In this document: positions 1 through 64,000 of the stretch, one piece after another
Layout: every line of letters begins with the position of its first letter
Position numbering within the stretch: the stretch's first letter is position 1
DNA from: an uncultured bacterium
Lineage (GTDB): Bacteria; Patescibacteriota; Minisyncoccia; Minisyncoccales; RBG-13-42-11
DNA length: 64,000 nucleotides
Assembly (NCBI GenBank): GCA_963790795.1
Contig: CAWBPO010000001.1
Span: 396,073-460,072 of the forward strand
Direction: 5' to 3'
Notes under the pieces: generated by a model
What the model saw: the letters and a program-made list of their open reading frames with translations, nothing else
Told to the model about the DNA's origin: nothing
Database searches by the model: none
Made by a program: the position numbers and the translations under genes

Positions 1-1
1 T

Positions 2-454
2 TACATTCAGATTACTCCTTTGGAAGTAGTTACTGCTTTTGGAGCGATTGTTAACGGAGGCATATTGTATCAGCCCCAGGTTGTAAAAGAGATAATTGAT
101 ACTTCAACAGGCTCCAACCAAGTGATAGAAGGGTTTTCTCCGAAAATCATCCGTCAGGATTTTATTGATTCTCAGTATCTTCAAATTATTAGAGAAGGGA
201 TGAGACAGGCAGTAACCGGAAAAAACAGTCCCCAGGCCTCGTCTGTTTTATTGAATTCTCTGCCAGTGTCTGCTGCAGCCAAAACCGGAACCGCTGAATT
301 GGGAAAAGACCATTATCAGAATTGGGTTACGGTTTTTGCGCCTTACGAAAATCCTGAGATTGTTTTGACGGTGATGATTGAGGACGTCAGGGGTATTCAG
401 GCTGCTGCCTTGCCAGTGGCCAGAGCGGTTTTGGAGTGGTATTTTAATAAATAG
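2..454 (+). CDS. Penicillin-binding protein (PBP2/FtsI-type transpeptidase), C-terminal fragment; 5' end outside window
   Basis: Frame open from window edge (IQITPLEVVTAFGAIVNGG...); KTGTAE (KTG box) near C-terminus; stop at 452-454. Confidence 0.8.
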   Translation, partial: YIQITPLEVVTAFGAIVNGGILYQPQVVKEIIDTSTGSNQVIEGFSPKIIRQDFIDSQYLQIIREGMRQAVTGKNSPQASSVLLNSLPVSAAAKTGTAELGKDHYQNWVTVFAPYENPEIVLTVMIEDVRGIQAAALPVARAVLEWYFNK

Positions 455-509
455 AAAAAATCTGTATAATTAATGTGTAATTAATAAGAAAGCTCACAGT
501 ATTATCACT

Positions 510-1973
510 ATGGCTACTATTGATGAAATAAGGAAAACTCGGCTTAAAAAACTTGAAGCTGTTAAAAAAGCTCTTTTTAATCCGTATCCTGAAAAAACAA
601 AAAGAACCCACACTGTTTCTCAGGCTTTGGCAGATTTCAATAAGATTTCCCGCTCCAAAAAAGAGATTATTTTGGCAGGTCGGATTAAATCTTTGAGAGG
701 TCACGGCGGTTCTGTTTTTTTGGACATTGAAGACGGAACAGGGAAAATACAGGCTTTCTTGAAAAAAGATAGAGTGGGCGAAAAAAAATACAAGTTTTTC
801 TCAGACAGCTTTGATATTGGCGACTTTGTTGAATTAAGAGGAGTTTTGTTTAAAACCAAAAGAGGGGAGAAAACAACAGAGATAAGCGATTTTAAGATGC
901 TGGCTAAATCTTTGCTGCCTTTGCCTGAAAAATGGCACGGCCTGCAAGATATGGAAGAAAGATTCAGGAAAAGGTATCTGGATTTGGTGTTTAATTCTGA
1001 GGTGAAAAAGAAATTTGAACTGCGCTCAATGATCATTCAGGAAATCAGGCAGTTTTTGGAAAAACAAGGGTTTTTGGAGGTAGAAACGCCCATTTTGCAA
1101 ACAATTTACGGCGGGGCCGCTGCCAAGCCCTTTAAAACATATTTGAATGCTTTGGATTTACCTTTGTTTTTGCGGATTGCGCCAGAGCTTTATTTGAAAC
1201 GGCTTTTGGTCGCTGGATTTGAAAAGGTTTTTGAGATAGGAAGAGTTTTTCGCAATGAAGGAATGGACAGGTTCCATAATCCTGACTACACTATTTTTGA
1301 GTTCTATTGGGCTTATGCCGACTACAAAATGGCCATGAAATTGACCGAAGACATGCTTGGAACTTTGGTCAAGAAAATATTCGGCAAATTACAGATTAAG
1401 TACGAAGGTAAAGAGATTGATTTTAAAACTCCCTGGCCGAGAATAGAGTTTAATAGTTTGTTTAAGAAATACACAAAAATAAATTTAGATGAGATAAACG
1501 AAAAAGCGCTTAAGGAAAAAGCGAAAAAGATGGGCATTGAGATTGAGAAAGGGGAAGGAAAGCCTGAAATGGCAGACAAGATTTTCAAGAAATACTGCCA
1601 GCCGAAAATTTGGAACCCCACTTTTATCATCCACTATCCTTCATCTTTGAAGCCTTTGGCCAAAACTTTGGAAGATAATCCTAAAAAATCAGCCAATTTC
1701 CATTTAATTGCCGCTGGCTGGGAATTGATCAACGCATATTCAGAGCTTAACGATCCTTTAGAGCAGCGCCAGCGCTTTAAAGAACAGGAAAAGTTTTTTA
1801 AAGAGGGATTGGAAGAAGCCCAGAGAATGGATGAAGATTTTATAGAGGCTTTAGAATACGGCATGCCGCCAGCTGCTGGTTTTGGCATGGGAATTGACAG
1901 ATTAGTCGCTTTATTAACCGATTCCCATTCTTTAAGAGAAGTGATATTATTTCCAACAATGAAACCGAAATAA
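510..1973 (+). CDS. lysS: Lysine--tRNA ligase (class II)
   Basis: 487 aa; class II motifs FRNEGMDRFHNPDYTIFEFY and GFGMGIDRLVALL. Confidence 0.95.
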   Translation: MATIDEIRKTRLKKLEAVKKALFNPYPEKTKRTHTVSQALADFNKISRSKKEIILAGRIKSLRGHGGSVFLDIEDGTGKIQAFLKKDRVGEKKYKFFSDSFDIGDFVELRGVLFKTKRGEKTTEISDFKMLAKSLLPLPEKWHGLQDMEERFRKRYLDLVFNSEVKKKFELRSMIIQEIRQFLEKQGFLEVETPILQTIYGGAAAKPFKTYLNALDLPLFLRIAPELYLKRLLVAGFEKVFEIGRVFRNEGMDRFHNPDYTIFEFYWAYADYKMAMKLTEDMLGTLVKKIFGKLQIKYEGKEIDFKTPWPRIEFNSLFKKYTKINLDEINEKALKEKAKKMGIEIEKGEGKPEMADKIFKKYCQPKIWNPTFIIHYPSSLKPLAKTLEDNPKKSANFHLIAAGWELINAYSELNDPLEQRQRFKEQEKFFKEGLEEAQRMDEDFIEALEYGMPPAAGFGMGIDRLVALLTDSHSLREVILFPTMKPK

Positions 1974-1976
1974 TTC

Positions 1977-1997
1977 TGTTGAGGACTAACCTCAACA
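1977..1997. repeat. Palindromic element copy a: TGTTGAGG-ACTAA-CCTCAACA (intergenic, lysS/serS)
   Basis: Perfect 8+8 bp inverted arms read directly; same arms at four other sites. Confidence 0.9.
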
Positions 1998-2007
1998 AAT
2001 CAAAAAT

Positions 2008-3267
2008 ATGCTTGATATTAAGTTCATTCGCGACAACCCGGAAAAAGTGAAAAAGGCCTGCCAGGAAAAGTGCGTCAAAGCTGATATTGACGAGCTTTTG
2101 GATATTGATAGAAGAAGACTGGAATCATTGCAAGGGATAGAAGATATGAGGGCAAAGAAAAACAAAGCGAACAAGGAAATCCAGAAAGCTGTAAACCAAA
2201 GGGAAAAGAACAAGATTATTCTGGAGATGAAAGAGCTGGACAAGAACAGCGACAGGTTAGACAAAACCTTAAGGGACTTGGAAAAGAAATTAAACAAATT
2301 GATGTGCAGGATTCCCAATATTTGCCTGGACGGAGTTCCTATTGGCGGCGAAAAAGACAGCCTGGTCTTGGAAAAAATCGGGGAAAAACCCAGGTTTGAT
2401 TTTAAGATAAAAGACTATATGGAAATTGGCGAAAGTCTGGGCTTAATTGACATCAAAAGAGCGGCTAAGATAAGCGGAACAAGATTCGGTTTTTTAAAGG
2501 GCGAGGTCGCTTTGATGGAATTCGCTCTGATAAAGTTTGCTTTTGACGTTTTAATAAAAAAAGGGTTTATTCCGGTTATCCCTCCGGTAATGATAAAATC
2601 TGAAATGGCCATGGGTATGGGATTTATCCAGCAGACAGACGATGAAGAAGCATATTATCTTCCGAAAGACGATCTTTATCTTACAGCCACTTCAGAACAG
2701 GCTTTAGGTTCTATGCATTCCGGTGAAATTTTTAAGGAAAAAGACTTGCCCAAAAGATACGCTGGTTTTTCAACTTGTTTCAGGAGGGAGGCTGGCTCCT
2801 ACGGCAAGGATACAAAAGGCATATTCAGGGTTCATCAGTTTGACAAAGTGGAAATGTTCAGCTTTGCCAGACCAGAGGATTCCGAGAAAGAGCACAAGCT
2901 TTTGCTGGAAATCCAAAAAGAGCTGATGGACGAATTAAAGCTTCCTTATCAGGTTGTTAATATTGCTTCCGGAGACTTGGGTCTACCTGCTGCTGCTAAA
3001 TACGATATTGAAACCTGGATTCCTTCCGAGAACCGTTATCGGGAAACACATTCCGCTTCAACCTGCACTGATTTTCAGGCAAGAAGATTGAATATACGTT
3101 TTAAGAGCAAATCCGGAAAATTGAATTTTGTTCACACGCTTAACGGCACTGCCTTTGCCATTGGCAGGATGATTATTGCCATTTTGGAGAATTATCAGCA
3201 GAAAGACGGAAGCGTAAAAGTTCCCGAAGCTTTACAAAAATATACGGGATTTAAGAAAATCGGATAA
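2008..3267 (+). CDS. serS: Serine--tRNA ligase
   Basis: 419 aa; N-terminal coiled-coil arm; TCFRREAGSYGKDTKGIFRVHQFDKVE; GTAFAIGRMIIAILENYQ. Confidence 0.95.
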   Translation: MLDIKFIRDNPEKVKKACQEKCVKADIDELLDIDRRRLESLQGIEDMRAKKNKANKEIQKAVNQREKNKIILEMKELDKNSDRLDKTLRDLEKKLNKLMCRIPNICLDGVPIGGEKDSLVLEKIGEKPRFDFKIKDYMEIGESLGLIDIKRAAKISGTRFGFLKGEVALMEFALIKFAFDVLIKKGFIPVIPPVMIKSEMAMGMGFIQQTDDEEAYYLPKDDLYLTATSEQALGSMHSGEIFKEKDLPKRYAGFSTCFRREAGSYGKDTKGIFRVHQFDKVEMFSFARPEDSEKEHKLLLEIQKELMDELKLPYQVVNIASGDLGLPAAAKYDIETWIPSENRYRETHSASTCTDFQARRLNIRFKSKSGKLNFVHTLNGTAFAIGRMIIAILENYQQKDGSVKVPEALQKYTGFKKIG

Positions 3268-3296
3268 AGAATTGAGAATAAACCTCAACCAATTAA

Positions 3297-3998
3297 ATGA
3301 CAGATATATTGATTATTAGGGGGTGGGGGTCTCGCAGAGAGAACTGGCAGAAATTTATTTCCATATTAGAAGAGCGGGGCTATCGAATTTTCAGTCCTGA
3401 CTTACCAGGATTCGGCAGTACTCCTTCTCCTTGCGATCCTTGGGCAATAGATGATTACGTTGACTGGGTGAAGGATTTTTGCGAAAATAACAATCTTTCG
3501 CAGTTTTTTTTGTTGGGACATTCATTCGGAGGAGGGGTAGCAATAAAATATATTTTAAAATATCCCAAAAGCGTAAAAAAATTAATTTTGGCAGATGTAG
3601 CAATAATAAGAAAAAAAACAAAGAGTAAAGAAGGGCTAAAAAAGAAGGCGAGTTTCCTGAGAAAACTTTCTTTTCTACCATTTTACAACCAATTCAGAAA
3701 ATTATCTTATAAATTAATCTTTAGGAAAAGCGATTATCCTTTTGTTCAGGGAGTGATGAAAGATACTTATCTAAAAATAATAAATGAAGATTTAAGTGGT
3801 CTTTTAGAAAAGATCAAGATTCCAACAATGATTGTGTGGGGAGAAAAAGACGAGTCAACTCCAATCCAAGATGCTTTTTTAATAAAAGAGAAGATTACTG
3901 GATCTGAATTGAAAACATTGCCAAAGATATGCCATAATCCTCATTTGGAAGCGCCGGAAAAATTAGCTGAAATAATTTTGAAGTTTTTGAATAAATAA
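3297..3998 (+). CDS. Alpha/beta-fold hydrolase
   Basis: 233 aa; GHSFGG nucleophile elbow; C-terminal His region CHNPHLE. Confidence 0.7.
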   Translation: MTDILIIRGWGSRRENWQKFISILEERGYRIFSPDLPGFGSTPSPCDPWAIDDYVDWVKDFCENNNLSQFFLLGHSFGGGVAIKYILKYPKSVKKLILADVAIIRKKTKSKEGLKKKASFLRKLSFLPFYNQFRKLSYKLIFRKSDYPFVQGVMKDTYLKIINEDLSGLLEKIKIPTMIVWGEKDESTPIQDAFLIKEKITGSELKTLPKICHNPHLEAPEKLAEIILKFLNK

Positions 3999-3999
3999 T

Positions 4000-5454
4000 A
4001 TGTTTTATTTTTTAAGTTTTTTTTGGTTTGTTAGAACGACAAAAGCGATTTTGTTCTGGTTTTATCTTTGGCAGTTGAAAGAATACCATATTGGTAGGTT
4101 TTTGGACCATTTTCACACTGAAAAAGGGAAAAATATTTTTTTTAACAAATTGAATATTTTTAAAGTATTTTTGCTTTTGCTTTTTCCGCTTTTTCCTGTT
4201 TTGGTATTTTTCATGATTCTTTTTGTATATATCTTTGAATCAATCAAGGTTTTTTTTGATTTTTTAAAGAGAAGATTAAAGAGGCCGGTTCTGACCCAAA
4301 AGACTGTTTTTTTGATACTGATGGGGTTGTTTGTTGAAAGTTTGATTATTTTGCTTTTATTTTCAAACATTGAGAATCTTCGTTCGTTTGCTCTATGGCT
4401 GTTGATTTTTGACATTTTGACTCCTATTTTCACTTCGCTTATTGTTCTTCTTTTCCAGCCTTTTGCTGTTTTGCTGAGGAACCGGATTATTAAAAAAGCG
4501 AAAGAAAAAAGGAAAAGGTTTGAAAACTTGTTGGTTGTCGGCATTACTGGAAGCTACGGTAAAACCTCAACCAAAGAGTTTTTAGCTGACATTCTGTCCC
4601 GGAAATACAAAGTTTTGAAAACAAAAGAGCACCAAAATTCAGAAGTGGGTATCGCTCAATGTATTTTAAATGAATTAGAAGAAGAACATGAGGTATTTGT
4701 TGTGGAAATGGGAGCTTACAACAGGGGCGGGATAAAGTTATTGTGCGATATTGTTAAGCCGAGAATAGGGGTTTTAACCGGAATCAACGAGCAGCACATG
4801 GCCACTTTCGGCTCGCAGGAAAACATTATTAATGGAAAATACGAGCTGATCGAGAGCTTGCCAGAGGATGGTTTAGCTTTTTTTAACGCAAGGGACAAAT
4901 ACTGCTTGGAGCTTTACGATAAAACCAGCCTTAAGAAATTCTTATATGGGAAAGAAGCAAGTTTTCCTGGCCAGGAAAATATTCTTGGAGCTGTGGCTGT
5001 TGCTAAGGAATTGGGAATGTCAGGGGAAGAAATTTCCAAAGTTACAGAAAAGATTGATAAAATTCCCGGCACTCAAATTAAAAAGGGAATTAACGGTTTG
5101 ACTGTTATTGACGCCACTTATTCTGCCAATCCCGACGGCGTTATGGCGAACTTGGAATATTTGAAGAGCTTTTCCGGCAAAAAAGTGATTGTTATGCCTT
5201 GTTTGATTGAACTGGGAAAAGCTTCAAAAGATGTTCACAGAAGAATCGGTCAGAAAATTGGCGAAGTTTGCAATTTGGCTATAATTATAACCAAAGAAAG
5301 ATTTAAAGAAATTAAGGAAGAAGCTGGCGATAAAGCCGTATTTATTGAAAACGCAAAAGATATTTTTGATAAGATTGAAAATTTTTGCAAAGAGGGAGAC
5401 GTAGTCCTTTTGGAAAGCAGGGTGCCAAAGCAATTAATTAAAAGATTAGTATGA
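4000..5454 (+). CDS. murF: UDP-MurNAc-tripeptide--D-Ala-D-Ala ligase (MurF-type Mur ligase) with a hydrophobic N-terminal extension of about 160 aa
   Basis: 484 aa; GITGSYGKTSTKEF P-loop at residue ~181; Mur ligase middle and C-terminal regions follow; residues 1-160 form several hydrophobic helices. Confidence 0.8.
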   Translation: MFYFLSFFWFVRTTKAILFWFYLWQLKEYHIGRFLDHFHTEKGKNIFFNKLNIFKVFLLLLFPLFPVLVFFMILFVYIFESIKVFFDFLKRRLKRPVLTQKTVFLILMGLFVESLIILLLFSNIENLRSFALWLLIFDILTPIFTSLIVLLFQPFAVLLRNRIIKKAKEKRKRFENLLVVGITGSYGKTSTKEFLADILSRKYKVLKTKEHQNSEVGIAQCILNELEEEHEVFVVEMGAYNRGGIKLLCDIVKPRIGVLTGINEQHMATFGSQENIINGKYELIESLPEDGLAFFNARDKYCLELYDKTSLKKFLYGKEASFPGQENILGAVAVAKELGMSGEEISKVTEKIDKIPGTQIKKGINGLTVIDATYSANPDGVMANLEYLKSFSGKKVIVMPCLIELGKASKDVHRRIGQKIGEVCNLAIIITKERFKEIKEEAGDKAVFIENAKDIFDKIENFCKEGDVVLLESRVPKQLIKRLV

Positions 5455-6752
5455 ATTCAATAAAGCCAATATCAATATCTTTATCTCCCAATACGGAAAA
5501 AGACGATATCCTATTAGCTTTTAAATTGCTTTTTCAGCCCTGGCGCTGGAAATTGGTTGAAGACGAACTTCAACAGTTGGAAGATGAGTTTAAAAAGTAT
5601 CTTGGTGTAAAATATGCTGTTTCCTTTAATAGCGGAAGGTCAGCTTTAATGGCCATTTTAAGTTCTTTAAGAACTGTTGAGGATCGACCTCAACAGGCAG
5701 AGGTGTTGCTTCAGGCTTTTACCTGTAATGCATCAGCAAATCCAGTTATCTGGTCTGGGTTAAAGCCAATTTATGTTGATTGCGATGAGAAAACTTTTAA
5801 TATTGATACAGCTGATTTGGAGAGGAAAATCACTTCAAAGAGCAAAGCAGTTATGGTCCAGCATACTTTTGGGTTGCCGGCTAATATGGATGATGTTTCA
5901 GATATTTGCCGGAAAAACAATTTAGTTCTAATTGAAGACTGCGCTCATTCTTTGGGAGCAAGCTACAAAGGAAAGAAGATAGGGACTTTTGGTAAAGCTA
6001 CTTTTTTCAGCTTTTCCCGCGATAAGGTTATTTCTTCTGTTTACGGCGGAATGGCAGTGACTAATGATGATGAATTGGCTGGAAAATTAAGACAATTCCA
6101 GAAGAAAGTCGATTATCCTTCTTGTTGCTGGACTTTTCAGCAATTATTGCATCCTGTTTTGATGAATTGGCTGATTCTGCCGACCTACAAGTTTTTTGGT
6201 AAGTATTTATTGGTATTGTTCCAGTGGTTTCAGGTTTTGTCAAAAGCTGTCCATTGGAAGGAAAAAAGAGGAAAAAGGCCTTGTTATTTTCCGAAAAGAC
6301 TACCCAATGCTTTAGCTGAACTTGCCTTAAACCAATTTAAAAAACTGGAGTCGTTTAATGAGCATCGTCGTGAAATCGCTGATTTCTACTACAATGAATT
6401 AAAGAATACTGGTTTTGAATTGCCTTTAAATCCAGTTGATGCGAAACAAACATTTTTAAGGTTTGCGATAAAACATCCAAAAGCCCATCAGATTATTAAA
6501 TCAGCCTGGCAGAAGAACCTTTTAATAGGGGATTGGTATACGACTCCTATTGCTCCGCATGATACCAGATTGGAGAAAGTGGAATATGTGTTGGGCAGCT
6601 GTCCTAAGGCTGAAAAGCTGGCTAAAGTCGTTTTTAATTTGCCGACTCATATCAATATATCAAAGAAGGAAGCCCAAAAAATAGTGGATTTTTTGAAGAA
6701 ATATGAAAATCAGAGAAGTAAGAACCTGCTTTGCAGAACCTTGATTCTTTAA
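5451..6752 (+). CDS. DegT/DnrJ/EryC1/StrS-family PLP-dependent aminotransferase
   Basis: 433 aa; FFSFSRDKVISS PLP-lysine region; ATGA overlap with murF stop; contains palindrome copy b. Confidence 0.8.
   Translation: MNSIKPISISLSPNTEKDDILLAFKLLFQPWRWKLVEDELQQLEDEFKKYLGVKYAVSFNSGRSALMAILSSLRTVEDRPQQAEVLLQAFTCNASANPVIWSGLKPIYVDCDEKTFNIDTADLERKITSKSKAVMVQHTFGLPANMDDVSDICRKNNLVLIEDCAHSLGASYKGKKIGTFGKATFFSFSRDKVISSVYGGMAVTNDDELAGKLRQFQKKVDYPSCCWTFQQLLHPVLMNWLILPTYKFFGKYLLVLFQWFQVLSKAVHWKEKRGKRPCYFPKRLPNALAELALNQFKKLESFNEHRREIADFYYNELKNTGFELPLNPVDAKQTFLRFAIKHPKAHQIIKSAWQKNLLIGDWYTTPIAPHDTRLEKVEYVLGSCPKAEKLAKVVFNLPTHINISKKEAQKIVDFLKKYENQRSKNLLCRTLIL
5675..5695. repeat. Palindromic element copy b: TGTTGAGG-ATCGA-CCTCAACA, in frame inside DegT gene (encodes VEDRPQQ)
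   Basis: Read directly; 23 nt identical to copy c. Confidence 0.9.
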
Positions 6753-6773
6753 TATATATAAAATTTTAAAATA

Positions 6774-7853
6774 ATGAAGATTAAAGAATTAAAAAATAAA
6801 AATATTTGGGAAGATTTTCTTTTGCAGTGCGAGGATAAAACATTTTTGCAATCCTGGAATTGGGGAGATTTTAATGAGGTAATGGGAAACAAAATTTGGC
6901 GGCTTGGAGTATATGATGAGCACGGAGGTCTGTCCTCTGTTGCTTTGACGATTAAGATTGCTGCTAAAAGAGGAACTTTTTTGTTGATTCAGCACGGACC
7001 AACAATAATTCAAAGTTCAAAAGTCAAAAATCAAAATTGCCCACTGTTCCCACACAGCAATTCAAAACTTAAAATTGACGTTTTTAGCGCTTTATTAAAA
7101 AAACTGAAAGAAATAGGAAAGAAAGAAGGGGCAAGTTTTATCAGGGTTAATCCTATGTTTGAACGGAACTCGGAGAACCAGAATATACTGGAAGCGTTAG
7201 GTTTCAAAAAAGCTCAAATGCATGCTAATGCCTATGAGGCTACTTGGAAGCTTAACATTGATTTACCGGAAGAGGAGCTTTTGGCTAATATGCGGAAAAC
7301 CACCCGTTATCTTATCCGCCAGGCTCAAAAGAATTCTGACATTGAAATTTCAAAAAGCAATGAGATAGAAGACGTAGCTCTTTTCGACAAACTCAACAAG
7401 GAAGTTGCCAAGCATCAAAGGTTTGTCCCTTTTTCCTTTAATTTTGTTAAGAATGAGTTTAATATTTTATCAAAGGACAATCAGGTTTTATTATTTTTCG
7501 GCAAGTACAAAGGGGAGATTGTTGCTTCAGCTCTGGTTGTTTTTTGGTCTGGCATTGCTTTTTACCACCAGGCAGCTTTGTCTCCGAAATACCACAAAGT
7601 GCCTGTTGCTTATCTTTTGCAGTGGGAAGCGATAAAAGAAGCGAAAGAAAGGGGATGCAAGCTGTATGATTTCTGGGGGTTTGTTGACCCTCAAAAAAAT
7701 CCCAGTCATCCCTGGGCAGGCCCCACTTTGTTTAAAATGGGTTTTTCCGGAAAACTTTACGAATATGTTAAGACGCAGGATTTGCCTTTGTCTTGGAAAT
7801 ACTGGCTGACTTTCATTTTTGAGAAATTGAGGAAAATTAAAAGAAGCCTTTAA
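6774..7853 (+). CDS. FemAB-family peptidoglycan interpeptide-bridge aminoacyltransferase
   Basis: 359 aa; FYHQAALSPKY...PVAYLLQWEAIKEAKERGCKLYDFWG typical of FemA/FemB/FemX family. Confidence 0.8.
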   Translation: MKIKELKNKNIWEDFLLQCEDKTFLQSWNWGDFNEVMGNKIWRLGVYDEHGGLSSVALTIKIAAKRGTFLLIQHGPTIIQSSKVKNQNCPLFPHSNSKLKIDVFSALLKKLKEIGKKEGASFIRVNPMFERNSENQNILEALGFKKAQMHANAYEATWKLNIDLPEEELLANMRKTTRYLIRQAQKNSDIEISKSNEIEDVALFDKLNKEVAKHQRFVPFSFNFVKNEFNILSKDNQVLLFFGKYKGEIVASALVVFWSGIAFYHQAALSPKYHKVPVAYLLQWEAIKEAKERGCKLYDFWGFVDPQKNPSHPWAGPTLFKMGFSGKLYEYVKTQDLPLSWKYWLTFIFEKLRKIKRSL

Positions 7854-8651
7854 ATGAAGCATTACAGGAAATCGCACAGATATAAGAGGAAAAAACCGAT
7901 TTACCGCAATCGTTTTTTTTGGTTTTTTCTATTATTTTTGATTGTTGCTGCCGGCATTTGCTATTTCGTTTTTTTCACGCCATTTTTCAAAATTAAAGAA
8001 ATTAAAATCAGCGGCAATGAGAAGATATCGAATCAGGAGATTGAAAACATAGCTCGAGAAGAACTTGATTCAAAAGGAAATCTCTTTTTTAAAATTAATG
8101 CCAATGAGATAAGGAAGATGATTTTGTTGAGATATCCTGAAATTGGTTTGGTTGAGGTAAAAATGGGGCTGCCTGACAATTTGGCGATTGAAATAAAAGA
8201 AAGGCAGGCTGTTGGTGTTTGGTGCCGGGATGAAAACGATTGCCAGAAAATAGACGGAGAGGGCGTAGTGTTTGAAAAGATTGAAGAAATTATTGGTGGA
8301 GCTTTAATTATTAAAGATTTTGACTCTCAGGGAGAAATACAGATGGGCGGGAAAGTGATTGAAAAAGATGATTTAGTTTCTATATTAAAGATAAATTCGC
8401 AACTGGAGCATAATTTGAATATTCCAATCAGAGAGTTCATCGTTTCTTCTTCGGACAAATTAACGGTTGCTGCAGAAGAGGGCTGGGAGCTATATTTTAA
8501 TTTACAGAACGACGTAGAATGGCAGCTGATGAAGCTTAAAGTGCTTTTGGAAGAGAAAATTCCTTCAGAACAGAGGCAGGATTTGGAATATATTGAATTG
8601 CGGTTCGGCAATTTTGCCAATTCCAAGTTCAAGACCGTTAGCACTCCTTGA
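7854..8651 (+). CDS. ftsQ: Cell division protein FtsQ-like (POTRA domain)
   Basis: 265 aa; basic N-terminus, single TM helix, POTRA-like FKIKEIKISGNEKISNQEI; position after mur/fem genes. Confidence 0.65.
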   Translation: MKHYRKSHRYKRKKPIYRNRFFWFFLLFLIVAAGICYFVFFTPFFKIKEIKISGNEKISNQEIENIAREELDSKGNLFFKINANEIRKMILLRYPEIGLVEVKMGLPDNLAIEIKERQAVGVWCRDENDCQKIDGEGVVFEKIEEIIGGALIIKDFDSQGEIQMGGKVIEKDDLVSILKINSQLEHNLNIPIREFIVSSSDKLTVAAEEGWELYFNLQNDVEWQLMKLKVLLEEKIPSEQRQDLEYIELRFGNFANSKFKTVSTP

Positions 8652-8664
8652 CAGTGACTGCTAA
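8638..8664 (+). promoter_or_regulatory. CIRCE operator (HrcA binding site)
   Basis: TTAGCACTC-N9-GACTGCTAA versus consensus TTAGCACTC-N9-GAGTGCTAA (one mismatch); directly upstream of hrcA. Confidence 0.85.
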
Positions 8665-8676
8665 CTCGGTTATCAT
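8648..8676 (+). promoter_or_regulatory. Sigma-70-type promoter of the hrcA operon, embedded in CIRCE
   Basis: TTGACA (8648-8653), 17-nt spacer, TATCAT (8671-8676). Confidence 0.6.
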
Positions 8677-8678
8677 GG

Positions 8679-9389
8679 ATGTATATGGAATTAACCGAAA
8701 GGCAGACAAGGATATTGAATAATATCATCAAAAACTACATCAGATCGGTTGAGCCGGTCAGTTCTGAGTTTCTGGAAAAGAAGTATGATTTTGGCGTTTG
8801 CTCTGCCACCATCAGGAACGAAATGCAGAAATTAACTGACGCGGGCTTTCTTTTCCAGCCTCATACTTCAGCCGGAAGAGTACCGACGGACAAGGGCTAC
8901 CGCTTTTTCGTTGACAGCTTACTACAGGAGTATGTTTTGGAAGATAATGTTTCTGAATCTGACTGGTTTGATAGGGAAATGAATGATACAATAAAGTTTC
9001 TCCAGTCTATAACTAAGAATTTGGCTTTAGTTTCTTCAAACTTATCTCTGGGGTATTTATTGGACAAGAAAATATTGTGGAAGGAGGGCTGGGAGGAAAT
9101 AATCAAGGAGCCGGAGTTCAAGGAAAGAAAGCTGGTTGATGATTTTATTGAAATGGTTAAAAGCTTTGAAGAGGGAATAGCTGATTTTGAGATAAATTCA
9201 GAGATCAGGGTTTTTATCGGCAAAGAGAATCCTTGGCCAAAAGCAAAAGAATTCAGTGCCATAGTCACTAAGTGTTATTTCCCGAAAAAGGAACAGGGAC
9301 TTTTGGCCATATTCGGCCCGAAAAGAATGGACTACGACAAAAGCATCTGTTCTCTGAATTCTTTGGTTCATTTGTTGGAAAAAGTTTAA
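8679..9389 (+). CDS. hrcA: Heat-inducible transcription repressor HrcA (short form); true start may be ATG at 8685
   Basis: 236 aa; N-terminal winged-helix pattern LTERQTRILNNIIKNYIRSVEPVSSEFL; precedes grpE-dnaK-dnaJ; CIRCE upstream. Confidence 0.8.
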   Translation: MYMELTERQTRILNNIIKNYIRSVEPVSSEFLEKKYDFGVCSATIRNEMQKLTDAGFLFQPHTSAGRVPTDKGYRFFVDSLLQEYVLEDNVSESDWFDREMNDTIKFLQSITKNLALVSSNLSLGYLLDKKILWKEGWEEIIKEPEFKERKLVDDFIEMVKSFEEGIADFEINSEIRVFIGKENPWPKAKEFSAIVTKCYFPKKEQGLLAIFGPKRMDYDKSICSLNSLVHLLEKV

Positions 9390-9392
9390 TAT

Positions 9393-9875
9393 ATGCCTGA
9401 AAAAGAGGAAAAATTAGATATGGAAGCTTTGAAAAAAAAGCTGGAAGAGTGCTTAAAGCAGAAAGACGAGTATTTGGCTGGCTGGCAGAGAGCGAGGGCT
9501 GATTTTTTGAATTACAAAAAGGAAGAAATGGAGAGAATTTCAGCTTTGCTCGCTTATTCCGGAGAAGAATTGATTTTAAAAATTCTGCCTATTTTGGACA
9601 ATTTTGAATTAGTTGAGAAGAAAATGCCAGAAGATTTGAAGAAAGATGAAAGCGTAAAAGGAATTTTGCAGATTAAAAATCAGATTCTTGATTTTTTGAA
9701 GAATCAGGGAGTTGAAGAGATAAAGACTGTCGGTGAGAAGTTTGATCCCAATTTGCACGAGGCAGTTGAAACGCAGGATGGCCAAGAATCCGGGATTATA
9801 TTAGAAGAAGTACAAAAAGGATATATGATAAATGGTCGTTTATTGAGGGCGGCTAAAGTTAAAGTCGCAAAATAA
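9393..9875 (+). CDS. grpE: Nucleotide exchange factor GrpE
   Basis: 160 aa; WQRARADFLNYKKE and FDPNLHEAV motifs; operon context. Confidence 0.9.
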   Translation: MPEKEEKLDMEALKKKLEECLKQKDEYLAGWQRARADFLNYKKEEMERISALLAYSGEELILKILPILDNFELVEKKMPEDLKKDESVKGILQIKNQILDFLKNQGVEEIKTVGEKFDPNLHEAVETQDGQESGIILEEVQKGYMINGRLLRAAKVKVAK

Positions 9876-9904
9876 AATATTAATTTATTAAATCAACAAA
9901 AAAT

Positions 9905-11773
9905 ATGTCTAAAATATTAGGTATCGATTTGGGAACCACCTTTTCCGCTATGGCGGTCATAGAAGGCGGCGAACCCAAAATAATTGAGAACAAAGAAGGA
10001 GCAAGAACCACTCCTTCGGTCGTTGCTTTCACTAAAACAGGAGAAAGATTGGTCGGTGTTTTGGCTAAAAGGCAGCAGGTAACCAATCCTCAAAACACTA
10101 TTTTCTCGGCCAAAAGATTAATCGGCCGGCGCTTTTCCGATTCGGAAGTGCAAAAAGACAAGAAGCTTCTTCCTTATGAGATAAGAGAAGCTGCGGATGG
10201 CGGGGTTGAAGTGAAAATGGGTGATAAATGGCTGAAGCCAGCTGAGATTTCAGCTATGGTTTTGCAGAAATTGAAAGCTGATGCAGAAGCGAAACTGGGA
10301 GAAAAGATAGAGGAAGCGATTATTACTTGTCCTGCATATTTTGATGACAGCCAGAGAAAAGCAACCAAAGTTGCCGGAGAAATAGCCGGATTCAACGTCA
10401 AAAGGGTGATTAACGAACCGACAGCCGCAGCTTTGGCTTACGGCTTGAACAAAAAGAAAGGAGAGCAGATCATTGTTTACGATTTCGGCGGAGGCACTTT
10501 TGATATATCTGTTTTGGATGTTTCCGAAGATACGATAGAAGTGAAAGCAACTGGCGGAGACACTCATTTAGGAGGGGACGACTTTGACCAGAGAATAATG
10601 GACTGGCTGGTTAATGAATTCAAAAAGAGCGATGGCATTGATTTGTCAAAAGATCCTCTGGCTTTGCAAAGAATAAAGGAAGCAGCTGAAAAAGCGAAGA
10701 TTGAGTTGTCTTCTATTTTTGAAGCTGAAATCAATCTGCCTTTTGTTTCAGCTGATTCTTCAGGTCCAAAGCATTTTTACTTTAAGCTAAGCAGGGCGAA
10801 ACTTGAAGAACTGGTAGGCGATTACATTGCCAAATCCATTGATCTAGTAAAGCAGACTTTGAAAGAAGCGAAGATGGAGCCAAAAGATATTGAAGAGATA
10901 GTTTTAGTAGGAGGCCAGACCAGAATGCCAAAGATTCAGGAAGAGTTAAAGAAAATATTCGGCAAAGAAGCTAATCGCTCAATTAATCCCGATGAAGTGG
11001 TGGCTGTCGGAGCGGCCATCCAAGCTGGCATTATGCAGGGAGAAGTGAAAGACGTTTTATTGCTGGATGTTACTCCTCTTTCTTTGGGGATTGAAACCTT
11101 GGGAGGAGTGAGCACTCCTTTGATTGCAAAGAACACGACCGTTCCCACTTCCAAAAGCCAGGTTTTTTCCACAGCAGCTGATAATCAAACATCAGTTGAA
11201 ATCCATGTTCTGCAGGGAGAGCGGCCAATGGCCCACGATAATAAAAGCTTGGGCAGGTTTATGCTGGACGGTATTCCGCCATCTCCCAGGGGTATTCCCC
11301 AGATTGAAGTGACTTTTGATATTGATGCCAACGGCATTTTGAACGTTACTGCCAAAGACAAGGCAACTGCTAAATCCCAGTCAATAAGAATAGAAGGGTC
11401 TACCGGCATTTCAAAAGAAGAAGTGGAAAAGATGAAAAAAGAAGCTGAAGCGCACGCTCAAGAAGACAAGAAAAAGCAGGAATTGATTGAAGCCAAGAAT
11501 ACAGCTGACAATCTTGTATATATGACAGAAAAAACGCTGAGAGAATCAGGAGACAAGATTTCTGCTGAAGCGAAAAAAGAGATTGAAGAAAAGCTCAATG
11601 AGTTGAAGAAGGTGAAAGAGAGTGATAATATTGAGGATATTAAGCAGAAAACTAATGATTTATCCCAGAGCGTCCAGAAAATCGGAGCTGAACTTTACCA
11701 GCAAGCGCAAAAGCAGGAAAAACCTCAGGACGAAGAAAAAGGATCGGAAGAAGGCGAATACAAAGAAAAATAA
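9905..11773 (+). CDS. dnaK: Molecular chaperone DnaK (Hsp70)
   Basis: 622 aa; [32 protein letters not shown] signatures. Confidence 0.97.
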
Positions 11774-11776
11774 TTT

Positions 11777-12853
11777 ATGAAGGATTATTACCAAATCTTA
11801 GGCCTTTCTCAAGATGCTTCTCCCGAAGAAATCAAAAAAGCATATTACAAGCTGGCTCACAAGCATCATCCTGACAAAGGCGGAGATGAGAAAAAATTCA
11901 AAGAGATAAACGAGGCTTACCAGACTCTTTCAAATAAAGACAAGAAAAGCCAGTACGATAGATTCGGCAGGGTTTTTGATGAAGGAGCTGGTTTTGATAC
12001 TGGATTTGATTTTGGTTCTTTTTCCGGAAGGCCGAATATTGATTTTGAGTTTGATTTTGGCGATTTGAGCGATTTGATGGAAGATTTTTTGGGTTTTGGA
12101 GGAAGAAGGAAAAAAGATTTCAAGCGCGGCAAAGACATTGAGGTTGAAATGGAAGTTCCTTTAGAAGACGTTCTCTCTGGCAAAGAAAGAGAGATTGTTT
12201 TGGAAAAGTTTGTTTCCTGTTCCAGGTGCCAGGGAAGTGGGGCAGAGCCAGGAACCAAGGTTAAAGAATGTTTTTCCTGCAGAGGCACAGGCTGGGTCCA
12301 GCAGATAAAGAGAACTCCTCTTGGTTCTTTTACACAGAGCGCCACTTGTCCTGAATGCGGAGGAGAAGGATTTAAACCGGAAAAAACCTGCAACGTTTGC
12401 AAAGGCGAAGGAAGGATAAAAAAACAGGAAAGAATTAAAGTTTTCATTCCAGCTGGCGTAGACACCAATCAAATAATCAAGATTGAAGGAAATGGAGAGG
12501 CTGGCAGACGTTCTGGAAAACCAGGCAATTTGTATGTTAGAATATTCGTTAGGAAGCATCCGGTTTTTAAAAGAAAAGGCGATGATTTGTACGTTCAAGT
12601 GCCGATTTCTTTCAGCCAGGCAGGTTTGGGAGGCGAGGCAGAAATTCAGACATTGCAGGGAAAGAAGATTTTGCTTACAATACCTTCCGGAACAGAATCA
12701 GGCAAGATATTGAAGATTTCAGGCAAAGGAATTCCTCATTTTTCCGGCTTTGGAACTGGAAATATGTATGTTGAAATAGTTTTGAAAACTCCGAAGAAAT
12801 TGACCAAGAGACAGAAAGAGTTATTAGAAGGATTGAAGGAAGAGGGACTTTAA
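11777..12853 (+). CDS. dnaJ: Molecular chaperone DnaJ
   Basis: 358 aa; J domain with HPD (KHHPDKGG), G/F region, four CxxCxGxG zinc-finger repeats. Confidence 0.95.
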   Translation: MKDYYQILGLSQDASPEEIKKAYYKLAHKHHPDKGGDEKKFKEINEAYQTLSNKDKKSQYDRFGRVFDEGAGFDTGFDFGSFSGRPNIDFEFDFGDLSDLMEDFLGFGGRRKKDFKRGKDIEVEMEVPLEDVLSGKEREIVLEKFVSCSRCQGSGAEPGTKVKECFSCRGTGWVQQIKRTPLGSFTQSATCPECGGEGFKPEKTCNVCKGEGRIKKQERIKVFIPAGVDTNQIIKIEGNGEAGRRSGKPGNLYVRIFVRKHPVFKRKGDDLYVQVPISFSQAGLGGEAEIQTLQGKKILLTIPSGTESGKILKISGKGIPHFSGFGTGNMYVEIVLKTPKKLTKRQKELLEGLKEEGL

Positions 12854-12913
12854 AAAGAGGATATTGGCACGAAGTGCCAGAGAGGGCGAGCGATTAACTA
12901 AGTATTACCACTA

Positions 12914-12986
12914 GCCCCCGTAGCTCAATTGGTAGAGCAATTCCCTTTTAAGGAAGTGGTTCCGCGTTCGAGTCGCGGCGGGGGCA
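12914..12986 (+). tRNA. tRNA-Lys (anticodon UUU)
   Basis: Cloverleaf folded by hand: acceptor GCCCCCG/CGGGGGC, D arm GCTC/GAGC, anticodon stem ATTCC/GGAAG with loop CTTTTAA, T arm CCGCG-TTCGAGT-CGCGG; 73 nt, no encoded CCA. Confidence 0.93.
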
Positions 12987-12995
12987 TAATCTAAG

Positions 12996-13016
12996 AACCC
13001 TAATAAGGGTTTTTTG
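12996..13016 (+). terminator. Rho-independent terminator after tRNA-Lys
   Basis: AACCC-TAATAA-GGGTT followed by TTTTT. Confidence 0.6.
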
Positions 13017-13119
13017 GTTGTATATTTGCTTGTTTTTAATATTTAATTGTGGTAAATTGATATAATAGTTTTTAAATCAAAACAATATTTTGTTTTTTTA
13101 GTTTATTTTTTAAATAGAT

Positions 13120-14307
13120 ATGTTGAATAAATTGGCGAAAATTTCTACTCTTCTTTTTTTAATTGTGATGATAGCGGTTGCTTTTGGTTGCGGTTTTTGG
13201 TTCGGCAAATCCCAGGTTGTTTGTCCGGTTTGCCCTCCGGAAGATCTGGATTTCTCGCTTTTTTGGGAAACTTGGCAAGCTATCCGGGATAAATACGTAG
13301 ATAAAGACAAATTTAATGTTCAGGAAATGATTTACGGAGCAATCTCCGGCATGGTGGATTCTTTGGACGACCCTTACACTGTTTTTTTAAAGCCTGATGA
13401 CGCCAAAAGATTTATTGAAGACGTGAAAGGAACTTTTGAAGGCGTGGGTATGGAAATCGATATCAGGGACGGTCAGCTGCAAGTAGTTGCTCCTTTGGAA
13501 GGAACGCCAGCTCAAAAAGCAGGACTGAGAGCTGGAGACAAGATTATTAGCGTTGACGGAAAACCAACTGCTGATATGACAATAGATGAAGCAATAAGCC
13601 TGATTCGCGGGCCCAAAGATACGGAAGTCGTTTTAACGATTAACAGGGAAGAATGGGAAGAGACCAAAGACATTAAAATAGTAAGAGGAGTGATTGATAT
13701 TCCTTCTTTGAAACTGGAAATCAGAGATGACAATATCGCTTATCTGAAGCTTTATCAGTTTTCTGAAATAGCTTCTTTTGACTTCGGAGAAGCAGCCATT
13801 GAAATATTGAACAGCGACGCCAAGAAAATCATCTTAGACCTCAGGAATAATCCTGGTGGATATTTGGAAGTTGCTCATGATATTGCCGGCTGGTTTTTGG
13901 AAAAAGGCCAGGTAGTGGTTACTGAGGATTTTGGTGAAGGAAAAGAGCAGGAAATATATCTGGCCGAAGGCAATGCTAAATTGCTCACTTATCCTGTGGT
14001 AATATTGATTAACAAGGGTTCAGCTTCCGGTTCTGAGATTTTAGCAGGAGCTTTAAGGGACAACCGGGGAGTAAAGCTGATAGGCGAAACCTCATTCGGC
14101 AAAGGGTCTGTCCAGGAATTGACTGAATTAAGAAGCGGTTCTTCTTTGAAAGTGACCATTGCCAAGTGGCTAACTCCTAAGGGCGACTTCATTACTGACA
14201 AAGGCCTGGAACCTGATATAATAGTAGAAATGACGGATGAAGATTATAATTCAGGCTTGGATCCCCAGCTTGATAAAGCAGTTGAAATAATAAAAGAATT
14301 GAATTAA
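13120..14307 (+). CDS. S41-family carboxy-terminal processing peptidase with PDZ domain
   Basis: 395 aa; N-terminal TM/signal; PDZ (GTPAQKAGLRAGDKIISVDG); GSASGSEILAGALRD and FGKGSVQ catalytic regions. Confidence 0.85.
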   Translation: MLNKLAKISTLLFLIVMIAVAFGCGFWFGKSQVVCPVCPPEDLDFSLFWETWQAIRDKYVDKDKFNVQEMIYGAISGMVDSLDDPYTVFLKPDDAKRFIEDVKGTFEGVGMEIDIRDGQLQVVAPLEGTPAQKAGLRAGDKIISVDGKPTADMTIDEAISLIRGPKDTEVVLTINREEWEETKDIKIVRGVIDIPSLKLEIRDDNIAYLKLYQFSEIASFDFGEAAIEILNSDAKKIILDLRNNPGGYLEVAHDIAGWFLEKGQVVVTEDFGEGKEQEIYLAEGNAKLLTYPVVILINKGSASGSEILAGALRDNRGVKLIGETSFGKGSVQELTELRSGSSLKVTIAKWLTPKGDFITDKGLEPDIIVEMTDEDYNSGLDPQLDKAVEIIKELN

Positions 14308-14319
14308 GATTATATAATT

Positions 14320-14772
14320 ATGAAAGTTATTTTATTAAAAAACGTTGAAAAGGTGGGAAAACAGTTTGAGGTCAAGGAAGTTAAAGACGGCTATGCCAGG
14401 AATTTTTTGATTGACAAAGGCTTGGCAAAACCAGCTACTGAAGAAGCTTTGAAATGGCTTGAAGTTCAGAAAGAAATTCAAGAAAAAAAAGCTGAGGACG
14501 AATTGAAGAAAGCTCAGGAGCTTGCCTCAACCGTTGATGATATGGAACTTACCATTCCAGTAAAGGTTGGAGAAGAAGGACAGCTGTTTGAGTCGATTAG
14601 CGCTCAAAAGATTTCTGATAAATTGAAAGAAATGGGTTTTGACGTGAAGAAAAGCCAAATTGAATTAGCAGAATCGATTAAAGAGATTGGAGAGTTTCCA
14701 ATTAAAATTAAACTTGAGCACAATTTAGAGGTCGAAATCAGAGTGATACTTACTAAATTAGAGGATGAGTAG
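14320..14772 (+). CDS. rplI: 50S ribosomal protein L9
   Basis: 150 aa; [31 protein letters not shown]-terminal signature. Confidence 0.9.
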
Positions 14773-14774
14773 GT

Positions 14775-16430
14775 ATGGCTCGATTTATTTTCATTGCAGG
14801 CGGAGTGATGTCCGGCATCGGCAAAGGAGTGGCTACAGCTTCAATCGGAAAGATTTTGCAGGGCAAGGGTTTTAAAGTAACAGCAGTAAAAATTGATCCT
14901 TACATAAATGTTGATGCGGGGACGATGAATCCCATAGAGCACGGAGAGGTTTTCGTGACCAAAGACGGAGTGGAATGCGACCAGGACGTGGGCAATTACG
15001 AAAGGTTTTTGGACGAGGAATTGACCACGGAAAACTATATCACCACTGGCCGCGTTTACGAAACAGTCATTCGCAAAGAAAGGAATTTAGAATACGGAGG
15101 CAAATGCGTGGAAGTCGTGCCGCATATTCCGAATGAAGTGATTTCCCGCATCCAGAAGGCCGCCAAAAAAACCAAAGCTGAGTTCGTTTTGATAGAAATT
15201 GGCGGAACAGTCGGAGAATACCAGAACCTTTTGTTTCTGGAAGCAGCCAGAATGATGAAACTGCAACATCCAAAAGATGTTCTTTTTATTTTGGTCAGCT
15301 ATTTGCCGATTCCCAACATGATTGGAGAAATGAAAACCAAGCCGACCCAGCACGCTGTCAGAACTTTAAACTCTGCCGGTATTCAGCCGGATATTATCAT
15401 TGCCCGTTCGGAAGTGGCACTTGACCAGCCGAGAAAAAAGAAAATATCCATTTTCTGTAATGTCCAGGAAGAAGACGTTATTTCCGCCCCTGACATCAAG
15501 TCAATTTACGAGATACCGATTAATTTTGAAAAAGACAACTTGGGAAAGATGATTTTGAAGAAATTCGGACTGAGGACAAGGAAAGAAAACTTGAAAGACT
15601 GGCAAAGACTGGTCAAAGTTATCAAGACCGCCAAAAAAACAGTGAAAGTCGGCATTGTCGGCAAATATTTTGAAACGGGAGATTTCACTTTGGCTGATTC
15701 CTACATTTCCATTATTGAAGCTGCAAAGCACGCTTCCTGGTTCTATAAATTGAAAATAGAATTATCCTGGTTATTAAGCGAATCTTACGAGAAAGACTCC
15801 GGGAAACTAAAAGAGTTGAAGAAATTAAACGGCATCATCGTGCCTGGCGGATTCGGGAACAGGGGAACGGAAGGAAAGATAAAAGCGATTGAGTACTGCA
15901 GAAAGAATAAAATTCCTTATCTTGGACTTTGTTTTGGCATGCAACTGGCAGTGATTGAATTTGCCAGAAACGTTTGCAAAATGAAAGACGCCAATACAAC
16001 TGAGATTATCAAACATTGTAAATATCCTGTTATTGACACTCTTCCCGAACAAAAAGCTTTAATTCAGGAGAAAAAATACGGGGGAACAATGAGACTGGGA
16101 GATTATCCGTGTTTGATTAAAAAAGGAACCATTGCTTATTCTGCTTACTTGAAATCCCGCTGGGGCAAGCAAAACAAAAAAGGCGATATTCTGGTTAAAG
16201 AGAGACATCGTCACAGATATGAGTTGAACAATGAATTCAGGAAAGAGCTTGAAGATAAAGGTTTAATAATGTCAGGCATCAATCCTGAAAGAGATTTGGT
16301 GGAGATCATTGAAATTAAAAAACATCCCTTTTTTGTGGGAAGCCAATTCCATCCTGAATTTAAGTCAAAGCCTTTGAATCCGCATCCTTTGTTCAGGGAG
16401 TTTATAGCGAGTTGCGCTCGATATAAGTGA
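14775..16430 (+). CDS. pyrG: CTP synthase
   Basis: 551 aa; FIAGGVMSGIGKGV N-terminus; glutamine amidotransferase GLCFGMQ and HRHRYE motifs. Confidence 0.95.
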   Translation: MARFIFIAGGVMSGIGKGVATASIGKILQGKGFKVTAVKIDPYINVDAGTMNPIEHGEVFVTKDGVECDQDVGNYERFLDEELTTENYITTGRVYETVIRKERNLEYGGKCVEVVPHIPNEVISRIQKAAKKTKAEFVLIEIGGTVGEYQNLLFLEAARMMKLQHPKDVLFILVSYLPIPNMIGEMKTKPTQHAVRTLNSAGIQPDIIIARSEVALDQPRKKKISIFCNVQEEDVISAPDIKSIYEIPINFEKDNLGKMILKKFGLRTRKENLKDWQRLVKVIKTAKKTVKVGIVGKYFETGDFTLADSYISIIEAAKHASWFYKLKIELSWLLSESYEKDSGKLKELKKLNGIIVPGGFGNRGTEGKIKAIEYCRKNKIPYLGLCFGMQLAVIEFARNVCKMKDANTTEIIKHCKYPVIDTLPEQKALIQEKKYGGTMRLGDYPCLIKKGTIAYSAYLKSRWGKQNKKGDILVKERHRHRYELNNEFRKELEDKGLIMSGINPERDLVEIIEIKKHPFFVGSQFHPEFKSKPLNPHPLFREFIASCARYK

Positions 16431-16450
16431 CTCCGTCATTATCAGGGCAG

Positions 16451-16723
16451 CTATTCGACGTTAACAATTTTGGCAATTTTTTGAGAGCCGTCAAAATTCT
16501 TTTTCCTTTTGGTTTTAAATTTAACTACGCCTTCTTTTAAAGCAAAAAGAGTGTCATCGTTGCCTCGTTTGACATTTTTTCCCGGGAAGAATTTGGTGCC
16601 TCTTTGTCTGACGATAATACCGCCAGTTTTAACTTTTTGTCCGGCAAAAAGCTTTATTCCTAAGTATTTAGGCCCGGAATCCCTTCCCAGTTTAGTTGAT
16701 CCTGCAGCTTTTGTTTTTGCCAT
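16451..16723 (-). CDS. rpmA: 50S ribosomal protein L27
   Basis: 90 aa; [45 protein letters not shown]. Confidence 0.95.
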
Positions 16724-16776
16724 AGTGGTAATACTTAATTAGTCGCAACTAATCAGCAATAATCAGTAATATTAAA

Positions 16777-16956
16777 ATGTTATCAAAAATAATTCATTTT
16801 GTCAAAGACCATAAAGTCGATATAATCTTAGTTGTCGGCGTTATTTTAATCTCTTTGCTTTCTTTTGCTTTGGGATATATTATGGCAAAGCAGCAGGAAA
16901 AAGGACCGATTAAAATAGAGTACCAAGCAGATAATTTTGAAGATAAAAGCCTATGA
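16777..16956 (+). CDS. Small single-pass membrane protein (59 aa), below ORF-track cutoff
   Basis: Hand-translated MLSKIIHFVKDHKVDIILVVGVILISLLSFALGYIMAKQQEKGPIKIEYQADNFEDKSL; stop overlaps next ATG (ATGA at 16953-16956). Confidence 0.45.
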   Translation: MLSKIIHFVKDHKVDIILVVGVILISLLSFALGYIMAKQQEKGPIKIEYQADNFEDKSL

Positions 16957-17888
16957 AAACAGCTATTGTCGGAGCAGGCATTAACGGGCTTTATTTGGCT
17001 TGGCGTCTTTCAAATAAAGGCAATGAAGTGGTTGTTTTTGAGAAAAAAGACAAAATAGGAAAAGAAGCCTGTTCTGGATTGTTCAGTCAGAGAATTTTAA
17101 AGTTTATTCCTCAAAGCAAAAAATTGATTCAAAATAAGATTAATTCCGCTTTGATTCATTTTCCGAGAAAAACTTTGAAAATTATATTTTCCAAAAGCTT
17201 TTTCGTAATGAGCCATTTTGAACTTGATAATTTAGCGGCTGGTTTGGCGGAAAAATCAGGCGCAAAAATTATGCTGAAGCATGCTGTAACCGATGTTCCT
17301 GCGTTAAAAGAAGATTTTGAAAGAATTATTGGTTGCGACGGGCCGAATTCCGTAATCAGAAAAAGCTTGGGGTTAAAACAATTGGATGTACGTTTGGCTA
17401 TTCAGGGGTTTTTAGCAAAAGAAGATGATTCTGATATTGTTGAAACCTGGCCGATAAATAATGGTTTTATTTGGAAGATTCCCAGAGTTAAAGAGATTGA
17501 ATACGGTATAATCGGAAATCCAAAAGAAGCAAAGCCCATATTTGAAGAATTCTTGAAGAAAAACAATATTCATTTGGAAAGAATATTTTCAGCTGTTGTC
17601 TCTCAGAGTTTTCTTTTTTCTTCCAGAGAGAAAATAACTCTTTGCGGCGATGCGGCCGGCCTTTGCAAGCCTTGGTCGGGCGGGGGAGTGGTCTGGGGTT
17701 TGATTGCCGCAGATTTGCTCTTGAAAAATTTCCCTGATTTTTTAAAATATATCAAAGCAGTAAAGATTTTTTTTATTCCGCGCATTATCTTTTCAAAAAT
17801 TGCCGTTAAAATAGTTTATTTCCTTGGATTTCATTTGCCTTGGATTCTGCCAAAGAAAATTAAAATTGAAAGCGACTTCTTAATTTAA
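16953..17888 (+). CDS. FAD-dependent oxidoreductase, geranylgeranyl-reductase-like
   Basis: 311 aa; Rossmann IVGAGINGLYLA...VVVFEKK; GDAAG motif (LCGDAAGLCKP); next to uppS. Confidence 0.65.
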   Translation: MKTAIVGAGINGLYLAWRLSNKGNEVVVFEKKDKIGKEACSGLFSQRILKFIPQSKKLIQNKINSALIHFPRKTLKIIFSKSFFVMSHFELDNLAAGLAEKSGAKIMLKHAVTDVPALKEDFERIIGCDGPNSVIRKSLGLKQLDVRLAIQGFLAKEDDSDIVETWPINNGFIWKIPRVKEIEYGIIGNPKEAKPIFEEFLKKNNIHLERIFSAVVSQSFLFSSREKITLCGDAAGLCKPWSGGGVVWGLIAADLLLKNFPDFLKYIKAVKIFFIPRIIFSKIAVKIVYFLGFHLPWILPKKIKIESDFLI

Positions 17889-17891
17889 AAT

Positions 17892-18593
17892 ATGTTAAAA
17901 CACATAGCTATTATTCCTGATGGCAACAGGCGCTGGGCGCAAAAAAAAGGCCTTAGGCTTTGGATTGGCCACCGGGAAGGAGTGAAGACCATAGAGAAAA
18001 TTTTAGAGAAAAGCCGAGAACTGAAAATCCCATATATTACTTTTTGGGCCGGTTCTTGGGATAATCTGACTAAAAGGCCAAAAAAAGAGGTGGATTTTTT
18101 ATTTAAGCTGTATACCGAACACTTTCAAAGAATAGCTAAAGATGAAGAAATTCACCAGAATAAAGTGAAGATTAATGTTCTTGGCCGCTGGAAAGAAGTT
18201 TTGCCAAAAAAAACAAAAGAGGCGATAAGAAAATCCATGGAGGCGACAAAAAAATACAATAATTATTTTTTAACTTTTCTTTTGGCTTACGATGGAACTG
18301 ATGAGATGCTGGATTGTTTTCAGAAGATTGTTAAACTTTGCCGGAGAAAGAAAATAAAAATCAGCAAAAATTTAATTAAAGAAAATCTTTGGACAAAAGA
18401 TTTGCCGGCTGTTGACCTGGTTATCAGAACGGGCTGCGAGAGCGACCCGCACATATCTGCCGGCTTTATGATGTGGGATACAGCTTACTCTCAGTTTCAT
18501 TTCACAAAAACACTTTATCCTGCTTTCACTCCGAAAGAGTTTGAAAGAATAATTAAAGATTATTCCAAAAGAGAAAGAAGATTGGGTGCTTAA
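17892..18593 (+). CDS. uppS: Isoprenyl transferase (undecaprenyl-diphosphate synthase)
   Basis: 233 aa; HIAIIPDGNRRWA and RTGCESD...SAGFMMWD motifs; C-terminal ERRLG. Confidence 0.9.
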   Translation: MLKHIAIIPDGNRRWAQKKGLRLWIGHREGVKTIEKILEKSRELKIPYITFWAGSWDNLTKRPKKEVDFLFKLYTEHFQRIAKDEEIHQNKVKINVLGRWKEVLPKKTKEAIRKSMEATKKYNNYFLTFLLAYDGTDEMLDCFQKIVKLCRRKKIKISKNLIKENLWTKDLPAVDLVIRTGCESDPHISAGFMMWDTAYSQFHFTKTLYPAFTPKEFERIIKDYSKRERRLGA

Positions 18594-18855
18594 ACGAAAA
18601 ACCCGCCGTAAGGCAGGTACAACCCCGCAAGCGGGATTAGTTTTCTCTTAAAATTAAGACGTTTTAACTTGATATTTATTACACTATTATTTTAGAGTTA
18701 GTGTCAAGTTTTTTTGAGAACTTGATTTTTTTATTATTTTTTTGTATATTATTATTAGCTTATTTATACGCAGCTGGATTTCCGGGAATGGAAATTTTTG
18801 ACACAAATAAAGCCTGCCCTTTGATAATTTAAAAAATAAATGGAGGTGAAAAAAA

Positions 18856-19722
18856 ATGACAGTAAAGGTAGTAACCGACAGCGGAGCCGATATTCCGAAG
18901 GAAATCATGGAGGAATTGGGAATTAAGACTGTTCCTTATCTCGTCCAGTTTGGTGGTGAGACACGCCGGGATAGAGTTGACATCACACCAGAGGAGATTT
19001 ATCAACGGCTGGAAGAATCACTTAAAGAAGGGCCCCAACTAACAACTTCCGCTCCTTTTCCAAAAGATTTTATTGATATTTACCAAGAATGTGGAGCAGA
19101 TGGAATTATTTCAATTCATCTTACGGGAAAACACAGCGCTACTTATGACTCAGCTCTTAATGCCAAAGCAATAGTTGAAGAAGAAAAGAAATGCCAATAC
19201 CACATTGAGGTGATTGATTCTCGGTTAATAGTGATGGGAATGGGCTTTTTGGCGATTTTAGCTGCTGAATTAGCTAAAGAAGGGAAGAGTTTAAAGGAAA
19301 TTGTCAAAGCAGTGGAAGATGCTATTCCTAAGATTCATCTTTTGTGTGTTTTAGACTCTCTAAAATATGTTGAAAAAGGAGGAAGATTAGGGAAAGTTGC
19401 TCTTCGAGCTGCTCAAGCCGCGACTAGTATGCTTAACTTAAAAGCTCTTTTAACTCTAAAAAAAGGGGAAATTTCTTTTGCTGGAGTTGTCAGACCAAAC
19501 AGAAAAAAAGAGAGGCTAATGGAATTTATCAGTAGCTTTACCAGAGTAAAGGAAGCGGCAGTGGAATATACTGCAGCTAAAGACAAGGGAGAGGCCGAGG
19601 ATTTGCTTGAAACGATAAATCATCTCTTTCCGGGAGTTCCTCTTTATTTGTCTCAAATTAGTTCAGTTATCGGCGTTCATTCGGGCCCCGGCGCTTTAGT
19701 AGTCGCTCTCAGAGAAGAATAA
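18856..19722 (+). CDS. DegV-family fatty-acid-binding protein
   Basis: 288 aa; VKVVTDSGADIP start, TTSAP, SSVIGVHSGPGAL C-terminal pattern; GGAGGTG RBS upstream. Confidence 0.85.
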   Translation: MTVKVVTDSGADIPKEIMEELGIKTVPYLVQFGGETRRDRVDITPEEIYQRLEESLKEGPQLTTSAPFPKDFIDIYQECGADGIISIHLTGKHSATYDSALNAKAIVEEEKKCQYHIEVIDSRLIVMGMGFLAILAAELAKEGKSLKEIVKAVEDAIPKIHLLCVLDSLKYVEKGGRLGKVALRAAQAATSMLNLKALLTLKKGEISFAGVVRPNRKKERLMEFISSFTRVKEAAVEYTAAKDKGEAEDLLETINHLFPGVPLYLSQISSVIGVHSGPGALVVALREE

Positions 19723-19755
19723 GGGGCTCAAAAGAATAGAACCATCAAAGCGTAT

Positions 19756-19795
19756 AGCCGCCCGAGTAGGATAAAACCCAAACGGCGGCTTTTTA
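19756..19795 (+). terminator. Terminator after degV
   Basis: AGCCGCC ... GGCGGCT stem (large loop) followed by TTTTT; abuts left inverted repeat. Confidence 0.5.
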
Positions 19796-19809
19796 TTGTG
19801 CGACATTAA
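19793..19809. repeat. Left copy of perfect 17-bp inverted repeat TTATTGTGCGACATTAA
   Basis: Exact reverse complement found at 21848-21864. Confidence 0.9.
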
Positions 19810-19912
19810 TAGGGAACAAGGGCAAAATAGGGAAGAGGGTAGTTTTATACTATTGAAGATGTAACTAGGCTAAAAAGGCCTATTTTGGCCTAAAAATAAG
19901 GGGGGAATAGGG

Positions 19913-20404
19913 CTATTTTATAAGGTGTTCCAATACAGCCTCAGCAACAGGAATCCACTTGGGAATCCTGTTTTTTTTGCTTTTGTACTGCTGGGCTGTT
20001 TTCTGGATAGTTATTAGCCGCTTGAACAAGTCTTTAGGCCACTGACTGAGAGCTTTGCCTTTGTTTTGGTAAAGAATTCCAATTGCTTCAGACCATAATT
20101 CAAAATCTTTCTTTTTATGTCCAGAAAGAGGATATTTTTCAAAAAACTTAACAATTTTATTATAAAGTTCATCAATGTTTTGAACAGAATATCTCAATTG
20201 GGTTCCAGTGATATAGTGCAGCCGGCCGCATTCCAAGACATCTTTGACTTTTTTCAGCAAATCCTCCTTATCAACAGAGCCGACAATGACAAACTGCGCT
20301 TTCCAGCAGTAATATGTGGGAGAGTTGGTTCTTTTGTGCTTAACATCTCTGCGGAACTGCAGGTCAAAACAGCCGGTTTCATTGACTATTTTGGTTATAT
20401 TCAT
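19913..20404 (-). CDS. LAGLIDADG-like (single-motif, I-CreI-size) homing-endonuclease-family protein
   Basis: 163 aa; degenerate N-terminal motif ITKIVNETGCF (compare LAGxxDGEGCF); FFEKYPLSGHKKKDFELW resembles the conserved core; 5 nt downstream of the recombinase gene. Confidence 0.5.
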   Translation of the reverse strand: MNITKIVNETGCFDLQFRRDVKHKRTNSPTYYCWKAQFVIVGSVDKEDLLKKVKDVLECGRLHYITGTQLRYSVQNIDELYNKIVKFFEKYPLSGHKKKDFELWSEAIGILYQNKGKALSQWPKDLFKRLITIQKTAQQYKSKKNRIPKWIPVAEAVLEHLIK

Positions 20405-20409
20405 AATTA

Positions 20410-21357
20410 TTAATTTTTAATACCATGGTATTTTCGGTGTATTTCTCTCAATTGAGGTCTTGTGACGTGAGTGTAAATCTGGGTTGTAGCAATATTTCGA
20501 TGTCCCAAGAATTCCTGGACTATTCTGATATCAACTCCTTTATTTAAAAGATCAGTAGCAAAGCTGTGGCGCAAAACATGGGGAGTGGTAGTAATCGGAC
20601 AGCCAGCCATTAAAGCATATTTTTTCACTGAGCTTTCAATTGCCCGGGCGCTTAGCCTTCCGCCAGCTTGTTTTTTTGGGCCTTTGTAGTTTATAAACAA
20701 AGCTTTTTCTTTGTCTTTGCGAGTTTCTAAATATTTTTTGAGCCAACTCAAAGCTCTTTCTGAAAAGTATATTGTACGAGGGTGGCTTCCTTTGCCAATA
20801 ATGCCCAATTCTAAATCTTTCTTGTCTTTTATATTAGTGAATTGTTCTCGATTTAAAGCCACTAATTCAGCTATTCTTAATCCGGCAGAGAAAAAACTTT
20901 CCAAAATAGCCCTGTTTCTAAGTCCGGTTCTAGTTTTTATATTTGGAGTTGATAAAAGCTTTTTAACCTGATCCAAATCAAGGAACTTTATAGACCTTTC
21001 TTTTTCTTTTATCAGTTTTATCTTTCCAGCGGGCAAAGAAAGTATGTCGCGGTCTGCAAAGAAATTTAACAAATTCCTTACGACAATCAAATAATAGTTC
21101 TGAGTAGATCTTTTTATTGGTTCTTTAGTGGTTCTATTGAATGACTGCGATAGGAAAATCCTATATTTTCTTATATGTTCTTCAGTTAATTCGTGGGGGA
21201 GCAGTTTGCCTAAATTATTACTTTCCAGCCAGCGAGAGAACTTAGCCAGAGATTTGCCATAAGTTTCCTGACTTTTATTGCTTAATCCTTTTTCTATGTC
21301 TAAATATTCTTTAAAATCCTCAATGTGGCTGATTATGGGTTGATTGTCTTTTTTCAT
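20410..21357 (-). CDS. Tyrosine site-specific recombinase (XerC/XerD/integrase family)
   Basis: 315 aa; N-terminal SAM-like core-binding domain; catalytic R (GLRIAEL), HVLRHSFAT (HxxR), LGHRNIATTQIYTHV (H...Y). Confidence 0.9.
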   Translation of the reverse strand: MKKDNQPIISHIEDFKEYLDIEKGLSNKSQETYGKSLAKFSRWLESNNLGKLLPHELTEEHIRKYRIFLSQSFNRTTKEPIKRSTQNYYLIVVRNLLNFFADRDILSLPAGKIKLIKEKERSIKFLDLDQVKKLLSTPNIKTRTGLRNRAILESFFSAGLRIAELVALNREQFTNIKDKKDLELGIIGKGSHPRTIYFSERALSWLKKYLETRKDKEKALFINYKGPKKQAGGRLSARAIESSVKKYALMAGCPITTTPHVLRHSFATDLLNKGVDIRIVQEFLGHRNIATTQIYTHVTRPQLREIHRKYHGIKN

Positions 21358-21477
21358 AGGGGCATTTCGGTTGTTATTGTATACTGCGGTAAAGCTACAT
21401 TATGCGAAGTATCCCACATTCACAATATCAGGCCCAAAAGGCCTGTCAAGTGCTCCCCTCAGCGTTTGTCTTTATAT

Positions 21478-21755
21478 AAAAAAACGAAGGGACCCACAAG
21501 AGAACAAATAAGGGGTCCCATAACTCTAATATTGACTGAATATAGGAGTTTTTGCCATCATTATGGCGAGTATATTTTAAGAAAGAGCATTTAGTGTGTT
21601 TTAAAGGAACTTTGAAATTTGGTGAAGAGAGGGATTGGGTTGCAAGTGTTTGCTCCGCCAGGATATATTAATCCTTTACATGGGAGTTTTAGGATCCAAA
21701 TCCCTCTCCTGGGAGATTCGCCTCCTCCTTGTGCTTTGAATTAAGCTAACCTCCT
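21478..21755 (-). ncRNA. Candidate non-coding transcript (about 275 nt) between a consensus promoter and an internal terminator, upstream of the recombinase gene
   Basis: No ORF despite AGGAGG motifs; 10-bp long-range stem GAGAGGGATT/AATCCCTCTC (about 21627-21711); GGGACCC-N17-GGGTCCC hairpin plus U-run at 21476-21519. Confidence 0.35.
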
Positions 21756-21761
21756 ACTTTA

Positions 21762-21790
21762 ATTATAATTTTCCACAGACATACTGTCAA
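21762..21790 (-). promoter_or_regulatory. Consensus sigma-70 promoter (minus strand)
   Basis: TTGACA (21790-21785), exactly 17-nt spacer, TATAAT (21767-21762), verified base by base. Confidence 0.65.
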
Positions 21791-21797
21791 GTGTACT

Positions 21798-21840
21798 AAA
21801 AAACAAAAACCACCAGAGTTCCCTTCTCTAGTGGCTGGTG
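21798..21840 (-). terminator. Rho-independent terminator (minus strand) after the gltX/small secreted gene unit
   Basis: CACCAGCCACTAGAG...CTCTGGTGG imperfect hairpin followed by TTTTTGTTTTTT on minus strand. Confidence 0.55.
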
Positions 21841-21847
21841 TCCAATT

Positions 21848-21864
21848 TTAATGTCGCACAATAA
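21848..21864. repeat. Right copy (reverse complement) of 17-bp inverted repeat
   Basis: TTAATGTCGCACAATAA is the exact reverse complement of 19793-19809. Confidence 0.9.
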
Positions 21865-21915
21865 TATATATTAACAAGAGATTGTCTGTAATTTGTTTTG
21901 TCAGAATTTCTTCCG

Positions 21916-22287
21916 TCATTTTATTAATTCTTTAAATTTATTCCACAGATATGACGCCCCGCTTTTTGTTTCCTGTTGCATTTCTTGTTTTTCTCCTGGA
22001 AAGCTTTCTTTAATGAATGATTTTCTTTTTTCAACTTCAGGCTTCAGCCAGTTTTTAATTTTAGAGCCAAAATGCGAAAGAAGCCAGTTCCACATTTTTT
22101 GCCAGATAGGCAGAATGTTTTCGTTCCACATTCTTTCAATTAATCCTGGCATTTGTTCTTCGCTTTCTTCAAATAATTTTTCGCCGAACTCTCCGGCTTC
22201 TTCCATGGTTTCCGGTATTTTCTGGGCGAATGAAAAATTGGGCGACAGCAGGCAAACTATTATTGAAATTACGATTATGTTTTTCAT
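21916..22287 (-). CDS. Small secreted protein, unknown function
   Basis: 123 aa; signal peptide MKNIIVISIIVCLLSPNFSFAQ; Trp/Glu-rich mature part; 1 nt after gltX stop. Confidence 0.5.
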   Translation of the reverse strand: MKNIIVISIIVCLLSPNFSFAQKIPETMEEAGEFGEKLFEESEEQMPGLIERMWNENILPIWQKMWNWLLSHFGSKIKNWLKPEVEKRKSFIKESFPGEKQEMQQETKSGASYLWNKFKELIK

Positions 22288-22288
22288 T

Positions 22289-23767
22289 TTAGAAAAGCTC
22301 TTTGGCTTCCCGTATTCTTTTTAATGTTTTTTCCTTCCCTAAAATTTCAGCTATTTCAAATGGTCCGGCTGAAGCTTCCTTGCCAGTAAGCGCCACTCTC
22401 AAGGGCCAAAGCAGCGCTCCCCTATTGTTTGTCTTTTCCGCTTCTTCCAGTAAGACGCTTTCCAGTTTTTCTTTGTTCCAATCCTCGTTTTTTATCTTAG
22501 ATAACAATTTTTCCAGCTTGTTAAGAGAATCTTTTGTTTCCTTATCAGACATCTCTTTCCATTTTAACAGATTTTTGTCAAACTCAAGCTTGTCTTTGAA
22601 GAAAAAGTCAGTCAATTCAACGATTTCTGACAGTTTCTTCAATCTTTCTTGATAAATTGAAACGATTTTAACCAAATTATCAGAATTATCTTTTTCCACT
22701 AATCCTGCTTCAAGAAGATAAGGAAGGCAGAGCTCAGTCAGTTTTTCCGGAGAGCGCTGGCGGATGTAAAAGCCGTTTAAAAAGTCCAGCCTTTTGATAT
22801 TGAAAACAGCTCCGCCTTTTTGGATTCTTTCCAAGGAAAACTCCTTAATCAGAGAAGGTAGAGAATATATTTCCCTTTCGTCTCCGGGATTCCATCCCAA
22901 AAAAGCCATAAAATTAACCAGGGATTCAGGCAGATACCCTTCTTTTCTGAATTCGGAAACTGAAGCCGCTCCCTCTCTTTTACTTAATTTTGCCCTATCT
23001 TCTCCCAGAATAAGGGGCAAATGAGCATACAAAGGCCGAGGAAAGCCCAAAGCTTCCTGAATTAAAATCTGCTTTGGAGTGTTGGAAATATGGTCTTCTC
23101 CCCTGATTACGTGGGAGATTTTCATTTCAAAATCGTCAATTATCACAGCGAAATTGTATAAAGGAGCATCCAGGTTTTTAGCAATGACCATATCCCCTAT
23201 TAAAGAGGTGTCAAATTCCAATCGGCCACGTATCAGGTCGTCAAAGCTTATCTTTTTTAGAATAACCCTGAATCTAATTATCGACGGTTTGCCTTCAGCC
23301 AGATATTTTTTAACGGTTGCTTTGTCCAAATTGGCGCATTTGCCGGAATAATGAGGAGCCAGTCCTTGTGACATTTGATATTGTCTTTCAGCTTCCAGGT
23401 CTTGTTCCGAACAAAAACAATAATAGGCCTTATCTTCGGCAATCAGTTTTTCTATATATTTTCTGTAAATATCTGTTCTTTGAGTTTGTCTGTAAGGGCC
23501 GTATTTTCCTTCAATATCCGGTCCTTCGTTCCATTCAAGGCCAAGCCATTTTAAATTTTCAATAATGTCTTGCTCAGATTCTAAAGATGAACGTTCCAGG
23601 TCAGTATCTTCAATTCTCAAAACAAAACTGCCTTCGTGTTTTTTGGAAAAGAGATAGTTGAAAAGAGCGGTTCTGGCCAAACCAAGGTGCAGGTATCCTG
23701 TCGGCGAGGGCGCAATTCTCGTTCTCACTTCGCCTGGCTTGATAAACTTAAATTCTTCGCTGGTCAT
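22289..23767 (-). CDS. gltX: Glutamate--tRNA ligase
   Basis: 492 aa; RIAPSPTGYLHLG (HIGH-type) and KLSKR (KMSKS-type) motifs. Confidence 0.95.
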   Translation of the reverse strand: MTSEEFKFIKPGEVRTRIAPSPTGYLHLGLARTALFNYLFSKKHEGSFVLRIEDTDLERSSLESEQDIIENLKWLGLEWNEGPDIEGKYGPYRQTQRTDIYRKYIEKLIAEDKAYYCFCSEQDLEAERQYQMSQGLAPHYSGKCANLDKATVKKYLAEGKPSIIRFRVILKKISFDDLIRGRLEFDTSLIGDMVIAKNLDAPLYNFAVIIDDFEMKISHVIRGEDHISNTPKQILIQEALGFPRPLYAHLPLILGEDRAKLSKREGAASVSEFRKEGYLPESLVNFMAFLGWNPGDEREIYSLPSLIKEFSLERIQKGGAVFNIKRLDFLNGFYIRQRSPEKLTELCLPYLLEAGLVEKDNSDNLVKIVSIYQERLKKLSEIVELTDFFFKDKLEFDKNLLKWKEMSDKETKDSLNKLEKLLSKIKNEDWNKEKLESVLLEEAEKTNNRGALLWPLRVALTGKEASAGPFEIAEILGKEKTLKRIREAKELF

Positions 23768-23771
23768 CTTT

Positions 23772-24905
23772 TTAATTTTCTAATTTATTAAGATATTTGA
23801 CAAGATATTCGGCAATCTTTTTTCCCGCTTCAATTCTGGAAAATGCTTTTGCCTTTTCAGCCATTCTTTTCAATTCTTCTGGCTGATTGAAAATCGTTTT
23901 TAATTTTTCCAGAAAAAGGCTGGCAGTAAAATTGTTTTCTTCTATTACCAAACAAGCTCCGTTTTCCTGAAAAGAATAGGCGTTTTTCACTTGATGGTTT
24001 TGGGCAGCTTCCGGCAAAGGAATGAGAATGGAAGGCTTGCCAGCAGCTGCAATTTCAAAAATGCTTCCAGAGCCTGCCCGGCTGATAATCAAGTCAGCTG
24101 CAGCATATGCTCTTCGCAGTTCCGGCTCTTTCAGAAAAGGAAAAAGATGGTAAAAAGCTTCCTCACTTCTGCCGATCACCGCTCTTGCTTCTGCTTTGGT
24201 CGTTTTAAAGTTATTTTCGCCGCATTGATGAATCAATTCAAAGTCTTTTAAAAGTTGCGAGAGAATTTCCAGGATTTTGTCGTTAATTCTTTGCGCTCCC
24301 TGCGAACCGCCCAAAATCAAAATGACGGGTTTTTTTGAGTTAAGATTGAAAAACTTTTTAGCTTCGTCTATTTTGTTGTCCAACAATTCTTTTCTTGTCG
24401 GATTGCCCACCAGAATCATTTTCTCCAGAGGAAAATATTCTGTTTTTGGAAAAGAAACAAAAATCTTAATGGCAAAATCACTTAAGAATTTATTGGCTGC
24501 TCCCGGAGTAACGTCAGATTCGTGAAGAAAAACCGGCACAAAAAGAAGTTTGGCGGCGATAACCACCGGAATTGAGCCGAAGCCACCCTTGGAAAAAACC
24601 AAATCAGGAGAAAGAAAGAAAATATGGAAAAACGATTGTATAATGCCTATCGGTATTTTTATGCAGAGATCAACGAAATTTTTTAAAAGAGTTTTCCAAT
24701 CTAAATATCTTCTGACTTTTCCGGCCAGAATAGTTTTTATCTTAATATCTTCTTGTGAAAGCAAAACAGAGCCGAATTCGTCTTTCGGACCGACAAAGAA
24801 CAATCTTAAATCTTCTGGCTGGCAGATTTTCCTCAGTTCCCTGGTTATGGCGACGATTGGTACGATGTGGCCGCCCGTTCCGCCGCCGGTAAAAAGTATT
24901 TTCAT
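23772..24905 (-). CDS. murG: UDP-GlcNAc:lipid I N-acetylglucosaminyltransferase MurG
   Basis: 377 aa; GGGTGGHIVP N-terminus; ISRAGSGSIFE C-terminal region; dcw context. Confidence 0.9.
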   Translation of the reverse strand: MKILFTGGGTGGHIVPIVAITRELRKICQPEDLRLFFVGPKDEFGSVLLSQEDIKIKTILAGKVRRYLDWKTLLKNFVDLCIKIPIGIIQSFFHIFFLSPDLVFSKGGFGSIPVVIAAKLLFVPVFLHESDVTPGAANKFLSDFAIKIFVSFPKTEYFPLEKMILVGNPTRKELLDNKIDEAKKFFNLNSKKPVILILGGSQGAQRINDKILEILSQLLKDFELIHQCGENNFKTTKAEARAVIGRSEEAFYHLFPFLKEPELRRAYAAADLIISRAGSGSIFEIAAAGKPSILIPLPEAAQNHQVKNAYSFQENGACLVIEENNFTASLFLEKLKTIFNQPEELKRMAEKAKAFSRIEAGKKIAEYLVKYLNKLEN

Positions 24906-24945
24906 ACTTCGATAAACTCAGTATGACCCTGAACTTGTTGAAGGG

Positions 24946-26061
24946 TCATGTAGTTTTAGATATATTTAATAATATTCCTGATCCGATCATGGTCATAATA
25001 AGCGCAGAGCCGCCGTAGCTGATAAAGGGCAAAGGAATGCCGGTTATAGGCAAAAGTCCTATCATTGCTCCGATATTGATAAAAGCTTGAATGGCAATCC
25101 AGGAAGTAATGCCAACAGCGCTCAATTGCAAAAACGCGTCTTTACTGTCTCTAGCTATTTTAAACCCTCGCCACAAAAAGAGCAAAAAAAACATAATTAA
25201 AACCAAACCGCCGACAAATCCTGTTTCTTCTGAAAAAACAGCGAAAATTGAATCTGAAAACGATTGTGGGAGGAATCCGAACTTTTGAATGCCCATTCCC
25301 AGGCCAGCTCCGGAAATTCCGCCAGAGCCCACAGCAATCAAGGACTGTTTTAACTGGTAGCCTATTCCCATTGGGTCTATTTCCGGATTGAAGAATACCA
25401 ATAGCCGATTGGCGCGATAAGGAGCTATTTTGGCCAGGACAAATATGGCTGTCATGCCCAGCAATCCTGTTAAAGCAGTCTGGAACAAAGGAGTGTTGGC
25501 GGAAAAATACATTATGGCGACAACAATGAATATGATCGCCAAAGTGCTGATATCCGGCTGGAAAACCAAAGTTAAAGCGACAATGCCGAAAATAACGAGA
25601 AAGACGATAAAAGTTTGGCTGAATTTCTTTTTATCTTTGTTTTGAGAAGGCACTTTACTGGCCAGCCAGGCAGCCAAATAAAGAATAAAAGTCAATTTTA
25701 GAAATTCAGAGGGTTGAAAAGTTACAGGTCCCAAACTTAGCCATCTGGCCGCCCCTCCAATTTTCAAGCCGATTCCCGGGATAAAGACTATTAAAAGCAG
25801 AGCCAAAGTTCCGAAAAGCAAAAAAGGAACCCATTTTTTCAAAAGAGAAAGCTTAATTTTGTAGAAAAACAAGCCCAAGATTAGCCCCGGAATCAGACCG
25901 AAAATAATCTGGTGCTGGAGAAAGCCGAAAGTGTTGCCGAATTTTTCCTGTGAATAGGGGGCGGAAACGCTTGCTAATATGACAATTCCAAAAGCCAGCA
26001 AAAAAACTATTGCTCCCAGCAGAATATAATCGGGATGGTTATATTTTTTTTCCAAGGGCAT
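24946..26061 (-). CDS. ftsW: SEDS-family lipid II flippase/peptidoglycan polymerase FtsW
   Basis: Polytopic membrane protein; LPITGIPLPFISYGGSAL signature; start moved to ATG 26061 (MPLEKK...) because the longer ORF overlaps murD extensively. Confidence 0.85.
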   Translation of the reverse strand: MPLEKKYNHPDYILLGAIVFLLAFGIVILASVSAPYSQEKFGNTFGFLQHQIIFGLIPGLILGLFFYKIKLSLLKKWVPFLLFGTLALLLIVFIPGIGLKIGGAARWLSLGPVTFQPSEFLKLTFILYLAAWLASKVPSQNKDKKKFSQTFIVFLVIFGIVALTLVFQPDISTLAIIFIVVAIMYFSANTPLFQTALTGLLGMTAIFVLAKIAPYRANRLLVFFNPEIDPMGIGYQLKQSLIAVGSGGISGAGLGMGIQKFGFLPQSFSDSIFAVFSEETGFVGGLVLIMFFLLFLWRGFKIARDSKDAFLQLSAVGITSWIAIQAFINIGAMIGLLPITGIPLPFISYGGSALIMTMIGSGILLNISKTT

Positions 26062-27319
26062 ATTTTCTTGCGTATTTTTTAAACAGATTCCCCTTTTCTT
26101 CGTAATCTTTAAAAATGCTGAAACTGGAAGAAGCAGTTGAAAGAAGACAAATCTTGTTCTTTTCCGTATATCGGTATGCCAGCTTAACCGCATCTTTCAT
26201 ATTGTTTGCGAAAAACGGTTCGATGTGACTCATCGCAGGATGTTTTTGTCGAAGAGCTTTATCCTGAGCTTGTCGAATGGATTTCCAAATCTTTTCTCCT
26301 GTTGTCGGAAACAAAATAACGGTTTTTATCTTGCTTTTTAAAACCTTTCCAGCCAGTTTTTTAAAATCAATGTTTCTGTCAAAGCCGCCGAGCATAATTG
26401 TTTCCACTTTATTTCCCAAAGCTTTCATGGCTGATATTGTTGCTTCCGGAATAGTGGCTAAAGCGTCATTGTAAAAAGTGATTCCTTTATAAGTTCCCAC
26501 TAATTCCAATCTGTGAGGCAAGGGCTTGAATTGTTTTATTGCTTTTTTAATTGTCTTTTCCGGAATTTTGAAAACTTTGGCAACTGCTCTGGCTGCTGTT
26601 TTGTCCAATTCATAGTATTTTCCTTTAATCGGGATTTTCTTAGCTTTTGATTGTTTGGCGAAAGCTTTAACTTTTTTATCCTGGGAATTAAAAATTAAGA
26701 AATCTTCTTTTTTTTGATAGCGAGCGATATTTGCTTTAGCTGATGCATATTCTTTAAAGCTGCGGTAATAATCCAAATGTTCCGGGTAAATATTCAGAAA
26801 TACGGCAACCTGGGGAGATTTCTTAAGATTGTATAATTGATGACTGGAAAGCTCATATACATAAATATCTTTGTTTGTTGCTGAAGACAAAAGATTTAAA
26901 ACCGGCTTTCCGATATTGCCGACCAGGTGAACTTTAAACTTTCCTTTCTTTAATATCTGGAAAATCAAAGAAGCAGTAGTGCTTTTTCCTTTGGTGCCGG
27001 TAACCCCGATAATCTTGCCAGGACAATTGTTAAAGAAAATCTCAGTTTGGGAAGTGATTTTACTGAGAGCTATTTTGGGCAATATTTTGAAAGGAATGCC
27101 CGGTGATTTTATAATCACATCGTAATCTTTAATCGCCTTGAGATAGTTTTTACCGAAATGCTTTTTAATTATTTTAAACTCAACTTTAATTTGCTTTCTA
27201 TCTGCTATTCCCAACACTTTATTCGGGAACATTTTCCTGAAAAACAAAAAAGCGTCTCTCCCCTCTTTGCCGAAACCAAGAATCAGAATACGCTTGTTTT
27301 TAAATTCATTTAACAACAT
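26039..27319 (-). CDS. murD: UDP-MurNAc-L-alanine--glutamate ligase MurD
   Basis: 426 aa; GVTGTKGKSTTASL P-loop; Mur ligase C-terminal HRLE region. Confidence 0.9.
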   Translation of the reverse strand: MLLNEFKNKRILILGFGKEGRDAFLFFRKMFPNKVLGIADRKQIKVEFKIIKKHFGKNYLKAIKDYDVIIKSPGIPFKILPKIALSKITSQTEIFFNNCPGKIIGVTGTKGKSTTASLIFQILKKGKFKVHLVGNIGKPVLNLLSSATNKDIYVYELSSHQLYNLKKSPQVAVFLNIYPEHLDYYRSFKEYASAKANIARYQKKEDFLIFNSQDKKVKAFAKQSKAKKIPIKGKYYELDKTAARAVAKVFKIPEKTIKKAIKQFKPLPHRLELVGTYKGITFYNDALATIPEATISAMKALGNKVETIMLGGFDRNIDFKKLAGKVLKSKIKTVILFPTTGEKIWKSIRQAQDKALRQKHPAMSHIEPFFANNMKDAVKLAYRYTEKNKICLLSTASSSFSIFKDYEEKGNLFKKYARKYALGKKI

Positions 27320-27354
27320 CTTGTCTTAAAAATACCATAAATTTAAGCTTTTTC

Positions 27355-27390
27355 AAACGAAAAAAGCCCATTGCGCGAACACAATGGACC
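27355..27390 (-). terminator. Rho-independent terminator after the small membrane gene
   Basis: CCATTGTG-TTCG-CGCAATGG (one G-U) followed by GCTTTTTTCG on minus strand. Confidence 0.55.
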
Positions 27391-27478
27391 GAGATTAGGG
27401 AGGAGACAAAGCAGCAGTGGGTATGGTAAAAGGTGCTATGGTAATTGTTTTGGGCTGCTTTGCCTCCATGCGAGTTGC

Positions 27479-27709
27479 TTAGGGCTTTAGCTTACGATCG
27501 CAAAAAGCTATCAGGCCGGCCAAGATAATAGTTATGGCGAGGGCCCACGTTGCCACGATCCATAAAGGAGTGGTTCCGGGGATAAAACAATCGCCACCGG
27601 CCAGACAACTAACAGTTGTATACTTTGTACTAGCAAAGTACAAAGCTCCGGTAGTCGCTAGTCCTATAGCAAGAATGATTTTTGAAGGAGCAACTATTAA
27701 ATTTTTCAT
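27479..27709 (-). CDS. Small two-helix membrane protein, unknown function
   Basis: 76 aa; AGGAGGT RBS upstream; two hydrophobic helices flanking CLAGGDC; visibly more GC-rich than neighbours. Confidence 0.45.
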   Translation of the reverse strand: MKNLIVAPSKIILAIGLATTGALYFASTKYTTVSCLAGGDCFIPGTTPLWIVATWALAITIILAGLIAFCDRKLKP

Positions 27710-27733
27710 TAAAACTTACCTCCTATGCTTTAA

Positions 27734-28996
27734 TTATACCATCTTTTTAACTTTTGTCAATAGATAAGGAACTTTGTTTTCTTTTTTCGCTTTCTGCAAA
27801 CTCAGCTTTAAAGCGAGCAGACTTTCTTTTTTAGTCCCCACGCATTCAAAAGGCTTCGCTCTCCCCTGCCCTATTAAAGATTTCATTGTTGGTAGTAATC
27901 TTTTGTTTTCAAAAATATCTTTTCCAAAAATCAAAAGCAATTGTTTTTTATTTAAAAACGGATACAGAGTCAGATAAACAAACAAGCATTTCGGGCAGTT
28001 CCCGCACCACCTGACCTGTTTTGCCCCAATTCTCATGCTGGCATTGCAGCTGGAAAAAACTGGAAAATACTGAGGATATTTAATCAGCATTTTGGATATT
28101 TGAAGCTCAGTATATTTTCTTAAAAAACTGAAATAATTTACATTTTTTACCAGATATTTTTTGCAGTATTTTTTGAACATTATTTCAAATTGGGAGCTTT
28201 TTGCCCACTGGTGATTTATTGTTCTGCCAAGATACTTTACGTTTCCATCATTGGCGCTTTTTTCGTTTGAGAAAACAACATTTTTGTAATCAAACAAAAC
28301 AGCGCAAAAAACGCTCAAAAAAGACAAAAGCGCGGTAAAAGGAGTATGGCCGTTCAAGTATCCTTTCTTGTTCAGTTTTAAAAGTTTTTTGTCAATTATC
28401 CTTTTAACGATAATTTGTTTTTTTACGGCTGATACTTTAGCTGCTTTTTTGATCTGCTCGTTGGGGTTTACTAAAAACAAAGCTGTTTTTGATTTTTTAT
28501 TTAAAATCTCAAGAGTTACAATTGAATCCCTGCCTCCGGAAAAAGGCACCAAATACCTGTTTTTAAGCTTTCCGCTGAATGTCTTGTATTTATTCTTGCT
28601 TTCACATTCTATTGTTAGAAAGTTTTTAGATCGCCAGTCAATCTTGTTTTCGTAAAAAAACTGGCCCATGCCCTTAATAATCAAATCTTTCCACCAGCGG
28701 ATTTGCCCTTTATCCAAAAAACCAGCTTTGATGATAATTTTCGGAGAACAGGTTGCTTTCCAGTAAGTCGGAATTTCCATCAATCCTAAATGGAAAATCA
28801 AGTTTTCCAATATGTTGAAGTTAGACTTCAACAGGCTTGAGCGGCTTATATTTTTGATTTTTATTTCCGGTTTGAAATAAATATCAGGTTCGATTTTAAA
28901 ATCAAAAAAAACCTCTAAGTTGTTTCCAGAGATTCTGTAAGAATATTTCTCAAAAACAAACTTTGGATATTTTTTTATTAATTCTTGGAGTTTCAT
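27734..28996 (-). CDS. PP-loop (SGGxDS) ATP-pyrophosphatase-fold protein; candidate MurL-type UDP-MurNAc-L-Ala-L-Glu epimerase
   Basis: 420 aa; LVPFSGGRDSIVT PP-loop; C-terminal CGNCPKC; sits between mraY and murD. Confidence 0.5.
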   Translation of the reverse strand: MKLQELIKKYPKFVFEKYSYRISGNNLEVFFDFKIEPDIYFKPEIKIKNISRSSLLKSNFNILENLIFHLGLMEIPTYWKATCSPKIIIKAGFLDKGQIRWWKDLIIKGMGQFFYENKIDWRSKNFLTIECESKNKYKTFSGKLKNRYLVPFSGGRDSIVTLEILNKKSKTALFLVNPNEQIKKAAKVSAVKKQIIVKRIIDKKLLKLNKKGYLNGHTPFTALLSFLSVFCAVLFDYKNVVFSNEKSANDGNVKYLGRTINHQWAKSSQFEIMFKKYCKKYLVKNVNYFSFLRKYTELQISKMLIKYPQYFPVFSSCNASMRIGAKQVRWCGNCPKCLFVYLTLYPFLNKKQLLLIFGKDIFENKRLLPTMKSLIGQGRAKPFECVGTKKESLLALKLSLQKAKKENKVPYLLTKVKKMV

Positions 28997-28997
28997 T

Positions 28998-30065
28998 TTA
29001 TCCTAGTAATCTAATGGTCATCCCGACAATGGCTGCCACCACTCCGATAATCCAGAAGCGCATTGTTACTTTGTAGTGCGGCCAGCCTTTGGCTTCAAAA
29101 TGCTGGTGTATGGGAGAAGACAAGAATATCTTTTTATGCCTGAATTTCTTGGAAAGAAGTTGCAGAATGACAGAAGCTGATTCTATAACCAGCAAAAAGG
29201 CAATAATCGGCAGAACAAAAACAGAGTCAGTTAAAAAAGCGACAACAGTCAAAAGAGCGCATAGACCCATCATCCCGGTTTCTCCCATGTAAAATTTGGC
29301 AGGAGGAATGTTAAACCACAAAAAAGCAAGCAGTGCCCCTAAAATTACCGTGCAAAAAGCAGCGATATCAATTTGGCCTAAAAACAAAGAAATTCCGGCA
29401 AAAGCGGCAAAAATAAAAACAAAGGAGCCGGCAGCCAGACCGTCCAATCCGTCGATTACTCCTCCGGAATAAACAGCCATCATTACCAGGACGAAAACGG
29501 GAATATACCAGCCGTTGATTTCCAGATTACCTATTCCTGGGATGTGGATGCTTGTCCAGTCCAGCTTGAAATAAAACCATAAAGCTCCGACTAAACCGAT
29601 TAAAGCAATGATTAACAGCCGCTTTTTCAAGCTCAATCCGCCGCCAATATATTTCCCTTTGCCAAAAACTTGCAGCAAATCGTCTGTCAAACCCAATAAA
29701 GAAGCAGCCACCAAAGCAAAAAGAGGCAGCCAGGTCTGGTTTCTACTGAGGAAATTGAGCTTTTCCAACCACCAGATGTCAGTGAATTGAGAGATCAGCC
29801 AGAAAAAAAATATTATTATCAAAACAGTGCCCCAAATTAAAATTCCACCAGCTCTTGGGATGTTTGTCTCCCCTTCTTTGTGGAATTTTTGAAAGACAGT
29901 CACCTCGCCTCCGTCAATTGCTTTTTGCCTTACTTCTTTGCGCCAGAGTTTGTATTTGTATAAAAAATGAGTTAAAAGAGGAGTCAATAAAAAAGCAACA
30001 ATAAAACTGAAAGCTCCCAAAGTGAATATTTTAATGGCGTCTATTGCTGCTTCAGGTATATACAT
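28998..30065 (-). CDS. mraY: Phospho-N-acetylmuramoyl-pentapeptide transferase MraY
   Basis: 355 aa; polytopic; DDLLQV, VIDGLDGLAAG, SSPIHQHFE motifs. Confidence 0.95.
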   Translation of the reverse strand: MYIPEAAIDAIKIFTLGAFSFIVAFLLTPLLTHFLYKYKLWRKEVRQKAIDGGEVTVFQKFHKEGETNIPRAGGILIWGTVLIIIFFFWLISQFTDIWWLEKLNFLSRNQTWLPLFALVAASLLGLTDDLLQVFGKGKYIGGGLSLKKRLLIIALIGLVGALWFYFKLDWTSIHIPGIGNLEINGWYIPVFVLVMMAVYSGGVIDGLDGLAAGSFVFIFAAFAGISLFLGQIDIAAFCTVILGALLAFLWFNIPPAKFYMGETGMMGLCALLTVVAFLTDSVFVLPIIAFLLVIESASVILQLLSKKFRHKKIFLSSPIHQHFEAKGWPHYKVTMRFWIIGVVAAIVGMTIRLLG

Positions 30066-30077
30066 AGTAGAAATATC

Positions 30078-31046
30078 TTACCACTTATAAGCTTGATTCA
30101 GCCAGTCAACCAATCTTTTCATTTCGTCAAATCTGTCTTCTGTTCCTTTTGCTCCCAAAATTACATTAATTAAAGTTCCTTGGTCTCTGGTTGCTTTCAT
30201 CACTAAAACCAAACATCCTCCTGCTTTTTCCGTGTAGCCTGTTTTACCGCCGATTATCATATCCTGCCAAACGTTTGAATTGTCTATCAAGAATCTGTTG
30301 GTATTGACCAGTTCAGGCCCGTATAAGGAATATCTGGGGACTGAGAGTATTTCCCAAATCAAAGGTTTTTCCAATAGCTTTTTAGTAAGCTTCACTAAAT
30401 CATTAACAGTTGAATAATTAATTTCTGTTTTTGATTCTTCCGGATCAAGACCGCTCGGATTGTCAAAGAAAGTATCGTTAAGCCCTATTTTCTTTGCTTC
30501 TTCATTCATCAGTCCGACAAAATCTCTTTCTGTCATGTCCTGGTAATCATTAGCTAGAGCAAAAGCAGCTATATTACTTGATTCCATGAGCAAAGGATAA
30601 AGGAAATATTCTGTAGGGAAAGTTTTTCCTTCTTCTAGCTTTTTAATGCTTCCGTTCTGGTTGCTGGCTTCTTTGGAAATGGTAATTTCTGTTGAAAGGT
30701 CGTAATTTTCCAAAACAACCCAGGCAGTCATTAATTTGGTCAAACTGGCAATCGGCAGTTTCTCATCGGTGTCTTTTTCAAAAAGCTTTTTTTCTTCATT
30801 GCGGTTGTCAACTAAGACTGAAATTGCTGATTTTGCTTCTGTTTCCAAATCTGGTATTTCTTTATTTCTAACAGGTCTCATTTCCCGCAATTTTTCTTCC
30901 AAAGAGATTTGGGCGGCAAAAATCTTTGGATTGTTGCCCACTTGTTGCCAAAAGAAAAAATTGCTCAGGTTTTTATCCAAAACGTTTATTCCCCAACAAA
31001 TCGGCAAACTTAACACGAAAGCAGTAAAGAAAATTTTTAATCTCAT
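30078..31046 (-). CDS. D-alanyl-D-alanine carboxypeptidase (peptidase S11)
   Basis: 322 aa; signal/TM start; ASLTKLMT (SxxK), ESSN (SxN), GKTGYT (KTG). Confidence 0.8.
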   Translation of the reverse strand: MRLKIFFTAFVLSLPICWGINVLDKNLSNFFFWQQVGNNPKIFAAQISLEEKLREMRPVRNKEIPDLETEAKSAISVLVDNRNEEKKLFEKDTDEKLPIASLTKLMTAWVVLENYDLSTEITISKEASNQNGSIKKLEEGKTFPTEYFLYPLLMESSNIAAFALANDYQDMTERDFVGLMNEEAKKIGLNDTFFDNPSGLDPEESKTEINYSTVNDLVKLTKKLLEKPLIWEILSVPRYSLYGPELVNTNRFLIDNSNVWQDMIIGGKTGYTEKAGGCLVLVMKATRDQGTLINVILGAKGTEDRFDEMKRLVDWLNQAYKW

Positions 31047-32461
31047 TTTTGTTTTTCGCTTTTCGCTTTTCGTTTTGCGCTTATTTCAATATGCAGCTCT
31101 TTTAATTGAGCTTTTTCAACCTCAGAAGGAATATCCATCATTAAGTCCCGGTTGTCGCCTGTTTTCGGAAAAGCAATAACTTCTCTGATATTGGGTTCAT
31201 TGCACAAAATAGCGACAAATCTGTCTATTCCAGGAGCGATTCCACCGTGTGGAGGAACGCCGTACTCAAAAGCTTCAAGAAGATGACCGAATTTTTTCCT
31301 AATATTCTGTTTTTTGTGCCCCATTACTTCAAAAACCGCTTCCAGGGTTTCTGGTTTGTAAGATCTTAAAGAGCCGCCACCGATTTCCTGGCCGTTTAAA
31401 ACAAAATCATATTGGAAAGCTAAAATGTCTTTGGGATTTTTTTTCAATTCTTTTATATCTTCGGTTTGCGGACGGGTAAATGGATGATGGACCGCGTCCC
31501 ATCGTTTTTCCTCTTTTCTCCATTCAAACATCGGGAAATCAACAATAAAGGCAAAAGCAAGTTCGTTAGGATTCTTTTTGTCTTTTCTCAAATCGGGTTT
31601 GTCAGTGCCGTATTTTTCCATTACTTCTTTATAGTTTAAGCGGGGAAAAGGAATTTTTTGAATTGTTTTTTCCGGAGTAATTTTTTTTACCACTTCAACG
31701 TAAAGCTTTTCAATAAGGTTAAGAATGTCTTCCTGTCCGACAAAAGACATTTCCAAGTCCAGTTGGGTGAATTCTGCCTGTCTGTCAGCTCTCGGGTCTT
31801 CATCCCGGAAGCAGCGGGTAATTTGGAAATATTTTTCCAAGCCAGAAACCATTAAAAGCTGTTTGTATTGCTGAGGGCTTTGAGGTAAGGCATAGAAATT
31901 TCCAGGGTATAATCGGCTGGGCACAATGAAATCTCGCGCTCCTTCTGGCGTTGATTTTGTAAGAATCGGCGTTTCGACTTCAATAAACCCTTGCTTAGTT
32001 AAAAAATCCCTTATATGATTTATAATCTTATGTCTCAAAATAAGATTGTTTCTCATTTTCTCTCTTCTCAAATCCAAATAGCGGTATTTCATTCTGATAT
32101 CTTCTCCGACAGCTTCTTTTTTCTCGTCTATTTCAAAAGGCAGGGTTTTTGCCTTGCTGAGAACTTCCAATTTTTCAACCTGAAGCTCGATTTTTCCGGT
32201 TAACAACTTCGGGTTGACCATTTGTTTCGGTCTTTCTTGGATAGTTCCTTCAAGCGAAACAACCCATTCTGGCCTTAATTCCTGAGCTTTTTTGTAGATT
32301 TCACTATCTTTCGGAGTAAAAACAATTTGCAGAATTCCGGAAATATCCCTTAAATCAATAAAAATAATTTTGCCGTGGTTTCTCCTGGAATTGACCCAGC
32401 CTGCAACCTTAACTTTTTTGCCCACGTATTTAACTGTTTCTGCGTTTAATGTTCTTTGCAT
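31043..32461 (-). CDS. aspS: Aspartate--tRNA ligase, bacterial-type core without the GAD insertion domain
   Basis: 472 aa; FRDEDPRADRQAEFTQLDLEMSF motif 2; GGIAPGIDRFVAIL motif 3; KPDLRKDKK runs straight into FIVDFPMFEW. Confidence 0.92.
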   Translation of the reverse strand: MQRTLNAETVKYVGKKVKVAGWVNSRRNHGKIIFIDLRDISGILQIVFTPKDSEIYKKAQELRPEWVVSLEGTIQERPKQMVNPKLLTGKIELQVEKLEVLSKAKTLPFEIDEKKEAVGEDIRMKYRYLDLRREKMRNNLILRHKIINHIRDFLTKQGFIEVETPILTKSTPEGARDFIVPSRLYPGNFYALPQSPQQYKQLLMVSGLEKYFQITRCFRDEDPRADRQAEFTQLDLEMSFVGQEDILNLIEKLYVEVVKKITPEKTIQKIPFPRLNYKEVMEKYGTDKPDLRKDKKNPNELAFAFIVDFPMFEWRKEEKRWDAVHHPFTRPQTEDIKELKKNPKDILAFQYDFVLNGQEIGGGSLRSYKPETLEAVFEVMGHKKQNIRKKFGHLLEAFEYGVPPHGGIAPGIDRFVAILCNEPNIREVIAFPKTGDNRDLMMDIPSEVEKAQLKELHIEISAKRKAKSEKQK

Positions 32462-32463
32462 GA

Positions 32464-32832
32464 TTATTTAAGATAGTTTTTAATCTTATCAATGATTTCT
32501 TTTGGAGTGAAATTTGTTTTAATCAAATAATCTTTCACGCCCAATTCAAAGGCAGCTTTTTTGGTTTCAGGGCTGTCAAAATTGGAAAAAGCCACAACCG
32601 GCAAAGAATTAAATTCCGGTTTTTTTCTTAATTTAGTTAAAAACTTAATTCCATTTGCTTTTGGCAGCAAAATATCAAGAAGAATTAAATCCGGCTTTGT
32701 TTTTGAAAGAATCTTTATCCCTTCTTCTGTTGAATTGGCCAGAACAATGTCAAAGCCCGCCTGAACGAATTTATCATAGTACATTTCTCTTAAGATTCTT
32801 TCGTCTTCAATGATTAGTATTTTTTTAGCCAT
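32464..32832 (-). CDS. Stand-alone response regulator receiver domain (CheY-like)
   Basis: 122 aa; acidic pocket IIEDE, phospho-acceptor LILLDILLP, conserved K in DYLIKT. Confidence 0.85.
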   Translation of the reverse strand: MAKKILIIEDERILREMYYDKFVQAGFDIVLANSTEEGIKILSKTKPDLILLDILLPKANGIKFLTKLRKKPEFNSLPVVAFSNFDSPETKKAAFELGVKDYLIKTNFTPKEIIDKIKNYLK

Positions 32833-32836
32833 AGAT

Positions 32837-35057
32837 TTATTTTATTGGTAGTTCTATATAAAACGTTGAACCTTTATTTTTGCCTTTTGATTCAGCCCAA
32901 ATTTTCCCCTTATTTAGTTCAATGAACTTTTTGGTAACATAAAGGCCGAGCCCGGCTCCTTCTGTCCAAAGTTTGGCTCCTGCTTTTCCTCTGGAAAAGC
33001 TTTCAAAAAGGTAGGAAAGTTCAGTTTTTGTCTATTCCTTCGCCAGTATCTGCAATAAAATTTGTAGTTTGTTCCCTGATCCTGGATTTTTACAGTAATT
33101 CCGCCTTTTGCCGTATAGCGAATGGCATTATCTATAATATTGACAATCGCTTGTTCGTTCTATCTTTATCGGCAAAAGCTTTGGGCAGAGCTTTTTTGGT
33201 TTTTCAACTTTAAATATATATTCTTTTTTTCAGTCAGCCCTTTTAATTCTTCAATAATGCTGATTACCATTTCTTCCAGAGAAAAGGTTTCTTTCTAATT
33301 TCGATTTTCCCGGCGTCAATCTTGGAAACGTTCAAAAGGTCATTAACCAATTTGATCAATCTTTCATTGGAGGAAAATATTTTTTATAGGAACGTTAATT
33401 TCTTCTTTAATTTGCCGTAGGCTTTCTCCAAAATCATTGAAATATATCCTTTAATTGCTGTCAAAGGCGTTCTTAATTGGTGCGAGGCGATGGAAACAAA
33501 TTCTGATTTTGCTTTGTCCAATTTTTTAAGTTGTTCGTAAGCTTCTTTCAATTCTTTAGTTGCTTTTTCCACCTCTTTTTCAAGTTTTTTGCTGAATCCT
33601 TGAACTTCAGAATATAATTTTGCGTTTTGTAGCGCAATTGATGCCTGATTTGAAAGATTGACTAAAAGATCAATGTCTTGTTCGAAATAAGGATCCCCTG
33701 AAATTTTATTTCCCAAAACAATCATCCCCATAATTTTCCCCTCAATTAAGAGCGGTAAACATAATGCCGCTTCAATTTTTTTCATATTTACCTGTAAGTT
33801 TTCCAATTTTTCTTTTTCTTCTTTAATTTGAGTATCTTTAATGACTAATGATAGTTCTTCATAAATTAATGGTTTTTGATTCTTTTCTAAATAAATAGTA
33901 AGAAAATTATCTTTTACTAAGGAAATTCCGTTTTCTTCTCTAAAACCTATATTCTTTTGAATTTTATAATCGCCATTACCTTCTTTTCTTATAAGCACAA
34001 CTGTTCTGTCTAATTTCATAGTTTCGATTAAAGTATCGACAATTAAAGAAGAAAGCTTGTCTAAATCCAAATATTGAGTCAATCTTTTTCCCAAATCTGA
34101 TAAGACTTTTTGATAGGAATAAAAAGTATAATGAAAATATTTTGAAGCTATTTTTTCAAAAAAATTAAAAACTGGCCGAAAAAGAAGAATGCTGATGATT
34201 AATATTAACGAATTAATAATTGCCGAAGATAATGTTGAAAAAAAATGATTACTAACAAATAGTAATAAAAAAGCTGATATTAAAATAGTAATAATAGAAA
34301 AAAGATATACCACTCCTTTTCCCAAAACAAAACGAACATCCATCAAGCGGTAACGAGATATAGCATATCCTAAAATAAATGGATAAAGAGGAACGAGAAA
34401 AGTTCCGAAGGGAGTCAAATGAATGCCAAACCATAAAGGTATATTCGTTGCTCCACCGCCTATCCCTAAGAAGGTACCTATAATTGTATATTTAATTTGT
34501 TCCCTTTTATATCCTTCCGTTTTTTTGTATGTTTTTAATAAAAGATAAAAACCATAACCCATAAGTCCTATATAATTTAAAATTACATAGGGATAAAAAA
34601 AAAGAAGGCCAGCTTTTGGCCACCATAAAAAATTCAATTCTGGTTCTACAGTTTTAACGAATAAAGAAGTTGGTAAAAACACAAGAAACAATAAGCTCAT
34701 AAAATAACCAAAATATAACGTTTTCTTTTTTTCTGTTTTAAGATTAGTTAAAACTAAAATCCAATGATAAAAAAATATAGGAATAAAAATAACTCCAGCG
34801 CTTAATGCTTTGGTCCAAAATAAAGCAGTTGTTTTGTCGGTTGAAATCTGCCACATGCCATAACTGAATCCCCATAATATTATTGATACACTTAATAATC
34901 CAAAAATTTTATTGATTTCTCTTTTTCTATTTTTAAAATAAACAAAAAGCCCCAGAATAAGACTTATAATTCCACTTATAAACCCCGATAAAGCATATAT
35001 AGACATAAAATTATAAAATAAAACGCTCCTAGAGAAAGTATTATTAGATAATAACAC
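32837..35057 (-). pseudogene. Sensor histidine kinase (7TM + GAF + HisKA + HATPase_c) with a degraded 3' third
   Basis: N-terminal 557-aa ORF is intact through the H-box SHQLRTPLTAIKGY. In-frame TAA at 33384-33386. The HATPase_c sequence (IDNAIRYTAKGG, DTGEGI, GAGLGLYVTKKFIELNKGKIW) is readable only by switching frames at least 4 times between 32837 and 33300. Confidence 0.8.
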
Positions 35058-35080
35058 TTTTCTAGGAGCTAGACAATGGT

Positions 35081-35932
35081 TTACGCTTTTTTAATGGAGC
35101 TATTTACAAAGGTTTGGTGCCAGAAAACATAACTCCACTGAGGTTTGACTAACTCTGCTTCCTCTAGAATTTTGTTCCATTCGCCGGGATACAAATATGT
35201 GTAGAGACCTTCTTGGCCCTTCCGTTCAAGTTCCTTTCCATATTTTGAAAGTTCTTTAACTTTCGCAGGCAGGTCAGGAATCTTTCGCAAATTACACAAC
35301 ACGTCTGGAACAGCGCCAAGCACAATTATATTAATATTCATGTTTGGCTTTGGCGCTGACCAAACTATTTGTCCTCCGGGCTTTAGCACACGAGACAGTT
35401 CTTTGAAAAGCAATTTTATCCCCTCTTTTTCTGGTATTCCTTCAAATTCAAAGACATAAGAAAGGGCTATATTGCTTATGATCCCGTCAAATGTGCAGTC
35501 TGGGAAATCTAACCGTTCGCCCAAACTTCCCAGTTTTAATTCTAGAACGGGAATCTCTTTTCTCATCGCTTCAGCCCATGGCGACATAACAATATCTAAA
35601 CCAATGATTTTCTGGAGCTTTTTTCCAGACTTTTCCCACAAGAGTTTAGTCGTTATTCCCGGGCCAATTCCACCATCAAGCCAAATCTGATTTGGTTGCG
35701 GATTAGCAAATTTCGTTATTGTATCTAGCAATTGTCGATACGGACGGCCGATCGCCATAAGGGGGTATATCGGGATAATCCTTCGCCAGAACTCAAACTC
35801 TTTGGCTTGCAGAGAAAGCCTTTCTCGCGTTTTAGAATCCAATGTGTTACAAGAAAGGAAGTCGTTGATAGCTTCAAGAGTCATCCCGCCCTTTTCCCTT
35901 GCCCCTACTAGAGTATACAAACCGATTGCCAT
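35081..35932 (-). CDS. Class I SAM-dependent methyltransferase
   Basis: 283 aa; WLDGGIGPGITT (motif I-like), LKPGGQIVWS. Confidence 0.7.
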   Translation of the reverse strand: MAIGLYTLVGAREKGGMTLEAINDFLSCNTLDSKTRERLSLQAKEFEFWRRIIPIYPLMAIGRPYRQLLDTITKFANPQPNQIWLDGGIGPGITTKLLWEKSGKKLQKIIGLDIVMSPWAEAMRKEIPVLELKLGSLGERLDFPDCTFDGIISNIALSYVFEFEGIPEKEGIKLLFKELSRVLKPGGQIVWSAPKPNMNINIIVLGAVPDVLCNLRKIPDLPAKVKELSKYGKELERKGQEGLYTYLYPGEWNKILEEAELVKPQWSYVFWHQTFVNSSIKKA

Positions 35933-36104
35933 TTCTTTCTTTTGCCTCCCTTTTAATTTATTTTACTGAATAATGAAAAAACAGATAACTGCCTTTCATT
36001 TCAGTTGCTGATAATATTCTAATGAATTTATATATTTTGTCAACCGCCGTACAAAAAAAGCACTCTTTGGAATGCTTTTTTTGTTTAGCTTGTAAAAACG
36101 AAAT

Positions 36105-36257
36105 TTACATTGTCGGTGGTTCGGAAGGCGGTGGTGTCATTGGAGTTCTTGGTTCCTCCTGTTTTTTCGGTAGAGTTTCGCCCTTTTTCTTTTTTGACAT
36201 TAAAGCCCAAAGAAGTCCAATTGCCACAACTGCCACAATTACCCAAAATAATGTCAT
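36105..36257 (-). CDS. Possible small membrane protein with Pro-rich tail
   Basis: MTLFWVIVAVVAIGLLWALMSKKKK...; no clear RBS. Confidence 0.3.
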   Translation of the reverse strand: MTLFWVIVAVVAIGLLWALMSKKKKGETLPKKQEEPRTPMTPPPSEPPTM

Positions 36258-36341
36258 ATTAATATGCTCAATTATTTTTAAAATTATCGACCTTGAAAAC
36301 AATAACTTCTATATACATTTTTTCCTTATTAATCCTTTTTG

Positions 36342-37652
36342 TCAAGTTTTGAATTTTGAAGCCAACTGATATATGTCTCCAGCACCCATTATTATTAAAA
36401 CGTCAATTTCCTCAATATTGGCTTTAATATAATCAAACAGCTTTACTTTTGGCAGATAAACCACGTTTTTTCTTTTTATTTCTTTCACTAATTTTGCAGA
36501 AGAAACTTTCTTTTTGATGTTTTTCTCTTCCCTGCCTGCCACGTCAAAAACATCCGTAATAATTATCTTGTCCGCCGATGATTGCCTGAAAGCTTCTGTG
36601 AAATCTTTAAATAAATAATATGTTCTCTGATATTGGTGCGGCTGGAAAATGCACCAGATTTTGCTTTTCGGGAATTTCTCACGAGCTGCTTTTAATGTCG
36701 CTTTTATCTCGGTTGGATGGTGTGCATAGTCAGAGATAATTTTCAATTTACAATTTCCAATTTTCGAATTTTTTTCCTCAAAGCGCCGCCAAGACCCTTT
36801 ATACATTGAAAGGGCTTTAAAAGAGACTTTATCCGATATTTTCAAAACCCTGGCAACGGTCAAAGCGGCCAAAGCATTAGAAACATTGTGTTCTCCCGGC
36901 ACTTTGAGAATTTTCTTCAGCTTTTTCGCTTCGGGTTGCTTTAATGAATAATACTTTTTTGAGGCAAAACAAGCTATTTTTTTAATGTTTTTATCGTCTT
37001 TATTAGCAATGAGCAGTCCGTCTTTTGGCAAATGTAAAACATATTTTTTAAAAGCTTTAATAATGTTTCTAAGATTCTTGTAGTAATCCAGATGGTCTTT
37101 TTCAATATTTGTCAGAACTATTATTTTCGGCCAGTAATTCAAAAAAGAAGCAAAGTGTTCGTCAGCTTCAATAACCAGATATTTGCTTTTGCCGACCCGG
37201 CAATTGCCATTCTTGAATTCTTTCATTTTCGTGCCGACAATTATAGTCGGATCAAGACCAGCTTTAACCAATAACAACCCAATCATACAGGTAACGGTGC
37301 TTTTTCCGTGAGTTCCTGAAATGGCAATAGTATAATGTTGTTTCGTAAGTTCGCCCAGCGCCTGAGGATAACTCAAACATTTAATCCCCGCTCTTCTTGC
37401 GGCTTTTAATTCTAAATTGCTCTCTTTTACCGCTGGACTATACACCACCAAATCTATTTGTTGAGGATCGACCTCAACAGGCTTACCGATGCGTATTTTT
37501 GCGCGATTATTTTTTAGGGCGTCGGTAATCTCCGACCTAACTAAATCTGAACCGCTAACTTTGTGGCCTTTTTTCAAATAATATCTGGCTAGAGCGGAAA
37601 CACCGATTCCTCCGATGCCGATAAAATGGATTTTTAATTTTTTAGCGGGCAT
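36342..37652 (-). CDS. murC: UDP-N-acetylmuramate--L-alanine ligase MurC
   Basis: 436 aa; FIGIGGIGVSALA, ISGTHGKSTVTCM P-loop; contains palindrome copy c. Confidence 0.93.
   Translation of the reverse strand: MPAKKLKIHFIGIGGIGVSALARYYLKKGHKVSGSDLVRSEITDALKNNRAKIRIGKPVEVDPQQIDLVVYSPAVKESNLELKAARRAGIKCLSYPQALGELTKQHYTIAISGTHGKSTVTCMIGLLLVKAGLDPTIIVGTKMKEFKNGNCRVGKSKYLVIEADEHFASFLNYWPKIIVLTNIEKDHLDYYKNLRNIIKAFKKYVLHLPKDGLLIANKDDKNIKKIACFASKKYYSLKQPEAKKLKKILKVPGEHNVSNALAALTVARVLKISDKVSFKALSMYKGSWRRFEEKNSKIGNCKLKIISDYAHHPTEIKATLKAAREKFPKSKIWCIFQPHQYQRTYYLFKDFTEAFRQSSADKIIITDVFDVAGREEKNIKKKVSSAKLVKEIKRKNVVYLPKVKLFDYIKANIEEIDVLIIMGAGDIYQLASKFKT
37459..37479. repeat. Palindromic element copy c: TGTTGAGG-ATCGA-CCTCAACA, in frame inside murC (encodes VEVDPQQ on minus strand)
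   Basis: Read directly. Confidence 0.9.
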
Positions 37653-38201
37653 GATTCTAAAATATCATATTCTGGTCCTCCTTTTTTTAACTTGCTTTCC
37701 ATTACTTCAATGGAATTAACTTCAAAACTTAAACTGATTTCTTCATTAACTTCCGGCCTTTCCTCTAACTCCAATCGCCTGAATTCCCATGTTTTTATCC
37801 TTCCTAAATTAATGTGCGGGATGTACGGTCTAGCCTCGCTTTTTTCCGAGCCGCCGTAAAGTGAATTTTCAAGGTCTTTTTGCAAATCAGCCAATTCCTG
37901 GCTTTGCTTCCCCTTCCACCCAAACCATTCTGGGAGGCATCTTTTTCGGAGGACCGTAAATGATTTTGTTTAAGATTATTGAAAACGGTTTGTTTTTTGA
38001 AGAAATTTCTTTTGTCGCGTTGATAACTTCCAAAAGTTCTTCATCGTTCAAATAACCTAAGAAAACGAGAGTGATGTGCAGGTTTTCCTTTTTTGTCCAT
38101 CTAACAGGCAGATTTGGCCATTTTTCTTCGTATTCGGCCAGCTTTTTTTTAGTGTTTTCCGGCAGATTAACGGCGATAAAAATTCTGTGAGACATATTCA
38201 A
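37634..38201 (-). pseudogene. thpR: RNA 2',3'-cyclic phosphodiesterase / 2'-5' RNA ligase (ThpR/LigT, 2H family), frame interrupted once
   Basis: HITLVFLG and PHINLGR (two HxT/S-type motifs) lie in two overlapping ORFs; frames join at about 37896-37903 (...WVEGEAKP / ELADLQKDLEN...). Confidence 0.7.
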
Positions 38202-38302
38202 TAATCCATATTATCAGAATATGGCGAGGTTTACAATTTACTGAATTGTGATATATAGGAAACAGTTTTGCCACATATTAAATTAAGGAAAGGAGGTTTA
38301 AA

Positions 38303-39272
38303 GTGGCTCTTGATCTTTCACAAACTGTTTCTGAAGGATTAGCTTATTCAGCAGCTGAAAATACAGAGGAAGATTTGCATCTTACGCCGAGAAGAAACTG
38401 AGGCACTTATTAAAAGATACGGTATAGTGCTTCCGCCGACGCCTTTGCTCTCCCGGGAAGAGGAGCAGGATTTATTCCAGCAGCTGGAAAAACACCCAGA
38501 CGACGATTCAACCAGGAATAAAATCATAGAGTCAAACTTAAGACTGGTGCTTCACATTGCCTGGTTAAAGAAAAAGAAACTGCCGACCGGCATTCTGGAT
38601 GTGGACGATTTGTTCGGAGAAGGATATTTCGGCTTATTGCGGGCAATAGAGTATTTCGATTGGCGCCGTAATATAAGATTCTCCACTTACGCTTTCTGGT
38701 GGATAAATCAGACTATTTTCCGCGCCATTGAGAACTACGGAAACGTTGTCAGGATTCCCATTTATGTCCAAAAGACAATGAGGTATTACCGCAAGACTGA
38801 AAGCACTCTTAGCCAGGAATTGGGCAGATTTCCTTCTACTAAAGAGATTGCCGAGAGAATGGAGCTTTCTGCCGCCAGGTTGAATACATAAAGCAACTTC
38901 TTAATTTAAGGATAAGGATCTCTCTGGATAAACCATCAGAATGATGGCGATAATTCCGAAAGTAATGCCAGCTTGAAATTAGCTTCCATGAAGGCTGGCC
39001 GCGAAGATGATATCAATCCCGGATTTAGGGCCTTTATGAGGGAAGCCGTTTTAAACGCAGTAAACAGGTGCGTATCTTTATCTTTAAAGGAAAAAGAAGT
39101 AATACTGCTGCGCTACGGTCTGGATGATATAGGAAGGCCTCACACCCTTGAAGAGATCGGTAAGAAGTTTAATGTAACGCGGGAAAGAATCCGCCAAATA
39201 CAAGGTAGAGCCATAAGCAAGCTGAGAGCTGATCCAAATTTCGAAAAGTCGGTAAAGGACTTTGTCTTCTAG
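38303..39272 (+). pseudogene. Sigma-70-family RNA polymerase sigma factor (RpoD-like regions 2-4), at least 3 frame interruptions
   Basis: GTG 38303 with AGGAGG RBS. Region 2 (YFGLLRAIEYFDWRRNIRFSTYAFWWINQTI) and region 4 ([21 protein letters not shown]) are in different frames, with shifts near 38343-38399, 38878-38890 and 38930-38945. Confidence 0.75.
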
Positions 39273-39310
39273 GCGCCATCAACAGAAAACAGGTGGCGCC
39301 TTTCTATTTT
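39272..39310 (+). terminator. Terminator after sigma factor gene
   Basis: GGCGCCA...TGGCGCC stem followed by TTTCTATTTT. Confidence 0.55.
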
Positions 39311-39330
39311 AATGATAAAATATAGATAGT

Positions 39331-40347
39331 ATGAAAGAAGCGTATTTGTACAAAAAACCAAACAGTCAGACAACGCAATGCCAGAATTGCGCCCACTATT
39401 GTGTTATTGAGCCAGGCAAACGGGGAATTTGCGGAGTAAGGGAAAATATAAACGGCAAGCTGTACGCTTTAAACTACGCAAAACTTGCTGCCTGCAACAT
39501 TGATCCAATTGAGAAAAAGCCGTTTTTCCATTTTCTGCCAGGCACTCGTTCTTTATCTATTGCCACTGTCGGCTGCAACTTAAAATGCTTGAACTGTCAG
39601 AACTGGGACATATCCCAGGAAGTTAAAGAAACAAAAGAAATTCCCGGAGATTACTTATTGCCGGAAGAAATTATTAAAATCGCTTTGAAAAACAAAGTAC
39701 CGAGCATTTCTTACACCTACACCGAACCAGCTGTTTTCTCAGAATATGCTTTGGATATCATGAAGTTAGCCAGAAAAAAAGGCCTGAAAAACGTTTGGGT
39801 AACCAATGGATTCTGGTCAAGGGAGCTCCTAGATTGGGTGTCGCCTTATCTGGATGCGGCAAATGTTGATTTGAAAAGCTTTTCTAATGAATTCTACATT
39901 AAAAACTGTGGCGCCAGGCTTCAGCCGATATTGGACAACTTGAAAAGATTGAAAAGAAAAAACATCTGGCTTGAAATAACCACTTTGGTCATTCCTACCT
40001 TGAGCGATTCAAAAGAAATGTTTAAAGACATTGCCAGATTTATTAAACAGGAATTGGGCAATGAAACTCCTTGGCATATCAGCCAGTTTTCCGGTGCCAT
40101 TTCATGGCAATTAAAAGATTTGCCGGAAACCTCAGTTGATACTTTAAAAATGGCTTATGAAATCGGAAAAGAAACCGGCTTGAAATACGTATATACTGGC
40201 AACGTTCCTGGTTTGCCAACAGAAGACACTTTCTGTCCTGAGTGCGGGACATTGGCGATTGACAGGACAGGTTATGCGATTTCGCGACACGACAAAAAAG
40301 GCAAATGTCAGAAATGCGGCGCAGATTTAAATTTAATTTTGAAATAA
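39331..40347 (+). CDS. amrS: AmmeMemoRadiSam-system radical SAM enzyme
   Basis: 338 aa; CNLKCLNCQNW (CxxxCxxC) cluster; N- and C-terminal Cys pairs; AMMECR1 and LigB/Memo-like genes nearby. Confidence 0.8.
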   Translation: MKEAYLYKKPNSQTTQCQNCAHYCVIEPGKRGICGVRENINGKLYALNYAKLAACNIDPIEKKPFFHFLPGTRSLSIATVGCNLKCLNCQNWDISQEVKETKEIPGDYLLPEEIIKIALKNKVPSISYTYTEPAVFSEYALDIMKLARKKGLKNVWVTNGFWSRELLDWVSPYLDAANVDLKSFSNEFYIKNCGARLQPILDNLKRLKRKNIWLEITTLVIPTLSDSKEMFKDIARFIKQELGNETPWHISQFSGAISWQLKDLPETSVDTLKMAYEIGKETGLKYVYTGNVPGLPTEDTFCPECGTLAIDRTGYAISRHDKKGKCQKCGADLNLILK

Positions 40348-40398
40348 GAACCTTGCCTTCAGCAAGAACCTTGATTTTTCACTTCGTTCTAAAATAAA

Positions 40399-41328
40399 AT
40401 GTACGATCCTGAAAAACCTTATAAAAAACAAATTCTTGAACTGATTCAAAAAACTTGGGATACGCCCTACGTTTCTATTAAAAATAACGTTATTAAGAAG
40501 AAGATTTCCTATCCCGACATTGACCATACGGATGGTATTGGAACAAAAGGAATTTTTCATTGGCAAAAACAAACTTTTAATAACGCTGTTTTGGATGTTA
40601 TGGCCATGAATCTGAATGATTTGGCTTTAATGAGGGCGAGGCCATACAAGCTTTCAAATCATATTACAGTTCCGGAAGAAGACGAAAGAATCTTAAAAAT
40701 AATCAAATTTCTTTCAATAGAATGTAAAAAGAGAAATATAGCAATCGCTGGCGGAGAAGTTTCTTTTCATAATAATATTAATGGAATGGATATAAGCGCA
40801 ACCGTTTCAGGGTTTGTTAAAAATTATAAGAAAAACATGTTTGAAGTTGGCGACATATTATTAGGTATTAAAAGCAATGGATTGCATTCAAATGGTTTTA
40901 GTAAAGTAAGAGAGGTTTTTGGTGAAGATTATAGGCCTGAGTTTACTGAACCGACAAATATCTATTCTGATATAATTCTTTCTTTAAATGATAAATTTGA
41001 TATTCATGGAATGGTTCATATCACGGGCGGAGCTTATACGAAAATTAAAGATTTATTGAATAACGCGGATGTTTATTTAAAAAGAGGTCATAGATTGCAA
41101 CCACACCAAATATTTAAAGACTTATACCAAAAAGGAATTTCTGATGAAAAAATGTATAAAACTTTTAATTGCGGCACAGGATTTATCTTGTCGGTTAACC
41201 CTAAAGATGCTACGGGAATAATTTCTGTAATAAAAGATTTCGAATCGGATATTATCGGAGAAGTAGTTTCGGGAAATGGAAACGTTAAAATAGAGTCTTT
41301 GTTCAGTGAGAAAGAAGTAATTTTTTAA
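40399..41328 (+). CDS. PurM-like (AIR synthase-related) ATP-binding protein
   Basis: 309 aa; HTDGIGTKGIF...LDVMAMNLNDLALMRARP resembles the PurM DGVGTK / VAMxVNDL core. Confidence 0.6.
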   Translation: MYDPEKPYKKQILELIQKTWDTPYVSIKNNVIKKKISYPDIDHTDGIGTKGIFHWQKQTFNNAVLDVMAMNLNDLALMRARPYKLSNHITVPEEDERILKIIKFLSIECKKRNIAIAGGEVSFHNNINGMDISATVSGFVKNYKKNMFEVGDILLGIKSNGLHSNGFSKVREVFGEDYRPEFTEPTNIYSDIILSLNDKFDIHGMVHITGGAYTKIKDLLNNADVYLKRGHRLQPHQIFKDLYQKGISDEKMYKTFNCGTGFILSVNPKDATGIISVIKDFESDIIGEVVSGNGNVKIESLFSEKEVIF

Positions 41329-41338
41329 TTATATTAAA

Positions 41339-41969
41339 ATGGTAAATTTAGTTTTCGCTGTCATATCCCCTCACCCGCCGATAATATTGCCATCGGTCGG
41401 CTCAAAGGAAGACAGAGAAAAAGTTAAAAAAACCATAGATAGCTTATATTCTTTGCGAAAGAAGTTTGTTGAGGTTAGATCCTCAACAGATTGTTATTTC
41501 TTCTCCTCATCCTGATTGGGGATTTGAAGTGCCTTTGTTTTTTCTAGCTAATGATTTTAAAGGAAAAATTGATAAAGTTTTAACCGGTTTGGAACCGCTA
41601 GAATTCTATTTCAAAGAAGGCAAAAGAATATATAATAATTTGGAAAAAGACAAAAAATACGCCATAATTGCTTCTGGAGACCTTTCTCATTGTTTAAAAG
41701 AAGACGGACCTTATGGATTAAACCCACAAGGTCCAAAGTTTGATGAAGAACTGATTGAATCTTTAAAAAAGAAAGATGTTGAAAACATTCTAAAACTGGA
41801 TGACAAATACCCTGAAGCCGGAGAGTGCGGTTTAAGGTCCATTTGTTTTTTATTGGGTATGCTGGAAGCCCATTCGACAAGCTCAGGGCAAGATTGGCAG
41901 CCAGAGATTTTATCGTATGAATCCCCTTTTGGCGTTGGATATTTAGTGGTAAATTTTAAATTAATATGA
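41339..41969 (+). pseudogene. Class III extradiol dioxygenase subunit B-like / Memo-like protein, frame broken inside palindrome copy d
   Basis: ATG 41339 gives MVNLVFAVISPHPPIILPSVGS...KKFVEV, then the frame shifts. Removing one nt of the 6-nt loop restores ...VEVRPQQIVISSPHPDWGFEVP...SGDLSHCL...SYESPFGVGY. Confidence 0.65.
41467..41488. repeat. Palindromic element copy d: TGTTGAGG-TTAGAT-CCTCAACA (22-nt variant)
   Basis: Read directly; loop is one nt longer than copy e (TTAGA). Confidence 0.9.
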
Positions 41970-42526
41970 ATCAATACGTTTCAATTGCTAAATCAGCCGT
42001 AGAAACATATATAAAAGAAAAGAAAGTTATTGAGCCATCGGAAATTCTGCCAAAAGAACTTTTTGAAAAAAGAGCAGGAGTTTTTGTCACCATTGAACAG
42101 GATAAAAAACTGCGAGGATGCATTGGCACTTATCTGCCGACTAAAATAAACATAGTTGAGGAGATTATCAATAATGCCATTGCCGCTGCCACTGAAGATT
42201 ACAGGTTTGAATCTATCAAAAAAGAGGAACTTCCCCATCTTTCTTATTCTGTATATATTTTAAGCGAACCGGAATTAGTTGAAAACACAAATGAACTGAA
42301 TCCGAAAAAATTTGGTATAATTGTAAAAACAGCGCCTTTTACCTATCCTAATGAAAATCCGGTGTTTGACGGTAATATTTCTTTTAAAGCAGGCGTTTTG
42401 CTTCCTGATTTGGAAGGAATCAATACGCCAGAAGAACAGTTTTCCATCGCCTGCCAAAAAGCAGGGATAAATCCGGAAAGAGAAAAAGTATTCATTTATC
42501 GCTTTACAACGGAAAAATGCCAATGA
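41966..42526 (+). CDS. amrA: AMMECR1-domain protein (AmmeMemoRadiSam system protein A)
   Basis: 186 aa; AGVFVTIEQDKKLRGCIGTY signature; ATGA overlap with upstream gene. Confidence 0.85.
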   Translation: MNQYVSIAKSAVETYIKEKKVIEPSEILPKELFEKRAGVFVTIEQDKKLRGCIGTYLPTKINIVEEIINNAIAAATEDYRFESIKKEELPHLSYSVYILSEPELVENTNELNPKKFGIIVKTAPFTYPNENPVFDGNISFKAGVLLPDLEGINTPEEQFSIACQKAGINPEREKVFIYRFTTEKCQ

Positions 42527-42978
42527 AAATAAGCAAAGAAAAAAAGAAATTAAAGAAGCAAAGAGAGGAAACAAAAATCCAGGAAATAGTCAATTGCTAT
42601 TTTTACAGCAAAGGTTTAAATTTGGAACAAATTAAAAAAGACGCAAAAAAGAAAAAAATAATCTATTCTCGCTTTACCAGACCGGCAAAACAGCTTTTGG
42701 AGCTGGCAGGCTCTGTCAGAAAAGCAAAGAATGCCGTAAATAAAGTGGCTGAATGGGCCAAGTCCCGGGGACTGGATTATGCCATTGAAACTGTTTTTAA
42801 AAAATGGCTGGAACTGGATAAATTAAAACCAAAAGAAATAGTGAAAAAGCCATATTTCCAGGGCAATTCCATGGTTTGGTCAGAATCCAAGAAAAAATGG
42901 TACGTCATTTCTCCTGAAAACGATTGGCTGGAGTTTGCCGGCAAGGAAGACGAAATAGAATGGCGCACTATTAAATGA
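42517..42978 (+). CDS. Hypothetical basic protein
   Basis: 153 aa; overlaps both neighbours (translational coupling); no motif recognised. Confidence 0.4.
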   Translation: MPMKISKEKKKLKKQREETKIQEIVNCYFYSKGLNLEQIKKDAKKKKIIYSRFTRPAKQLLELAGSVRKAKNAVNKVAEWAKSRGLDYAIETVFKKWLELDKLKPKEIVKKPYFQGNSMVWSESKKKWYVISPENDWLEFAGKEDEIEWRTIK

Positions 42979-43971
42979 TTTATATGCCCAAAAACATAAA
43001 ACCAAAAATAGTATTTATTGGGACGCCAGAATTCGGCGCCATTATTTTAGATAGGCTTTGTCAAAATGAATACAAGCCGGTTTTGGTTATAACGGCGCCA
43101 GACAAGCCAGTGGGCAGAAAACAGGTTATCACTTCTTCGCCAGTAAAAATTACAGCTCAAAAATATAAAATTCCAGTAGCCCAGCCGGAAAATATTCAAA
43201 ATTTAAAGTCAGAAATTAAAAAATTAAAACCTGATTTGGCAATTGTCGCAGCATACAGCCAGATAATTCCAAAAGACATATTAGACATTCCCAAATTCGG
43301 TTTTTTAAACGTTCATCCCTCTTTACTGCCAAAATACCGTGGTCCTTCCCCTATTCAATATGCAATTTTGAACGGAGACAAAGAAACAGGCGTGACAATA
43401 ATGTTAATGAATGAAAAAGTGGACAGCGGTAAAATTATTTCCACCTCTAAACTTTCCATTAAAGATGAAAAAATAACATCAGAGCAGTTAACTGAAAAAA
43501 CAGCTGACTCGGGAGCAAAATTATTGTTAAACACCATTCCAAAATGGATAAATTCTGAAATAAAGCCCATTCCCCAGGATGAGAAAAAAGCAACGTATAC
43601 TAAAATATTGAGAAAGGAAGACGGAAAGGTTGATTGGCAAAAATCAGCAAAAGAAATTGAAAGGAAAGTAAGGGCTTTCTTATCCTTGGCCCGGAACATA
43701 TACTTTTTGGCAAAACAATAGCAAAACAATGAAAATCAAGATTTTGAAAGCAAGAATTTTTAAATCGCCTCATTATAAACGCTATACTGTCGGCAAAGTT
43801 TTGGTTGTTCCCCAGAATGAAATCGGCGTACAATGCAAAGAAGATTTTCTGGTTATTGAAAAACTGCAAATGGAAGGCAAAAAAGAATTAAATGCGGAAG
43901 AATTCTTAAGAGGCTATTCTCGGTTTTGCAGGTTCAATTCTCAAATAATATGTTGTCGCATAACGATTTGA
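42975..43971 (+). pseudogene. fmt: Methionyl-tRNA formyltransferase, frame interrupted once
   Basis: IVFIGTPEFG and HPSLLPKYRGPSPIQYAIL motifs. RAF / YPWPGTYTFW junction requires a 1-nt shift at about 43677-43682, then continues in ORF 43729-43971. Confidence 0.8.
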
Positions 43972-44513
43972 AAAAAGGAATAGATTTCATTTTAAACAAT
44001 CAACCCTACGAAGTTTTGGAGTCCTCTTTGGTTTTTAAAGGAAGAGGGAGTTCTGTTGTCCAGACAAAGGTAAAAAATCTGATTACCGGCAGCGTATTTT
44101 CAAAGACTTTTCATGCCGGAGAAGAATTTGAAGAAGCGGAAATTGAGAAAATAAAAGTAAAATTTATTTATTCCAATAAGGATAAGTTTTTCTTTTGCCA
44201 CGAAAAAGACCCTTCCAAGCGCTTTGACTTGAATAAAGAAGCAATTGGAGATAGCGCTGTTTTCTTAAAACCGAATCAAATTGTAGAAGGATTGGAATTT
44301 AAAGGAAAAATAATTAACGTTTCTCTGCCGATTAAAGTTCAGTTAAAAGTTTTTGAAGCTCCGCCGGGAATTAAAGGAGACAGAGCGCAAGGAGGGACAA
44401 AGGCAGTAAAACTGGAAACAGGAGCTGAAGTTAATGTTCCCCTTTTCGTTGAGACTAACGACATTATTGAGGTCAACACAGAAAAGGGAGAATATGTCAG
44501 AAGGGTGGAGTAA
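43950..44513 (+). CDS. efp: Elongation factor P
   Basis: Start placed at MLSHNDLKKG; KGRGSSVVQTKVKNLITG loop; three OB/KOW-like domains. Confidence 0.92.
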   Translation: MLSHNDLKKGIDFILNNQPYEVLESSLVFKGRGSSVVQTKVKNLITGSVFSKTFHAGEEFEEAEIEKIKVKFIYSNKDKFFFCHEKDPSKRFDLNKEAIGDSAVFLKPNQIVEGLEFKGKIINVSLPIKVQLKVFEAPPGIKGDRAQGGTKAVKLETGAEVNVPLFVETNDIIEVNTEKGEYVRRVE

Positions 44514-44580
44514 TATTCTTTCAAGAAGAGATAAGAGAGTTTCAGAAGAGTGGAGTAATATTTTTAAAAAAGAAAGAGGT

Positions 44581-44766
44581 TCATTGGAGAACCTCTCTTT
44601 CTGGGACAATTTTCCCGGTGTTTTTTAATTGGTACTTTTCCCTTGAGGAAGCCGGTGGATCAATCCTACATACTGTAAGAATGGTTGTCTGGGATACACA
44701 ACCACCTTTTTTTGGCTTAAACCACCACCAGACTATTCTCCCTTTTTCGTCTAAAGCAGTCCACAT
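44581..44766 (-). CDS. Small Trp-rich protein, unknown function
   Basis: 61 aa; AAGGAGGT RBS 6 nt upstream; own TTGACA-16-TATGAT promoter (44815-44788). Confidence 0.45.
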   Translation of the reverse strand: MWTALDEKGRIVWWWFKPKKGGCVSQTTILTVCRIDPPASSREKYQLKNTGKIVPEREVLQ

Positions 44767-44811
44767 AATAACCTCCTTAATAAGGTAATCATAACATTTT
44801 TTTAAAAACTG

Positions 44812-45099
44812 TCAAGTCCATCTTTCTTTTCTTATTTTTATCGCTTTGCCCTCAATTAGGGCTTCGGCAATTTTTTGGCGGGCTGATGTTAAAGTCCGTT
44901 GAAGCGTGCTTTGGGAGATTTTCATTCTTTTTGCAGCTTCAGCCTGGTCTAGATTTTTAAAATCGCAAAGCCGTATAGCTTCTAATTCGTCCACGTTCAA
45001 ATTCACCTCTTCTAAAGCAGACAAAGGTATTGCCCTTGGTTTAAAATAAGTTACATTCGGATCAAATAATATTCTTCTTGGTTTTATCGGTCTTACCAT
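44812..45099 (-). CDS. DUF134 (UPF0251) family HTH DNA-binding protein
   Basis: 95 aa; MVRPIKPRR...FKP...LNVDELEAIRLCD...QAEAAKRMKISQSTLQR typical of the family. Confidence 0.8.
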   Translation of the reverse strand: MVRPIKPRRILFDPNVTYFKPRAIPLSALEEVNLNVDELEAIRLCDFKNLDQAEAAKRMKISQSTLQRTLTSARQKIAEALIEGKAIKIRKERWT

Positions 45100-45162
45100 A
45101 TTTTTTTTGCAAGAGGTTTTACCCCGCTCCTGAATTTTACTCCAGAAGCGGGGATATTTCTG

Positions 45163-45396
45163 TTATTTTTGTCCTTTGAGTTCGCTTAAACGTTCTTTTA
45201 CCGCTTTTAATTCTTCTTCCATTTCAACAACTTCGTCTTGCAGCATCTCTGACTCTTCTTTTTTAGTAAGGAATCTTCTCCAGCCGTAACCGCGGCCGAA
45301 TCCCCTTCCCCAGTCCATTCCAGCGCCGCAAGGACCAAATCCCCGGCCTGTGCCGGCACCGTAACCTAAAGGGCCAGTTCCGTCAAATCTTGGCAT
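45163..45396 (-). CDS. DUF5320-like Gly/Arg-rich small protein with C-terminal coiled coil
   Basis: 77 aa; MPRFDGTGPLGYGAGTGRGFGPCG start characteristic of the family. Confidence 0.65.
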   Translation of the reverse strand: MPRFDGTGPLGYGAGTGRGFGPCGAGMDWGRGFGRGYGWRRFLTKKEESEMLQDEVVEMEEELKAVKERLSELKGQK

Positions 45397-45444
45397 AGTT
45401 TTAAATAAGTGTTGATTATATCAGAGAACTCGACCAAGCGTCCT

Positions 45445-45481
45445 CTATTATGAATATATACCCATAATAGAACATTGTCAA
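45445..45481 (-). promoter_or_regulatory. Promoter with overlapping 8-bp-arm palindrome (candidate operator) upstream of the DUF5320/DUF134 operon
   Basis: TTGACA (45481-45476), 17 nt, TATATT (45458-45453); CTATTATG-N10-CATAATAG (45445-45470) centred on the -10. Confidence 0.45.
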
Positions 45482-45508
45482 GTCACCTACTCCTTAAAAC
45501 AAATTATC

Positions 45509-46645
45509 TCAAAGAAGAGTAGAAAAATAATAGAAAGCGAGCAAAAACAGCAAAATTGAAGCTACGAGATTGAGAACAATGATAAATCTTGGAGAAAGAA
45601 TCCAGATTTTCATTGTGAAAACCGCAATCAAGAAAACAGCTATTTCATCCAGCATGTAAAACAAAACATAGACGCCAATATATAACAAAGACAAATATAA
45701 AGGCAGATTGGCTTCAGCCAGTATTCCCGAGAATATAGCCGGAAAAACAGCAGAACAAGGAAATTCAACGATAGTAATGACTGCGCTGAATAACAATACT
45801 GCTCCGGATAAAGCTAAAACACTTGTTTTACTTTCGAATATCCCCTGGACTTTTTTGGAAAACTTTTCAGAAATGCCGCCGAACTGGCAAGTAGCTCCTT
45901 TTTTGCGAACTTTCAGAAATTCTTTCAGGAAATATATGGCGCCGGCCAAAGCCAGAAGTCCTATCAGTATTTCCATTTCTTTTATGTAAGGAGCGACGAA
46001 AACAAAAAGCTGGTGCCATAGGAAAATTAAAAAACCGTAAATAATTATCGTAGTTAAGATATATATTCCTCCGAAAATCAATATCTTTCTTTTTGACTTT
46101 AAAGCAAGTGTCAGTCCCAAAATTAAGACTAAAGCTCCTAAAGAGCAGATGTTGAATCCATCAAGAGTGCCCAGAACTACGGCAAGAGCAGGAAGAGAAA
46201 AATTACTAATATCAATTTTCCCGAAGAACGGGATTTCTATTGTTTTTTCCGAAGTTGTTGCGGAGCATTGTTCTAGCAGCTCTTTTCCTTCGGTCAGTTC
46301 TAAAATATAGTTTTCAATATTCTGACCGATTTTTTCATTAAATCCGATAAAGTATCTGTCTTCTATGAAAGTAAGCGGTACAAAGCCCTGTTCCTGCGCA
46401 GAAACGTTGTACTTTTGGTAGAATTCCTTTGCCAATTCAAGGTTTTCGGCAAAGTCATATCTTTTTATTTCAACCTGAGCGCATTTGTTTTCCAATTCAT
46501 CCAAAAACGCCTTTTCCGCCAAGCAATGGGGGCAGGTCGGACTGCCAAAAAAATAAAGAGTCGGCTTGCTGTCTGTTTGTCCGAAAACAGGCAAAGCCGC
46601 AAAGACAACCAAAGAAAATAAAATTGCTAATGTTATTTTTTTCAT
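45509..46645 (-). CDS. Secreted thioredoxin-fold (CPHC) domain fused to a CcdA/DsbD-type thiol-disulfide transporter membrane domain
   Basis: 378 aa; signal peptide; FGSPTCPHCLAEKAFLDEL; C-terminal about 200 aa polytopic with conserved Cys (FNICSLGAL, EFPCSAVFP). Confidence 0.7.
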   Translation of the reverse strand: MKKITLAILFSLVVFAALPVFGQTDSKPTLYFFGSPTCPHCLAEKAFLDELENKCAQVEIKRYDFAENLELAKEFYQKYNVSAQEQGFVPLTFIEDRYFIGFNEKIGQNIENYILELTEGKELLEQCSATTSEKTIEIPFFGKIDISNFSLPALAVVLGTLDGFNICSLGALVLILGLTLALKSKRKILIFGGIYILTTIIIYGFLIFLWHQLFVFVAPYIKEMEILIGLLALAGAIYFLKEFLKVRKKGATCQFGGISEKFSKKVQGIFESKTSVLALSGAVLLFSAVITIVEFPCSAVFPAIFSGILAEANLPLYLSLLYIGVYVLFYMLDEIAVFLIAVFTMKIWILSPRFIIVLNLVASILLFLLAFYYFSTLL

Positions 46646-47019
46646 ATTTTTCTTCTGCGTTTTTCGGCGTTTCTTACGCTTTTTTCATCCATGCCGAAGT
46701 GATGGGCAAGTTCGTGCCAAACAGTGTTTCTGACGATTTCCTTAATACTTTGGTCAGAACCGCCTGCTTCTTCAATCGGCTCCTTAAAAATAGTGATTTT
46801 GTCCGGCAAAGCTTGGCTGTATCCCCACCTTTTCGTCTGAGGAACGCCTTCATACAAGCCTAAAAGAAAAACGCCTTTTCTGATTTTTAACTTTTCTAAT
46901 TGTTCCTGGTTGGGATTTTCTTCAACAATAATATCCACGTTTTCCAGCATTTTCAAGAAACGCTCGGGAATATCTTTTATCCCCTCTTGCACCAGCTCTT
47001 CAAACTTTTCCATTGTCAT
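46642..47019 (-). CDS. Zincin-like metallopeptidase-fold protein (HExxH)
   Basis: 125 aa; WHELAHHFG motif; size and pattern of small cytosolic metallopeptidase-family proteins. Confidence 0.65.
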   Translation of the reverse strand: MTMEKFEELVQEGIKDIPERFLKMLENVDIIVEENPNQEQLEKLKIRKGVFLLGLYEGVPQTKRWGYSQALPDKITIFKEPIEEAGGSDQSIKEIVRNTVWHELAHHFGMDEKSVRNAEKRRRKI

Positions 47020-47092
47020 GTCAGTTATTATATCAAAAAACCGCCTTTTTTTAAAGACAGCCAGCTGCCTGAGGCGATTCTCTGAAAAATTT

Positions 47093-47515
47093 TTATTGGT
47101 TGTTTGGTAAAGTCATTTCTCTCAGTTGAATGGTTTGAGCAGTATAGCTGCCGTCAGAATTTTCTTTGCCGCTGATTGTTATTTGTTTGCCGATTTCAAT
47201 ATCGTTCATTGTTCCCTCTGTCATTTTGGACACCTGGATGGAATCGGAAAAAAAGACTATTTTTGAGCTGCCGTCCGATGTTTTAACGGTTAAGCTTTGT
47301 TCGTCTTTGGCAATAACCTCACCGTTAAGGAAGTTCATTCCGTTTCCCTTTCCGTTTGTGCCCAAGTTTCCTTGCGGCAGTTGCTGGTCGTTTTGCAAGT
47401 TCTGGCCAAAATCTTTGGGCAGAGAATTCTTGCTTTGTCCGTACTGCATTCCTCCGAAAAATGCGCCAACGCAAATTATTACAGCTGCGACAATAATTGG
47501 TAATGTTTTTTGCAT
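47093..47515 (-). CDS. Secreted protein, unknown function
   Basis: 140 aa; N-terminal TM/signal; beta-rich C-terminal part similar to the C-terminus of ORF 51232-51984. Confidence 0.45.
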   Translation of the reverse strand: MQKTLPIIVAAVIICVGAFFGGMQYGQSKNSLPKDFGQNLQNDQQLPQGNLGTNGKGNGMNFLNGEVIAKDEQSLTVKTSDGSSKIVFFSDSIQVSKMTEGTMNDIEIGKQITISGKENSDGSYTAQTIQLREMTLPNNQ

Positions 47516-47560
47516 ATTTTTTTAAATTATTAATTAATCGTTCGACTAGACGATAAATTA

Positions 47561-48785
47561 TTATTCATATCTTAAAGCTTCAATCGGATTGAGTTTGGCT
47601 GCTTTTTGGGCCGGATAATATCCGAAGACAATTCCTATCAAAGCAGAAACGCCAAAAGCCAAAGCAATAGACCAAATTGAAATGCTGGTGCTGGTATCGC
47701 CGAATTTACTGATTGCAAAAGAAATAATGCAGCCCAAAATAACGCCGATTATTCCGCCGATAAAAGTAAGACTGGTTGCTTCTGAAAGAAACTGCAGACT
47801 GATATCTTTGTTTTTGGCTCCGACCGCCTTGCGAAGGCCGATTTCCTTTGTTCTTTCGGTTACTGTCGTTAACATCATGTTCATAATGCCGATGCCTCCG
47901 ACAAGAAGAGAAATTCCGGCAATCGCTCCCAGTAAAAGAGTCAATGTTCCTGTTACAGAAGACATGGTATTTAAAATATCTGCCTGATTCATTATGGAAA
48001 AATCTGCCGAGGTAGCGTCTGAAATATTATGCCGGTAAAGCAAAAGAGCTGCTAATTTGTTCTTGGGCGATTGACATGTATTTTTCACTTTGAACCTGAA
48101 CGTTAATCGTAGACACAGAATCGCTGCCCGATAAAAAACGCTGGGCAGTAGAAATGGGAATATAAATCCTGTCATCCTGGCTGCCGAATCCAGTGCCGCC
48201 CTTAGCTTCAGAAACGCCAATGACCGTAAAAGTAATTTTATTTATTTTGATTTTTTGCCCTACTGGATTTACGTTTTCTCCAAATAGATCTTCGCTGGTT
48301 GTTGGACCCAAAACTGCCACTTTTGACAAATTTGTTACATCCTGGTCGGAAATAAAAGCGCCCATATCCATTTCAAGATTTTTTACTTGGGTATAAGAAG
48401 AAACCGTGCCGATAACAGAAGTGTTGGTGTTTGTCCCTTTGGCTGTAACTTGGTATCTGCTTGAAACTTCCGGAGCGACAGCTTCAATAAAAGAAATTTC
48501 TGTTTCAATAGCAGAAGCGTCCTCCAAAGTGAGCGTTTGGGCAGAACCGCGGCCCGAACTTACTTGCGTGCCAACACCTCTCTGGAATCCCGGAGAAATC
48601 ATTAATAAATTTGAACCGATGGATTCAATGCTTTCTGTAACTGAGACCTGCGCTCCCTGGCCGATGGAAATCATGGCAACAACCGAACCTACGCCAATGA
48701 CAATGCCTAAAATCGTCAGACTAGACCTGGCTTTGTTGGAAATAATGGCAAAAAATGTTTCTTCAAATAAATCGCTAATAAGCAT
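47561..48785 (-). pseudogene. MacB-type ABC transporter permease (MacB_PCD + FtsX domains), frame interrupted once
   Basis: N-terminal half 48027-48785 and FtsX half (GGIGIMNMMLTTVTERTKEIGLRKAVGA) lie in different frames; junction at about 48035-48052. Confidence 0.8.
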
Positions 48786-48786
48786 A

Positions 48787-49494
48787 TTATTCTTTAATTT
48801 CTTGAGTCATTTTTGATTTGTCGGTTAAAACATCCTCAACAATCTCTCCGTCTTTAATGGCAATTATGCGTCTGGCTTTGCTTGCGATATATCTTTCATG
48901 GGTAATTAAAATAATCGTCCGGCCCTGCTTGTTCAAATTTTGAAAAGTTTCCAGGACGATTTCACCTGTTTTGCTGTCAAGATTTCCGGTCGGCTCATCG
49001 GCAAAAATTAAAGAAGGATTGTTTACAAGAGCCCTGGCAATGGCCACTCTTTGCATTTGTCCTCCGGAAAGCTGGTTGGAAAGATGGTGAAAGCAGGATT
49101 CGTCCAATCCCGCATCTTTAAGCGCTATTTTTGCCCGTTTTTCCCGTTCTTCTTTTGGAACACCCGCATAAATAAGGGGCAGAACAACATTGCGAATGAC
49201 CGATGTGCGTCGTAGTAAATTGAACGACTGAAAAACGAACCCTATTTTGTTTTTACGGATGTCAGCCAATTCGTCGTCTGATAAACGGGAAACGTCTTCT
49301 CCGTTAAAGAAATATTGGCCGCTGGTCGGAGTATCCAAACAACCTAAAATATGCATTAAGGTTGATTTTCCGGAACCCGAAGGCCCGATGATTGCCACGA
49401 ATTCGCCACTCTTGATTTTGAAAGAAACGTTTTTTAAGGCCTTAGTTTCAACATTTTCACTTTTGTATGTTTTGCTGATGTTTGAAACATTCAA
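48787..49494 (-). CDS. MacB/LolD-type ABC transporter ATP-binding protein
   Basis: 235 aa; Walker [10 protein letters not shown], signature LSGGQMQR, Walker B LIFADEPT. Confidence 0.92.
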
Positions 49495-49520
49495 TCATAG
49501 TTTTTAACACATCGTTCTCA

Positions 49521-51149
49521 TCATTGCACCATTCTCATTATTTCCATTGAACCGCCGCCTGACGGCATAGCTCCGTCAGTTTTTGAAGAATTAGAAGAGT
49601 TGGAAGAACTATTAGAAACTGTTTGAGTAACAACCTTGTCGCCTTCCGATAAGCCGCTGACAACTTCCGTATTCGTATCGTTTGAAATTCCAACCTCAAT
49701 TTGCTGGAGAGAAATGGTATTGTCTTCTTTCATAATTTGCACGTATTGAATGCCATTTTGCGTTTTTATCGCGGAGTTCGATATTGAAAGAACGTCTTGC
49801 TTCATTTCGGTAATTATAACCACGGAAACGCTCATACCCGATTTAATTCGTTCGTCCTCAGTATCAATGGTAATTTTGGCATTATATGTTACAACCCCCT
49901 GGCTTACCGTGCCGACAGCGTCAACTTCCGCGACCTGGCCGACAATTGTCAGGTCTTCAATTGCGTCAAAAGTAATAGTTGCTTTCTGCCCCACTTTCAC
50001 TTTTGCAGCGTCTACTTCATTGAGAGTGATTTCAGCTATCTTTTGTTTGGTAATAAGGTTTATTAGGGCTGTGCTGACTGAAACCGAGTCGCCATACTCA
50101 ATATTTACTTCTATGACAAGGCCGTCAAAGGGAGAATAGATATAGTGCTGGGCCAGGCTTGTTTTTGCGTCATCTAAGGCGTATTGGCATTGTTTTACTT
50201 TAAGATTTTGCGTTTCAATGTCTAAATTAGATTGAGAAAGCTCTTCTTTTGCATCGCTTATAGCTTTCTTGGCAGAAGAAAGGTCGCTGACAAGACTGAT
50301 AAGCGAAGAAGTATATGTTTCCAGCAGAGCGAACTGGTCGTCGGTTGAGTCTGTTGGAATCGGCGGAGTTATCTCTTCTTCTTCAATAAGTGATTGATAA
50401 TTTTGGACGAGATTGTAACTTTGGCGGACAAATTCCAAAATCGTCTTAGTAAAATCATAGGTTTCATTTAGAACGATTTCTATCTGGTCACAGGAAGAAT
50501 TTTGATTAAGAGCAGAATAATCGGTTTGAATTGTTTTTAATTGTTTTTTAGAAGCTAGATCCAAATATTTGTCTTCGGCGCCGCCCTGCCAATAAGACAG
50601 CTCATAGGCAGCATTGTAGCCGCGAATTATTCGTATGTAATAATCAATATCACTTTCATCGCCGCTATAGCTGCTTTCCGTGAACATTGCTTCCAAGTTT
50701 GGAATAATTGGCAGCAAGTCTTTGAAAGTGTTTGTTAAATCGTTTAATCCGTCTTCGCAAGATTCAGCAAGCGATTCGCCTGTTGCTTCTTTGGTGTTTT
50801 TTAGTGTTAGTTCAGCGTCTGCCAGATTAATCTCTGCGTCTTTTACCGCTTTTTCCGCGTCCCTTGTATCAAGCCGGGCAATAAGTGTGCCGGTTTTTAC
50901 TTCCTGGTTTTCTTTTACGCCGACATAGACCACATCGCCTGAAACCTCTGGTTTTACATCTATTTCATCCAAAGAGGCCATCTGGCCGCTTCCTGAAACA
51001 GACACAATAATAGTGCCTTTTTCAACTGCGGCAGTTACATAAGAAGCTTTACTTTCTTTATTAAACAAGGCCTTATAACCAAAATAACCTCCTAAAATTA
51101 GGATTAATAAAAGGAAAACAATTACCGGTTTTTTCTTAAAAAATTTCAT
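49521..51149 (-). CDS. HlyD/MacA-family periplasmic adaptor (long variant)
   Basis: Start set at MKFFKKKPVIVFLLL; TM anchor, biotinyl-lipoyl-like and coiled-coil regions, beta-barrel C-terminus; upstream of ABC genes. Confidence 0.75.
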   Translation of the reverse strand: MKFFKKKPVIVFLLLILILGGYFGYKALFNKESKASYVTAAVEKGTIIVSVSGSGQMASLDEIDVKPEVSGDVVYVGVKENQEVKTGTLIARLDTRDAEKAVKDAEINLADAELTLKNTKEATGESLAESCEDGLNDLTNTFKDLLPIIPNLEAMFTESSYSGDESDIDYYIRIIRGYNAAYELSYWQGGAEDKYLDLASKKQLKTIQTDYSALNQNSSCDQIEIVLNETYDFTKTILEFVRQSYNLVQNYQSLIEEEEITPPIPTDSTDDQFALLETYTSSLISLVSDLSSAKKAISDAKEELSQSNLDIETQNLKVKQCQYALDDAKTSLAQHYIYSPFDGLVIEVNIEYGDSVSVSTALINLITKQKIAEITLNEVDAAKVKVGQKATITFDAIEDLTIVGQVAEVDAVGTVSQGVVTYNAKITIDTEDERIKSGMSVSVVIITEMKQDVLSISNSAIKTQNGIQYVQIMKEDNTISLQQIEVGISNDTNTEVVSGLSEGDKVVTQTVSNSSSNSSNSSKTDGAMPSGGGSMEIMRMVQ

Positions 51150-51231
51150 ATTCCTAATTATTATTACAACCAAATGGTTTTTTTATTTCACCAATGAAAA
51201 ATCGCCCTGAGGGGCGCTTTTTCAAAAATGT

Positions 51232-51984
51232 TTACTTAAATTGGTTGAACATATGCGGTGGCAAAACCTGGGGAGGGGCTGGAAATAATTCTAAATTATC
51301 ATCAATCTTTCTGATATTAAGAGCGTTGATAGTACTGTCAGTCTTTTCCCCGAATACCACGACTTCATCCCTTTCTTGAACTTCAAAATCAGGCGCTGTT
51401 TTTGTCTGGGAGCCAATAATTATGGTCAGTTTTTGAGTTTGAGGAGTTTCCAAAATAAATCCGTTTTCTGTTATTTCCGAAACAACTCCTCTGTGCACGT
51501 TGTGGAATTCAGGCATGCCGAAACCTCGGTACATCGGGCCAGCCAAAGGCAGTTTTCCTTCTCTGGCTTTTAAGAACAATTTTGAATGGAAAGTAGTTTG
51601 GTCAATAATAAAGCCGCCCACAAACACGATTAAAACAATAGCCAGTAAAGAATAGAGAACAGGCTTGCGGTATACGAGAGAGAAACGCTTCATAAATATT
51701 TCCAAAGCGGCAATCAAAAGCAGAGCTGCTACAATCAAAATCCAGGGTAAAGAGCCCAAGAATATGCCAAAGCCATGGAAGCCGAAATTAGGCAAAAACC
51801 ACAAGCCACTAGCTCTTAAAGTAAAAGAAATAAAGCTTATTAAAAATAAGATGAAAATACCGACAACTATACTTCCCAAGATAACCAGAACGGTTTTCAA
51901 AATAAAGTATAGCTTCGGCTTTATCTTAATTTCGCCGCTTTTTATCTTATTTAATACTTTATCTTTTATTGAATGGTTATTCAT
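51232..51984 (-). CDS. Polytopic membrane protein, candidate anti-sigma factor
   Basis: 250 aa; overlaps the stop of the ECF sigma gene by 8 nt; several TM helices plus extracytoplasmic C-terminal domain. Confidence 0.45.
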   Translation of the reverse strand: MNNHSIKDKVLNKIKSGEIKIKPKLYFILKTVLVILGSIVVGIFILFLISFISFTLRASGLWFLPNFGFHGFGIFLGSLPWILIVAALLLIAALEIFMKRFSLVYRKPVLYSLLAIVLIVFVGGFIIDQTTFHSKLFLKAREGKLPLAGPMYRGFGMPEFHNVHRGVVSEITENGFILETPQTQKLTIIIGSQTKTAPDFEVQERDEVVVFGEKTDSTINALNIRKIDDNLELFPAPPQVLPPHMFNQFK

Positions 51985-52552
51985 AAATATATCCTGTTTT
52001 TTTAAAAATAGATTTCATTATCTTTTTTGCCCGTTTTATCCTTACGCCAACGGTTGAAATCGGAATTTGTATTATATCGGCAATCTCCTTGTAATTTAAA
52101 TCTTCAAAATAATAAAGGATAAGCGGCTCGCGGTATTTAAATTCCAGCTTATCAAGGCATTTGTCAATTGTTTTCTGCATGTTTTGACGGTCAATCTGCT
52201 GTTCAAGATTATTGTTGTAACTGTATTGGGGCAAAAAGACATCTAGGTCGAATAAGGGCAATGTTTTTGTATTTTTCTTTTTAAGGGTGTTGATTAATTC
52301 ATTGTGGGCGATGCGGTAAAGCCATGGTGAAAATCTCCTTTTTACATCAAAGCTTTGGATGTTCTTGTATGCCTTTATGAAAATATCTTGGAGAACGTCG
52401 CTTATATCTTCGGGGCCAGAAAGAAATTTTCTTGCATAGCGTTTGATTTTATCCTCGTATCTGTTAATCAAACTGCCGAAAAGTTCAGTCTTGCCCAACT
52501 GGACGAGCCGTACAATTTCTTCATCTTTTTTTTGAGATATGTCTTCCTGCAT
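51977..52552 (-). CDS. ECF-type RNA polymerase sigma factor (sigma-70 family)
   Basis: 191 aa; region 2 (DVLQDIFIKAYKNIQSF...SPWLYRIAHNELIN) and region 4 (YKEIADIIQIPISTVGVRIKRAKKIM). Confidence 0.88.
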   Translation of the reverse strand: MQEDISQKKDEEIVRLVQLGKTELFGSLINRYEDKIKRYARKFLSGPEDISDVLQDIFIKAYKNIQSFDVKRRFSPWLYRIAHNELINTLKKKNTKTLPLFDLDVFLPQYSYNNNLEQQIDRQNMQKTIDKCLDKLEFKYREPLILYYFEDLNYKEIADIIQIPISTVGVRIKRAKKIMKSIFKKTGYIYE

Positions 52553-52576
52553 ATTATTACAAACAATAACGTTGTT

Positions 52577-53203
52577 TTATTTCATGCTTTTAATGTTTTT
52601 TACCAGTTCGGGGAATGAAGATTGGTCAAAATGGCCTCTGTTTTTAAACGCTATGGCTTTTGCTTCAGGCAGGACTTTTTCATATTTTTTGAAGTCGGCA
52701 AACGGAACAACTTTATCGTCTTTACTGTGGTATAAAAAAATACTGCCGCCTTGTTTTTGGAGTTTTTTTAAGTTTTTTGGCAAGATAAAATCAGCTAGAG
52801 AATAGTTCGCGTCTTTTTCATTATAGGAGGCACTAACCAATAATGTTGCCAATATTTTTTTGGGGAATTTGTTTTCAGACAGATATTTGGCCAAAAATGT
52901 AGCGCCAAGAGAGTGTCCCACCAATATGACATTGTTCTTTAAAAAAGGAAGCAGTTTGTCAAAGATGATTTTCCATTCCTTGTATTTTGCATTCATCGGA
53001 TTTGGCATTCTGGGATAAATGACTTCAAATCCTTTTCCCAGCTTTATGGCTAAAGTTTCCTTCCATCTTTTTGTTTTCAGTTTGTTAATCTCAATCTTAT
53101 GGCTTTTTAAAAAAGCTAAATAATCTTTGTAGCTTTTAAAGGTATCGCCGCCGTGAATAACGACAACTTGTTTTTTCATATTTATATTCATACATTTTAA
53201 CAA
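52577..53203 (-). CDS. Serine hydrolase (alpha/beta fold, YdeN/RBBP9-like); start may be ATG at 53179
   Basis: LVGHSLGA nucleophile elbow; VVVIHGG start of fold. Confidence 0.6.
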   Translation of the reverse strand: MLKCMNINMKKQVVVIHGGDTFKSYKDYLAFLKSHKIEINKLKTKRWKETLAIKLGKGFEVIYPRMPNPMNAKYKEWKIIFDKLLPFLKNNVILVGHSLGATFLAKYLSENKFPKKILATLLVSASYNEKDANYSLADFILPKNLKKLQKQGGSIFLYHSKDDKVVPFADFKKYEKVLPEAKAIAFKNRGHFDQSSFPELVKNIKSMK

Positions 53204-53223
53204 AAAATCGCTACATTGGCGAC
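53194..53223 (-). repeat. 30-nt intergenic module copy 1 (hairpin + T6 + extended -10)
   Basis: Minus strand GTCGCCAATGTAGCGATTTTTTGTTAAAAT. Confidence 0.8.
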
Positions 53224-53321
53224 TTGTTGAGATGAAACCTTTTAACTCTTGACAACTCTTTATGTCTTGCTATAATTATAATAGTTTTACAGTACGTCCC
53301 GGCGCAAGCTGGGGCGGTTTT

Positions 53322-53846
53322 TTATTCTCGCGTTATTTTATCTTTAATATCCTCTAAATAAACATAATCAGACGCCTCTAATTTTATTTCCCAAGAGATA
53401 GTTTTTCGAGAAGAGAAAATTATTACTCTTTTACCCAAATTTTTTAATTTCTTAACCAAATATTGAAAGTCACTGTCTCCAGTAAATAGAATTATCTCAT
53501 TAATTTCTTTCCTCTCAAGAAGAATATCTGTAGTTATTTCTACGTCGCAATTTGATTTATACATCTCAGAATAATCATAAAGTTTTTTTAGGGGATGCTT
53601 GTTATTAATTTTAATTACTTTTATCGGTTTGGTAATGGGAATGATTTCCACATTGTCCAAATATCTCAAAAAACTTGTCATCTTTTCGTCGTTAGATTTG
53701 ACTCCAGTATAATACCGTATCTCCAGAATATCCCATTTTTCCTGGAGATAATCCTTTATTTTCTTCCAATTGAAAAACCACCCTAATTTCTTTTGAGCAT
53801 AAAACATATTTGCTCCATCAATATACACTTTTGCTTTGGCTTTCAT
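53322..53846 (-). CDS. NYN-domain (LabA-like) protein
   Basis: 174 aa; VYIDGANMFY start, FTGDSDFQYLVKKLKNLGKRV typical of the NYN/LabA PIN-like fold. Confidence 0.7.
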   Translation of the reverse strand: MKAKAKVYIDGANMFYAQKKLGWFFNWKKIKDYLQEKWDILEIRYYTGVKSNDEKMTSFLRYLDNVEIIPITKPIKVIKINNKHPLKKLYDYSEMYKSNCDVEITTDILLERKEINEIILFTGDSDFQYLVKKLKNLGKRVIIFSSRKTISWEIKLEASDYVYLEDIKDKITRE

Positions 53847-53901
53847 AATTTTCCCAATTTTGGTCTAAATTTTGATTATTTTACTATCTCTATTCCTGAT
53901 T

Positions 53902-53931
53902 TATTTTAACAAAAAATCGCCCTAATAGCGA
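53902..53931 (-). repeat. 30-nt intergenic module copy 2
   Basis: Minus strand GTCGCTATTAGGGCGATTTTTTGTTAAAAT; directly abuts palindrome copy e. Confidence 0.8.
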
Positions 53932-53932
53932 C

Positions 53933-53953
53933 CTGTTGAGGTTAGACCTCAAC
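53933..53953. repeat. Palindromic element copy e: TGTTGAGG-TTAGA-CCTCAACA (intergenic)
   Basis: Read directly. Confidence 0.9.
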
Positions 53954-53967
53954 AAAGACTTATTTTA

Positions 53968-55095
53968 TTATTTTAGATATTTCTTGCCTTTCAGCCGTTC
54001 CGGCAGATAATTCTCTTGGGAATATTTTTCATATCCTTTTCCGTAATCCAGCTCTTCCATAAGCTTTGTTTCCGGATTTCTTAATTTCAAAGGAATAGGC
54101 AGGTTGCCGTATTGTTTTACGTCTTTCATCGCAGCCATATAGGCATTGTATGAACTTCTGTTTTTTTTGCATTGGCAGAGGTAGACAACGCCGTGAGCCA
54201 GATTGATGCCGCATTCAGGCAAGCCAATTATTTCTACGGCTCTGAAAACGTCATTAGCCACAACCAAAGCAGTGGGTAAGGCTAGTCCAATGTCTTCTGA
54301 GGCGAAAATAACCATTCTTCTGGCAATAAACTTTGGATCTTCTCCGGAATCAATCATCCTTGCCAAATAATATAAGGCGGCATCCGGTTGACTTGCTCTC
54401 ATACTTTTAATAAAAGCTGAAATGGTATTATAATGCTCTTCCCCTTTTTTATCATATCTTAAGAACTTTGACTGAAGAGTGTTTTTTAAGCTTTCTACGG
54501 TGATTTCGTCATAAAACTGGTGCGTGCTTTCAAGTATTGTAATAGCCTGTCTGGCGTCTCCGTTAGCCATGGCAACCAGCCAGTCTTTTGCTTTTTTGTC
54601 CATTTTAAATCCGGTTCGCTTAATAATGGCCAGTATGTCTTTTTTCGAGAGTTCATTTAAAACAAAAACCCGACAGCGGGAAAGCAAAGGCGGAATTACT
54701 TCAAAACTTGGATTTTCTGTCGTAGCGCCGACAAGAGTTATTTCTCCTCTTTCAACAAACGGAAGCAGATAATCCTGCTGGGACTTGTTGAAACGATGAA
54801 TTTCATCAAGAAATAAAACCTTAGGATGGCCTTTTGTGTCTTCGTTAACGATTTTTTTAATGTCAGGTTTGCCAGCTGAAACAGCGGACAGTTCATAGAG
54901 TTCGGCATCTAAACTCCTGGCATATATTTTTGCCAGAGTTGTTTTTCCCGAACCAGGCGGTCCCCAGAGAATAAAGGAAAAGAGGTGTTTTTGTTTTGTG
55001 GCGATATTTAAAGGTTTTCCTTCCCCAACCAAATGTTCCTGTCCCTTAAATTCTTTCAGGGTTTTTGGCCTTATTTTTGAAGCTAACGGTTCCAT
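53968..55095 (-). CDS. rarA: Replication-associated recombination protein A (RarA/MgsA AAA+ ATPase)
   Basis: 375 aa; [11 protein letters not shown] Walker [12 protein letters not shown] Walker B, MgsA C-terminal region [23 protein letters not shown]. Confidence 0.9.
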
Positions 55096-55110
55096 TGTTT
55101 TTACTTTTTA

Positions 55111-55140
55111 ATTCTAACAAAAAATCGCCACATTGGCGAC
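55111..55140 (-). repeat. 30-nt intergenic module copy 3
   Basis: Minus strand GTCGCCAATGTGGCGATTTTTTGTTAGAAT, 15 nt upstream of rarA ATG. Confidence 0.8.
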
Positions 55141-55154
55141 AGAAAAGGATAAAC

Positions 55155-55228
55155 TGAAAAAAGGCGAGAAGAAAAACCAGAATGGAACAGATGTTTCCTC
55201 CACTCCTCTGCTAGTCTCACTCCTCGCC
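55155..55228 (-). ncRNA. Candidate small hairpin RNA or leader (about 74 nt)
   Basis: TTGACT-16-TATATT promoter (55262-55235); transcript folds as GGCGAGGAG...CTTCTCGCC long hairpin followed by TTTTTT. Confidence 0.3.
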
Positions 55229-55280
55229 ACTTTAAATATAGCAAAGCCTATTTGAAAGTCAAGTTTAAAAAGTCAAGCTA

Positions 55281-55308
55281 ACGAAAAAGCCCCGCCCTAA
55301 GGCGAAGC
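55281..55308 (-). terminator. Terminator after the giant VWA/Cys-rich gene
   Basis: GCTTCGCC-TTAG-GGCGGGGC (two G-U pairs) followed by TTTTTCG on minus strand. Confidence 0.55.
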
Positions 55309-55977
55309 TTTTTCTTTTTCAACCTTTATATGGTTTGTTATTTCTTTCTGTTGCTCCAGAAAATTAATCCTGCGATAAGAACCAAAGCGATTATCAGCCA
55401 AACCCACCATAAAGAATTGCCTTTCTGAGTTTCTTCAGGAGTTTGTTCGGTAGTTCCCGGTTCTTCTGCAGTCAAAACTTCCTCTTCAGGCTGTATTTCT
55501 TCTGTTCCAGTAGCCTTCTGATTCAGTCTCTTCTCCTAAAACTTCTCCAGTTTTCCCTGTATAACCAATCCAATCTGCTAAAAGATCAGGCATGGGTATG
55601 TTAAGAGAAGGACATTTCAGAAGGTTAATCCATCTTTTAGTTGTTTTATAAACATAGCCTGTAGGAACGTTTTCATCGTTATGCAGTCCGACTTGCACCC
55701 AAGGCCTCAAAACCTGTTCTTTGTAAGCTAATTGGAACTGGTTTACGGCGTTTAAGGTCGCTTCGTCGTAAATGCCGTTTACAGCCAAGTTAGCTCCCAT
55801 GAACTCATTTAAGAACATCTGCAGTTTCATTACTTCTGCCGGGTCATTATTAGCTCCGTATTTGATGTATTGGAGCAGATATATGCCGCAGGTCATGCCT
55901 TCAGTAGTTGTTGCTTCACCTAAAACTCTACCTTGAGTTGCTACATATCCTCCTGGGTATCCTCCCCCTCCTTCTGA

Positions 55978-56169
55978 TTGACAGGTTGCTGAACAACCAT
56001 CACCACTTGTGTTATTACCGTCATCACATTGTTCGCCGCCATTCAGAACTCCGTTTCCGCAAACTGATCCTGTTTGTTCCAGCTGACAGGTTGCAGAACA
56101 ACCATCGCCATTTGCAGTATTACCGTCATCACATTGTTCGCCAATTTCCACAGCTTCATTTCCGCAAAC
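55978..56169 (-). repeat. Two tandem Cys-rich CGNG...CDDGN...DGCS..C repeats (coding)
   Basis: aa 742-770 and 777-805 of ORF 55486-58392 are near-identical. Confidence 0.8.
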
Positions 56170-56496
56170 TGGTCCTCCTTCTGATTCCTGATAATAATTC
56201 AGGAAATACACTTCAGGATCAGGAGTTTCGCCATCAATAGTTGCTGTTTGAGTGCTGGATGCCGGAAAAGAGCGGACCCAATTTTCCGGATTGTCTTCTG
56301 TTATAGAATATTCTCCGTAAGGCAAGCCAGGGTTTGTTACACAGCCAGTGTCTCCATTAGTTGCTGTGTACAAAGTGCCTTGGTCTGGATATATAACCGT
56401 CATCTCCCATGCCAAAGGAGTATCAATACCTTCTTCATACTGGCCGATATTTCCCTTATCTTCATATTTACAAATCGTTAACGAGCCAGTGGTTGG

Positions 56497-56883
56497 TTGA
56501 CAATCTGTATCTGCAGCGTCTGTATATCCATCGCAATCATCATCTAAATCATTGTCGCAGATTTCTGGAATGGGTTGATTGGTTTGTACACATTCTTCCC
56601 AAAAACCATTCTCGCCACAGGTTTGAGTGCCTGCAGAACAAATACCCGAACCACTAGCTTCACAAGATTGAGTTGCTTGGGGTGCACATTGCTGGCAATC
56701 GGTATCTGCGGCATCTGTGTAACCATCACAATCATCGTCTAATTGGTTGTCACAGATTTCTGGAACGGGTTGATTGGTTTGTTGACAACTTCCCCAGAAA
56801 CCTGATTGATCACAGGTTTGAGTGCCTGCAGAACAAATACCTGGTTGACCAGTTTCGCAAGGTTGAATGGCTTCAGGCGTACA
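56497..56883 (-). repeat. Tandem duplication of a 65-aa (195-bp) Cys-rich module (coding)
   Basis: aa 504-567 versus 568-632; DNA blocks about 195 bp apart are visibly near-identical (...GTATCTGC.GC.TCTGT.TA.CCATC.CAATCATC...). Confidence 0.85.
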
Positions 56884-59513
56884 TTCAGGAATTGCATTGT
56901 TCTCACACTGACAAGTATCTAAATTACAAACATCAGCAGTATTTGGATTTTGGTCATCACAATCTGCATCGCTTTCACAATCGCCACATTGATTATCACA
57001 AGTATGAGTTATTGTTTCATCTCCTGTTGAACATATACCATTTGGTTCCTGACATTCAGAGATAAATGAATCTCTGTAATCCCATGTGTAGGGATTACAA
57101 TCTGGATCATAACCACACGTAGTTACTCCAAAGATATTATTACTTGAACAATCTACTAGCGTACCCGGGACACATTGGGCTGTACTACAAGTCTCTTGAC
57201 CATTACAAGCTAAACCATCATTACAGTCCTGAACAACTGTAGTATTTGCAACACACGCATAATTAGTACATACTCCTTCGTCGTGTTTTATTGCAGTTCC
57301 ATCACAGTAATCTTGGTTTAATTTATTACAATCATCATCTGTCTGACATTCTGTACAGGCGGAAGCATTATAAGATATTTCTGGTTCTCCGCAGGAATTA
57401 TTTGTACAAGTACAATCTTCTAGGCAAGTATTACTTACATCGCTGTAAGTGTAGTAATCATTACCCTGACAACCGTTTTGCGTATGGCAAATTGTGTCTG
57501 CGCACAAATGTGTTGCATCACATTGAGCTCCACATTGACCTACGTCGCAAGTGTGAGTTATTGTTTCATCACCAGTGGTACAACTATCGGTGTCTTCGTT
57601 ACATTGACTTTCAAAGATGTTTCTGAAATCCCAAGTAAAGTTGCAATTATCAGGATCATTTAGGCAGGTTGCTATGTCGTTAATATTATTACTTGAACAA
57701 CTTACCGGCGTTCCATCAACGCAAGCACCGCCGACACATGTTTCTTGGCCGTTACAATATAAATAATCGTCACAATCTAAATCGGTGGCACATTCTGGCA
57801 CAGGTGAATTATAGAAAATGCAAGATATGATATTATCAGTTCCAACCTGGACTCCCGTCACGCCATTCTGCGTCGGACTGCCACTGTTAGTGACGCCGCT
57901 ACAGCTAGCGTCAATAAAATAGTAACCACTAACGGTTCCAGTTTCAATAACATCGTAAGTGCCGTTTGACAGTTCTACGGCTGCAGTCTGTCCGTAAATG
58001 TCCGTTATCTCGCCGCTGTAAGTGCCGATGTTAAAAGTCCAGCCAAGTCCGCCGTTAGTCTGATCACCGGTCGTTTGTAAACTGCCATCAGCATCAATTA
58101 TCTTAGTCACAGTAATCGTACCTCCGCAGAGCTGGGTCGCTAATCCTTGAAGTGCAGTGGCTAATTCTCCAAAATTAGCAACGCTGTAATATGCATCTGC
58201 GCTGGAAATAGCTTGCAAATTAGCCGGTACCACATCAGAACCGATACCCAAAGTAATTATGCGGGTGCCGTAACCCTTAATAATGTTAGCTTGGGCTATG
58301 GCTGCATTTAAAGACGCTTGATCAAATCCGTTACCAGGTCCTTGATTGGGATTATATTTATTAGGATTACCGTCAGAAGAAAAAATAATCAAATTTGGAA
58401 CTCATGTTTGCTGATCAAAAGTATTTTGAGATTTGATTAATCCACTTTCCAATTAGTATAGCCACCGCTTGCAATAGCAGAGCTGTCAATAGTAATTTTA
58501 ACCGCATTTGGATCGGAGGTAAATAACTGTCGTACCGTAGCCGTGGTGTCAAAATCTGTCACAGAAAACTGAGTCGGCGTTACCGACACAGTATCCACAA
58601 ATCCTTTGAAAGCGTTCTTCATCTGGGTAAGCTCGGTGCTACTAATACTACCAGAGCTATCCAAAACCAAAGCAACGTCTAAACCGCAGGATTGACCCAG
58701 TTGCGGATTTTGGATAGGTTCAGTGTAGTAGACTTTCGCTCGCAAATGATCCAAAGAGACCGTTGAGTTGTCGCATGAACCACTTGATACGTCATCATAA
58801 GAAACTCTGGCTACAAAGTTAGCATTAGTAAATTCGCCCGCTGACCAAGTTCTGCTCCACGTATCTGAATTACTACCCAATGTATAAACAACATCGCTTC
58901 CGCTCATACCGGCTGTTTTCATGCCAGTGTAAGTTGAACCGTTATTCCACGAAAGCGCCACTTCAATCCGGAAACCGCTCGTATCTGAAGATTTAGCTTC
59001 TGCAGTCACTTCAATACCATTAATTGTTGAGCTGACGGGAATAACAGGAAAGCCAAAGTTAGAATATCCTTGCTCAGCGCTTTCAGAATTCGCTGTCGCG
59101 TATTGATCGTTGCTAGAGAATGCGTTAGTCGCACTACTCCATCCGTTTGGAGAATGAGTGCTAGTGGGCGAATAAAATCCCGTATCTGCCGCAAAAGCTG
59201 TTTGCGGAGTCAACATTAAAATCGGCATTGCTATATAACCGACCATTGCCGCAATCATAAACCATGAGTTTGCGGTTTTTAAAACTTTGAATTTTTTTAC
59301 TTATCATATATTTTTTTTGTTAATTATCGTTGAACGACTATTCAACGTTAAATTAATAATACGATTAATTAAAACGATAAAAAAACCACCATTCTAATTT
59401 CCTTTTGAAAATTAGGATACTAGTTTTGAAAAATTACCTCCTATATAATCTTTCGCAACGTATAAACGTGTCTAATTCAAAATAACACACCGATAATCCT
59501 TGTCAAGTTTCTC

Positions 59514-60780
59514 CTATTTCCCCTTTATTCTTCCAACAAATAAAGAGACAAGGAACAAAACTATATCAACGATAATTAAAATCCAGCAGATATTACAGCA
59601 AAATAAACCTCCGCAACCTGAGCAACAGAAAATGCAGTAAATAGCAATTAAAATAGCTATAATTAAGGGTGCAATCCATTTTATTTTCTTTTTCTCATCT
59701 TTCCTTACTATTGATAACAAATACAAGGCAAGTAAAAGAATTATGACAATGAGTAAAGCCAAACAGAGATTATTCTGAAAATATTTTCTACACTTGTCAT
59801 TAATCCTTTAACTTCAGCTGGTATTGCTCCTTGCAAGGCTGCTTCTGTTTCTTCTCCAAGCACTCCGCTGCTTTCTGCTCCACCTGAAACACCTTCTGGC
59901 AAAGTGGTTGCTCCTGCCACTCCAGTTGTAGTGAAGTTAAGTTCCTGACTGATTGCCAAAGAACCACGTGATACACATCTGAAAAAATAAGTGGTTCCAG
60001 GAGTTAAACCGTAAATAGTAACTGAATGATTAACAACTTTAGAAGATGTATCAGTCTCTGGAGTTGCATGAGCATAGCCGTACAAAGGAGCATCATTGAA
60101 ATCGAAGATATGCGATTCTCCTGTTGCACTATAAATCACTTGGCTGGAAGCAGGATAAGGAATGTCGGTTGAACCAACCTTAGTTTTCCAGGTTATAGTG
60201 GCAAAGGTATCTCCACTGTTTAAGATTGTTTCTTCATAAATAACCAAATTAGTTCCTCCTCCAGCTCCAGCTCCTAAGGTTTGGCCTGGTCGAGGAATCG
60301 GCAAATCACCTTGAAAGCCAATTTGAATATCAAAACCCACTCTTTTTGTTTGATAAGGGTTATCAGTTAAAGGATCAAAATTAACTTCAAAATCGTATTG
60401 AGTTTGAGCTCCGTTAGCTAAATTAGAAAGATAGACTTCACCAGCTGCTAAGAATTCAGCTAATGTTCCGGTATATAGAGTATTAATTCCTTGTTTAATA
60501 TTTAAACTTAATTTAGAACCAAGATTATCAGGATCACTGATGTTTACTGCCTTAGTGGCAATCGGCATATCGTAACCCCTATTGTTCGTTGCTTTTACCC
60601 AGCGATTGATCGTGTCTCCTGGCATAATGTTTGATTCATTGAACAAAGGTGTTTGTTCAAACTGAACTGATAAATTAGCATTAGCAGAAGTTTCAGGCAC
60701 AGCAAAAAATCCCACACCGATTAATGCGATAGATACTGTTAAAATTTTATAATTATGGGGGTTTTAAATAATTTATTCAT
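59514..60780 (-). pseudogene. TasA/camelysin (peptidase M73)-like domain + fibronectin-III-like domain + Cys-rich TM anchor; two frame interruptions
   Basis: Signal peptide ...IALIGVGFFAVPETSANA. Family patterns NIMPGDTINRWVKATNNRG and DNPYQTKRVGFDIQIGFQ. Fn3-like ITWKT...VTIYGLTPGTTYFFRC. Shift in a C5 run at about 60750 and another at about 59750. Confidence 0.6.
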
Positions 60781-60781
60781 A

Positions 60782-63700
60782 TTATTGGCTTACACTTTCT
60801 TCTAAAATTGCTGCGCTTTCTAATTCTGCTGGAGCTGTACTGTCGCTAATAGCACTGTCAGTAGAATTACTAATTTCAGCTTCGCTACTTTTTGGAATAT
60901 CACCTTCAGGATTCTCGATTGTATTATCTTCAGGTACAGCAATTACTTCAGTTTCAGAGCCGGGGGATTTTCAATGGTTCAATAATTGGAATTTTTCTTC
61001 AATAATTGGTTGTTCTTCAATAACGGAGCTTCACGTTTCCTGGTTATTTCTTCGATTATTGGTTCTTCGATGGATGGTACAGTTTCCGGGAATATTTCTT
61101 CAACTATCCATCTATTATTTCGTTTAATATCTCATCAATTATTCCCTTCTTCTTGATATGGTTCGGGGATAACTTCTTCTTCAATAAGATATTCTTCTTC
61201 AATAATTTTTGGTTCCTCAAATTTCTTCCACATAAGGAACAACAAACATATTATTTGGTTTTCCTGGTGTTGGTTCTGGATCAACCCAGTTTTCCGTGCC
61301 GTCGGGTATGCGGGCAAAAGATTTATTTTCAGGAGCTCCGCCTGCGTAATCATAATCATGAAAATCAACTAATGTTCGGTTGAGATTTGGTCGTCATAGA
61401 GTCTTACGGTATCTGAAGTATTATCTAAATCAAAGTCAGCATCGCCGTCACGATAAACCACGAAATAGCCGCCAGCAGGAATAGTAGTTCCTCCGGTATT
61501 GGTATTGGCTGAAGTAATTAAAAGTTCATGAGTATTTTCTGCATCGTATAAAGCCCAGCCGTTAACATCTACTGTAGTATTTGTACCGTTATATAGTTCA
61601 ACCCATTCGCCGTCATGCGGCTCGCCAATATTTCCAGTTTCACCAGAAATAGAATAATAAACATTCGCCCTTAACCAATCTAGATTAGTTGTTGCTCCAC
61701 CAGTACAGGAATGAACACGAGCTCGGAAAGCAGAATTGATTTCTGCAAGCGTCCAAGCATGTTCCACAAATCGGAAGCTGTGCCCAAGGTGTAAGTTGTT
61801 TGAGCCCCTGTAAGCGTTTGTGTTTTTTCCGGACTTGTCCAACTCGTCCCACCATTCCAAGATAAATCTACACCAAGCTCACAAGCGGAACAGGGCTGTT
61901 CACTGGAAACTGAAACGCCGTCAATGCGGAAATTTTCATCTGAAGCGCTAACATCAGTATTCCTAAATCTGATACTGAAAGTAGAATTATTCAAACTAGC
62001 GGGTAAACCAATTGTTTGAAGCGAACTCCAAGAAGACGAATTTGTATCATTATCATCAAGTTCGTAACTTACAAGAGTTACAAGACCCGCAGGAGAATCG
62101 CATGAGCCTCCGGTATAATACTGAACGTCACCCACTTCTCCGTTTTCAGCATCGCTATCGCCTCTCCAATAATACTGTAAAAAAAGATTACTTAGTTCTG
62201 TGGCATTTACGGAACGACAAATCCACTCATTCTCACCAATAAAGGCAAATCTCTCGCCATCGGGGCTTGCACTATCATCCCCGCTTCCGGCTATTTGGGC
62301 ACGGGTTGAAGAATCGCCATCATCGCCTTGCTCTTCCCAATTAGGAATATCATTAGAATTACTACCACTTGTACCAAAATTATCAGACCAAATATTTGAT
62401 AAAGGTGCGGCTGACCATGCATCCGCGCTAACTTCAATTCCGTCGATCATCGCCGAACTTGGAATGTTGAATCCAAAATTATAATATTGGTGTTTATCGC
62501 TTTGATTATCCGTAGCCGGAGGACTACCACCGTCAGTATAAGCATTACCCGCATTATTCCACCCATCGCCAGTCCCAATTGCGTTAGCGGTTGGAGAAAT
62601 AACTCCTGTGTTGTAAGGACCAGCAGGAATTGTGTAATAAACCTTTATTTGTGCTTGGTCAACATATGTTGTACCACTACAATCGCCACCCGGATCAATA
62701 TCCTCTAAACGCATAACGAAATTCGCGTCGGAAAATTCTGTTATTAACCAAGAATGACCCCACAAATCACTAGAGGGAACCAAGTGTATATATAGTATCT
62801 GATCCGCTTAGATTTTGTTTTGTGTTGCGTAAGAAGAACCGTTATTCCAAGAAAGATTGACGCCCACTTGGCATCCGGGAAGGATCGGAGGAGCGTGTTT
62901 CAATCTGCACCTCCAAGCCATTAATTATAGCACTAGTAGGAATACCAAATCCGAAAATGGGAATAACCCTGCTGATCCTCGTCGTTATCGTTTACATAAC
63001 TATCATTGCTTGTTTGGATATTACCAACTGTTCTAGTATCCCAATCGTTTGGTGAGTGGATAGATGTAGGAACTTCAAATCCACTATCTCCACCAATTCC
63101 CGTATCCGGAACATTCGGGACGAATTCGTTGATTACCACCCGATTTAAATCTATAAATTGCGGACCGCAAGCGGCTTCCGAAGGAAGCGTACCATCGGTA
63201 CTTGTCGCCTCCCAAGTAATTGTTTGTCCGGCAATAACCCAATGAACATTTATGCTCATATGATCAACGGAAACGTATCTGAACCCTGCTGATCGTGCTC
63301 TGCCGCAAATACAGCACCGAAGTTAGTGCTTATTTATATCAGAAGGAGACCATGTGGTGCCCCAAGTATCACCAGATCCGCCATAAATTACAGGCGTTTC
63401 TGCGGTTCCCCATTGATCCCCAATCGCCTTGTCATCTCCCACTATTCCACTGTTTTCTCTTAACTTAACAATGTTATCTCTTACTTCGTCATAGTGAGTT
63501 ACTTTCCTTTCAACACGCAATTCTATACCGTAATGGTTGCTTCAGTGGATACATTAAAAGCAAAACCAGTTGTTTGGAGATAATCACTGTGTCCACTACT
63601 GCCAATATTTACTGTCGCATAGCTATCATCTGAATGCATACGTATTGGCAAGAGATGACCAACTAACGCCACTGCTGTTATCAACGTTCGCACTCGCGCT

Positions 63701-64000
63701 CGGTGACAAGAAGCCTGTATCTCCTAAACTTCCAGTTCGTTGTAACGTAAGCGTCTAAAACCGTTCGATTATCGCCAATATGTATGTTTCCGTTTACGGC
63801 AAATAAGACTGCGTCGCCAAGATTGCCGTTTAGAGCCGGTACCGTCAAGAATGTCAATCACGGTAGAGCCAGCTGGCGCATTGGAAACCAATAATATTGC
63901 TCCTTCAGTAGGACCGTCAGCGCCAGCGCCGTCAAACGTAACATTATCGGCAATAGTAATTGTTCCATCAACGATTATTGCCGCAAAATTATCGCCAAAA
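60782..64000 (-). pseudogene. 3' part of a giant surface protein (5' end outside window), many frame interruptions. Contains beta-helix-like repeats, at least 3 copies of the uncharacterised beta-domain, a lamin-tail domain and an acidic EEPII-type repeat tail
   Basis: LTD: EWVELYNGTNTTVDVNGWALYD...IPAGGYFVVYRDGDADFDLDNTSDTVRLYDD...SFARIPDGTENWVDPEPTPGKPN (needs a shift near 61380). Domain repeats have conserved NFGF..IP....I.GIEV, LSWNGG, YTLG...D.WG..W, KVYYT. Stop at 60782-60784, 1 nt before the next ATG. Confidence 0.6.

Follow-up and report, generated by a model that had tools for sequence, protein, structure and literature searches.

A short hairpin repeat in a Patescibacteria genome is probably a REP element and brackets a RAYT-type transposase gene in related genomes

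Repeat copies in the window

The stretch of DNA that was analysed (the window, 64 kb) carries copies of a short palindrome both within and between its genes (Table 1). The exact form, TGTTGAGG-N5-CCTCAACA, is present four times, and the 8-bp arms are identical across the exact-arm copies. A preliminary description had reported five exact copies with the same 8-bp arms; the identity of the arms and the copies at 1977, 5675 and 37459 were confirmed, but the fourth copy starts at 53934 and not at 53933, and the copy at 41467 is 22 nt long with a 6-nt loop. The copies at 28813 and 5555, which that description did not include, are arm variants (G-to-A/C-to-T). Overall, the window holds six copies with perfectly paired arms, one variant with 7/8 paired positions and one decayed copy, where 0 are expected. 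The decayed copy had been noted before as a degenerate unit following a module of ~30 nt, and is indeed present near 53216-53240. The exact motif was found 0 times in 100 dinucleotide-preserving shuffles of the window, and the number expected from shuffles was 0 to 0.2, against four exact copies, one with a 6-nt loop and two arm variants; as proposed earlier, the copies are not an effect of base composition.

Table 1. Repeat copies in the window, and transposase genes bracketed by the repeat in other genomes (positions in L050, L107 and L174 are those of the respective locus).
Locus	Feature	Position	Strand	Sequence	Context	Peptide or repeat positions
Window	exact copy	1977-1997		TGTTGAGG-ACTAA-CCTCAACA	intergenic, lysS/serS	
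Window	degenerate A-type copy, 7/8 arm pairs	5555-5575	+	GGTTGAAG-ACGAA-CTTCAACA (GGTTGAAGACGAACTTCAACA)	DegT-family aminotransferase gene	VEDELQQ
Window	exact copy	5675-5695	+	TGTTGAGG-ATCGA-CCTCAACA	DegT-family gene (5451-6752), in frame	VEDRPQQ
Window	A-type copy, 9-bp stem, 3-nt loop	28813-28833	-	TGTTGAAG-TTAGA-CTTCAACA	inside ORF 27734-28996 (-)	LLKSNFN
Window	exact copy	37459-37479	-		murC (36342-37652, -), in frame	VEVDPQQ
Window	22-nt copy	41467-41488	+	TGTTGAGG-TTAGAT-CCTCAACA	at frameshift splitting LigB/Memo-like gene	
Window	decayed copy	53216-53240		TTGTTGAGATGAAACC...	intergenic, NYN-domain gene (53322-53846, -) / - strand gene (52577-53203)	
Window	exact copy	53934-53954		TGTTGAGG-TTAGA-CCTCAACA	intergenic, near rarA/mgsA	
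L050	transposase gene	6793-7512				copies at 6691, 6759, 7520, 7566
L107	transposase gene	1172-1885				copies at 1143, 1887
L174	transposase gene	6001-6717				copies at 5910, 6721, and one in frame inside the gene

The hairpin unit measures 21-23 nt, a size within the 20-40 nt usual for REPs, with a stem of 8-9 bp and a loop of 3-5 nt (6 nt in the copy at 41467). Folding of the hairpins as single-stranded DNA yielded energies of -5.9 to -8.6 kcal/mol (z scores -4.3 to -7.0). Perfect hairpins with a stem of at least 8 bp number 16 in the window (about 7 in shuffled sequence), and 6/16 belong to the repeat family, which has a density of about 1 per 10 kb. The length of 21 nt equals seven codons. 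In either orientation two of the three frames are free of stops and read VExx(P/L)QQ or LL(R/K)xx(L/F)N, the third frame containing TGT TGA. Three copies are intergenic, each a short way past the 3' end of an ORF, and five are located within gene sequence.

The copy at 1977 is separated from the lysS stop codon by 3 nt and from the serS start codon by 10 nt; as single-stranded DNA it forms a hairpin of -7.3 kcal/mol (z = -5.0). The lysS-serS spacer in the closest syntenic relative (L169/L170) is 1 nt, so that the window has an extra segment of 30 nt that includes the repeat. This indel is the sole clean extra segment among the copies of the window, and zero copies were found in 20 kb of syntenic DNA of the relative. 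The copy at 53934 lies 13 nt downstream of the stop codon of rarA/mgsA, which is a - strand gene; after it, read on the same strand, come a terminator-like hairpin and T-run (53934-53914). A module of ~30 nt on the + strand precedes both this copy and the decayed copy; read on the - strand, the module at the decayed copy likewise contains a terminator-like hairpin and T-run (53225-53205).

Copies within genes

Read on the + strand, the exact copies in DegT and murC share a run of 23 identical nt (TGTTGAGGATCGACCTCAACAGG), and this identity and the two peptides had been described correctly. In the DegT-family gene the arms of the 5675 copy reach 9 bp over 5674-5696, and R-T-V-E-D-R-P-Q-Q-A stands in place of the native G-L-K-K-N-D. 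The orthologue of L169, which is 81% identical, is without this copy, and the site is net +12 nt in the window. Compared with orthologues, the protein is 4 residues longer here and 1 residue longer at the 5555 site. The segment around 5555 is hypervariable among 120 orthologues; the one of L045 carries a perfect repeat (FVEVKPQQN) at the same protein position, and REP-like peptides are seen in some others (P0101, TVEARPQQL; P0046, SVEIRLQQ).

The copy at 41467 lies exactly where the LigB/Memo-like gene changes frame (N-terminal part from 41339, C-terminal part up to 41969) and is therefore not an in-frame copy; of the three in-frame copies claimed previously, those in DegT and MurC stand. Removal of one loop base (41480) restores a LigB protein of 209 aa, colinear with the intact 206-aa proteins of L171 and L176, with VEVRPQQ at the positions of KDENPEK and a net length change at the repeat of 0. 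The copy at 28813 uses the other stop-free frame and is situated in a variable segment of an ORF for which no Pfam match was found; its length change is 0 relative to 50 homologues. It matches the MurC copy of L172 at 20/21 bases, and its arms are those of the copies flanking and inside the L174 transposase gene.

The MurC of the window is one residue shorter than repeat-free orthologues, and comparison with solved MurC structures and with 120 orthologues showed no insertion at the repeat. In 11/120 orthologues, the window included, these murC codons consist of repeat-derived sequence, and the 11 are polyphyletic. MurC orthologues with the VExxPQQ peptide at this position have the DNA palindrome too (L171), or a decayed or variant form of it (L172 and L173); the refuting condition named at the outset, the peptide in orthologues that lack the palindrome, was thus not encountered in MurC. 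The repeat lies within a mosaic patch of ~100 nt. Between the genes of L171 and L176, identity is 87% outside the patch and 57% within it; between those of L178 and L172 it reaches 99% in the patch, with 85% for the remainder of the gene. Judged from these sequence comparisons, the patch looks exchanged between lineages via recombination, which would place a length-neutral repeat at the same codons in unrelated lineages. The proposal that the units are seven-codon insertions fails for most copies (MurC -1, LigB 0, ORF 27734-28996 0, DegT +4 and +1 residues).

A transposase gene bracketed by the repeat

The same 21-mer brackets, within 2-70 nt, a gene for an HUH/Y1 transposase of 237 aa at three independent loci (L050, L107 and L174; Table 1), and the RAYT gene of L174/L175 is flanked by the window-type repeat as in the other two. 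The 53934 copy of the window matches the copies flanking the L050 gene at 21/21 bases. In 9/120 homologues of the transposase the repeat is found in frame within the gene itself, at residue 57. No RAYT homologue was detected in the 64-kb window by tblastn or profile search, so the association between repeat and RAYT is known from other genomes only.

The transposase scored 27.3 bits against Pfam Y1_Tnp (PF01797; cut-off 23). Its sole NCBIfam match was NF047646 (REP_Tyr_transpos), with 23.8 and 18.1 bits against an equivalog cut-off of 80; by these scores the protein belongs to a distant clade and is not a REP_Tyr_transpos equivalog. The HUH motif NHFHLLL and the tyrosine motif YIQVKNP are conserved in 120 homologues. 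An AlphaFold model (mean pLDDT 86) had as its best PDB match in Foldseek 4ER8, the E. coli RAYT with a REP hairpin (E = 6.5e-4, target-normalised TM 0.58), followed by the IS608, ISDra2 and IS200 transposases. Most transposase protein clusters occur on 1-3 contigs each (8-kb blocks), a weak hint at the single copy per genome that is one of the traits defining RAYTs.

Hairpins of the same architecture but different sequence stand beside the gene in 52 complete metagenomic homologues. Perfect hairpins within 120 nt of these genes amount to 5.7 per kb, against 0.48 per kb in the rest of the same loci, and in 20/52 homologues an identical inner stem is present on both sides of the gene. The consensus common to these sister hairpins is nnTGTnGAnGTCAGACnTCnACAnn. 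The tag GTTG lies inside the stem of TGTTGAGG, where the sister hairpins have GTAG, GTGG, GTGA or GTGC. The TGTTGAGG arms were seen at 0/55 metagenomic RAYT loci (L114-L168), and the specific pairing of repeat and RAYT rests on the three loci above.

Outside the window the motif was scanned in one genome per species. The exact motif recurs in Patescibacteria MAGs (at least 17 copies in CAJVXN01, at least 11 in JAKLGH01 and 8 in CALQZP01, in sampled blocks), and most other taxa had one match each. The 8-bp arms are common to divergent lineages labelled Paceibacterota, Nomurabacteria, Yanofskybacteria and Saccharibacteria, with loop sequences that are genome-specific. At other Patescibacteria loci about 45/51 copies are in stretches without a long ORF.

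Comparison with known repeats

The system resembles the REP/RAYT pairs (REPtrons) of Proteobacteria, such as E. coli REP/TnpA-REP (4ER8) and Pseudomonas REPIN-RAYT, in several respects: a short hairpin repeat is dispersed, copies directly bracket an HUH/Y1 transposase gene, the hairpin sequence is specific to the transposase lineage, the intergenic copies come just after ORF 3' ends, inverted doublets occur (547/587 and 1710/1751 in the relative L024), and the enzyme has its best structural match in 4ER8. It differs in its host, in an enzyme of about 237 aa that scores far below the NCBIfam equivalog cut-off, in the perfect 21-mer with GTTG instead of GTAG as tag, inside the stem, and in that about half of the window copies are in protein-coding sequence, which is unusual for REPs, these being predominantly extragenic. 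Patescibacteria are not listed in the 2013 REP survey of Di Nocera et al. (PMC3733652), and no description of REP/RAYT in this group was found in the literature that we looked at. That survey describes a location just downstream of ORF 3' ends for REPs, and the published families include GTRG, GTMG and GTGG tag variants, GTTG not being among those listed (PMC3733652). Intragenic GTAG and CGTC REPs were reported as well, Opitutus terrae and Rickettsia conorii being examples; such repeats are translated as part of genes whose function is known, tag variants such as GTGG occur, and recB of Xanthomonas carries REPs at about one site of the gene across related species (Di Nocera et al. 2013, PMC3733652). 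Those intragenic REPs are described as insertions, often dimers adding 20-30 residues (PMC3733652), whereas the single seven-codon units of the window mostly stand in place of native codons and leave protein length nearly or wholly unchanged, and the murC unit appears to travel within a recombined patch.

The palindromic elements of Rickettsia (RPE) are similar in that palindromic repeats are tolerated in frame in essential genes of a reduced genome, and to this extent, a palindromic repeat read as protein, the earlier comparison holds; its insertion part does not. RPE-1 elements are about 100-150 bp long and add a peptide segment, and no dedicated transposase is known for RPE. The present unit is 21 nt, mostly length-neutral (-1 to +4 residues at the five sites) and linked to RAYT, and does not belong to that class. 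With IS200/IS605 elements the system shares the Y1 HUH transposase fold and the recognition, here predicted, of sub-terminal hairpins on single-stranded DNA. However, IS200/IS605 elements end in two hairpins that are imperfect and differ from each other, and they occur as whole elements in multiple copies; in the present case the gene has the same perfect hairpin on both sides, and the hairpin alone appears to be dispersed.

Origin of the repeat

Since the same sequence brackets a RAYT gene in related genomes, the palindrome can be assigned to a known kind of element. We consider it probable, at roughly 80%, that it is a REP element, that is, a hairpin repeat which a cognate HUH/Y1 RAYT is predicted to recognise, and probably to mobilise, as single-stranded DNA. 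A REP/MITE-like element had been the first of the alternatives named at the outset, and the evidence favours it.

The hairpins could instead be RNA elements (mRNA 3'-end stabilisers, attenuators or translational pause sites), selected whatever their origin. E. coli REPs stabilise upstream mRNA, both intergenic copies (1977 and 53934) come right after stop codons of co-directional genes, and terminator-like hairpins directly follow one of these and the decayed copy. Moreover, synonymous sites in the murC arms of the window and L171 are 6/6 identical, while gene-wide 51% of the codons for the same amino acid are identical. An RNA function leaves the dispersal and the bracketing of RAYT genes unexplained, relative to the mRNA the DegT and MurC copies have their loops in opposite orientations, and no Rfam family matched. 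We regard this explanation as unlikely; an RNA role is a possible secondary use and not a rival origin.

Very unlikely, in our view, is a signal for DNA uptake or recombination drive in naturally competent Patescibacteria, in which DNA with the motif would be preferentially taken up or recombined and motif alleles would spread by molecular drive. The murC patch does act like a spreading allele, given the polyphyly of the repeat-bearing orthologues and the identities in and outside the patch (57% and 87% for L171/L176, 99% and 85% for L178/L172), and the same arms are shared by deeply divergent lineages. In Neisseria, uptake sequences are likewise present in coding regions, and form inverted pairs at terminators. 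Like DUS (Neisseria), USS (Pasteurellaceae) and HIP1 (cyanobacteria), which spread through recombination, the repeat is a short over-represented motif, also coding, and may spread in that way. But those are single oriented words at about 1 per kb, and the present density is roughly ten times lower. The lone half-site GTTGAGG occurs as 6 singles in the window against about 5.6 expected, i.e. at chance level, so that the motif exists only as the complete hairpin; this argues against membership of the DUS/USS class and against the uptake alternative raised before. The genome-specific loops also speak against it, and uptake gives no reason for a motif that brackets RAYT genes at 2-70 nt or for differing hairpins of the same design at homologous genes.

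An operator or other duplex site for a dimeric host protein, be it a nucleoid or segregation protein (parS, Noc or MatP type) or the LAGLIDADG protein encoded at 19913-20404, appears highly improbable. The perfect palindrome with its TGTT...AACA outline is reminiscent of parS, intragenic copies are typical of parS and similar sites, and the ORF encodes a true LAGLIDADG_1 protein. Nevertheless, the two arms change in step, GAGG/CCTC becoming GAAG/CTTC, in the window as well as in other genomes. In the MurC copy of L172 this paired change costs a Pro-to-Leu substitution, which points to selection for base pairing within the strand. The loops differ in length and sequence but pairing of the arms is maintained, and between RAYT lineages the stems differ wholly with the architecture kept; the differences are paired changes in 9/9 pairs, a count that is partly circular because the sequences were picked as perfect hairpins. 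The suggested link to the LAGLIDADG protein finds no physical or phyletic tie, and a different enzyme family adjoins the motif elsewhere. The target of a homing endonuclease is the intron- or intein-less allele of its host gene, usually one site per genome; here there are at least seven unrelated motif sites, none of them adjoining the ORF. Finally, chance or protein-driven convergence on a favoured VExxPQQ loop peptide is effectively refuted by the three intergenic copies and the reading of the same DNA in two frames: native MurC and LigB loops do have Pro followed by charged residues (LPKD, NPEK) at the position of PQQ, but VExx[PL]Q[QH] is found 4 to 5 times in each set of 120 orthologues, where 0.02 would be expected, and the shuffles gave 0 copies.

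For a REP element, the genome from which the window derives would encode, or would once have encoded, a RAYT-type enzyme beyond these 64 kb. The enzyme would bind the folded hairpin on single-stranded DNA, nick adjacent to it and copy or move it. Copies would persist downstream of genes, beside terminators, and inside variable surface segments of proteins; in murC, the repeat-bearing patch of ~100 nt may have been passed among lineages by homologous recombination. Simple insertion does not account for the intragenic copies, a fact that Y1 transposition by itself leaves unexplained.

A more far-reaching reading, which we think doubtful, is that the repeat is a selfish in-frame coding cassette, and that repeat-bearing patches of essential genes are driven among Patescibacteria lineages by homing-like or biased gene conversion. 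The drive would come from RAYT nicking at the hairpin, or from biased uptake, followed by recombination. The murC patch of L178 and L172 is its clearest example. If this reading were true, the in-frame copy at residue 57 of the transposase gene would be a self-regulatory or self-targeting site.

Copies of the repeat in the window

The pattern TGTTGAGG-N5-CCTCAACA was found by pattern search in four exact copies in the window and in none of 100 dinucleotide-preserving shuffles of the same DNA, which bears out the preliminary description in that the excess of palindromes goes beyond composition; its coordinates were also correct, except for the last copy, which was off by one. Further copies were obtained with a relaxed pattern (loop allowed to vary, third arm position R/Y) and by allowing three mismatches (see the table). 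The half-site GTTGAGG occurs six times outside the palindromes, against 5.6 expected; because lone half-sites are at chance level, the enrichment in the window is limited to the complete hairpin. The window contains 16 perfect hairpins with stems of 8 bp or more; six are this repeat, and the rest are at the shuffled background. Every copy folds as single-stranded DNA into the expected hairpin, with energies of −5.9 to −8.6 kcal/mol. The copies in the DegT-family and murC genes are indeed identical over 23 nt, and the readings VEDRPQQ (DegT) and VEVDPQQ (MurC) hold. A lone perfect hairpin of another sequence, TGTAATCCC-ATGTGTA-GGGATTACA with a TGT...ACA outline, lies at 57075-57099 within a 968-aa ORF (55486-58392, − strand) and might be a copy of another repeat family.

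Repeat copies and related features in the window and in loci from other genomes or metagenomes (L-numbers). "Exact" denotes TGTTGAGG-N5-CCTCAACA; A-type denotes the variant with a paired change in both arms; P-numbers are protein homologues.
Feature	Position	Sequence or reading	Compared with	Net change
lysS/serS spacer copy	1977	exact	L169/L170 (DegT 81% identical), spacer 1 nt	+30 nt
DegT site 1	5555	degenerate, GGTTGAAGACGAACTTCAACA (3-mismatch search)	L169	+3 nt (+1 aa)
DegT site 2	5675	exact	L169 and 119 other orthologues	+12 nt (+4 aa)
ORF 27734-28996	28813-28833	A-type, TGTTGAAG-TTAGA-CTTCAACA, both arms changed together (relaxed pattern)	50 homologues	0
murC	37459	exact, TGTTGAGG-TCGAT-CCTCAACA	120 orthologues	−1 aa
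LigB-like gene	41467-41488	6-nt loop, 22 nt in all (relaxed pattern)	LigB of L171 and L176, base 41480 removed	0
rarA copy	53934	exact		
murC site, L171		TGTTGAGG-CTCAT-CCTCAACA, perfect		
murC site, L172 and L178		CGTTGAAGTTAGACTTCAACA, A-type; right-arm change Pro to Leu		
murC site, L173		right arm decayed		
Repeat doublets/nested copies, L024	547-607, 1710-1771			
Repeat doublets/nested copies, L050	7520-7586			
Repeat doublets/nested copies, L106	440-490			
RAYT-like ORF, L050	between copies 6691 + 6759 and 7520 + 7566	239 aa		
Second-type Y1 transposase, L027	7825-7517 (−), first tblastn match	hairpin TGTGGAGGGCGGCCCTCCACA downstream		
LL[KR]xx[FL]N in transposase homologues	residue 57	P0132, P0157, P0166, P0169, P0178, P0183, P0192, P0195, P0218		

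Gene context and intergenic copies

The G+C content of the window is about 38%, and coding sequence makes up about 86% of it. Searches against Pfam confirmed lysS, serS, the DegT-family aminotransferase, murC, an AIR-synthase-like gene, the LigB/Memo-like gene, an NYN-domain gene, rarA/mgsA and a LAGLIDADG_1 protein. The two intact intergenic copies each come directly after the stop codon of a co-directional gene, lysS (at 3 nt) or rarA (at 13 nt), and the 20 kb of syntenic DNA in the closest relative (L169/L170) contains no repeat copy. On the − strand, a terminator-like hairpin with a T-run directly follows both the rarA copy and a decayed copy at about 53216-53240, and it is this structure that had been noticed earlier as a "30-nt module". 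Such terminator-adjacent copies may additionally influence mRNA 3' ends. The tRNA-Lys was the sole match in an Rfam search of the window, with no RNA family for the repeat.

The spacer below the NYN-domain gene holds a promoter that fits the sigma-70 consensus perfectly (TTGACA, 16 nt, TG-TATAAT; 12/12 matches) at 53249-53276 (+). Some 20 nt further on there is a strong hairpin of terminator type, with a T-run (53295-53316, +), and the two together could specify, within 53249-53320, a very short transcript of some 40-50 nt. The LAGLIDADG_1 protein is encoded by a free-standing single-motif ORF at 19913-20404 (−). At this site (about 19.7-20.4 kb) the gene orientation switches from + to − and the cumulative GC skew peaks, so that it looks like a terminus-type convergence point. 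The speculation that this protein acts on the palindrome found no link.

Copies inside genes

The preliminary description had regarded three intragenic copies as candidate in-frame insertions of seven residues, comparable but unrelated to Rickettsia palindromic elements (RPE). Alignments of DegT and MurC (solved structures and 120 orthologues each) contradict a clean 7-codon insertion, and so do those of LigB and ORF 27734-28996: the net changes are small or zero (+4 and +1 aa in DegT, −1 in MurC, 0 in LigB), and MurC shows no insertion relative to solved structures. At DegT site 2 native codons have been replaced by the repeat. DegT site 1 is hypervariable across the 120 orthologues, several of which encode repeat-like peptides, and the copy of L045 is perfect. 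In ORF 27734-28996 the repeat is read LLKSNFN within a variable segment.

The LigB copy is out of frame, contrary to what had been thought: ...KKFVEV is read upstream and another frame downstream (...DPQQIVISSPHPDW), the gene being split by one surplus base in the repeat loop (TTAGAT, not TTAGA). When repaired, the gene encodes VEVRPQQ at the positions of KDENPEK. The split could reflect a pseudogene, a recoded gene or a mistake in the assembly. The gene itself (41339-41969) has an AmmeMemoRadiSam-type neighbourhood in L171 and L176. Native loops (murC of L176, LigB of L171) read CCN GAA AAG (P-E-K) where the repeat has CCT CAA CA[AG] (P-Q-Q), a match that could reflect microhomology, a preferred landing site or coincidence.

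Probable recombination at the murC site

Repeat-derived sequence occurs at the same codons in 11 of 120 murC orthologues, the window counted. The arm codons of the window and L171 are identical at 6/6 positions, compared with 51% of same-amino-acid codons gene-wide (p ~0.02). A single ancestral insertion into murC is rejected, since the repeat-bearing orthologues fall into at least six separate groups in 30/30 neighbour-joining bootstraps with the site masked; their nearest neighbours, at distances of 0.10-0.15, are without the repeat.

The region 37400-37520 of the window was compared with L171, L172, L173, L176, L177 and L178. Orthologues with and without the repeat are similar outside a patch of about 100 nt and dissimilar inside it (L171 vs L176, 87% outside and 57% inside; L178 vs L177, 89% and 57%). 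Among repeat-bearing orthologues the identity rises inside the patch, from 69-71% to 77% for the pairs formed by the window, L171 and L173, and from 85% to 99% for the two A-type sequences L178 and L172. This pattern bears the signature of homologous recombination with exchange of a mosaic segment, which would account for the common site, the common length difference of −1 and the polyphyly of repeat-bearing murC. It is also a hint of short-patch recombination between divergent Patescibacteria lineages.

Transposase genes bracketed by the repeat

In three loci the repeat brackets a gene for a REP-associated tyrosine transposase (RAYT). The L050 ORF contains MPNHFHLLI and YLAAYIMVKN and matches Pfam Y1_Tnp with 27.3 bits (cut-off 23); its flanking copies and the rarA copy of the window agree at 21/21 bases. 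The L107 homologue, 44% identical to the L050 protein, is flanked by copies at 8 nt on the upstream side and 2 nt on the downstream side, and that of L174 (P0169) is bracketed by the A-type 21-mer TGTTGAAGTCTGACTTCAACA. The L174 gene (6001-6717) carries its own 21-mer in frame at 6170-6190, read LLKSDFN, and LL[KR]xx[FL]N is found at this place in 9/120 transposase homologues (0.36 expected from shuffling). The hairpin inside the transposase gene could serve self-regulation, be a self-targeting site or occupy a permissive loop.

A profile of the RAYT-like proteins retrieved 1843 relatives; the few with a named source are annotated "transposase" or "hypothetical protein" in MAGs labelled Patescibacteria, Paceibacterota and Omnitrophota. 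None of 55 metagenomic RAYT loci has TGTTGAGG arms; most have other perfect hairpins of 21-25 nt at 0-60 nt from the gene, often identical on both sides. Across the 52 of these loci examined for hairpins, there are 5.7 per kb within 120 nt of the gene versus 0.48 per kb elsewhere, and the same inner stem is present on both sides in 20. The hairpins beside RAYT homologues have the common consensus nnTGTnGAnGTCAGACnTCnACAnn, and many start with the classical GTAG-type tag (TGTAG or TGTGG). Double changes are seen at each of the nine stem pairs, a count that is partly circular as the sequences were selected as perfect hairpins; the informative part is the common position, length and loop together with lineage-specific stems. 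The lineages of hairpin and enzyme are matched.

The enzyme is divergent. REP_Tyr_transpos was the sole NCBIfam match, at 23.8 bits far below the cut-off of 80, and sequence similarity to solved transposases is marginal. The best PDB match of an AlphaFold model (mean pLDDT 86) is 4ER8, a REP-associated tyrosine transposase bound to a REP hairpin, with the IS608, ISDra2 and IS200 transposases ranking after it. A more distant type of Y1 transposase, with a ...YIHKNP motif, lies near the 3' end of L027 (Yanofskybacteria MAG, − strand). Because the genome of L027 holds TGTTGAGG copies as well as the TGTGGAGGGCGGCCCTCCACA hairpin, one genome may host two enzyme/hairpin pairs.

Distribution in other genomes

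When one genome per prokaryotic species (596 Gb) was scanned, at least 113 stretches with the motif came up. Most taxa have one match each among the matches listed, which is about chance for 16 specified bases in 596 Gb. Certain Patescibacteria MAGs are rich in the motif, with at least 17 copies in CAJVXN01 and at least 11 in JAKLGH01; among the matches listed, CALQZP01 has eight, seven of them within one 8-kb block, and the motif recurs in several MAGs labelled Yanofskybacteria, Saccharibacteria and Paceibacterota. The loops are genome-specific (CTAAG/CTTAG, TCAAA/TTTGA, TTAGA/TCAGA, TTTAA, ATCGA). L024, L050 and L106 show doublets of the repeat, either inverted with a spacing of about 20 nt (REPIN-like) or direct with a period of 46 nt, as well as nested partial copies; the window has no such arrangement. 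In Enterococcus (L020, L034, L044, L059, L071, L081, L102) the same 16 arm bases surround an AAAAA-type loop with conserved flanks, once per genome across many species among the matches listed; these are probably copies of a single orthologous hairpin, a terminator or regulatory element that has no relation to the repeat of Patescibacteria.

Nature of the element

The motif is a dispersed, hairpin-only repeat with genome-specific loops that brackets RAYT genes. We consider it very probable (roughly 0.8) that it represents a REP family whose cognate RAYTs form a divergent clade. As neither tblastn nor a profile search of the six-frame translation detected a RAYT in the 64-kb window, the link to an enzyme in the window's own genome is one that we infer. 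A site of the parS/Noc/MatP type was considered for the TGTT...AACA outline, the intragenic copies and the switch of strand and GC skew near 20 kb, and was dropped because the motif brackets RAYT genes and both arms change together. A DNA uptake signal is made unlikely by the chance level of half-sites.

For the REP family, by analogy with IS200/IS605 and TnpA-REP, the enzyme would bind the folded hairpin on single-stranded DNA, nick beside it and propagate it; enzymes of the Y1 type use the lagging-strand template. The unit of 21 nt leaves two of three frames free of stops in both orientations (the third reads TGT TGA), and we propose that copies in tolerant loops therefore survive selection.

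REP/RAYT systems, including GTAG-tag variants, are already well described: REPs have been documented within genes whose function is known (Di Nocera et al. 2013, PMC3733652), and a single-copy RAYT with its cognate repeat is known from Bertels and Rainey. Patescibacteria are absent from the phyla of the Di Nocera survey (PMC3733652), and our literature search found no paper tying REP/RAYT to Patescibacteria or describing the motif as a bacterial repeat. The system is new in degree, not in kind, namely in its host phylum, in the divergent clade of 237-aa enzymes, in a perfect hairpin of seven codons whose stem contains a GTTG tag, in the large proportion of copies that fall in coding sequence (the genome being about 86% coding), in the copy borne by the transposase gene itself and in the recombining murC patch.

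The peptides VExxPQQ and LLKxxFN, and frameshifts at such sites, are to be read as repeat-derived and not as conserved protein motifs. The co-varying hairpin/enzyme pairs could be used to study how Y1 transposases read hairpins. Overall, the host range of REP/RAYT is widened to Patescibacteria, whose genomes measure about 1 Mb and contain hardly any intergenic DNA, and in which a stop-free hairpin of seven codons can be carried in essential genes such as murC and even in the gene of its own transposase.

Follow-up and report, generated by a model that had tools for sequence, protein, structure and literature searches.

Gene content and synteny of the segment

We analysed a 64-kb window (the whole stretch of DNA under study, part of a 538,786 bp contig) from a tiny-genome, Nealsonbacteria/Paceibacteria-like member of the Patescibacteria, and compared it with ~40–45 related Patescibacteria loci (given L numbers below). 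Among named relatives, a Nealsonbacteria MAG is closest (91%). The segment of interest is bracketed by a 17-bp inverted repeat formed by TTATTGTGCGACATTAA at 19793–19809 (plus strand) and its exact reverse complement at 21848–21864 (minus strand). A first-pass annotation made from the sequence alone had described this repeat, and both copies were confirmed to be exact and on opposite strands. They belong to a conserved element, here called M2, and point right and left, respectively, in each case toward a dif-like site within the segment.

The segment contains the only xer gene in the 64-kb window (20410–21357, minus strand), encoding a tyrosine recombinase of 315 aa. Its assignment to the Xer family is based on a Pfam Phage_integrase match (E=1e-37) alongside an N-terminal SAM-like domain, and on residues R161, K189, H260-x-x-R263, H286, and Y295, which are invariant across 26 homologues and bear out the full catalytic set claimed previously. 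The best match among solved structures is E. coli XerD (1a0p, E=1.8e-35) with XerA next, and the top NCBIfam matches are XerC (218 bits) and XerD (214 bits), both under the equivalog cut-offs. Matches to XerS (NCBIfam, 98 bits) and XerH (structure, E=1e-11) are weaker. By these comparisons the protein is a predicted housekeeping-type Xer. Two related loci (L089 and L090) contain a tandem xer paralogue.

Five nucleotides past the recombinase stop codon lies LAG-B (19913–20404, minus strand), a free-standing homing-endonuclease-like gene of 163 aa with a Pfam LAGLIDADG_1 domain (PF00961, E=1.1e-14), as its earlier description as a LAGLIDADG-like ORF had suggested. A profile of the LAG-B family matches the structure of I-PanMI (E=1.7e-24) and also I-OnuI, such that the profile searches proposed at the outset for both proteins have identified an Xer-type recombinase and a LAGLIDADG_1 protein. 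The catalytic-acid column is occupied by Thr in the window protein (VNETGCF versus VDGEGSF in I-PanMI) and by Glu in distant family members, and a neighbouring Glu might substitute for the catalytic acid. The gene is under purifying selection (dN/dS = 0.09–0.15) and occurs sporadically, in ~8 of ~45 related loci. Compared with L144, the window is 81% identical in LAG-B and 66% in xer, whereas the corresponding values for L083 are 61% and 84%. As judged from such identities, LAG-B is phylogenetically discordant with xer, and its sporadic distribution is coupled to apparent horizontal movement. Other endonuclease-like genes fill the same slot behind the xer stop codon in related loci, all of these genes being located within ~100 nt of the downstream M2 copy, M2(-). 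LAG-B is a horizontally moving gene of homing-endonuclease type, and its slot immediately behind xer is a hot spot. The pairing of recombinase and LAGLIDADG gene, first entertained as a possible undescribed type of element, is instead a housekeeping Xer gene with a sporadic endonuclease gene behind it.

Downstream of LAG-B, a weak hairpin followed by four T (AGGCC-AAAATA-GGCCT, 19871–19891, minus strand) was noticed by eye and is a possible terminator of the xer-LAGLIDADG unit. The terminator scan made no call for it, and in L086 and L087, which have no LAGLIDADG gene, its counterpart AGGCCTTTTTT comes after the xer stop. At the opposite end, the scan identified the terminator hairpin of the gltX-small-gene operon (21798–21836, minus strand; scan positions 21836–21808, then a T-run), which has a purine-rich loop, GAGAAGGGAAC. 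The suggestion of a terminator at each inner end therefore holds on the right, while the left end offers only the 5-bp hairpin. A counterpart of this hairpin (CCGTTAG-GGTAGGGAAC-CTAACGG, then a T-run) comes after M2 on either side in many loci.

Between this terminator and xer lies a structured non-coding RNA (21478–21755, minus strand, including its terminator). It is preceded by a sigma-70 promoter with 12/12 matches to the consensus (TTGACA-17-TATAAT, 21762–21790, minus strand), found by scanning and kept in homologous loci, and ends with a GGGACCC...GGGTCCC-U7 terminator near 21478–21520. No minus-strand ORF of at least 40 aa is present in the unit and the fold z-score is −2.85, in agreement with the promoter-to-terminator non-coding unit noted earlier. 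Searches with nhmmer found homologues at ~10 distinct loci (13 matches counting near-identical loci), all of which form a closing helix of 12–17 bp in independent folds and duplex energies despite their unlike sequences. RNAalifold returned 0 pairs from MAFFT alignments A2 and A4 of the homologues because these alignments are too poor. Blastn and nhmmer comparisons with L002–L012 matched only the dif-proximal part of the region, and Rfam yielded only tRNAs, both for the whole window and nine related loci at gathering thresholds and for the region and L101 at permissive E-values. The RNA is real, yet interchangeable. It is one of several alternative cargos between the upstream M2 copy, M2(+), and dif, being present in ~10 loci, with unrelated ORFs in its place in L003, L094, L097, L105, L089–L091, and L007, and almost no cargo in L086. 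The cargo between xer and M2(-) is likewise variable among loci.

The surroundings of the segment are well conserved. Adjacent and co-oriented gltX and xer genes are found in ~40 related loci, with the exception of L010 in which gltX is rearranged, and the order gltX-small gene-recombinase is conserved across a set of this size. The outer flanks are also syntenic in relatives, with S41-L9-PyrG-FAD-UppS on one side and small-GltX-MurG-FtsW on the other. Neither an inverted copy of the segment nor an empty site, for which a search in related genomes had been recommended, was found among ~40 related loci; the unit always has the gltX-small genes at one end and the UppS flank at the other. These observations bear directly on the mobile-element proposal, in which a small mobile or integrative unit would be delimited by terminal inverted repeats and would encode both its recombinase and a homing endonuclease. 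The terminal inverted repeat, the enclosed recombinase, the nuclease-like gene, and the position between convergent operons would all suit such an element. However, synteny extends to both sides and the recombinase is always at this site, the predicted housekeeping-type Xer is accompanied by dif, and the base composition of the segment is that of its surroundings. There is no second copy of the unit in the window and, as the first-pass annotation had remarked, no target-site duplication; the outer flanks of the repeat (left ...GGCGGCTTT, right TATATATTAAC...) are unlike. That annotation had itself set a conserved and vertically inherited interval against its mobile-element proposal. Because synteny in ~40 loci reveals exactly this, the proposal is refuted, and we give it almost no credence.

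A dif-like site and the replication terminus

The xer leader contains a dif-like site, ATACTTCGCATAA-TGTAGC-TTTACCGCAGTAT (21381–21412, minus strand), positioned 24 nt before the ATG and covering approximately +3 to +34 of the predicted leader. Many loci have this palindromic 13-6-13 site in a constant position ahead of xer (conserved in L002–L005, L009, L082–L088, L118–L120, and L127). It has the layout that defines dif sites, namely two imperfect inverted arms (~11 bp) with 6–8 bp between them. It matches CGCATAATGTA of E. coli dif, and its left arm and spacer fit the canonical site; the version in L010 and L011 has CGCATAATGTATATTA in common with E. coli dif. Each locus has one complete dif-like site, the M2 copies being half-sites. 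In distant Saccharimonadia-type loci, which were left out of the evidence base, the motif sits on or across the predicted start codon of xer and no full dif site was made out. The promoter scan placed the xer promoter immediately upstream (TTGACA-16-TATTGT with an extended TG, 21422–21449, minus strand), where CTTGACAGGCCTTTTGGCCTGnTATTATGAATATAG is conserved across related loci. Just upstream of its −35 element is a copy of a polar motif, GAGGGGAG (21453–21459, minus strand), which points left to dif, and nearly all related loci have a TAGGGGA-type copy at this position.

The window has a local maximum of cumulative GC skew at ~20–21 kb, the skew being partly confounded with gene orientation. 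Among 28 clade loci, this maximum falls no more than 600 bp from the xer start in 17 and within ~2.3 kb in 23. The motif [ATC]AGGGGA shows the same switch, with plus:minus counts of 7:0 to the left of the locus and 1:16 to the right. The latter includes a count of 0:4 in the single stretch where its strand can be tested against gene orientation (37.7–44.6 kb, with genes on the plus strand), and across these 4 sites the flip is independent of gene orientation. When related loci are pooled, the leading to lagging strand ratios are 64:1 for TAGGGGA and 38:0 for ATAGGGGA. NAGGGGA is thus a chromosome-arm polarity motif converging on the locus from both sides. GC skew and NAGGGGA both change strand here, local evidence that places the replication terminus at the locus, and the skew shift and converging motifs recur at most related loci.

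Together, the xer gene and the dif site in its own leader constitute a predicted chromosome-dimer-resolution locus. Xer bound at dif would resolve chromosome dimers and would probably also repress its own promoter. The first-pass annotation had recognised the half-site likeness of the repeat ends, but missed both the true dif beside the recombinase gene and the position at the terminus.

M2 elements as candidate Xer docking sites

The 17-bp repeat is a pair of copies of M2, a conserved element of ~20 bp with the form (T)TAAT-ATTGTGCGACATT-TAAT. Its core, ATTGTGCGACATT, is kept in >25 of ~40 related Patescibacteria loci and on both sides of xer. Of 37 copies in related loci, 36 point inward (13 upstream and 23 downstream), with one exception, and most of the upstream copies directly follow the stop codon of the small gene. 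The ~20 nt of M2 are near-invariant although the xer genes are only 56–89% identical, and in 36 copies the positions expected for a partner arm have zero information content. The two repeat ends are the only exact copies of the 17-mer in the 64-kb window, with no third; allowing up to 3 mismatches gives 4 matches versus 0.24 expected from shuffles. The repeat itself extends to 26 nt at 85% complementarity. M2 copies usually adjoin a terminator hairpin, and on either side the polar motifs have the orientation of M2. In the window, the left copy is followed by a G-rich run, TAGGGAACAAGGGCAAAATAGGGAAGAGGGTAG (19810–19842, plus strand), comprising near-copies of NAGGGGA that point toward dif (TAGGG[GA]A matches on the plus strand at 19810 and 19828), and the AGGGAA(C/G) motifs previously listed just inside both ends are indeed present at the coordinates given for them (19811–19817, 19829–19835, and, as the reverse complement, 21818–21824). 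This G-rich tail recurs in L144 and L002.

M2 is closely related to dif. The true dif of L007, L102, L105, L106, and L117 uses the M2 sequence as its left arm, and a partner arm, TAAAGCGAC, lies 5–6 nt away. The original suggestion of two recombinase half-sites, with a core recalling Xer/dif arms, was essentially right, in that M2 corresponds in sequence to the left arm of dif and stands as a single arm in the terminus region. A degenerate partner arm beside the window copies was considered and rejected when a by-eye check gave only 2–4 of 13 matches. M2 variants were also considered as markers of LAGLIDADG-carrying loci, and were dropped because L086 and L087, which have no LAGLIDADG gene, carry a variant too.

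If the repeats were functional recombination sites, the enclosed recombinase could invert the 2-kb segment. A perfect inverted repeat around a tyrosine recombinase gene invites this reading, and the arms co-evolve in some genomes: they are identical 17–19-mers in the window and in L007, where xer is surrounded by an inverted repeat of 19 bp that has the M2 core, and both have a common ACAGA variant in L143. However, gltX and xer are co-oriented in all ~40 loci save the rearranged L010, and the five assemblies with the LAG-B arrangement (L082–L085 and L144) share the orientation of the window. Neither repeat end is a complete recombination site because the partner arm is missing and, owing to the terminators at both inner ends, flipping would alter nothing outside the segment. 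The invertible segment proposed at first is unsupported by this single orientation and by the one-armed M2 ends, and we think it very unlikely.

Alternatively, M2 might be a relic or hybrid site of Xer-mediated cassette insertion beside dif, as in IMEX or the dif modules of Acinetobacter, making the interval a cassette hot spot. The variable cargo from M2(+) to dif and from xer to M2(-) is consistent with this, as are the paired downstream M2 copies in L002, L083, and L107. Against it, M2 is much better conserved than a relic should be, with ~20 nt near-invariant and its orientation fixed in 36 of 37 copies. M2 has no second arm, and the cargos are not flanked by direct repeats of full sites or, as in IMEX and dif modules, by complete dif-like sites. 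Finally, the M2 18-mer and the window dif 21-mer had no match in viral contigs. We regard cassette insertion as unlikely.

A third possibility is that some protein other than Xer recognises M2, which would act either as a polar fork barrier (a Ter-like trap around dif) or as a LAGLIDADG recognition site. M2 hardly varies, in contrast to dif left arms, which differ from genome to genome, and a different, more conserved protein could therefore read M2. The inverted, inward geometry at a sharp skew switch would fit a fork trap. M2 is itself nearly palindromic (ATTGT-GCG-ACAtT), and as such would also suit a dimeric binder, including a homodimeric LAGLIDADG enzyme with a pseudo-palindromic site of ~20 bp; the endonuclease genes lie ~100 nt or less from M2(-). 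However, most loci without a LAGLIDADG gene also have a conserved M2, which must therefore be maintained for the benefit of the host. The locus has no evident Tus- or RTP-like gene, and in five genomes the M2 sequence is part of dif. A non-Xer reader of M2 thus seems distinctly unlikely. In L008, two abutting, back-to-back M2 copies make up a perfect palindrome of 30 bp, an arrangement which the half-site model does not predict.

We consider it likely that the segment is an Xer/dif chromosome-dimer-resolution locus at the terminus, bracketed by Xer docking half-sites. We infer Xer binding at M2 solely from the identity of its sequence to dif arms. Xer monomers would bind M2 without recombination, and the M2 copies would then be non-recombining docking half-sites comparable to the XDS of Bacillus. 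Once bound, they may mark or insulate the dif zone, for instance as a site of SMC docking or unloading, like XDS, or as a roadblock.

Comparison with known systems

The gene and its dif site resemble the XerS/difSL module of streptococci and lactococci, in which difSL directly precedes xerS where the GC skew shifts (PMC1914069), and the XerH/difH module of Helicobacter and Campylobacter, in which difH is near xerH (PMC5357621). As in these systems, gene and site form one module at a skew shift, with the asymmetric arms of dif placed immediately upstream of the gene. In contrast to them, the window protein (~315 aa) is closer to XerC/XerD/XerA, the left arm and spacer of its dif resemble classical dif, and there are two additional conserved half-sites, one on each side of the module. 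To our knowledge, such bracketing half-sites have not been described for XerS or XerH.

XDS are presented in PMC11840125 (citing Karaboja 2021) as dif-like XerD-binding terminus sites that unload Smc-ScpAB in Bacillus subtilis. On that account, M2 is similar to XDS in being a dif-related terminus sequence that is incomplete as a recombination site. It differs from the XDS described there in having two copies only, 0.4–1.6 kb from dif, strictly inward and coupled to terminator hairpins, and in an arm type that resembles the left (XerC-side) arm. Karaboja et al. reportedly found in 2021 that XDS are XerD half-sites.

NAGGGGA has the behaviour of KOPS and SRS in the dif activity zones of E. coli and B. 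subtilis, being G-rich, strongly biased to the leading strand, and flipping at dif. It differs in sequence from GGGNAGGG and GAGAAGGG, and is a candidate FtsK motif. A geometric resemblance also exists to B. subtilis rtp with TerI and TerII, where inverted terminus sites lie beside the gene for the DNA-binding protein that acts there. The window locus likewise has paired inverted sites by such a gene at the terminus, but no RTP or Tus homologue.

LAGLIDADG genes have been reported in rRNA insertions of CPR bacteria (PMC11270868). With its sporadic occurrence, discordant tree, and purifying selection, LAG-B behaves like the free-standing homing endonuclease genes seg and mob of T4-like phages, and it too is inserted beside highly conserved host sequence in a slot for which unrelated nucleases compete. 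Unlike those genes, it is chromosomal, at the 3′ end of xer, with no intron or intein and with Thr in place of the catalytic acid. As a hot spot for such genes, the xer 3′ flank shows selfish nucleases of very small genomes taking advantage of conserved chromosomal DNA other than rRNA genes.

No paper on dif sites, Xer systems, or terminus organisation in CPR/Patescibacteria was found in the literature. If our reading is correct, CPR genomes would gain a terminus marker, a consensus for dif and, in NAGGGGA, a candidate KOPS-like motif, all of which would aid the checking and orienting of assemblies from uncultured lineages. The oriented, near-invariant half-sites suggest that non-recombining Xer docking, of which Bacillus XDS are so far the known case, may have a greater age and a wider distribution than had been supposed, and the geometry in the window is compact enough for testing in a heterologous host. 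The reading also corrects a tempting error, since an inverted repeat with a recombinase and a nuclease gene need not be a mobile element.

More speculatively, and with more doubt than confidence on our part, the terminus of this clade might be a compact, self-contained module in which Xer is encoded between inward, high-affinity, non-recombining half-sites that would unload SMC in the manner of XDS, block translocases or forks, or pair with dif as a 'split dif'. The DNA of this module would serve as the homing target of at least three unrelated endonuclease families, one of them maybe a natural heterodimer of two single-motif LAGLIDADG proteins, LAG-A and LAG-B. In some genomes, LAG-B is found in tandem with a second single-motif LAGLIDADG gene, in which the motif is intact.

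The Xer recombinase and its dif-like site

The segment at 19793–21864 is a Xer/dif module at the replication terminus with flanking, oriented half-sites, and a literature search found no published description of such a module in this phylum. It is bounded by the 17-mer TTATTGTGCGACATTAA, exact at 19793–19809 (+) and 21848–21864 (−), and this inverted repeat can be extended to 26 nt with 85% complementarity. The minus strand carries all three units between the repeats, namely a recombinase gene (xer, 20410–21357), a LAGLIDADG gene and a non-coding unit. Exact matching, Pfam and promoter and terminator searches thus confirm the organisation described in the first-pass annotation. The AGGGAA(C/G) motifs that it placed just inside both ends (19811–19817, 19829–19835 and the reverse complement of 21818–21824) were also recovered, and the segment ends show no target-site duplication, as it had said.

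Related loci were collected by a one-genome-per-species profile scan, a metagenome-contig scan and look-ups of LAGLIDADG homologues. The gene gltX lies upstream of xer and on the same strand in ~40 loci (xer 46–89% identical to that of the window), in many cases with the small secreted gene after it, and L010 is the only one of these loci with a rearrangement. Synteny in relatives extends to the far flanks, with S41 peptidase-L9-PyrG-FAD oxidoreductase-UppS on one side and small gene-GltX-MurG-FtsW on the other. Among the related loci collected, none had an empty site, and the segment has the same base composition as its surroundings. The conserved synteny and the missing empty site, the very evidence by which the first-pass annotation proposed to judge them, lead us to reject two of its readings: a small mobile or integrative element of a new type and a recombinase-invertible segment, no collected locus showing the segment inverted.

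The recombinase (315 aa) matches Pfam Phage_integrase (E=1e-37) together with a SAM-like N-domain, and its catalytic residues R161/K189/H260/R263/H286/Y295 are unchanged in all homologues aligned. Among solved structures it matches E. coli XerD best (1a0p, E=1.8e-35), with XerA next. The NCBIfam scores are nearly equal for XerC (218 bits) and XerD (214 bits) and both fall below the equivalog cut-offs, so that this is a Xer-family protein but strictly neither XerC nor XerD. When the regions upstream of xer were compared between related loci, a palindromic element, ATACTTCGCATAA-TGTAGC-TTTACCGCAGTAT, proved to be conserved; in the window it occupies 21381–21412 (−), 24 nt 5′ of the xer ATG, or roughly +3 to +34 relative to the predicted xer promoter. 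It agrees with classical dif (E. coli GGTGCGCATAATGTATATTATGTTAAAT) in the left arm and the spacer, and the version in L010/L011 has 16 consecutive bases, CGCATAATGTATATTA, in common with E. coli dif. In the published single-recombinase systems XerS/difSL and XerH/difH (PMC1914069, PMC5357621), dif characteristically lies directly 5′ of the recombinase gene, and the window site likewise adjoins its recombinase gene on the upstream side. On sequence grounds, then, the recombinase is a Xer with an adjoining dif-like site and, because this site falls within the xer leader, Xer would probably repress its own gene through it. At four distant Saccharimonadia-type loci (L021 402, L023 5591, L030 9953, L047 9974), where no full dif site was recognised, the motif ATGTCGCACAAT falls on the start codon predicted for the xer homologue.

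Position at the replication terminus

From 1 to 19722 every long ORF lies on the plus strand and from 19913 to 37652 on the minus strand, and the cumulative GC skew of the window reaches its maximum at ~20–21 kb. Of 28 related loci, 17 have their skew maximum no more than 600 bp from the xer start, and 23 have it within ~2.3 kb. Because gene orientation confounds GC skew, we examined strand-polar oligomers. In the window and 21 related loci pooled, the leading-to-lagging strand ratios were 64:1 for TAGGGGA and 38:0 for ATAGGGGA. Within the window, [ATC]AGGGGA extends over 1549–19463 on the plus strand and 22424–59525 on the minus strand, flipping at the xer/dif locus, with plus:minus counts of 7:0 before 19790 and 1:16 beyond 21871. 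The minus bias is kept in 37.7–44.6 kb (0:4) despite the plus-strand genes there, unlike that of GAAGAAG, which tracks gene orientation in this interval. The polar motif converges on the segment from both arms, and its innermost copies, TAGGGAAC at 19810 (+), TAGGGAAG at 19828 (+) and GAGGGGAG at 21459 (−), bracket xer and dif. The ORF strand switch, the GC skew and the polar-motif flip place the locus at the replication terminus, and [ATC]AGGGGA is a candidate KOPS-like motif of chromosome-arm polarity that would orient FtsK in this clade.

Flanking M2 half-sites

The remaining reading of the repeats, as recombinase half-sites, is upheld and can be extended: their conserved core, ATTGTGCGACATT (M2), is a left arm of dif that lacks a partner arm. 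M2 adjoins xer in more than 25 loci over a conserved extent of ~20 nt, (T)TAAT-ATTGTGCGACATT-TAAT, and the information content is zero on both sides, at the positions where a partner arm would lie. In xer orientation, 13 copies are upstream on the plus strand and 23 downstream on the minus strand, with one exception. Five genomes (L007, L102, L105, L106, L117) have M2, reverse-complemented, at the dif position, where it serves as left arm in a complete site (for example AATGTCGCACAAT-GAAGG-TAAAGCGAC); since M2 is a dif arm there and partnerless elsewhere, we read it as a half-site. The two copies co-evolve in some genomes, being identical 17–19-mers in the window and in L007, whose xer (61% identical to that of the window) is surrounded by a 19-bp inverted repeat with the M2 core, and having an ACAGA variant in common in L143. 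Some 12 nt from M2, on the dif side, there is usually a terminator hairpin whose loop is purine-rich, CCGTTAG-GGTAGGGAAC-CTAACGG-T(n) (window counterpart CCACTAGAGAAGGGAACTCTGGTGG, 21808–21836), and the upstream M2 usually lies 0–16 nt past the small-gene stop codon (54 nt in the window). The window holds four matches to the 17-mer at up to 3 mismatches against 0.24 expected, only two of them exact; weak M2-like matches (1–3 mismatches) at 4738–4754 (+, inside a Mur-ligase ORF), 9859–9875 (−, the 'wrong' way round for its chromosome arm) and 42959–42971 (−) are probably due to chance.

The dif-arm identity, strict inward orientation, absence of a partner arm, position at the polarity switch and conservation, which exceeds that of dif itself, suggest that Xer monomers would bind M2 and not recombine there. 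The nearest parallel is provided by the XDS of B. subtilis, which PMC11840125, in a passage citing Karaboja 2021, describes as dif-like terminus sequences where XerD unloads Smc-ScpAB. M2 sites arranged in this way could also stop FtsK or replication forks, or M2 could pair with the true dif as a 'split dif'. M2 is, however, near-invariant where the dif arms vary, and its sequence is close to a palindrome. L008 has two copies directly joined back to back, between xer and a gene of the window's LAGLIDADG type (LAG-B), which together make a perfect 30-bp palindrome, ATTATGCGACAATATATATTGTCGCATAAT (11057–11086), with no flanking copies elsewhere in that locus. On account of these three features, M2 may instead be bound by a protein other than Xer.

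RNA and nuclease-type genes around xer

The promoter of the non-coding unit is a perfect match to consensus (TTGACA-17-TATAAT, 21790..21762), and its terminator is of the hairpin-U7 type. Its predicted transcript, 21478–21755 (−), has homologues in the same place at ~10 distinct loci, or 13 nhmmer hits if near-identical loci are included (L083 7635–7859, L092 3407–3629, L099 7014–7214, L100 7546–7788, L101 7227–7431, L106 7698–7870, L107 7555–7802, L125 7589–7888, L129 837–1041). These RNAs are 170–300 nt long and unannotated, have their own consensus promoter and terminator, and match no Rfam family. Every homologue folded singly forms a G-rich/C-rich closing helix of 12–17 bp, despite unlike sequences (for example GGAGAGGGAUU/AAUCCCUCUCU vs GGUGAGAGGGGUUG/CAACCCCUCUCGCC), as read from individual folds, the alignments being poor for covariation; a conserved single-stranded tail, (U)AGUCCUUUnACAA, follows. 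Together these features point to a structured RNA family absent from Rfam. In other genomes the slot holds almost nothing or unrelated ORFs, the latter in the stretch from the upstream M2/terminator to the xer promoter (L003 3969–4715, L094 5554–6300, L097 7321–8001, L105 7386–8001, L089–L091, L007 1442–2013), which argues that the RNA is cargo and not part of the Xer machinery. The terminus-proximal interval is a hot spot of gene turnover.

The slot behind xer is similarly variable. The LAGLIDADG gene of the window (LAG-B, 19913–20404 (−)) encodes a 163-aa LAGLIDADG_1 protein and starts 5 nt past the recombinase stop; it is present in only ~8 of ~45 loci with sufficient downstream sequence, always directly after xer. 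The same slot takes a second single-motif gene, LAG-A, with an intact LAGFIDGEGY motif and an ATG inside the last xer codons, either alone (L099 ~8362–8787, L125 ~9006–9431) or in tandem with LAG-B (L083 8932–9429, L084 1090–1590, L085 1335–1814), the tandem pair being possibly a natural heterodimer. In other genomes the position directly after xer is taken by a 176-aa ORF whose similarity to PD-(D/E)XK nucleases is faint (Pfam E=0.098; L143 5474–6004, L089 ~8968–9453, L090 ~7820–8335, L091 ~2474–2959, L094 ~7294–7521). In the close LAGLIDADG-less relative L086/L087, the xer stop, a terminator, a C-rich tract and the downstream M2 follow one another uninterrupted. A second Xer-family paralogue, 56–57% identical to the window xer, fills the post-xer slot in L089 (9485–10417) and L090 (8348–9280), downstream of the first, in tandem with it, and within the M2-bounded interval; the two may form a XerC/XerD-like pair in that lineage.

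LAG-B of the window is under purifying selection (dN/dS 0.09–0.15). Its identity is 81% to L144 and 61% to L083, against 66% and 84%, respectively, for xer, and this discordance between the two trees indicates that LAG-B has moved horizontally. Aligned with I-PanMI, LAG-B reads VNETGCF in place of VDGEGSF and so lacks the canonical catalytic acid, which is kept in distant family members. The locus is a housekeeping xer with selfish nuclease-type genes lodged behind it, and not a recombinase-nuclease element. A further LAG-B homologue, with no adjoining xer, M2 or dif, occurs on a Staskawiczbacteria-like 785-kb contig (L141/L142 6001–6489), at the same synteny boundary and beside FAD oxidoreductase-L27-PyrG-L9-S41.

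Follow-up and report, generated by a model that had tools for sequence, protein, structure and literature searches.

What does the intergenic DNA just upstream of a Xer-type recombinase gene encode in an uncultured member of the Patescibacteria? The window, i.e., the whole stretch of 64,000 nucleotides that was analysed, contains at this place a consensus promoter followed by a stretch without genes, and an earlier note, made from the sequence alone, suggested that the stretch gives rise to a structured RNA, possibly comparable to the guide or bridge RNAs of other recombinases. The most likely answer, as far as sequence comparison can tell, is a structured RNA of about 275 nt that codes for no protein, is transcribed on its own and is confined to a narrow group of the ultra-small Patescibacteria. 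The following features delimit the putative transcription unit.

21798 to 21836, minus strand: upstream intrinsic terminator, with a hairpin at 21836-21808 (11 pairs, loop AAGGGAA), then a T-run
21762 to 21790, minus strand: RNA promoter of the sigma-70 type, TTGACA-17-TATAAT, matching the consensus at 12 of 12 positions
21478 to 21755, minus strand: predicted non-coding transcript of about 275 nt, with its end inside the T-run
21478 to 21519, minus strand: intrinsic terminator of the RNA, GGGACCC-N17-GGGUCCC followed by UUCGUUUUUUU, with UUCUCUU in the loop
21422 to 21449, minus strand: xer promoter, TTGACA-16-TATTGT, 10 of 12 positions plus a TG extension

The RNA promoter is the top-scoring site across positions 19500-23000, and the start of the transcript was placed about 7 nt past the -10 hexamer. 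The upstream terminator closes the gltX-ORF123 operon just ahead of this promoter, and the terminator of the RNA itself, found exactly as the earlier note had described it, ends about 30 nt short of the separate, conserved promoter of xer. That second promoter had also been proposed, correctly, as the weaker of the two. The claim that the intervening stretch lacks genes holds as well: from 21358 to 21915 the minus strand has no ORF of at least 30 aa, and lowering the cut-off to at least 20 aa adds a single 20-aa ORF that spans the terminator hairpin of the RNA. A small-peptide reading was rejected, as no ORF is conserved and the lone near-cognate frame (ATT start, 22 codons) is lost in the closest relative. 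The earlier note had further made a point of an AGGAGG motif with no start codon after it; there is indeed no ORF there, but the missing start codon is uninformative, because this genome hardly uses Shine-Dalgarno sequences. Together, these observations support a predicted ORF-less, structured unit, with a strong promoter and a terminator of its own, that is separate from the recombinase mRNA.

The folding energy of the whole RNA is only modestly better than that of shuffled sequences (z = -2.3). The elements of the predicted fold, in the order in which they would be transcribed, are as follows.

21712 to 21754, minus strand: 5' extension hairpin (GGAGGUU...GAAUCUCC), carrying the AGGAGG and AAGGAGGAGG boxes
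21696 to 21710, minus strand: purine-rich 5' strand of helix P1, AGGAGAGGGAUUUGG
21640 to 21695, minus strand: variable domain inside P1, about 57 nt here and 60-190 nt in relatives
21625 to 21639, minus strand: pyrimidine-rich 3' strand of helix P1, CCCAAUCCCUCUCUU
21603 to 21611, minus strand: CU box AGUUCCUUU, single-stranded, a candidate seed, with family consensus AGYUCCUUU
21554 to 21570, minus strand: CUCG anchor and hairpin H (GCCAU-AAUG-AUGGC)
21522 to 21550, minus strand: second 3' hairpin (AACUC...GAGUU), variable in relatives

Both the minimum-free-energy and the centroid folds contain P1 as 12+2 pairs, AGGAGAGGGAUU.GG (21710-21696) with CC.AAUCCCUCUCUU (21639-21625), so that the long-range stem of 10 bp seen earlier is real and longer than claimed. 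The domain that P1 encloses holds hairpins AGGAU/AUCCU and GCAA/UUGC and an anti-Shine-Dalgarno-like ACUCC. The first of these hairpins had been reported with the right stem and the wrong loop, which reads UAAUAU rather than ATATTA.

The genomic setting of the RNA is defined by the recombinase and the sites around it.

20410 to 21357, minus strand: Xer-like tyrosine recombinase, 315 aa, Pfam Phage_integrase match with E = 1e-37
21383 to 21410, minus strand: dif-like 28-bp site ACTTCGCATAATGTAGCTTTACCGCAGT, located in the xer leader
21848 to 21864, minus strand: left copy of a 17-bp repeat, TTATTGTGCGACATTAA, an isolated Xer-arm-like half-site
19793 to 19809, plus strand: right copy of the same repeat, TTATTGTGCGACATTAA

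The recombinase has Phage_integrase and SAM-like N-terminal Pfam domains, and its best NCBIfam matches are XerC, XerD and XerA, all under the equivalog cut-offs. The gene order murG-gltX-small ORF-xer is conserved across dozens of relatives, and more than 25 of them have a dif-like site upstream of xer at a fixed spacing, with 43-46 nt from the -35 hexamer to the dif core. The site consists of two arms of about 11 bp and a 6-bp centre (ACTTCGCATAA-TGTAGC-TTTACCGCAGT), and CGCATAATGTA within it is shared with dif of E. coli. Every relative has the xer promoter and dif, those that lack the RNA no less than those that carry it. By its sequence and by synteny, the recombinase is a chromosomal Xer with its own dif.

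Read as its reverse complement, the 17-bp repeat is a dif arm, and GTCGCACAAT is the left dif arm in relatives of the L013 and L026 types. In about 25 relatives a copy of the half-site follows shortly after xer, or after xer and a LAGLIDADG gene; the clade of the window has an upstream copy. The LAGLIDADG gene (19913-20404) is an insertion that varies between loci. Because the repeat is conserved beside xer in relatives, we regard it as a chromosomal Xer half-site and not as an element boundary, and a mobile element with the inverted 17-bp repeats as its ends is ruled out by synteny and by this same conservation. With a chromosomal Xer, a conserved murG-gltX-ORF-xer order and a repeat that is a conserved half-site, the description of the RNA as element-encoded finds no support. 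Two other observations concern the same DNA. The isolated half-site motif TATTGTGCGACAT is a candidate Xer-arm-like sequence, and a GGGGAG/CUCCCCU inverted repeat surrounds the xer promoter and leader, with both halves present in only 8 of 37 loci. The locus represents an orderly arrangement of a single Xer and dif with extra half-sites, worth a separate note.

Homologous loci were collected by way of the Xer protein (40 loci, from GTDB genomes) and by way of close protein relatives (15 more). When the window RNA was compared directly with the first 40 loci by nhmmer and blastn, nothing matched, and the homologues were first recognised by their architecture in the gaps upstream of xer, then confirmed within subfamilies. 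Units of like layout were found upstream of xer in L004 (Ca. Paceibacter normanii) and L023, in both of which the xer promoter and dif come after the RNA unit. Close protein relatives yielded further intact units (L076, L077, L081, L082 and L085), and L076, whose Xer is 91% identical to that of the window, is the closest relative; units of like architecture fill the same slot in seven other lineages. The order of elements is common to them: a TTGACA/TATAAT promoter, a long P1 helix around a variable domain, the AGYUCCUUU box, a CUCG-anchored hairpin and a terminator.

Other loci contain degraded or reduced versions of the unit, with an internal deletion in L079 and the terminator only in L088 and L089; L080 has a shorter RNA that is possibly related. 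The unit is absent from the xer loci of L083, L084, L087 and L090, and at the equivalent slot of L083 ARAGORN finds no tRNA. Altogether, the DNA upstream of xer could be read at about 37 distinct loci, of which 8 have an intact unit, 3 a decayed one and about 25 none, and the units of L023 and L085 have taken up MITE-like insertions, the former at the second 3' hairpin. The patchy spread, the decay and the tolerated insertions indicate that the RNA is dispensable.

At the sequence level, nhmmer sorts the homologues into four subfamilies: A, with the window and L076 (E = 1e-38); B, with L077, L081 and L082; C, with L085 and L079; and D, with L004, L023 and alleles. Sequence profiles link B to D marginally (E about 0.05) and find nothing between A and the others. 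With a covariance model built from the window and L076 only, the L082 RNA is the top-ranking match (25 bits, E about 0.002) and the L085 RNA is also retrieved (E about 0.025), with likely false positives interleaved at similar E-values, such as a match inside gltX of L090 (E = 0.024). A composite signature (CU box, CTYG-anchored 5-bp hairpin and T-run) is matched only by the RNA loci in 1.31 Mb, a scan that is partly circular, because these very loci had served to define the signature. The link between subfamilies rests mainly on the same position and orientation, on a shared promoter and 5' end (AAARURGGAG) and on the ordered elements. Scanning metagenomes with the pattern CCCAAYCYYTCTC-N12-18-AGTTCCTT returned 35 stretches, five of them real, all alleles of the L023 type; pattern scans of viral contigs and BLAST searches of phages and plasmids found no homologue of the RNA.

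Conservation within the subfamily of the window can be measured against the neutral background. The RNAs of the window and L076 are identical at 82% of positions (228 of 278 aligned columns), as compared to 56% (142 of 255) of the four-fold degenerate sites in xer, the LAGLIDADG gene, ORF123 and gltX of the same genome pair. The RNA is evidently under purifying selection in this subfamily. RNAalifold of the same two sequences retains P1, H, the terminator and two inner hairpins, and compensatory changes are seen both in P1 and in the terminator.

MAFFT alignments across subfamilies mis-register the helices, which were therefore aligned and tabulated by hand; P1 is a purine/pyrimidine helix for which more than one pairing register is possible. 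The comparison with homologous loci, which the earlier note had recommended, supports the fold: P1, H and the terminator are kept across eight sequences. Standard pairs occupy 108 of the 112 cells for P1, with two or three pair types at several positions, and 39 of the 40 cells for H, with up to four pair types per position (stems GCCAU/AUGGC, GCCAA/UUGGC, GCCUC/GAGGC, GCUGC/GCAGC and CGGCA/UGCCG). A terminator is present in every homologue, with a stem of different sequence and a loop that contains CUCU. The near-consensus promoter stands at the same place in all eight lineages (TTGACA, a spacer of 16-18 nt and a TATAAT-like -10), some relatives having in common a TGTTGRAAA-like stretch in the spacer. 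The upstream terminator is kept together with the unit in subfamilies A, B and D, and homologues of its hairpin with compensatory changes were seen in L004, L023, L076, L077 and L081.

The family-wide invariants are the AGYUCCUUU box, the CUCG anchor of H and the CUCU-containing terminator loop. All 8 full-length homologues have the box, each time in a corresponding place between P1 and H, and it is unpaired in the minimum-free-energy folds of members of subfamilies B and D. In contrast to these fixed elements, the domain inside P1 differs in length and sequence from subfamily to subfamily, and the 5' extension hairpin is shared by subfamilies A and C and by L082; most of B, like D, does without it. 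An alternative RNAalifold structure for the window and L076 has the 3' CU boxes paired with AGGAGG and AAGGAGGAGG, so that in subfamily A the 5' boxes may mask the CU box.

The abundance of GGA triplets, noticed at the outset, is real in the window copy: there are 8 in the first 130 nt, with 2.5 expected, and none of 2000 shuffles reaches 8. It is specific to the subfamily of the window and L076 and not a trait of the family, as the window RNA has 9 triplets in total and those of L081, L077 and L023 have 1-2. Most of the triplets belong to helices P0 and P1, on the 5' side of each; the richness reflects purine helix strands and the extra 5' hairpin of some subfamilies. A sponge of the CsrB/RsmZ type was rejected on these grounds, i.e., the location of GGA mostly in helix strands and its scarcity in L081, L077 and L023.

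An independent small RNA is not the only way to account for these data. A cis-acting leader, a relic and a divergent housekeeping RNA were all weighed, and each is less likely. The alternative that survives best, though still unlikely, is a functionless, decaying relic of a mobile or Xer-integrated (IMEX-like) insertion near dif, in which a promoter-like sequence has been retained by chance. Such an origin would suit the patchiness of the unit among close relatives, the deletion in L079, the terminator remnant in L088 and L089 and the MITE-like insertions in L023 and L085; the unit also adjoins another selfish gene, that of the LAGLIDADG protein, in a terminus-proximal region, and several lineages have an Xer-arm-like half-site on its far side. 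A decaying sequence would not, however, be expected to stay at 82% identity where neutral sites of the window and L076 have dropped to 56%, to preserve P1, H and the terminator by compensatory changes, or to retain a near-consensus promoter in all eight lineages. An IMEX or dif-module was considered separately and rejected, as no second full dif site flanks the unit, which lies upstream of the xer promoter and away from the dif crossover site; moreover, no copy was found on viral contigs, phage records or plasmids.

Decidedly unlikely, too, is that the xer mRNA simply begins here with a long cis-acting leader, akin to a riboswitch or an attenuator, and that no separate RNA exists. The unit is on the same strand as xer and immediately upstream of it, its terminator could be conditional, and the P1-closed domain recalls the layout of an aptamer. 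That domain, on the other hand, ranges from 57 to 190 nt and is without a conserved core, unlike ligand-binding aptamers, and a strong, GC-rich stem of 7-8 bp followed by T7 is found in all homologues. The terminator is separated from the gene by the xer promoter, whose spacing to dif is also constant in relatives lacking the unit. The riboswitch or cis-leader class was rejected for the same two reasons, namely, little shared core sequence and the conserved xer promoter that intervenes.

A third possibility, very unlikely in our estimate, is that the RNA is functionally tied to Xer and dif as a guide, a decoy or a regulator, for example via hairpin H. The RNA is always found within about 70-150 nt of the xer promoter and dif, and the H region ACUCGCCAUAAUGAUGGC resembles dif ACTTCGCATAATGTAGC; in the window, ATAC-TCGCCATAATG of the H region can be set against ATACTTCG-CATAATG of dif, a likeness to its left arm and centre. 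In subfamily D the H loop is CACAAUG and dif has ACAATG or CACAAT, the T/C difference tracking the dif type. H is, however, the place of the best local alignment between RNA and dif in only 3 of 8 species, and local alignments do not rise above shuffled sequences (72, 101 and 60 of 200 shuffles do as well). When the RNAs of eight species were compared with their own dif and with the half-site motif, the longest identical or complementary runs were 5-8 nt, equalled by 77-300 of 300 shuffles; alignment scores and exact runs of 6-8 nt are thus at chance level. The same is true of complementarity to the 17-bp repeat, a check that the earlier note had put forward. In addition, xer ranks only 46th of 49 as a predicted pairing partner of the CU region, and dif and half-sites are present, yet the RNA is not, at about 25 of 37 related Xer loci.

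Xer-type tyrosine recombinases recognise DNA by protein contacts, and a literature search found no RNA-guided tyrosine recombinase. Taken together with the lack of the RNA at most related Xer loci, this makes any Xer-linked function highly improbable. Its most explicit version is barely plausible: H would copy, and co-vary with, the left arm and centre of dif, and the RNA would modulate, titrate or direct Xer or access to dif at the replication terminus. If true, a tyrosine recombinase would for the first time be found to have an RNA cofactor. Nothing suggests that the RNA guides Xer, and the adjacency of the two is positional only.

The comparison with guide or bridge RNAs was prompted by the bridge RNAs (seekRNAs) of IS110/IS1111 elements, which resemble the window RNA in being structured non-coding RNAs of 150-300 nt beside a recombinase gene, with a strong promoter. 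None of the four defining features of bridge RNAs that were tested is found here. The bridge RNA partner has DEDD (RuvC-like) and Tnp domains, whereas the neighbour of the window RNA is a Xer-type tyrosine recombinase; a bridge RNA sits in the non-coding end of a mobile element, and the window RNA lies outside any mobile element; bridge RNA loops are complementary to target and donor DNA, and the window RNA has no such loops; bridge RNAs co-occur with their recombinase, and the window RNA family is dispensable for most Xer loci. With complementarity to dif no better than chance, and with some two thirds of the Xer loci (about 25 of 37) managing without the RNA, the parallel does not hold.

A different small RNA physically tied to a Xer site is Rcd of ColE1 cer. 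Rcd is about 70-80 nt long, and its promoter, inside cer, fires only in plasmid dimers. The promoter of the window RNA, in contrast, looks constitutive and lies about 350 nt upstream of dif, and the RNA ends before the xer promoter. As for the recombination site itself, the window resembles the single-recombinase systems XerS/difSL and XerH/difH, in which dif adjoins the gene: its 28-bp dif-like site, with near-palindromic arms, is placed directly before the one xer gene. The window Xer, however, scores best with XerC, XerD and XerA and falls far under the XerS cut-off, its dif is inside the transcribed leader, and extra isolated half-sites flank xer.

Is the RNA a member of a known family? 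At the gathering threshold, Rfam 15 recognises in the whole window only a tRNA, elsewhere, and the window RNA has no match either at that threshold or with E up to 10, in agreement with the earlier impression that it is none of the RNAs recognisable by signature (tmRNA, RNase P, SRP, 6S). The Rfam families so excluded comprise 6S, SRP, RNase P, tmRNA, CsrB/Rsm, Y RNA-like, OLE and raiA, among others. The best sub-threshold scores in the region (18-20 bits, with gathering thresholds of 40-176) are to eukaryotic snoRNAs and the like; nothing was found by Rfam at the position of the RNA in L004 and in eight homologous loci, and a literature search for such an RNA described in Patescibacteria returned nothing relevant. 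A highly divergent 6S, SRP, RNase P, tmRNA or CsrB-like GGA sponge, for which one could cite the strong promoter (such an RNA should be abundant), the long closing helix, the GGA enrichment of the window copy and the fact that housekeeping RNAs of Patescibacteria (candidate phyla radiation) are often divergent, is the least plausible of the alternatives, given no Rfam match with E up to 10 in the window and eight homologous loci, the fact that many close relatives lack the RNA or have only decayed copies, as an essential RNA would not allow, a variable-size core and a 130-nt 3' tail with conserved boxes that fit none of these architectures, and GGA triplets that lie in helix strands and number as few as 1-2 in L077 and L081.

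On balance, the RNA is probably an independent small RNA of a fast-evolving family restricted to Nealsonbacteria/Paceibacter-like Patescibacteria, and may be a riboregulator that acts in trans. It has several features of such RNAs: a promoter and an intrinsic terminator of its own, no coding capacity and a conserved, unpaired CU box. Our best guess, drawn from this anatomy only, is that the conserved CU-rich box is what the trans-acting riboregulator uses. The structured, P1-closed 5' domain would serve as a scaffold, and the unpaired, anti-Shine-Dalgarno-like box, possibly along with the CUCU loop of the terminator, would act as a seed that pairs with purine-rich sites in mRNAs or binds a protein. 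The additional 5' GGAGG boxes in the subfamily of the window may mask this seed, making the RNA self-masking. The proximity to xer and dif would then be fortuitous, a matter of an intergenic slot close to the terminus being permissive. The CU box resembles the CCUCCUUU end of 16S rRNA; RNAduplex comparison of the CU region with 49 start regions in the window produced only AU-rich duplexes, with no outlier, and singled out no target.

The mode of action proposed here for the window RNA is known from RsaE/RoxS of Firmicutes and from the streptococcal csRNAs, in which C/U-rich seeds pair with Shine-Dalgarno-like purine tracts. These RNAs, too, have their own promoter, a Rho-independent terminator, a structured body and an unpaired pyrimidine-rich box. 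The window RNA, however, is two to three times longer, has a large, P1-closed variable domain and shows no sequence or covariance-model similarity to them (Rfam negative); its host hardly uses Shine-Dalgarno sequences, and the likeness is one of possible working mode and not of membership.

Several consequences follow for the study of these organisms. The negative result is useful in itself: a recombinase gene and an adjacent structured RNA invite a parallel with bridge and guide RNAs, and here the parallel fails. The RNA family may also be a handy marker of fast RNA evolution, because its body diverges past sequence detection while the helices and the 9-nt box persist. Patescibacterial genomes are tiny, non-coding DNA is very scarce in them and, to our knowledge, hardly any regulatory RNAs of these bacteria have been described. 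The RNA would represent a new candidate family of small RNAs, unsurprising in kind and of interest for the RNA biology of uncultured lineages; strongly promoted, structurally conserved and outside Rfam, it would be among the few candidate riboregulators of a huge uncultured lineage.

Directly 3' of its promoter, the leader of xer, which encodes a Xer-like tyrosine recombinase, carries a dif-like site, and two copies of a shorter repeat flank the gene:

21383-21449 (-), xer promoter and dif-like site together
21410-21383 (-), dif-like site, 28 bp, ACTTCGCATAATGTAGCTTTACCGCAGT, within the xer leader
19793-19809 (+) and 21848-21864 (-), 17-bp perfect inverted repeat, TATTGTGCGACAT; half-sites of this kind also in the related loci L004-L026 and L076-L087
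19913-20404 (-), free-standing LAGLIDADG homing-endonuclease gene, an insertion that separates xer from the downstream half-site

More than 25 relatives have the same promoter-dif pair ahead of xer, at constant spacing, with 43-46 nt from the -35 element to the dif core. This arrangement points to a Xer system with a single recombinase, in which xer could be autoregulated through the recombinase's own predicted binding site in the leader. The 17-bp repeat is an isolated Xer-arm-like half-site. About 25 relatives carry one copy on the opposite strand, immediately 3' of xer; L077 and L081 have two to three copies, and an additional upstream copy is confined to the window's clade. These half-sites recall XerD-only sites in the terminus of B. 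subtilis. The LAGLIDADG gene is patchily distributed, being present in some relatives, absent from others with the same flanks, and present as two tandem copies in L077.

Between gltX and the promoter of the RNA, the predicted structured transcript upstream of xer, lie two further features:

21916-22287 (-), ORF of 123 aa, next after gltX
21798-21836 (-), terminator hairpin with loop AGGGAA, upstream of the RNA promoter

The ORF has no match in Pfam or NCBIfam; its position after gltX is kept in most relatives, at a length of 100-150 aa, and its C-terminus is conserved (…W.KFKELIK). Shine-Dalgarno sequences are nearly absent from gene starts across the 64-kb window (for example, at 510, 2008 and 22289-23767), where the upstream regions are A/U-rich; rare exceptions occur at 18856 (GGAGGTG) and 35932 (GGGAGG).

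The RNA itself varies between loci. A short MITE-like repeat (…GATGAAACTAAAGTTTCATCTTCACCCTTCGCTATCGCTCGGGTA) interrupts its hairpins in L023 (640-700) and L085 (about 370-410 and 470-525); L050 and L061, alleles that are otherwise nearly identical, lack it. Related copies occur dispersed among other loci, in L083 (3000-3070) and in the flanks of L077, L005 and L045/L074. The equivalent slot in L080 (2709-2860) holds a smaller unit, about 150 nt long, that is closed by a purine/pyrimidine helix of 14 bp without mismatch (GAAGAAGGAGAAAA/UUUUCUCCUUCUUC) and has a ACCUCCUUUUCC loop and a terminator. The CU box and hairpin H, conserved elements of the RNA family, are both absent from this unit, possibly a related RNA in reduced form.

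The upstream terminator hairpin is found also in L004 (3385-3425), L023 (405-435), L076, L077 and L081. Since the RNA subfamilies differ less in this hairpin than in the RNA body, and no similar hairpin was found in the RNA-less relatives whose loci were read, it may be part of the RNA module rather than of the gltX operon.

Follow-up and report, generated by a model that had tools for sequence, protein, structure and literature searches.

The Rickettsia palindromic elements (RPE) are selfish palindromes that are translated inside genes, where they form insertions of about 100 to 150 bp and add tens of residues to the protein. Hairpins are also known mutational hot spots through quasipalindrome template switching, a process that is reportedly described by the Ripley model and that Lovett and colleagues are said to have investigated in E. 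coli. Background on the RPEs can be found in PMC1779305. HIP1, from cyanobacteria, is an 8-bp contiguous palindrome that occurs about once per gene; it is embedded by substitution and conserved beyond codon needs, and its mechanism is described as unresolved (PMC5861425). In the accounts of Elhai et al. (2008) given in PMC3116915 and PMC5861425, the cyanobacterial small dispersed repeats (SDR) are 21 to 27 nt long and are described as insertions. REP/REPIN elements are mobilised by RAYT transposases (PMC3116915, PMC3733652), and the REPs lie outside genes and are marked by a GTAG or CGTC tag (PMC3733652).

Here, we describe a family of short palindromes in a 64-kb window (that is, the whole stretch of DNA that was analyzed) from a CPR bacterium. 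The family resembles RPEs, REPs, HIP1/SDR, and the products of quasipalindrome correction, but it departs from each of them in one defining property. Like RPEs, the palindromes were in frame within conserved coding genes and were compatible with function; unlike RPEs, the unit was 21 nt and produced no net insertion at four of the five coding sites. Like HIP1 and SDR, they were very short, lineage-specific repeats within coding regions; unlike HIP1 and SDR, they consisted of an 8-bp stem, a free 5-nt loop, and an 8-bp stem, they occurred about once per 9 kb, and the host was a CPR bacterium. Like REP/REPIN elements, they were short, hairpin-forming, lineage-specific repeats with many dispersed copies; unlike REP/REPIN elements, five of the seven copies were coding, their flanks were unrelated, and they had no tag. 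One copy was 22 nt long and split a LigB-family gene, and the origin of its extra base is the main subject of this work.

Results

The 22-nt palindrome splits a LigB-family gene

A first-pass annotation of this DNA had claimed that a 22-nt variant of the palindrome is exactly what breaks a LigB/Memo-like gene. Our analysis bore this out: the copy at 41467-41488 (Table 1) had a perfect 8-bp stem, and its 6-nt loop was the exact cause of the loss of frame. As had been described, the ORF layout placed the end of the upstream ORF (58 aa) at a TGA stop at 41513-41515, and the remainder of the protein continued one frame over, up to 41969. When T41480 was removed, a 209-aa ORF reading ...KKFVEVRPQQIVISSPHPDWG... 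was obtained, which agreed with the continuous protein of about 210 aa that had been anticipated, and it matched Pfam LigB (PF02900) at 1e-25 and Memo weakly. Coding did require the 21-nt form of the palindrome. HSPs from 56 orthologue proteins fell in two frames and met at about 41470. The repaired protein had 6,034 homologues, mostly of 201-215 aa and from Nealsonbacteria/Paceibacteria-type CPR bacteria, and the best intact homologue was 88-90% identical. The observed 6-nt loop and frameshift were confirmed. A 166-aa protein (P0008) from a public contig of 538,786 bp was the same as the window ORF when the latter was read from its TTG codon at position 41469; the break is thus present in the public deposit as well.

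Table 1. Palindromes, cluster genes, and broken genes located in the 64-kb window
Feature	Position	Strand	Remarks
Palindrome family copy, loop ACTAA	1977..1997	.	Intergenic, 3 nt past the stop of lysS and 10 nt upstream of the serS ATG
Variant copy GGTTGAAG-ACGAA-CTTCAACA	5555..5575	+	In DegT-family gene (VEDELQQ); 0 aa change relative to PDB homologues
Palindrome family copy, loop ATCGA	5675..5695	+	In DegT-family gene (VEDRPQQ); +4 aa relative to distant PDB homologues
Compensated variant TGTTGAAG-TTAGA-CTTCAACA	28813..28833	-	In MurL-like gene; 0 aa relative to 5 orthologues
Histidine kinase	32840..35057	-	About 7 alternating 1-nt deletions/insertions over about 560 nt, most of them in runs of A or T
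Palindrome family copy in murC	37459..37479	-	VEVDPQQ
LigT	37634..38210	-	1-nt insertion in GAAGCAAAGC
Sigma-70-family gene	38343..39272	+	Deletion and insertion about 60-70 nt apart
AmmeMemoRadiSam radical SAM enzyme	39331..40347	+	Intact; TIGR04337, 326 bits (cut-off 220)
LigB-family gene	41339..41969	+	+1 insertion; 'protein B' position of AmmeMemoRadiSam-type cluster
LigB-like gene, upstream ORF	41339..41515	+	
LigB-like gene, downstream ORF	41466/41469..41969	+	
22-nt palindrome TGTTGAGG-TTAGAT-CCTCAACA	41467..41488	+	LigB-like codons 43-49 plus one surplus base in or beside the loop
AMMECR1/AmmeMemoRadiSam protein A	41966..42526	+	Intact; TIGR04335, 124 bits (cut-off 99)
fmt	42975..43932	+	1-nt insertion in TTCTTATCCT; Formyl_trans_C in next frame
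MacB-type permease	47561..48806	-	1-nt insertion near T4 run; MacB_PCD and FtsX in different frames
Palindrome family copy, loop TTAGA	53934..53954	.	Intergenic; lies between the gene 53968..55095 (-) stop and that gene's terminator-like hairpin
LTD-domain surface protein	61369..62783	-	1-nt deletion near TGGAACATG

The frame could be restored, with both stems kept, by the loss of any one of five bases in GTTAGAT, and the possible repairs read V-D (twice), V-N, V-S, or V-R. The earlier claim that a base deletion restores the frame was upheld, but the peptide given for it, VEVRPQQ, is one of several because five alternative one-base repairs are available. Possibly a single T was read as TT, in which case the true loop would be TAGAT and the encoded peptide VEVDPQQ, as in a distant lineage with about 75% identity (see below). 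The VEVRPQQ and VEVDPQQ repairs are equally possible. The longest run at the indel site was TT.

The 'Memo-like/protein B' label of the gene was poorly supported. The scores of the LigB-like protein were below the cut-offs of TIGR04336 (21 bits, cut-off 26) and Memo PF01875 (23.5, cut-off 27) and above that of LigB PF02900 (90.7, cut-off 26.3); thus, the Memo assignment is weak, and it is a LigB-family protein that occupies the B position. The remainder of the AmmeMemoRadiSam cluster, to which the first-pass annotation had drawn attention, proved sound. The partner genes were intact in the window, and in relatives the radical SAM, LigB, and AMMECR1 genes were intact and in unchanged order. In one relative (L088), the cluster had two additional genes ahead of AMMECR1.

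Two accessory features of the cluster were also observed. A PurM/AIR-synthase-like gene (40399-41328) lay between the radical SAM and LigB genes and had a homologue in 2 of the 92 related loci. It was 92.6% identical to the copy in L014, and the LigB protein of L014 was only about 69% identical; recent horizontal transfer of the PurM-like gene is suggested by the sequences. In L089, a gene with a weak LAGLIDADG_3 match (4810-5709) lay between LigT and the radical SAM gene and filled the slot that is held in the window by the accessory sigma gene.

The palindrome lies over native codons

The in-frame palindrome had previously been treated as an element, that is, as an insertion. This could not be sustained, because the seven codons aligned with their orthologues without a gap. 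VEVRPQQ was gap-free in an alignment of 26 homologues (consensus KKLxExxPQxIIISSPHP), and the same codons were gap-free at the DNA level in about 70 related loci, so the palindrome overlays native codons and adds none. The AlphaFold model of sister protein P0001 (pLDDT 90.8) has the corresponding residues at the C-terminus of helix 23-46 and in the turn of three residues that leads into strand 50-55, just before the invariant His57.

These findings bear on programmed recoding, in which the ribosome would shift by +1 at the hairpin or hop over it and the 22-nt form would still be expressed. Although removal of all 22 nt also restores the frame, this is trivial, since 22 = 21 + 1. The site GTT AGA T CCT lacked a slippery or hungry-codon motif, an in-frame stop, a shift motif of the prfB type, and an SD-like stimulator upstream. 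In addition, the frameshift was missing from every orthologue, all of which were in frame, and homology of the seven codons to native residues indicates that they are translated, not skipped. We regard recoding as hardly credible.

Other one-base indels occur in the same half of the window

The break had also been presented as special to the palindrome. This was contradicted by the finding of at least 14 additional single-base indels in the half of the window that contains the LigB-like gene, which were mostly in homopolymer runs and all lay between 32.8 and 62 kb (at least 15 with the LigB-like gene). Seven or eight genes in 32840-62783 were broken, including the LigB-like gene. Seven of the indels were assigned to the histidine kinase gene, two to the sigma gene, and one each to the LigT, fmt, MacB-type permease, and LTD protein genes; a possible additional indel was located at 59.7 kb, in gene 59514-60763. 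The indels were identified via orthologue HSPs in two frames (38 orthologues for LigT, 22 for fmt, and 10 for the kinase), Pfam domains split between frames, and frame tracing. For example, the HisKA match of the kinase ended at position 30 of the 66 profile positions, and HATPase_c was in another frame. In the sigma gene, the stretch between the two indels was readable as 22 residues in another frame. For the first 32 kb, the ORF layout gave no sign of broken genes.

Most of the further indels were in A/T homopolymer runs, and none was in a palindrome. An association with homopolymers or with deletion/insertion pairs was observed for the kinase, LigT, the MacB-type permease, and probably sigma, with close pairs in the kinase and sigma genes, whereas the LigB site had just TT. 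Insertions outnumbered deletions over the whole set (about 9-10 versus 5-6), contrary to the bias toward deletions that bacterial pseudogenes would be expected to show. Each broken gene was otherwise intact and conserved; for example, the last 64 aa of the kinase were 72% identical to an orthologue. Taken as a whole, 32840-62783 looked like a low-quality consensus. Because at least 14 similar one-base indels break nearby genes, we consider the extra base in the LigB-like gene to be most likely an error as well.

A link to methylation motifs was tried and rejected. The extra T creates a GATC and a CCAGG lies near two of the indels, but the relationship was inconsistent between sites.

The palindrome belongs to a family in the window

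The pattern TGTTGAGG-N3-9-CCTCAACA occurred five times in the window and in none of 100 shuffles. Two further copies had compensated stems (TGTTGAAG...CTTCAACA at 28813 and GGTTGAAG...CTTCAACA at 5555), in which G-to-A and C-to-T changes were symmetric, for a family total of seven; the loop was 5 nt in all six copies other than that of the LigB-like gene. The stems covaried (two GAAG/CTTC copies, none mixed, p = 0.02), and lone half-sites were at chance level, which points to a hairpin or copied unit rather than independent half-sites. On the same grounds, a DNA uptake sequence or operator-like half-site was rejected. In the other open frame, the copy in the MurL-like gene read LLKSNFN. The murC copy was in a variable loop and was 1 aa shorter than most of about 45 orthologues.

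We considered whether the palindrome is a tiny mobile element of the RPE, MITE, or REP type that was inserted in frame, with the 22-nt copy as a faulty insertion. The seven copies with identical or compensated, covarying stems in 64 kb, their spread over unrelated genes and spacers, and their absence from the relatives outside the orthologous LigB site (see below) all favored this idea, which predicts added length and insertion marks. The net length change relative to orthologues was instead 0 aa for LigB, the MurL-like protein, and DegT copy 1 and -1 aa for MurC, only DegT copy 2 was longer (by 4 aa, relative to distant PDB homologues), and no target-site duplications, shared flanks, or GTAG/CGTC tags were found around the copies. 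Furthermore, quasi-palindromes were present at matching positions in relatives (L154, L088, and L090). Insertion of a mobile element is therefore a doubtful explanation, and the pattern looked like the overwriting or perfecting of pre-existing sequence.

Searches outside the window gave little. The palindromes had no match in Rfam, in which the only window match was a tRNA at 12914-12986, and a literature search for palindromes within CPR genes found nothing specific. A scan of IMG/VR gave 63 single matches, which were at chance level beyond one phage gene. About 40 of these contigs (among L091-L153), all marine viral, shared the conserved gene start M..LQKMFVEDAPQQV (MFVEDAPQQV), and the DNA of this gene contains the palindrome TGTTGAGG-ATGCA-CCTCAACA. 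They appear to represent one homologous phage gene that is unrelated to the CPR palindrome family.

Several other repeats were noted in the window. A 47-nt intergenic repeat occurred at 53194-53240, 53903-53949, and 55111-55157; it includes a hairpin that resembles a terminator (TCGCC-N5-GGCGA and then a run of T on the minus strand). One of these copies is directly adjoined by the palindrome at 53934, and after the copy at 53194 comes a degenerate half-palindrome, TTGTTGAGATGAAACC. A second mini-repeat, CCATTCGACAAGCTCAGGGCAAG, was located within the LigB-like gene (41870-41892) and in murD (26258-26277, minus strand). Its translation is AHSTSSGQ in one frame and PFDKLRAR in the other, and it is a 12-nt net insertion relative to the sister L001. 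L088 and L089 had its core, TTCGACAAGCTCAGGGCAAG, and the preceding 5 nt (CCCAT) unchanged at this site, and L020 had them with one mismatch; near-copies were found in murC-homologous stretches of L008 and L009. Finally, the 968-aa gene 55486..58392 (minus strand) contained internal repeats in tandem, of about 100 nt at 55979-56176 and about 195 nt at 56498-56885, that were 78-83% identical.

The same sites in relatives

In the closest relative (L001-L003, 90% aa identity), the palindrome site read CTTATTGAAGTTGTCCCTCAGCAG and had no hairpin. The stability of the site as DNA was -0.5 kcal/mol in this sister, compared to -8.3 kcal/mol for the 21-nt form and -7.0 kcal/mol for the 22-nt form (z = -4.5 as single-stranded DNA). 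The window and sister were identical across the 53 nt upstream of the patch and differed at 2 of the 43 nt downstream. Differences were packed into the palindrome: 7 of the 26 patch columns differed (indel included) versus 2 of 96 flank columns (Fisher p = 2.6e-4).

This pattern was reminiscent of quasipalindrome template switching, since substitutions and a 1-nt indel were confined to the inverted repeat, the clustered changes raised its complementarity, and matches to the family consensus rose from 13 of 16 in the sister arms to 16 of 16 in the window. Relatives also had imperfect versions at the same sites; at the murC site of L154, the left arm was the same as in the window copy and the right arm matched at 6 of 8 positions, and L088 and L090 were similar. 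However, the sister arms are TATTGAAG and CCTCAGCA, and neither would template TGTTGAGG/CCTCAACA. Self-templating also leaves unexplained why seven loci have one common stem sequence.

The exact palindrome was also present at the orthologous LigB site of a lineage with only about 75% aa identity, represented by L004 and JGI contigs L085-L087. In all four contigs, the palindrome was 21 nt, in frame, with the loop TCGAT and the peptide VEVDPQQ. A site-specific scan of JGI metagenomes recovered only this lineage, always with 21 nt, and a genome collection with one representative per species contained none closer than 81%. No other copy of GTTGARG-N4-7-CYTCAAC was found elsewhere in 1.15 Mb from the 92 related loci.

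The first-pass annotation had offered three readings of the break: recent inactivation, a slippage-prone switch, and a sequencing indel. The evidence favored the sequencing indel, and the idea of a slippage-prone switch tied to the palindrome found no support. A reversible on/off switch (phase variation) would require that the population toggle between 5- and 6-nt loops, and a toggle between 21 and 22 nt would indeed turn the gene on and off. All that spoke for it was that a +1 change happened to fall in a structured repeat. The switch point had no simple-sequence repeat and no homopolymer tract beyond TT, in contrast to contingency loci, and an intracellular LigB-family enzyme is unlike the known loci of this kind. 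Moreover, the loop was 5 nt in all six other window copies and all four orthologous copies. A switch is thus very improbable.

Other hairpins and palindromes were observed in the relatives. At the LigB site homologous to 41460-41495, differing strong hairpins were present in L013/L014/L089, L007, L018/L022, L017, and L049 (e.g., ATTGA..GAGG-N5-CCTC..TCAAT and AATTGTGC-N13-GCACAATT). Nine of 69 sequences, from about five lineages, had z < -2 compared to synonymous shuffles. A family-wide conserved mRNA hairpin at the palindrome codons was rejected as a general feature, as the mean z for the 69 sequences was -0.1. Other short perfect coding palindromes were found in L013, L015, L029 (7418), L050 (3561), L054 (8395), and L061 (6055). 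Those of L013 (TGTTTAAAG-TCGAA-CTTTAAACA) and L015 (TTAGCGAGAA-CTG-TTCTCGCTAA) were in the murC loop that also contains the window copy. One stem, A[GA]CGAGAA...TTCTCG[CT]T, recurred in the genomes of several relatives. These observations suggest that coding palindromes are common in this clade.

Discussion

The comparisons presented here suggested that the extra base is probably a sequencing or assembly consensus indel and that the LigB-family gene is intact in the organism. According to this explanation, the gene would be a normal one of about 209 aa in which codons 43-49 happen to spell a 21-nt perfect palindrome, and the 22nd base would be a single-base insertion in the deposited consensus. 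The organism would then make an intact LigB-family protein that works with intact radical SAM and AMMECR1 partners. In the stretch from 32.8 to 62 kb, where the broken genes are well conserved apart from the indels, the homopolymer bias, deletion/insertion pairs, and excess of insertions form an error signature. Furthermore, the frameshift was not conserved, the segment tolerated no indel in about 70 orthologues, and the cluster was intact in relatives.

The indels of the window resembled long-read or homopolymer-sensitive assembly errors in several respects. Single-base indels split conserved genes in only part of the single 538,786-bp contig, A/T runs were favored, and deletion/insertion pairs were close together. 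Unlike such errors, and unlike most of the other indels, the change at the LigB site was in a TT dinucleotide and not a long run. The identical base in the public deposit also counts against an error; no second assembly of the species was present in the protein database or the contig collections. In addition, the calculated random chance that one of about 15 indels falls in the 64 nt of palindrome in the 31-kb half was about 3%, so the hairpin may be a hot spot. Such a hot spot may fit sequencing trouble and in vivo template switching equally well.

The other reading that had to be weighed was that of a genuine, recent +1 insertion, which would make the gene a young pseudogene and might stem from hairpin-mediated template switching or replication slippage. 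The presence of the base in the deposit, the status of hairpins as mutational hot spots, the small chance that an indel strikes a palindrome, and the clustering of the differences from the sister in the palindrome were all in keeping with a real mutation. It is plausible that most of the broken genes are dispensable, which is compatible with real gene decay; at this locus, both the sigma gene and the PurM-like gene are accessory, and a sigma homologue was found in only two or three of the 92 related loci. On the other hand, fmt was broken as well, the at least 14 other indels had an error-like signature, and the LigB-like gene and its partners showed no further decay. The N-terminal residues H12, P13, and P14 of LigB are invariant, so that the split would leave a dead product in a system that is otherwise kept intact. 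A young pseudogene is thus rather unlikely, and readings of the break as a switch or a pseudogene are probably wrong.

There is also the idea that undescribed 21-nt palindromic cassettes of CPR (Nealsonbacteria-like) bacteria overwrite coding stretches of the same length and recur at the same codons in separate lineages, with the 22-nt copy as an in vivo by-product. Such overwriting would perhaps occur by hairpin-templated synthesis or gene conversion. We hold this reading to be improbable.

If the extra base is a consensus error, as we prefer, then the LigB-family gene and its AmmeMemoRadiSam-type cluster are best scored as intact, and the region from 32.8 to 62 kb of the contig is unfit for claims of pseudogenes or gene loss without reads. 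The frameshift itself is of little consequence. The more interesting part is the lineage-specific palindrome family over coding sequence, with its genome-specific perfect 8 + 5 + 8 structure, its compensated stem variants, and its occurrence at the same LigB site in a lineage with about 75% identity. If the cassette reading were true, palindrome turnover would actively inactivate genes. If a process of active copying or perfecting is at work, it would be a new route for short repeats to spread in very compact CPR genomes.
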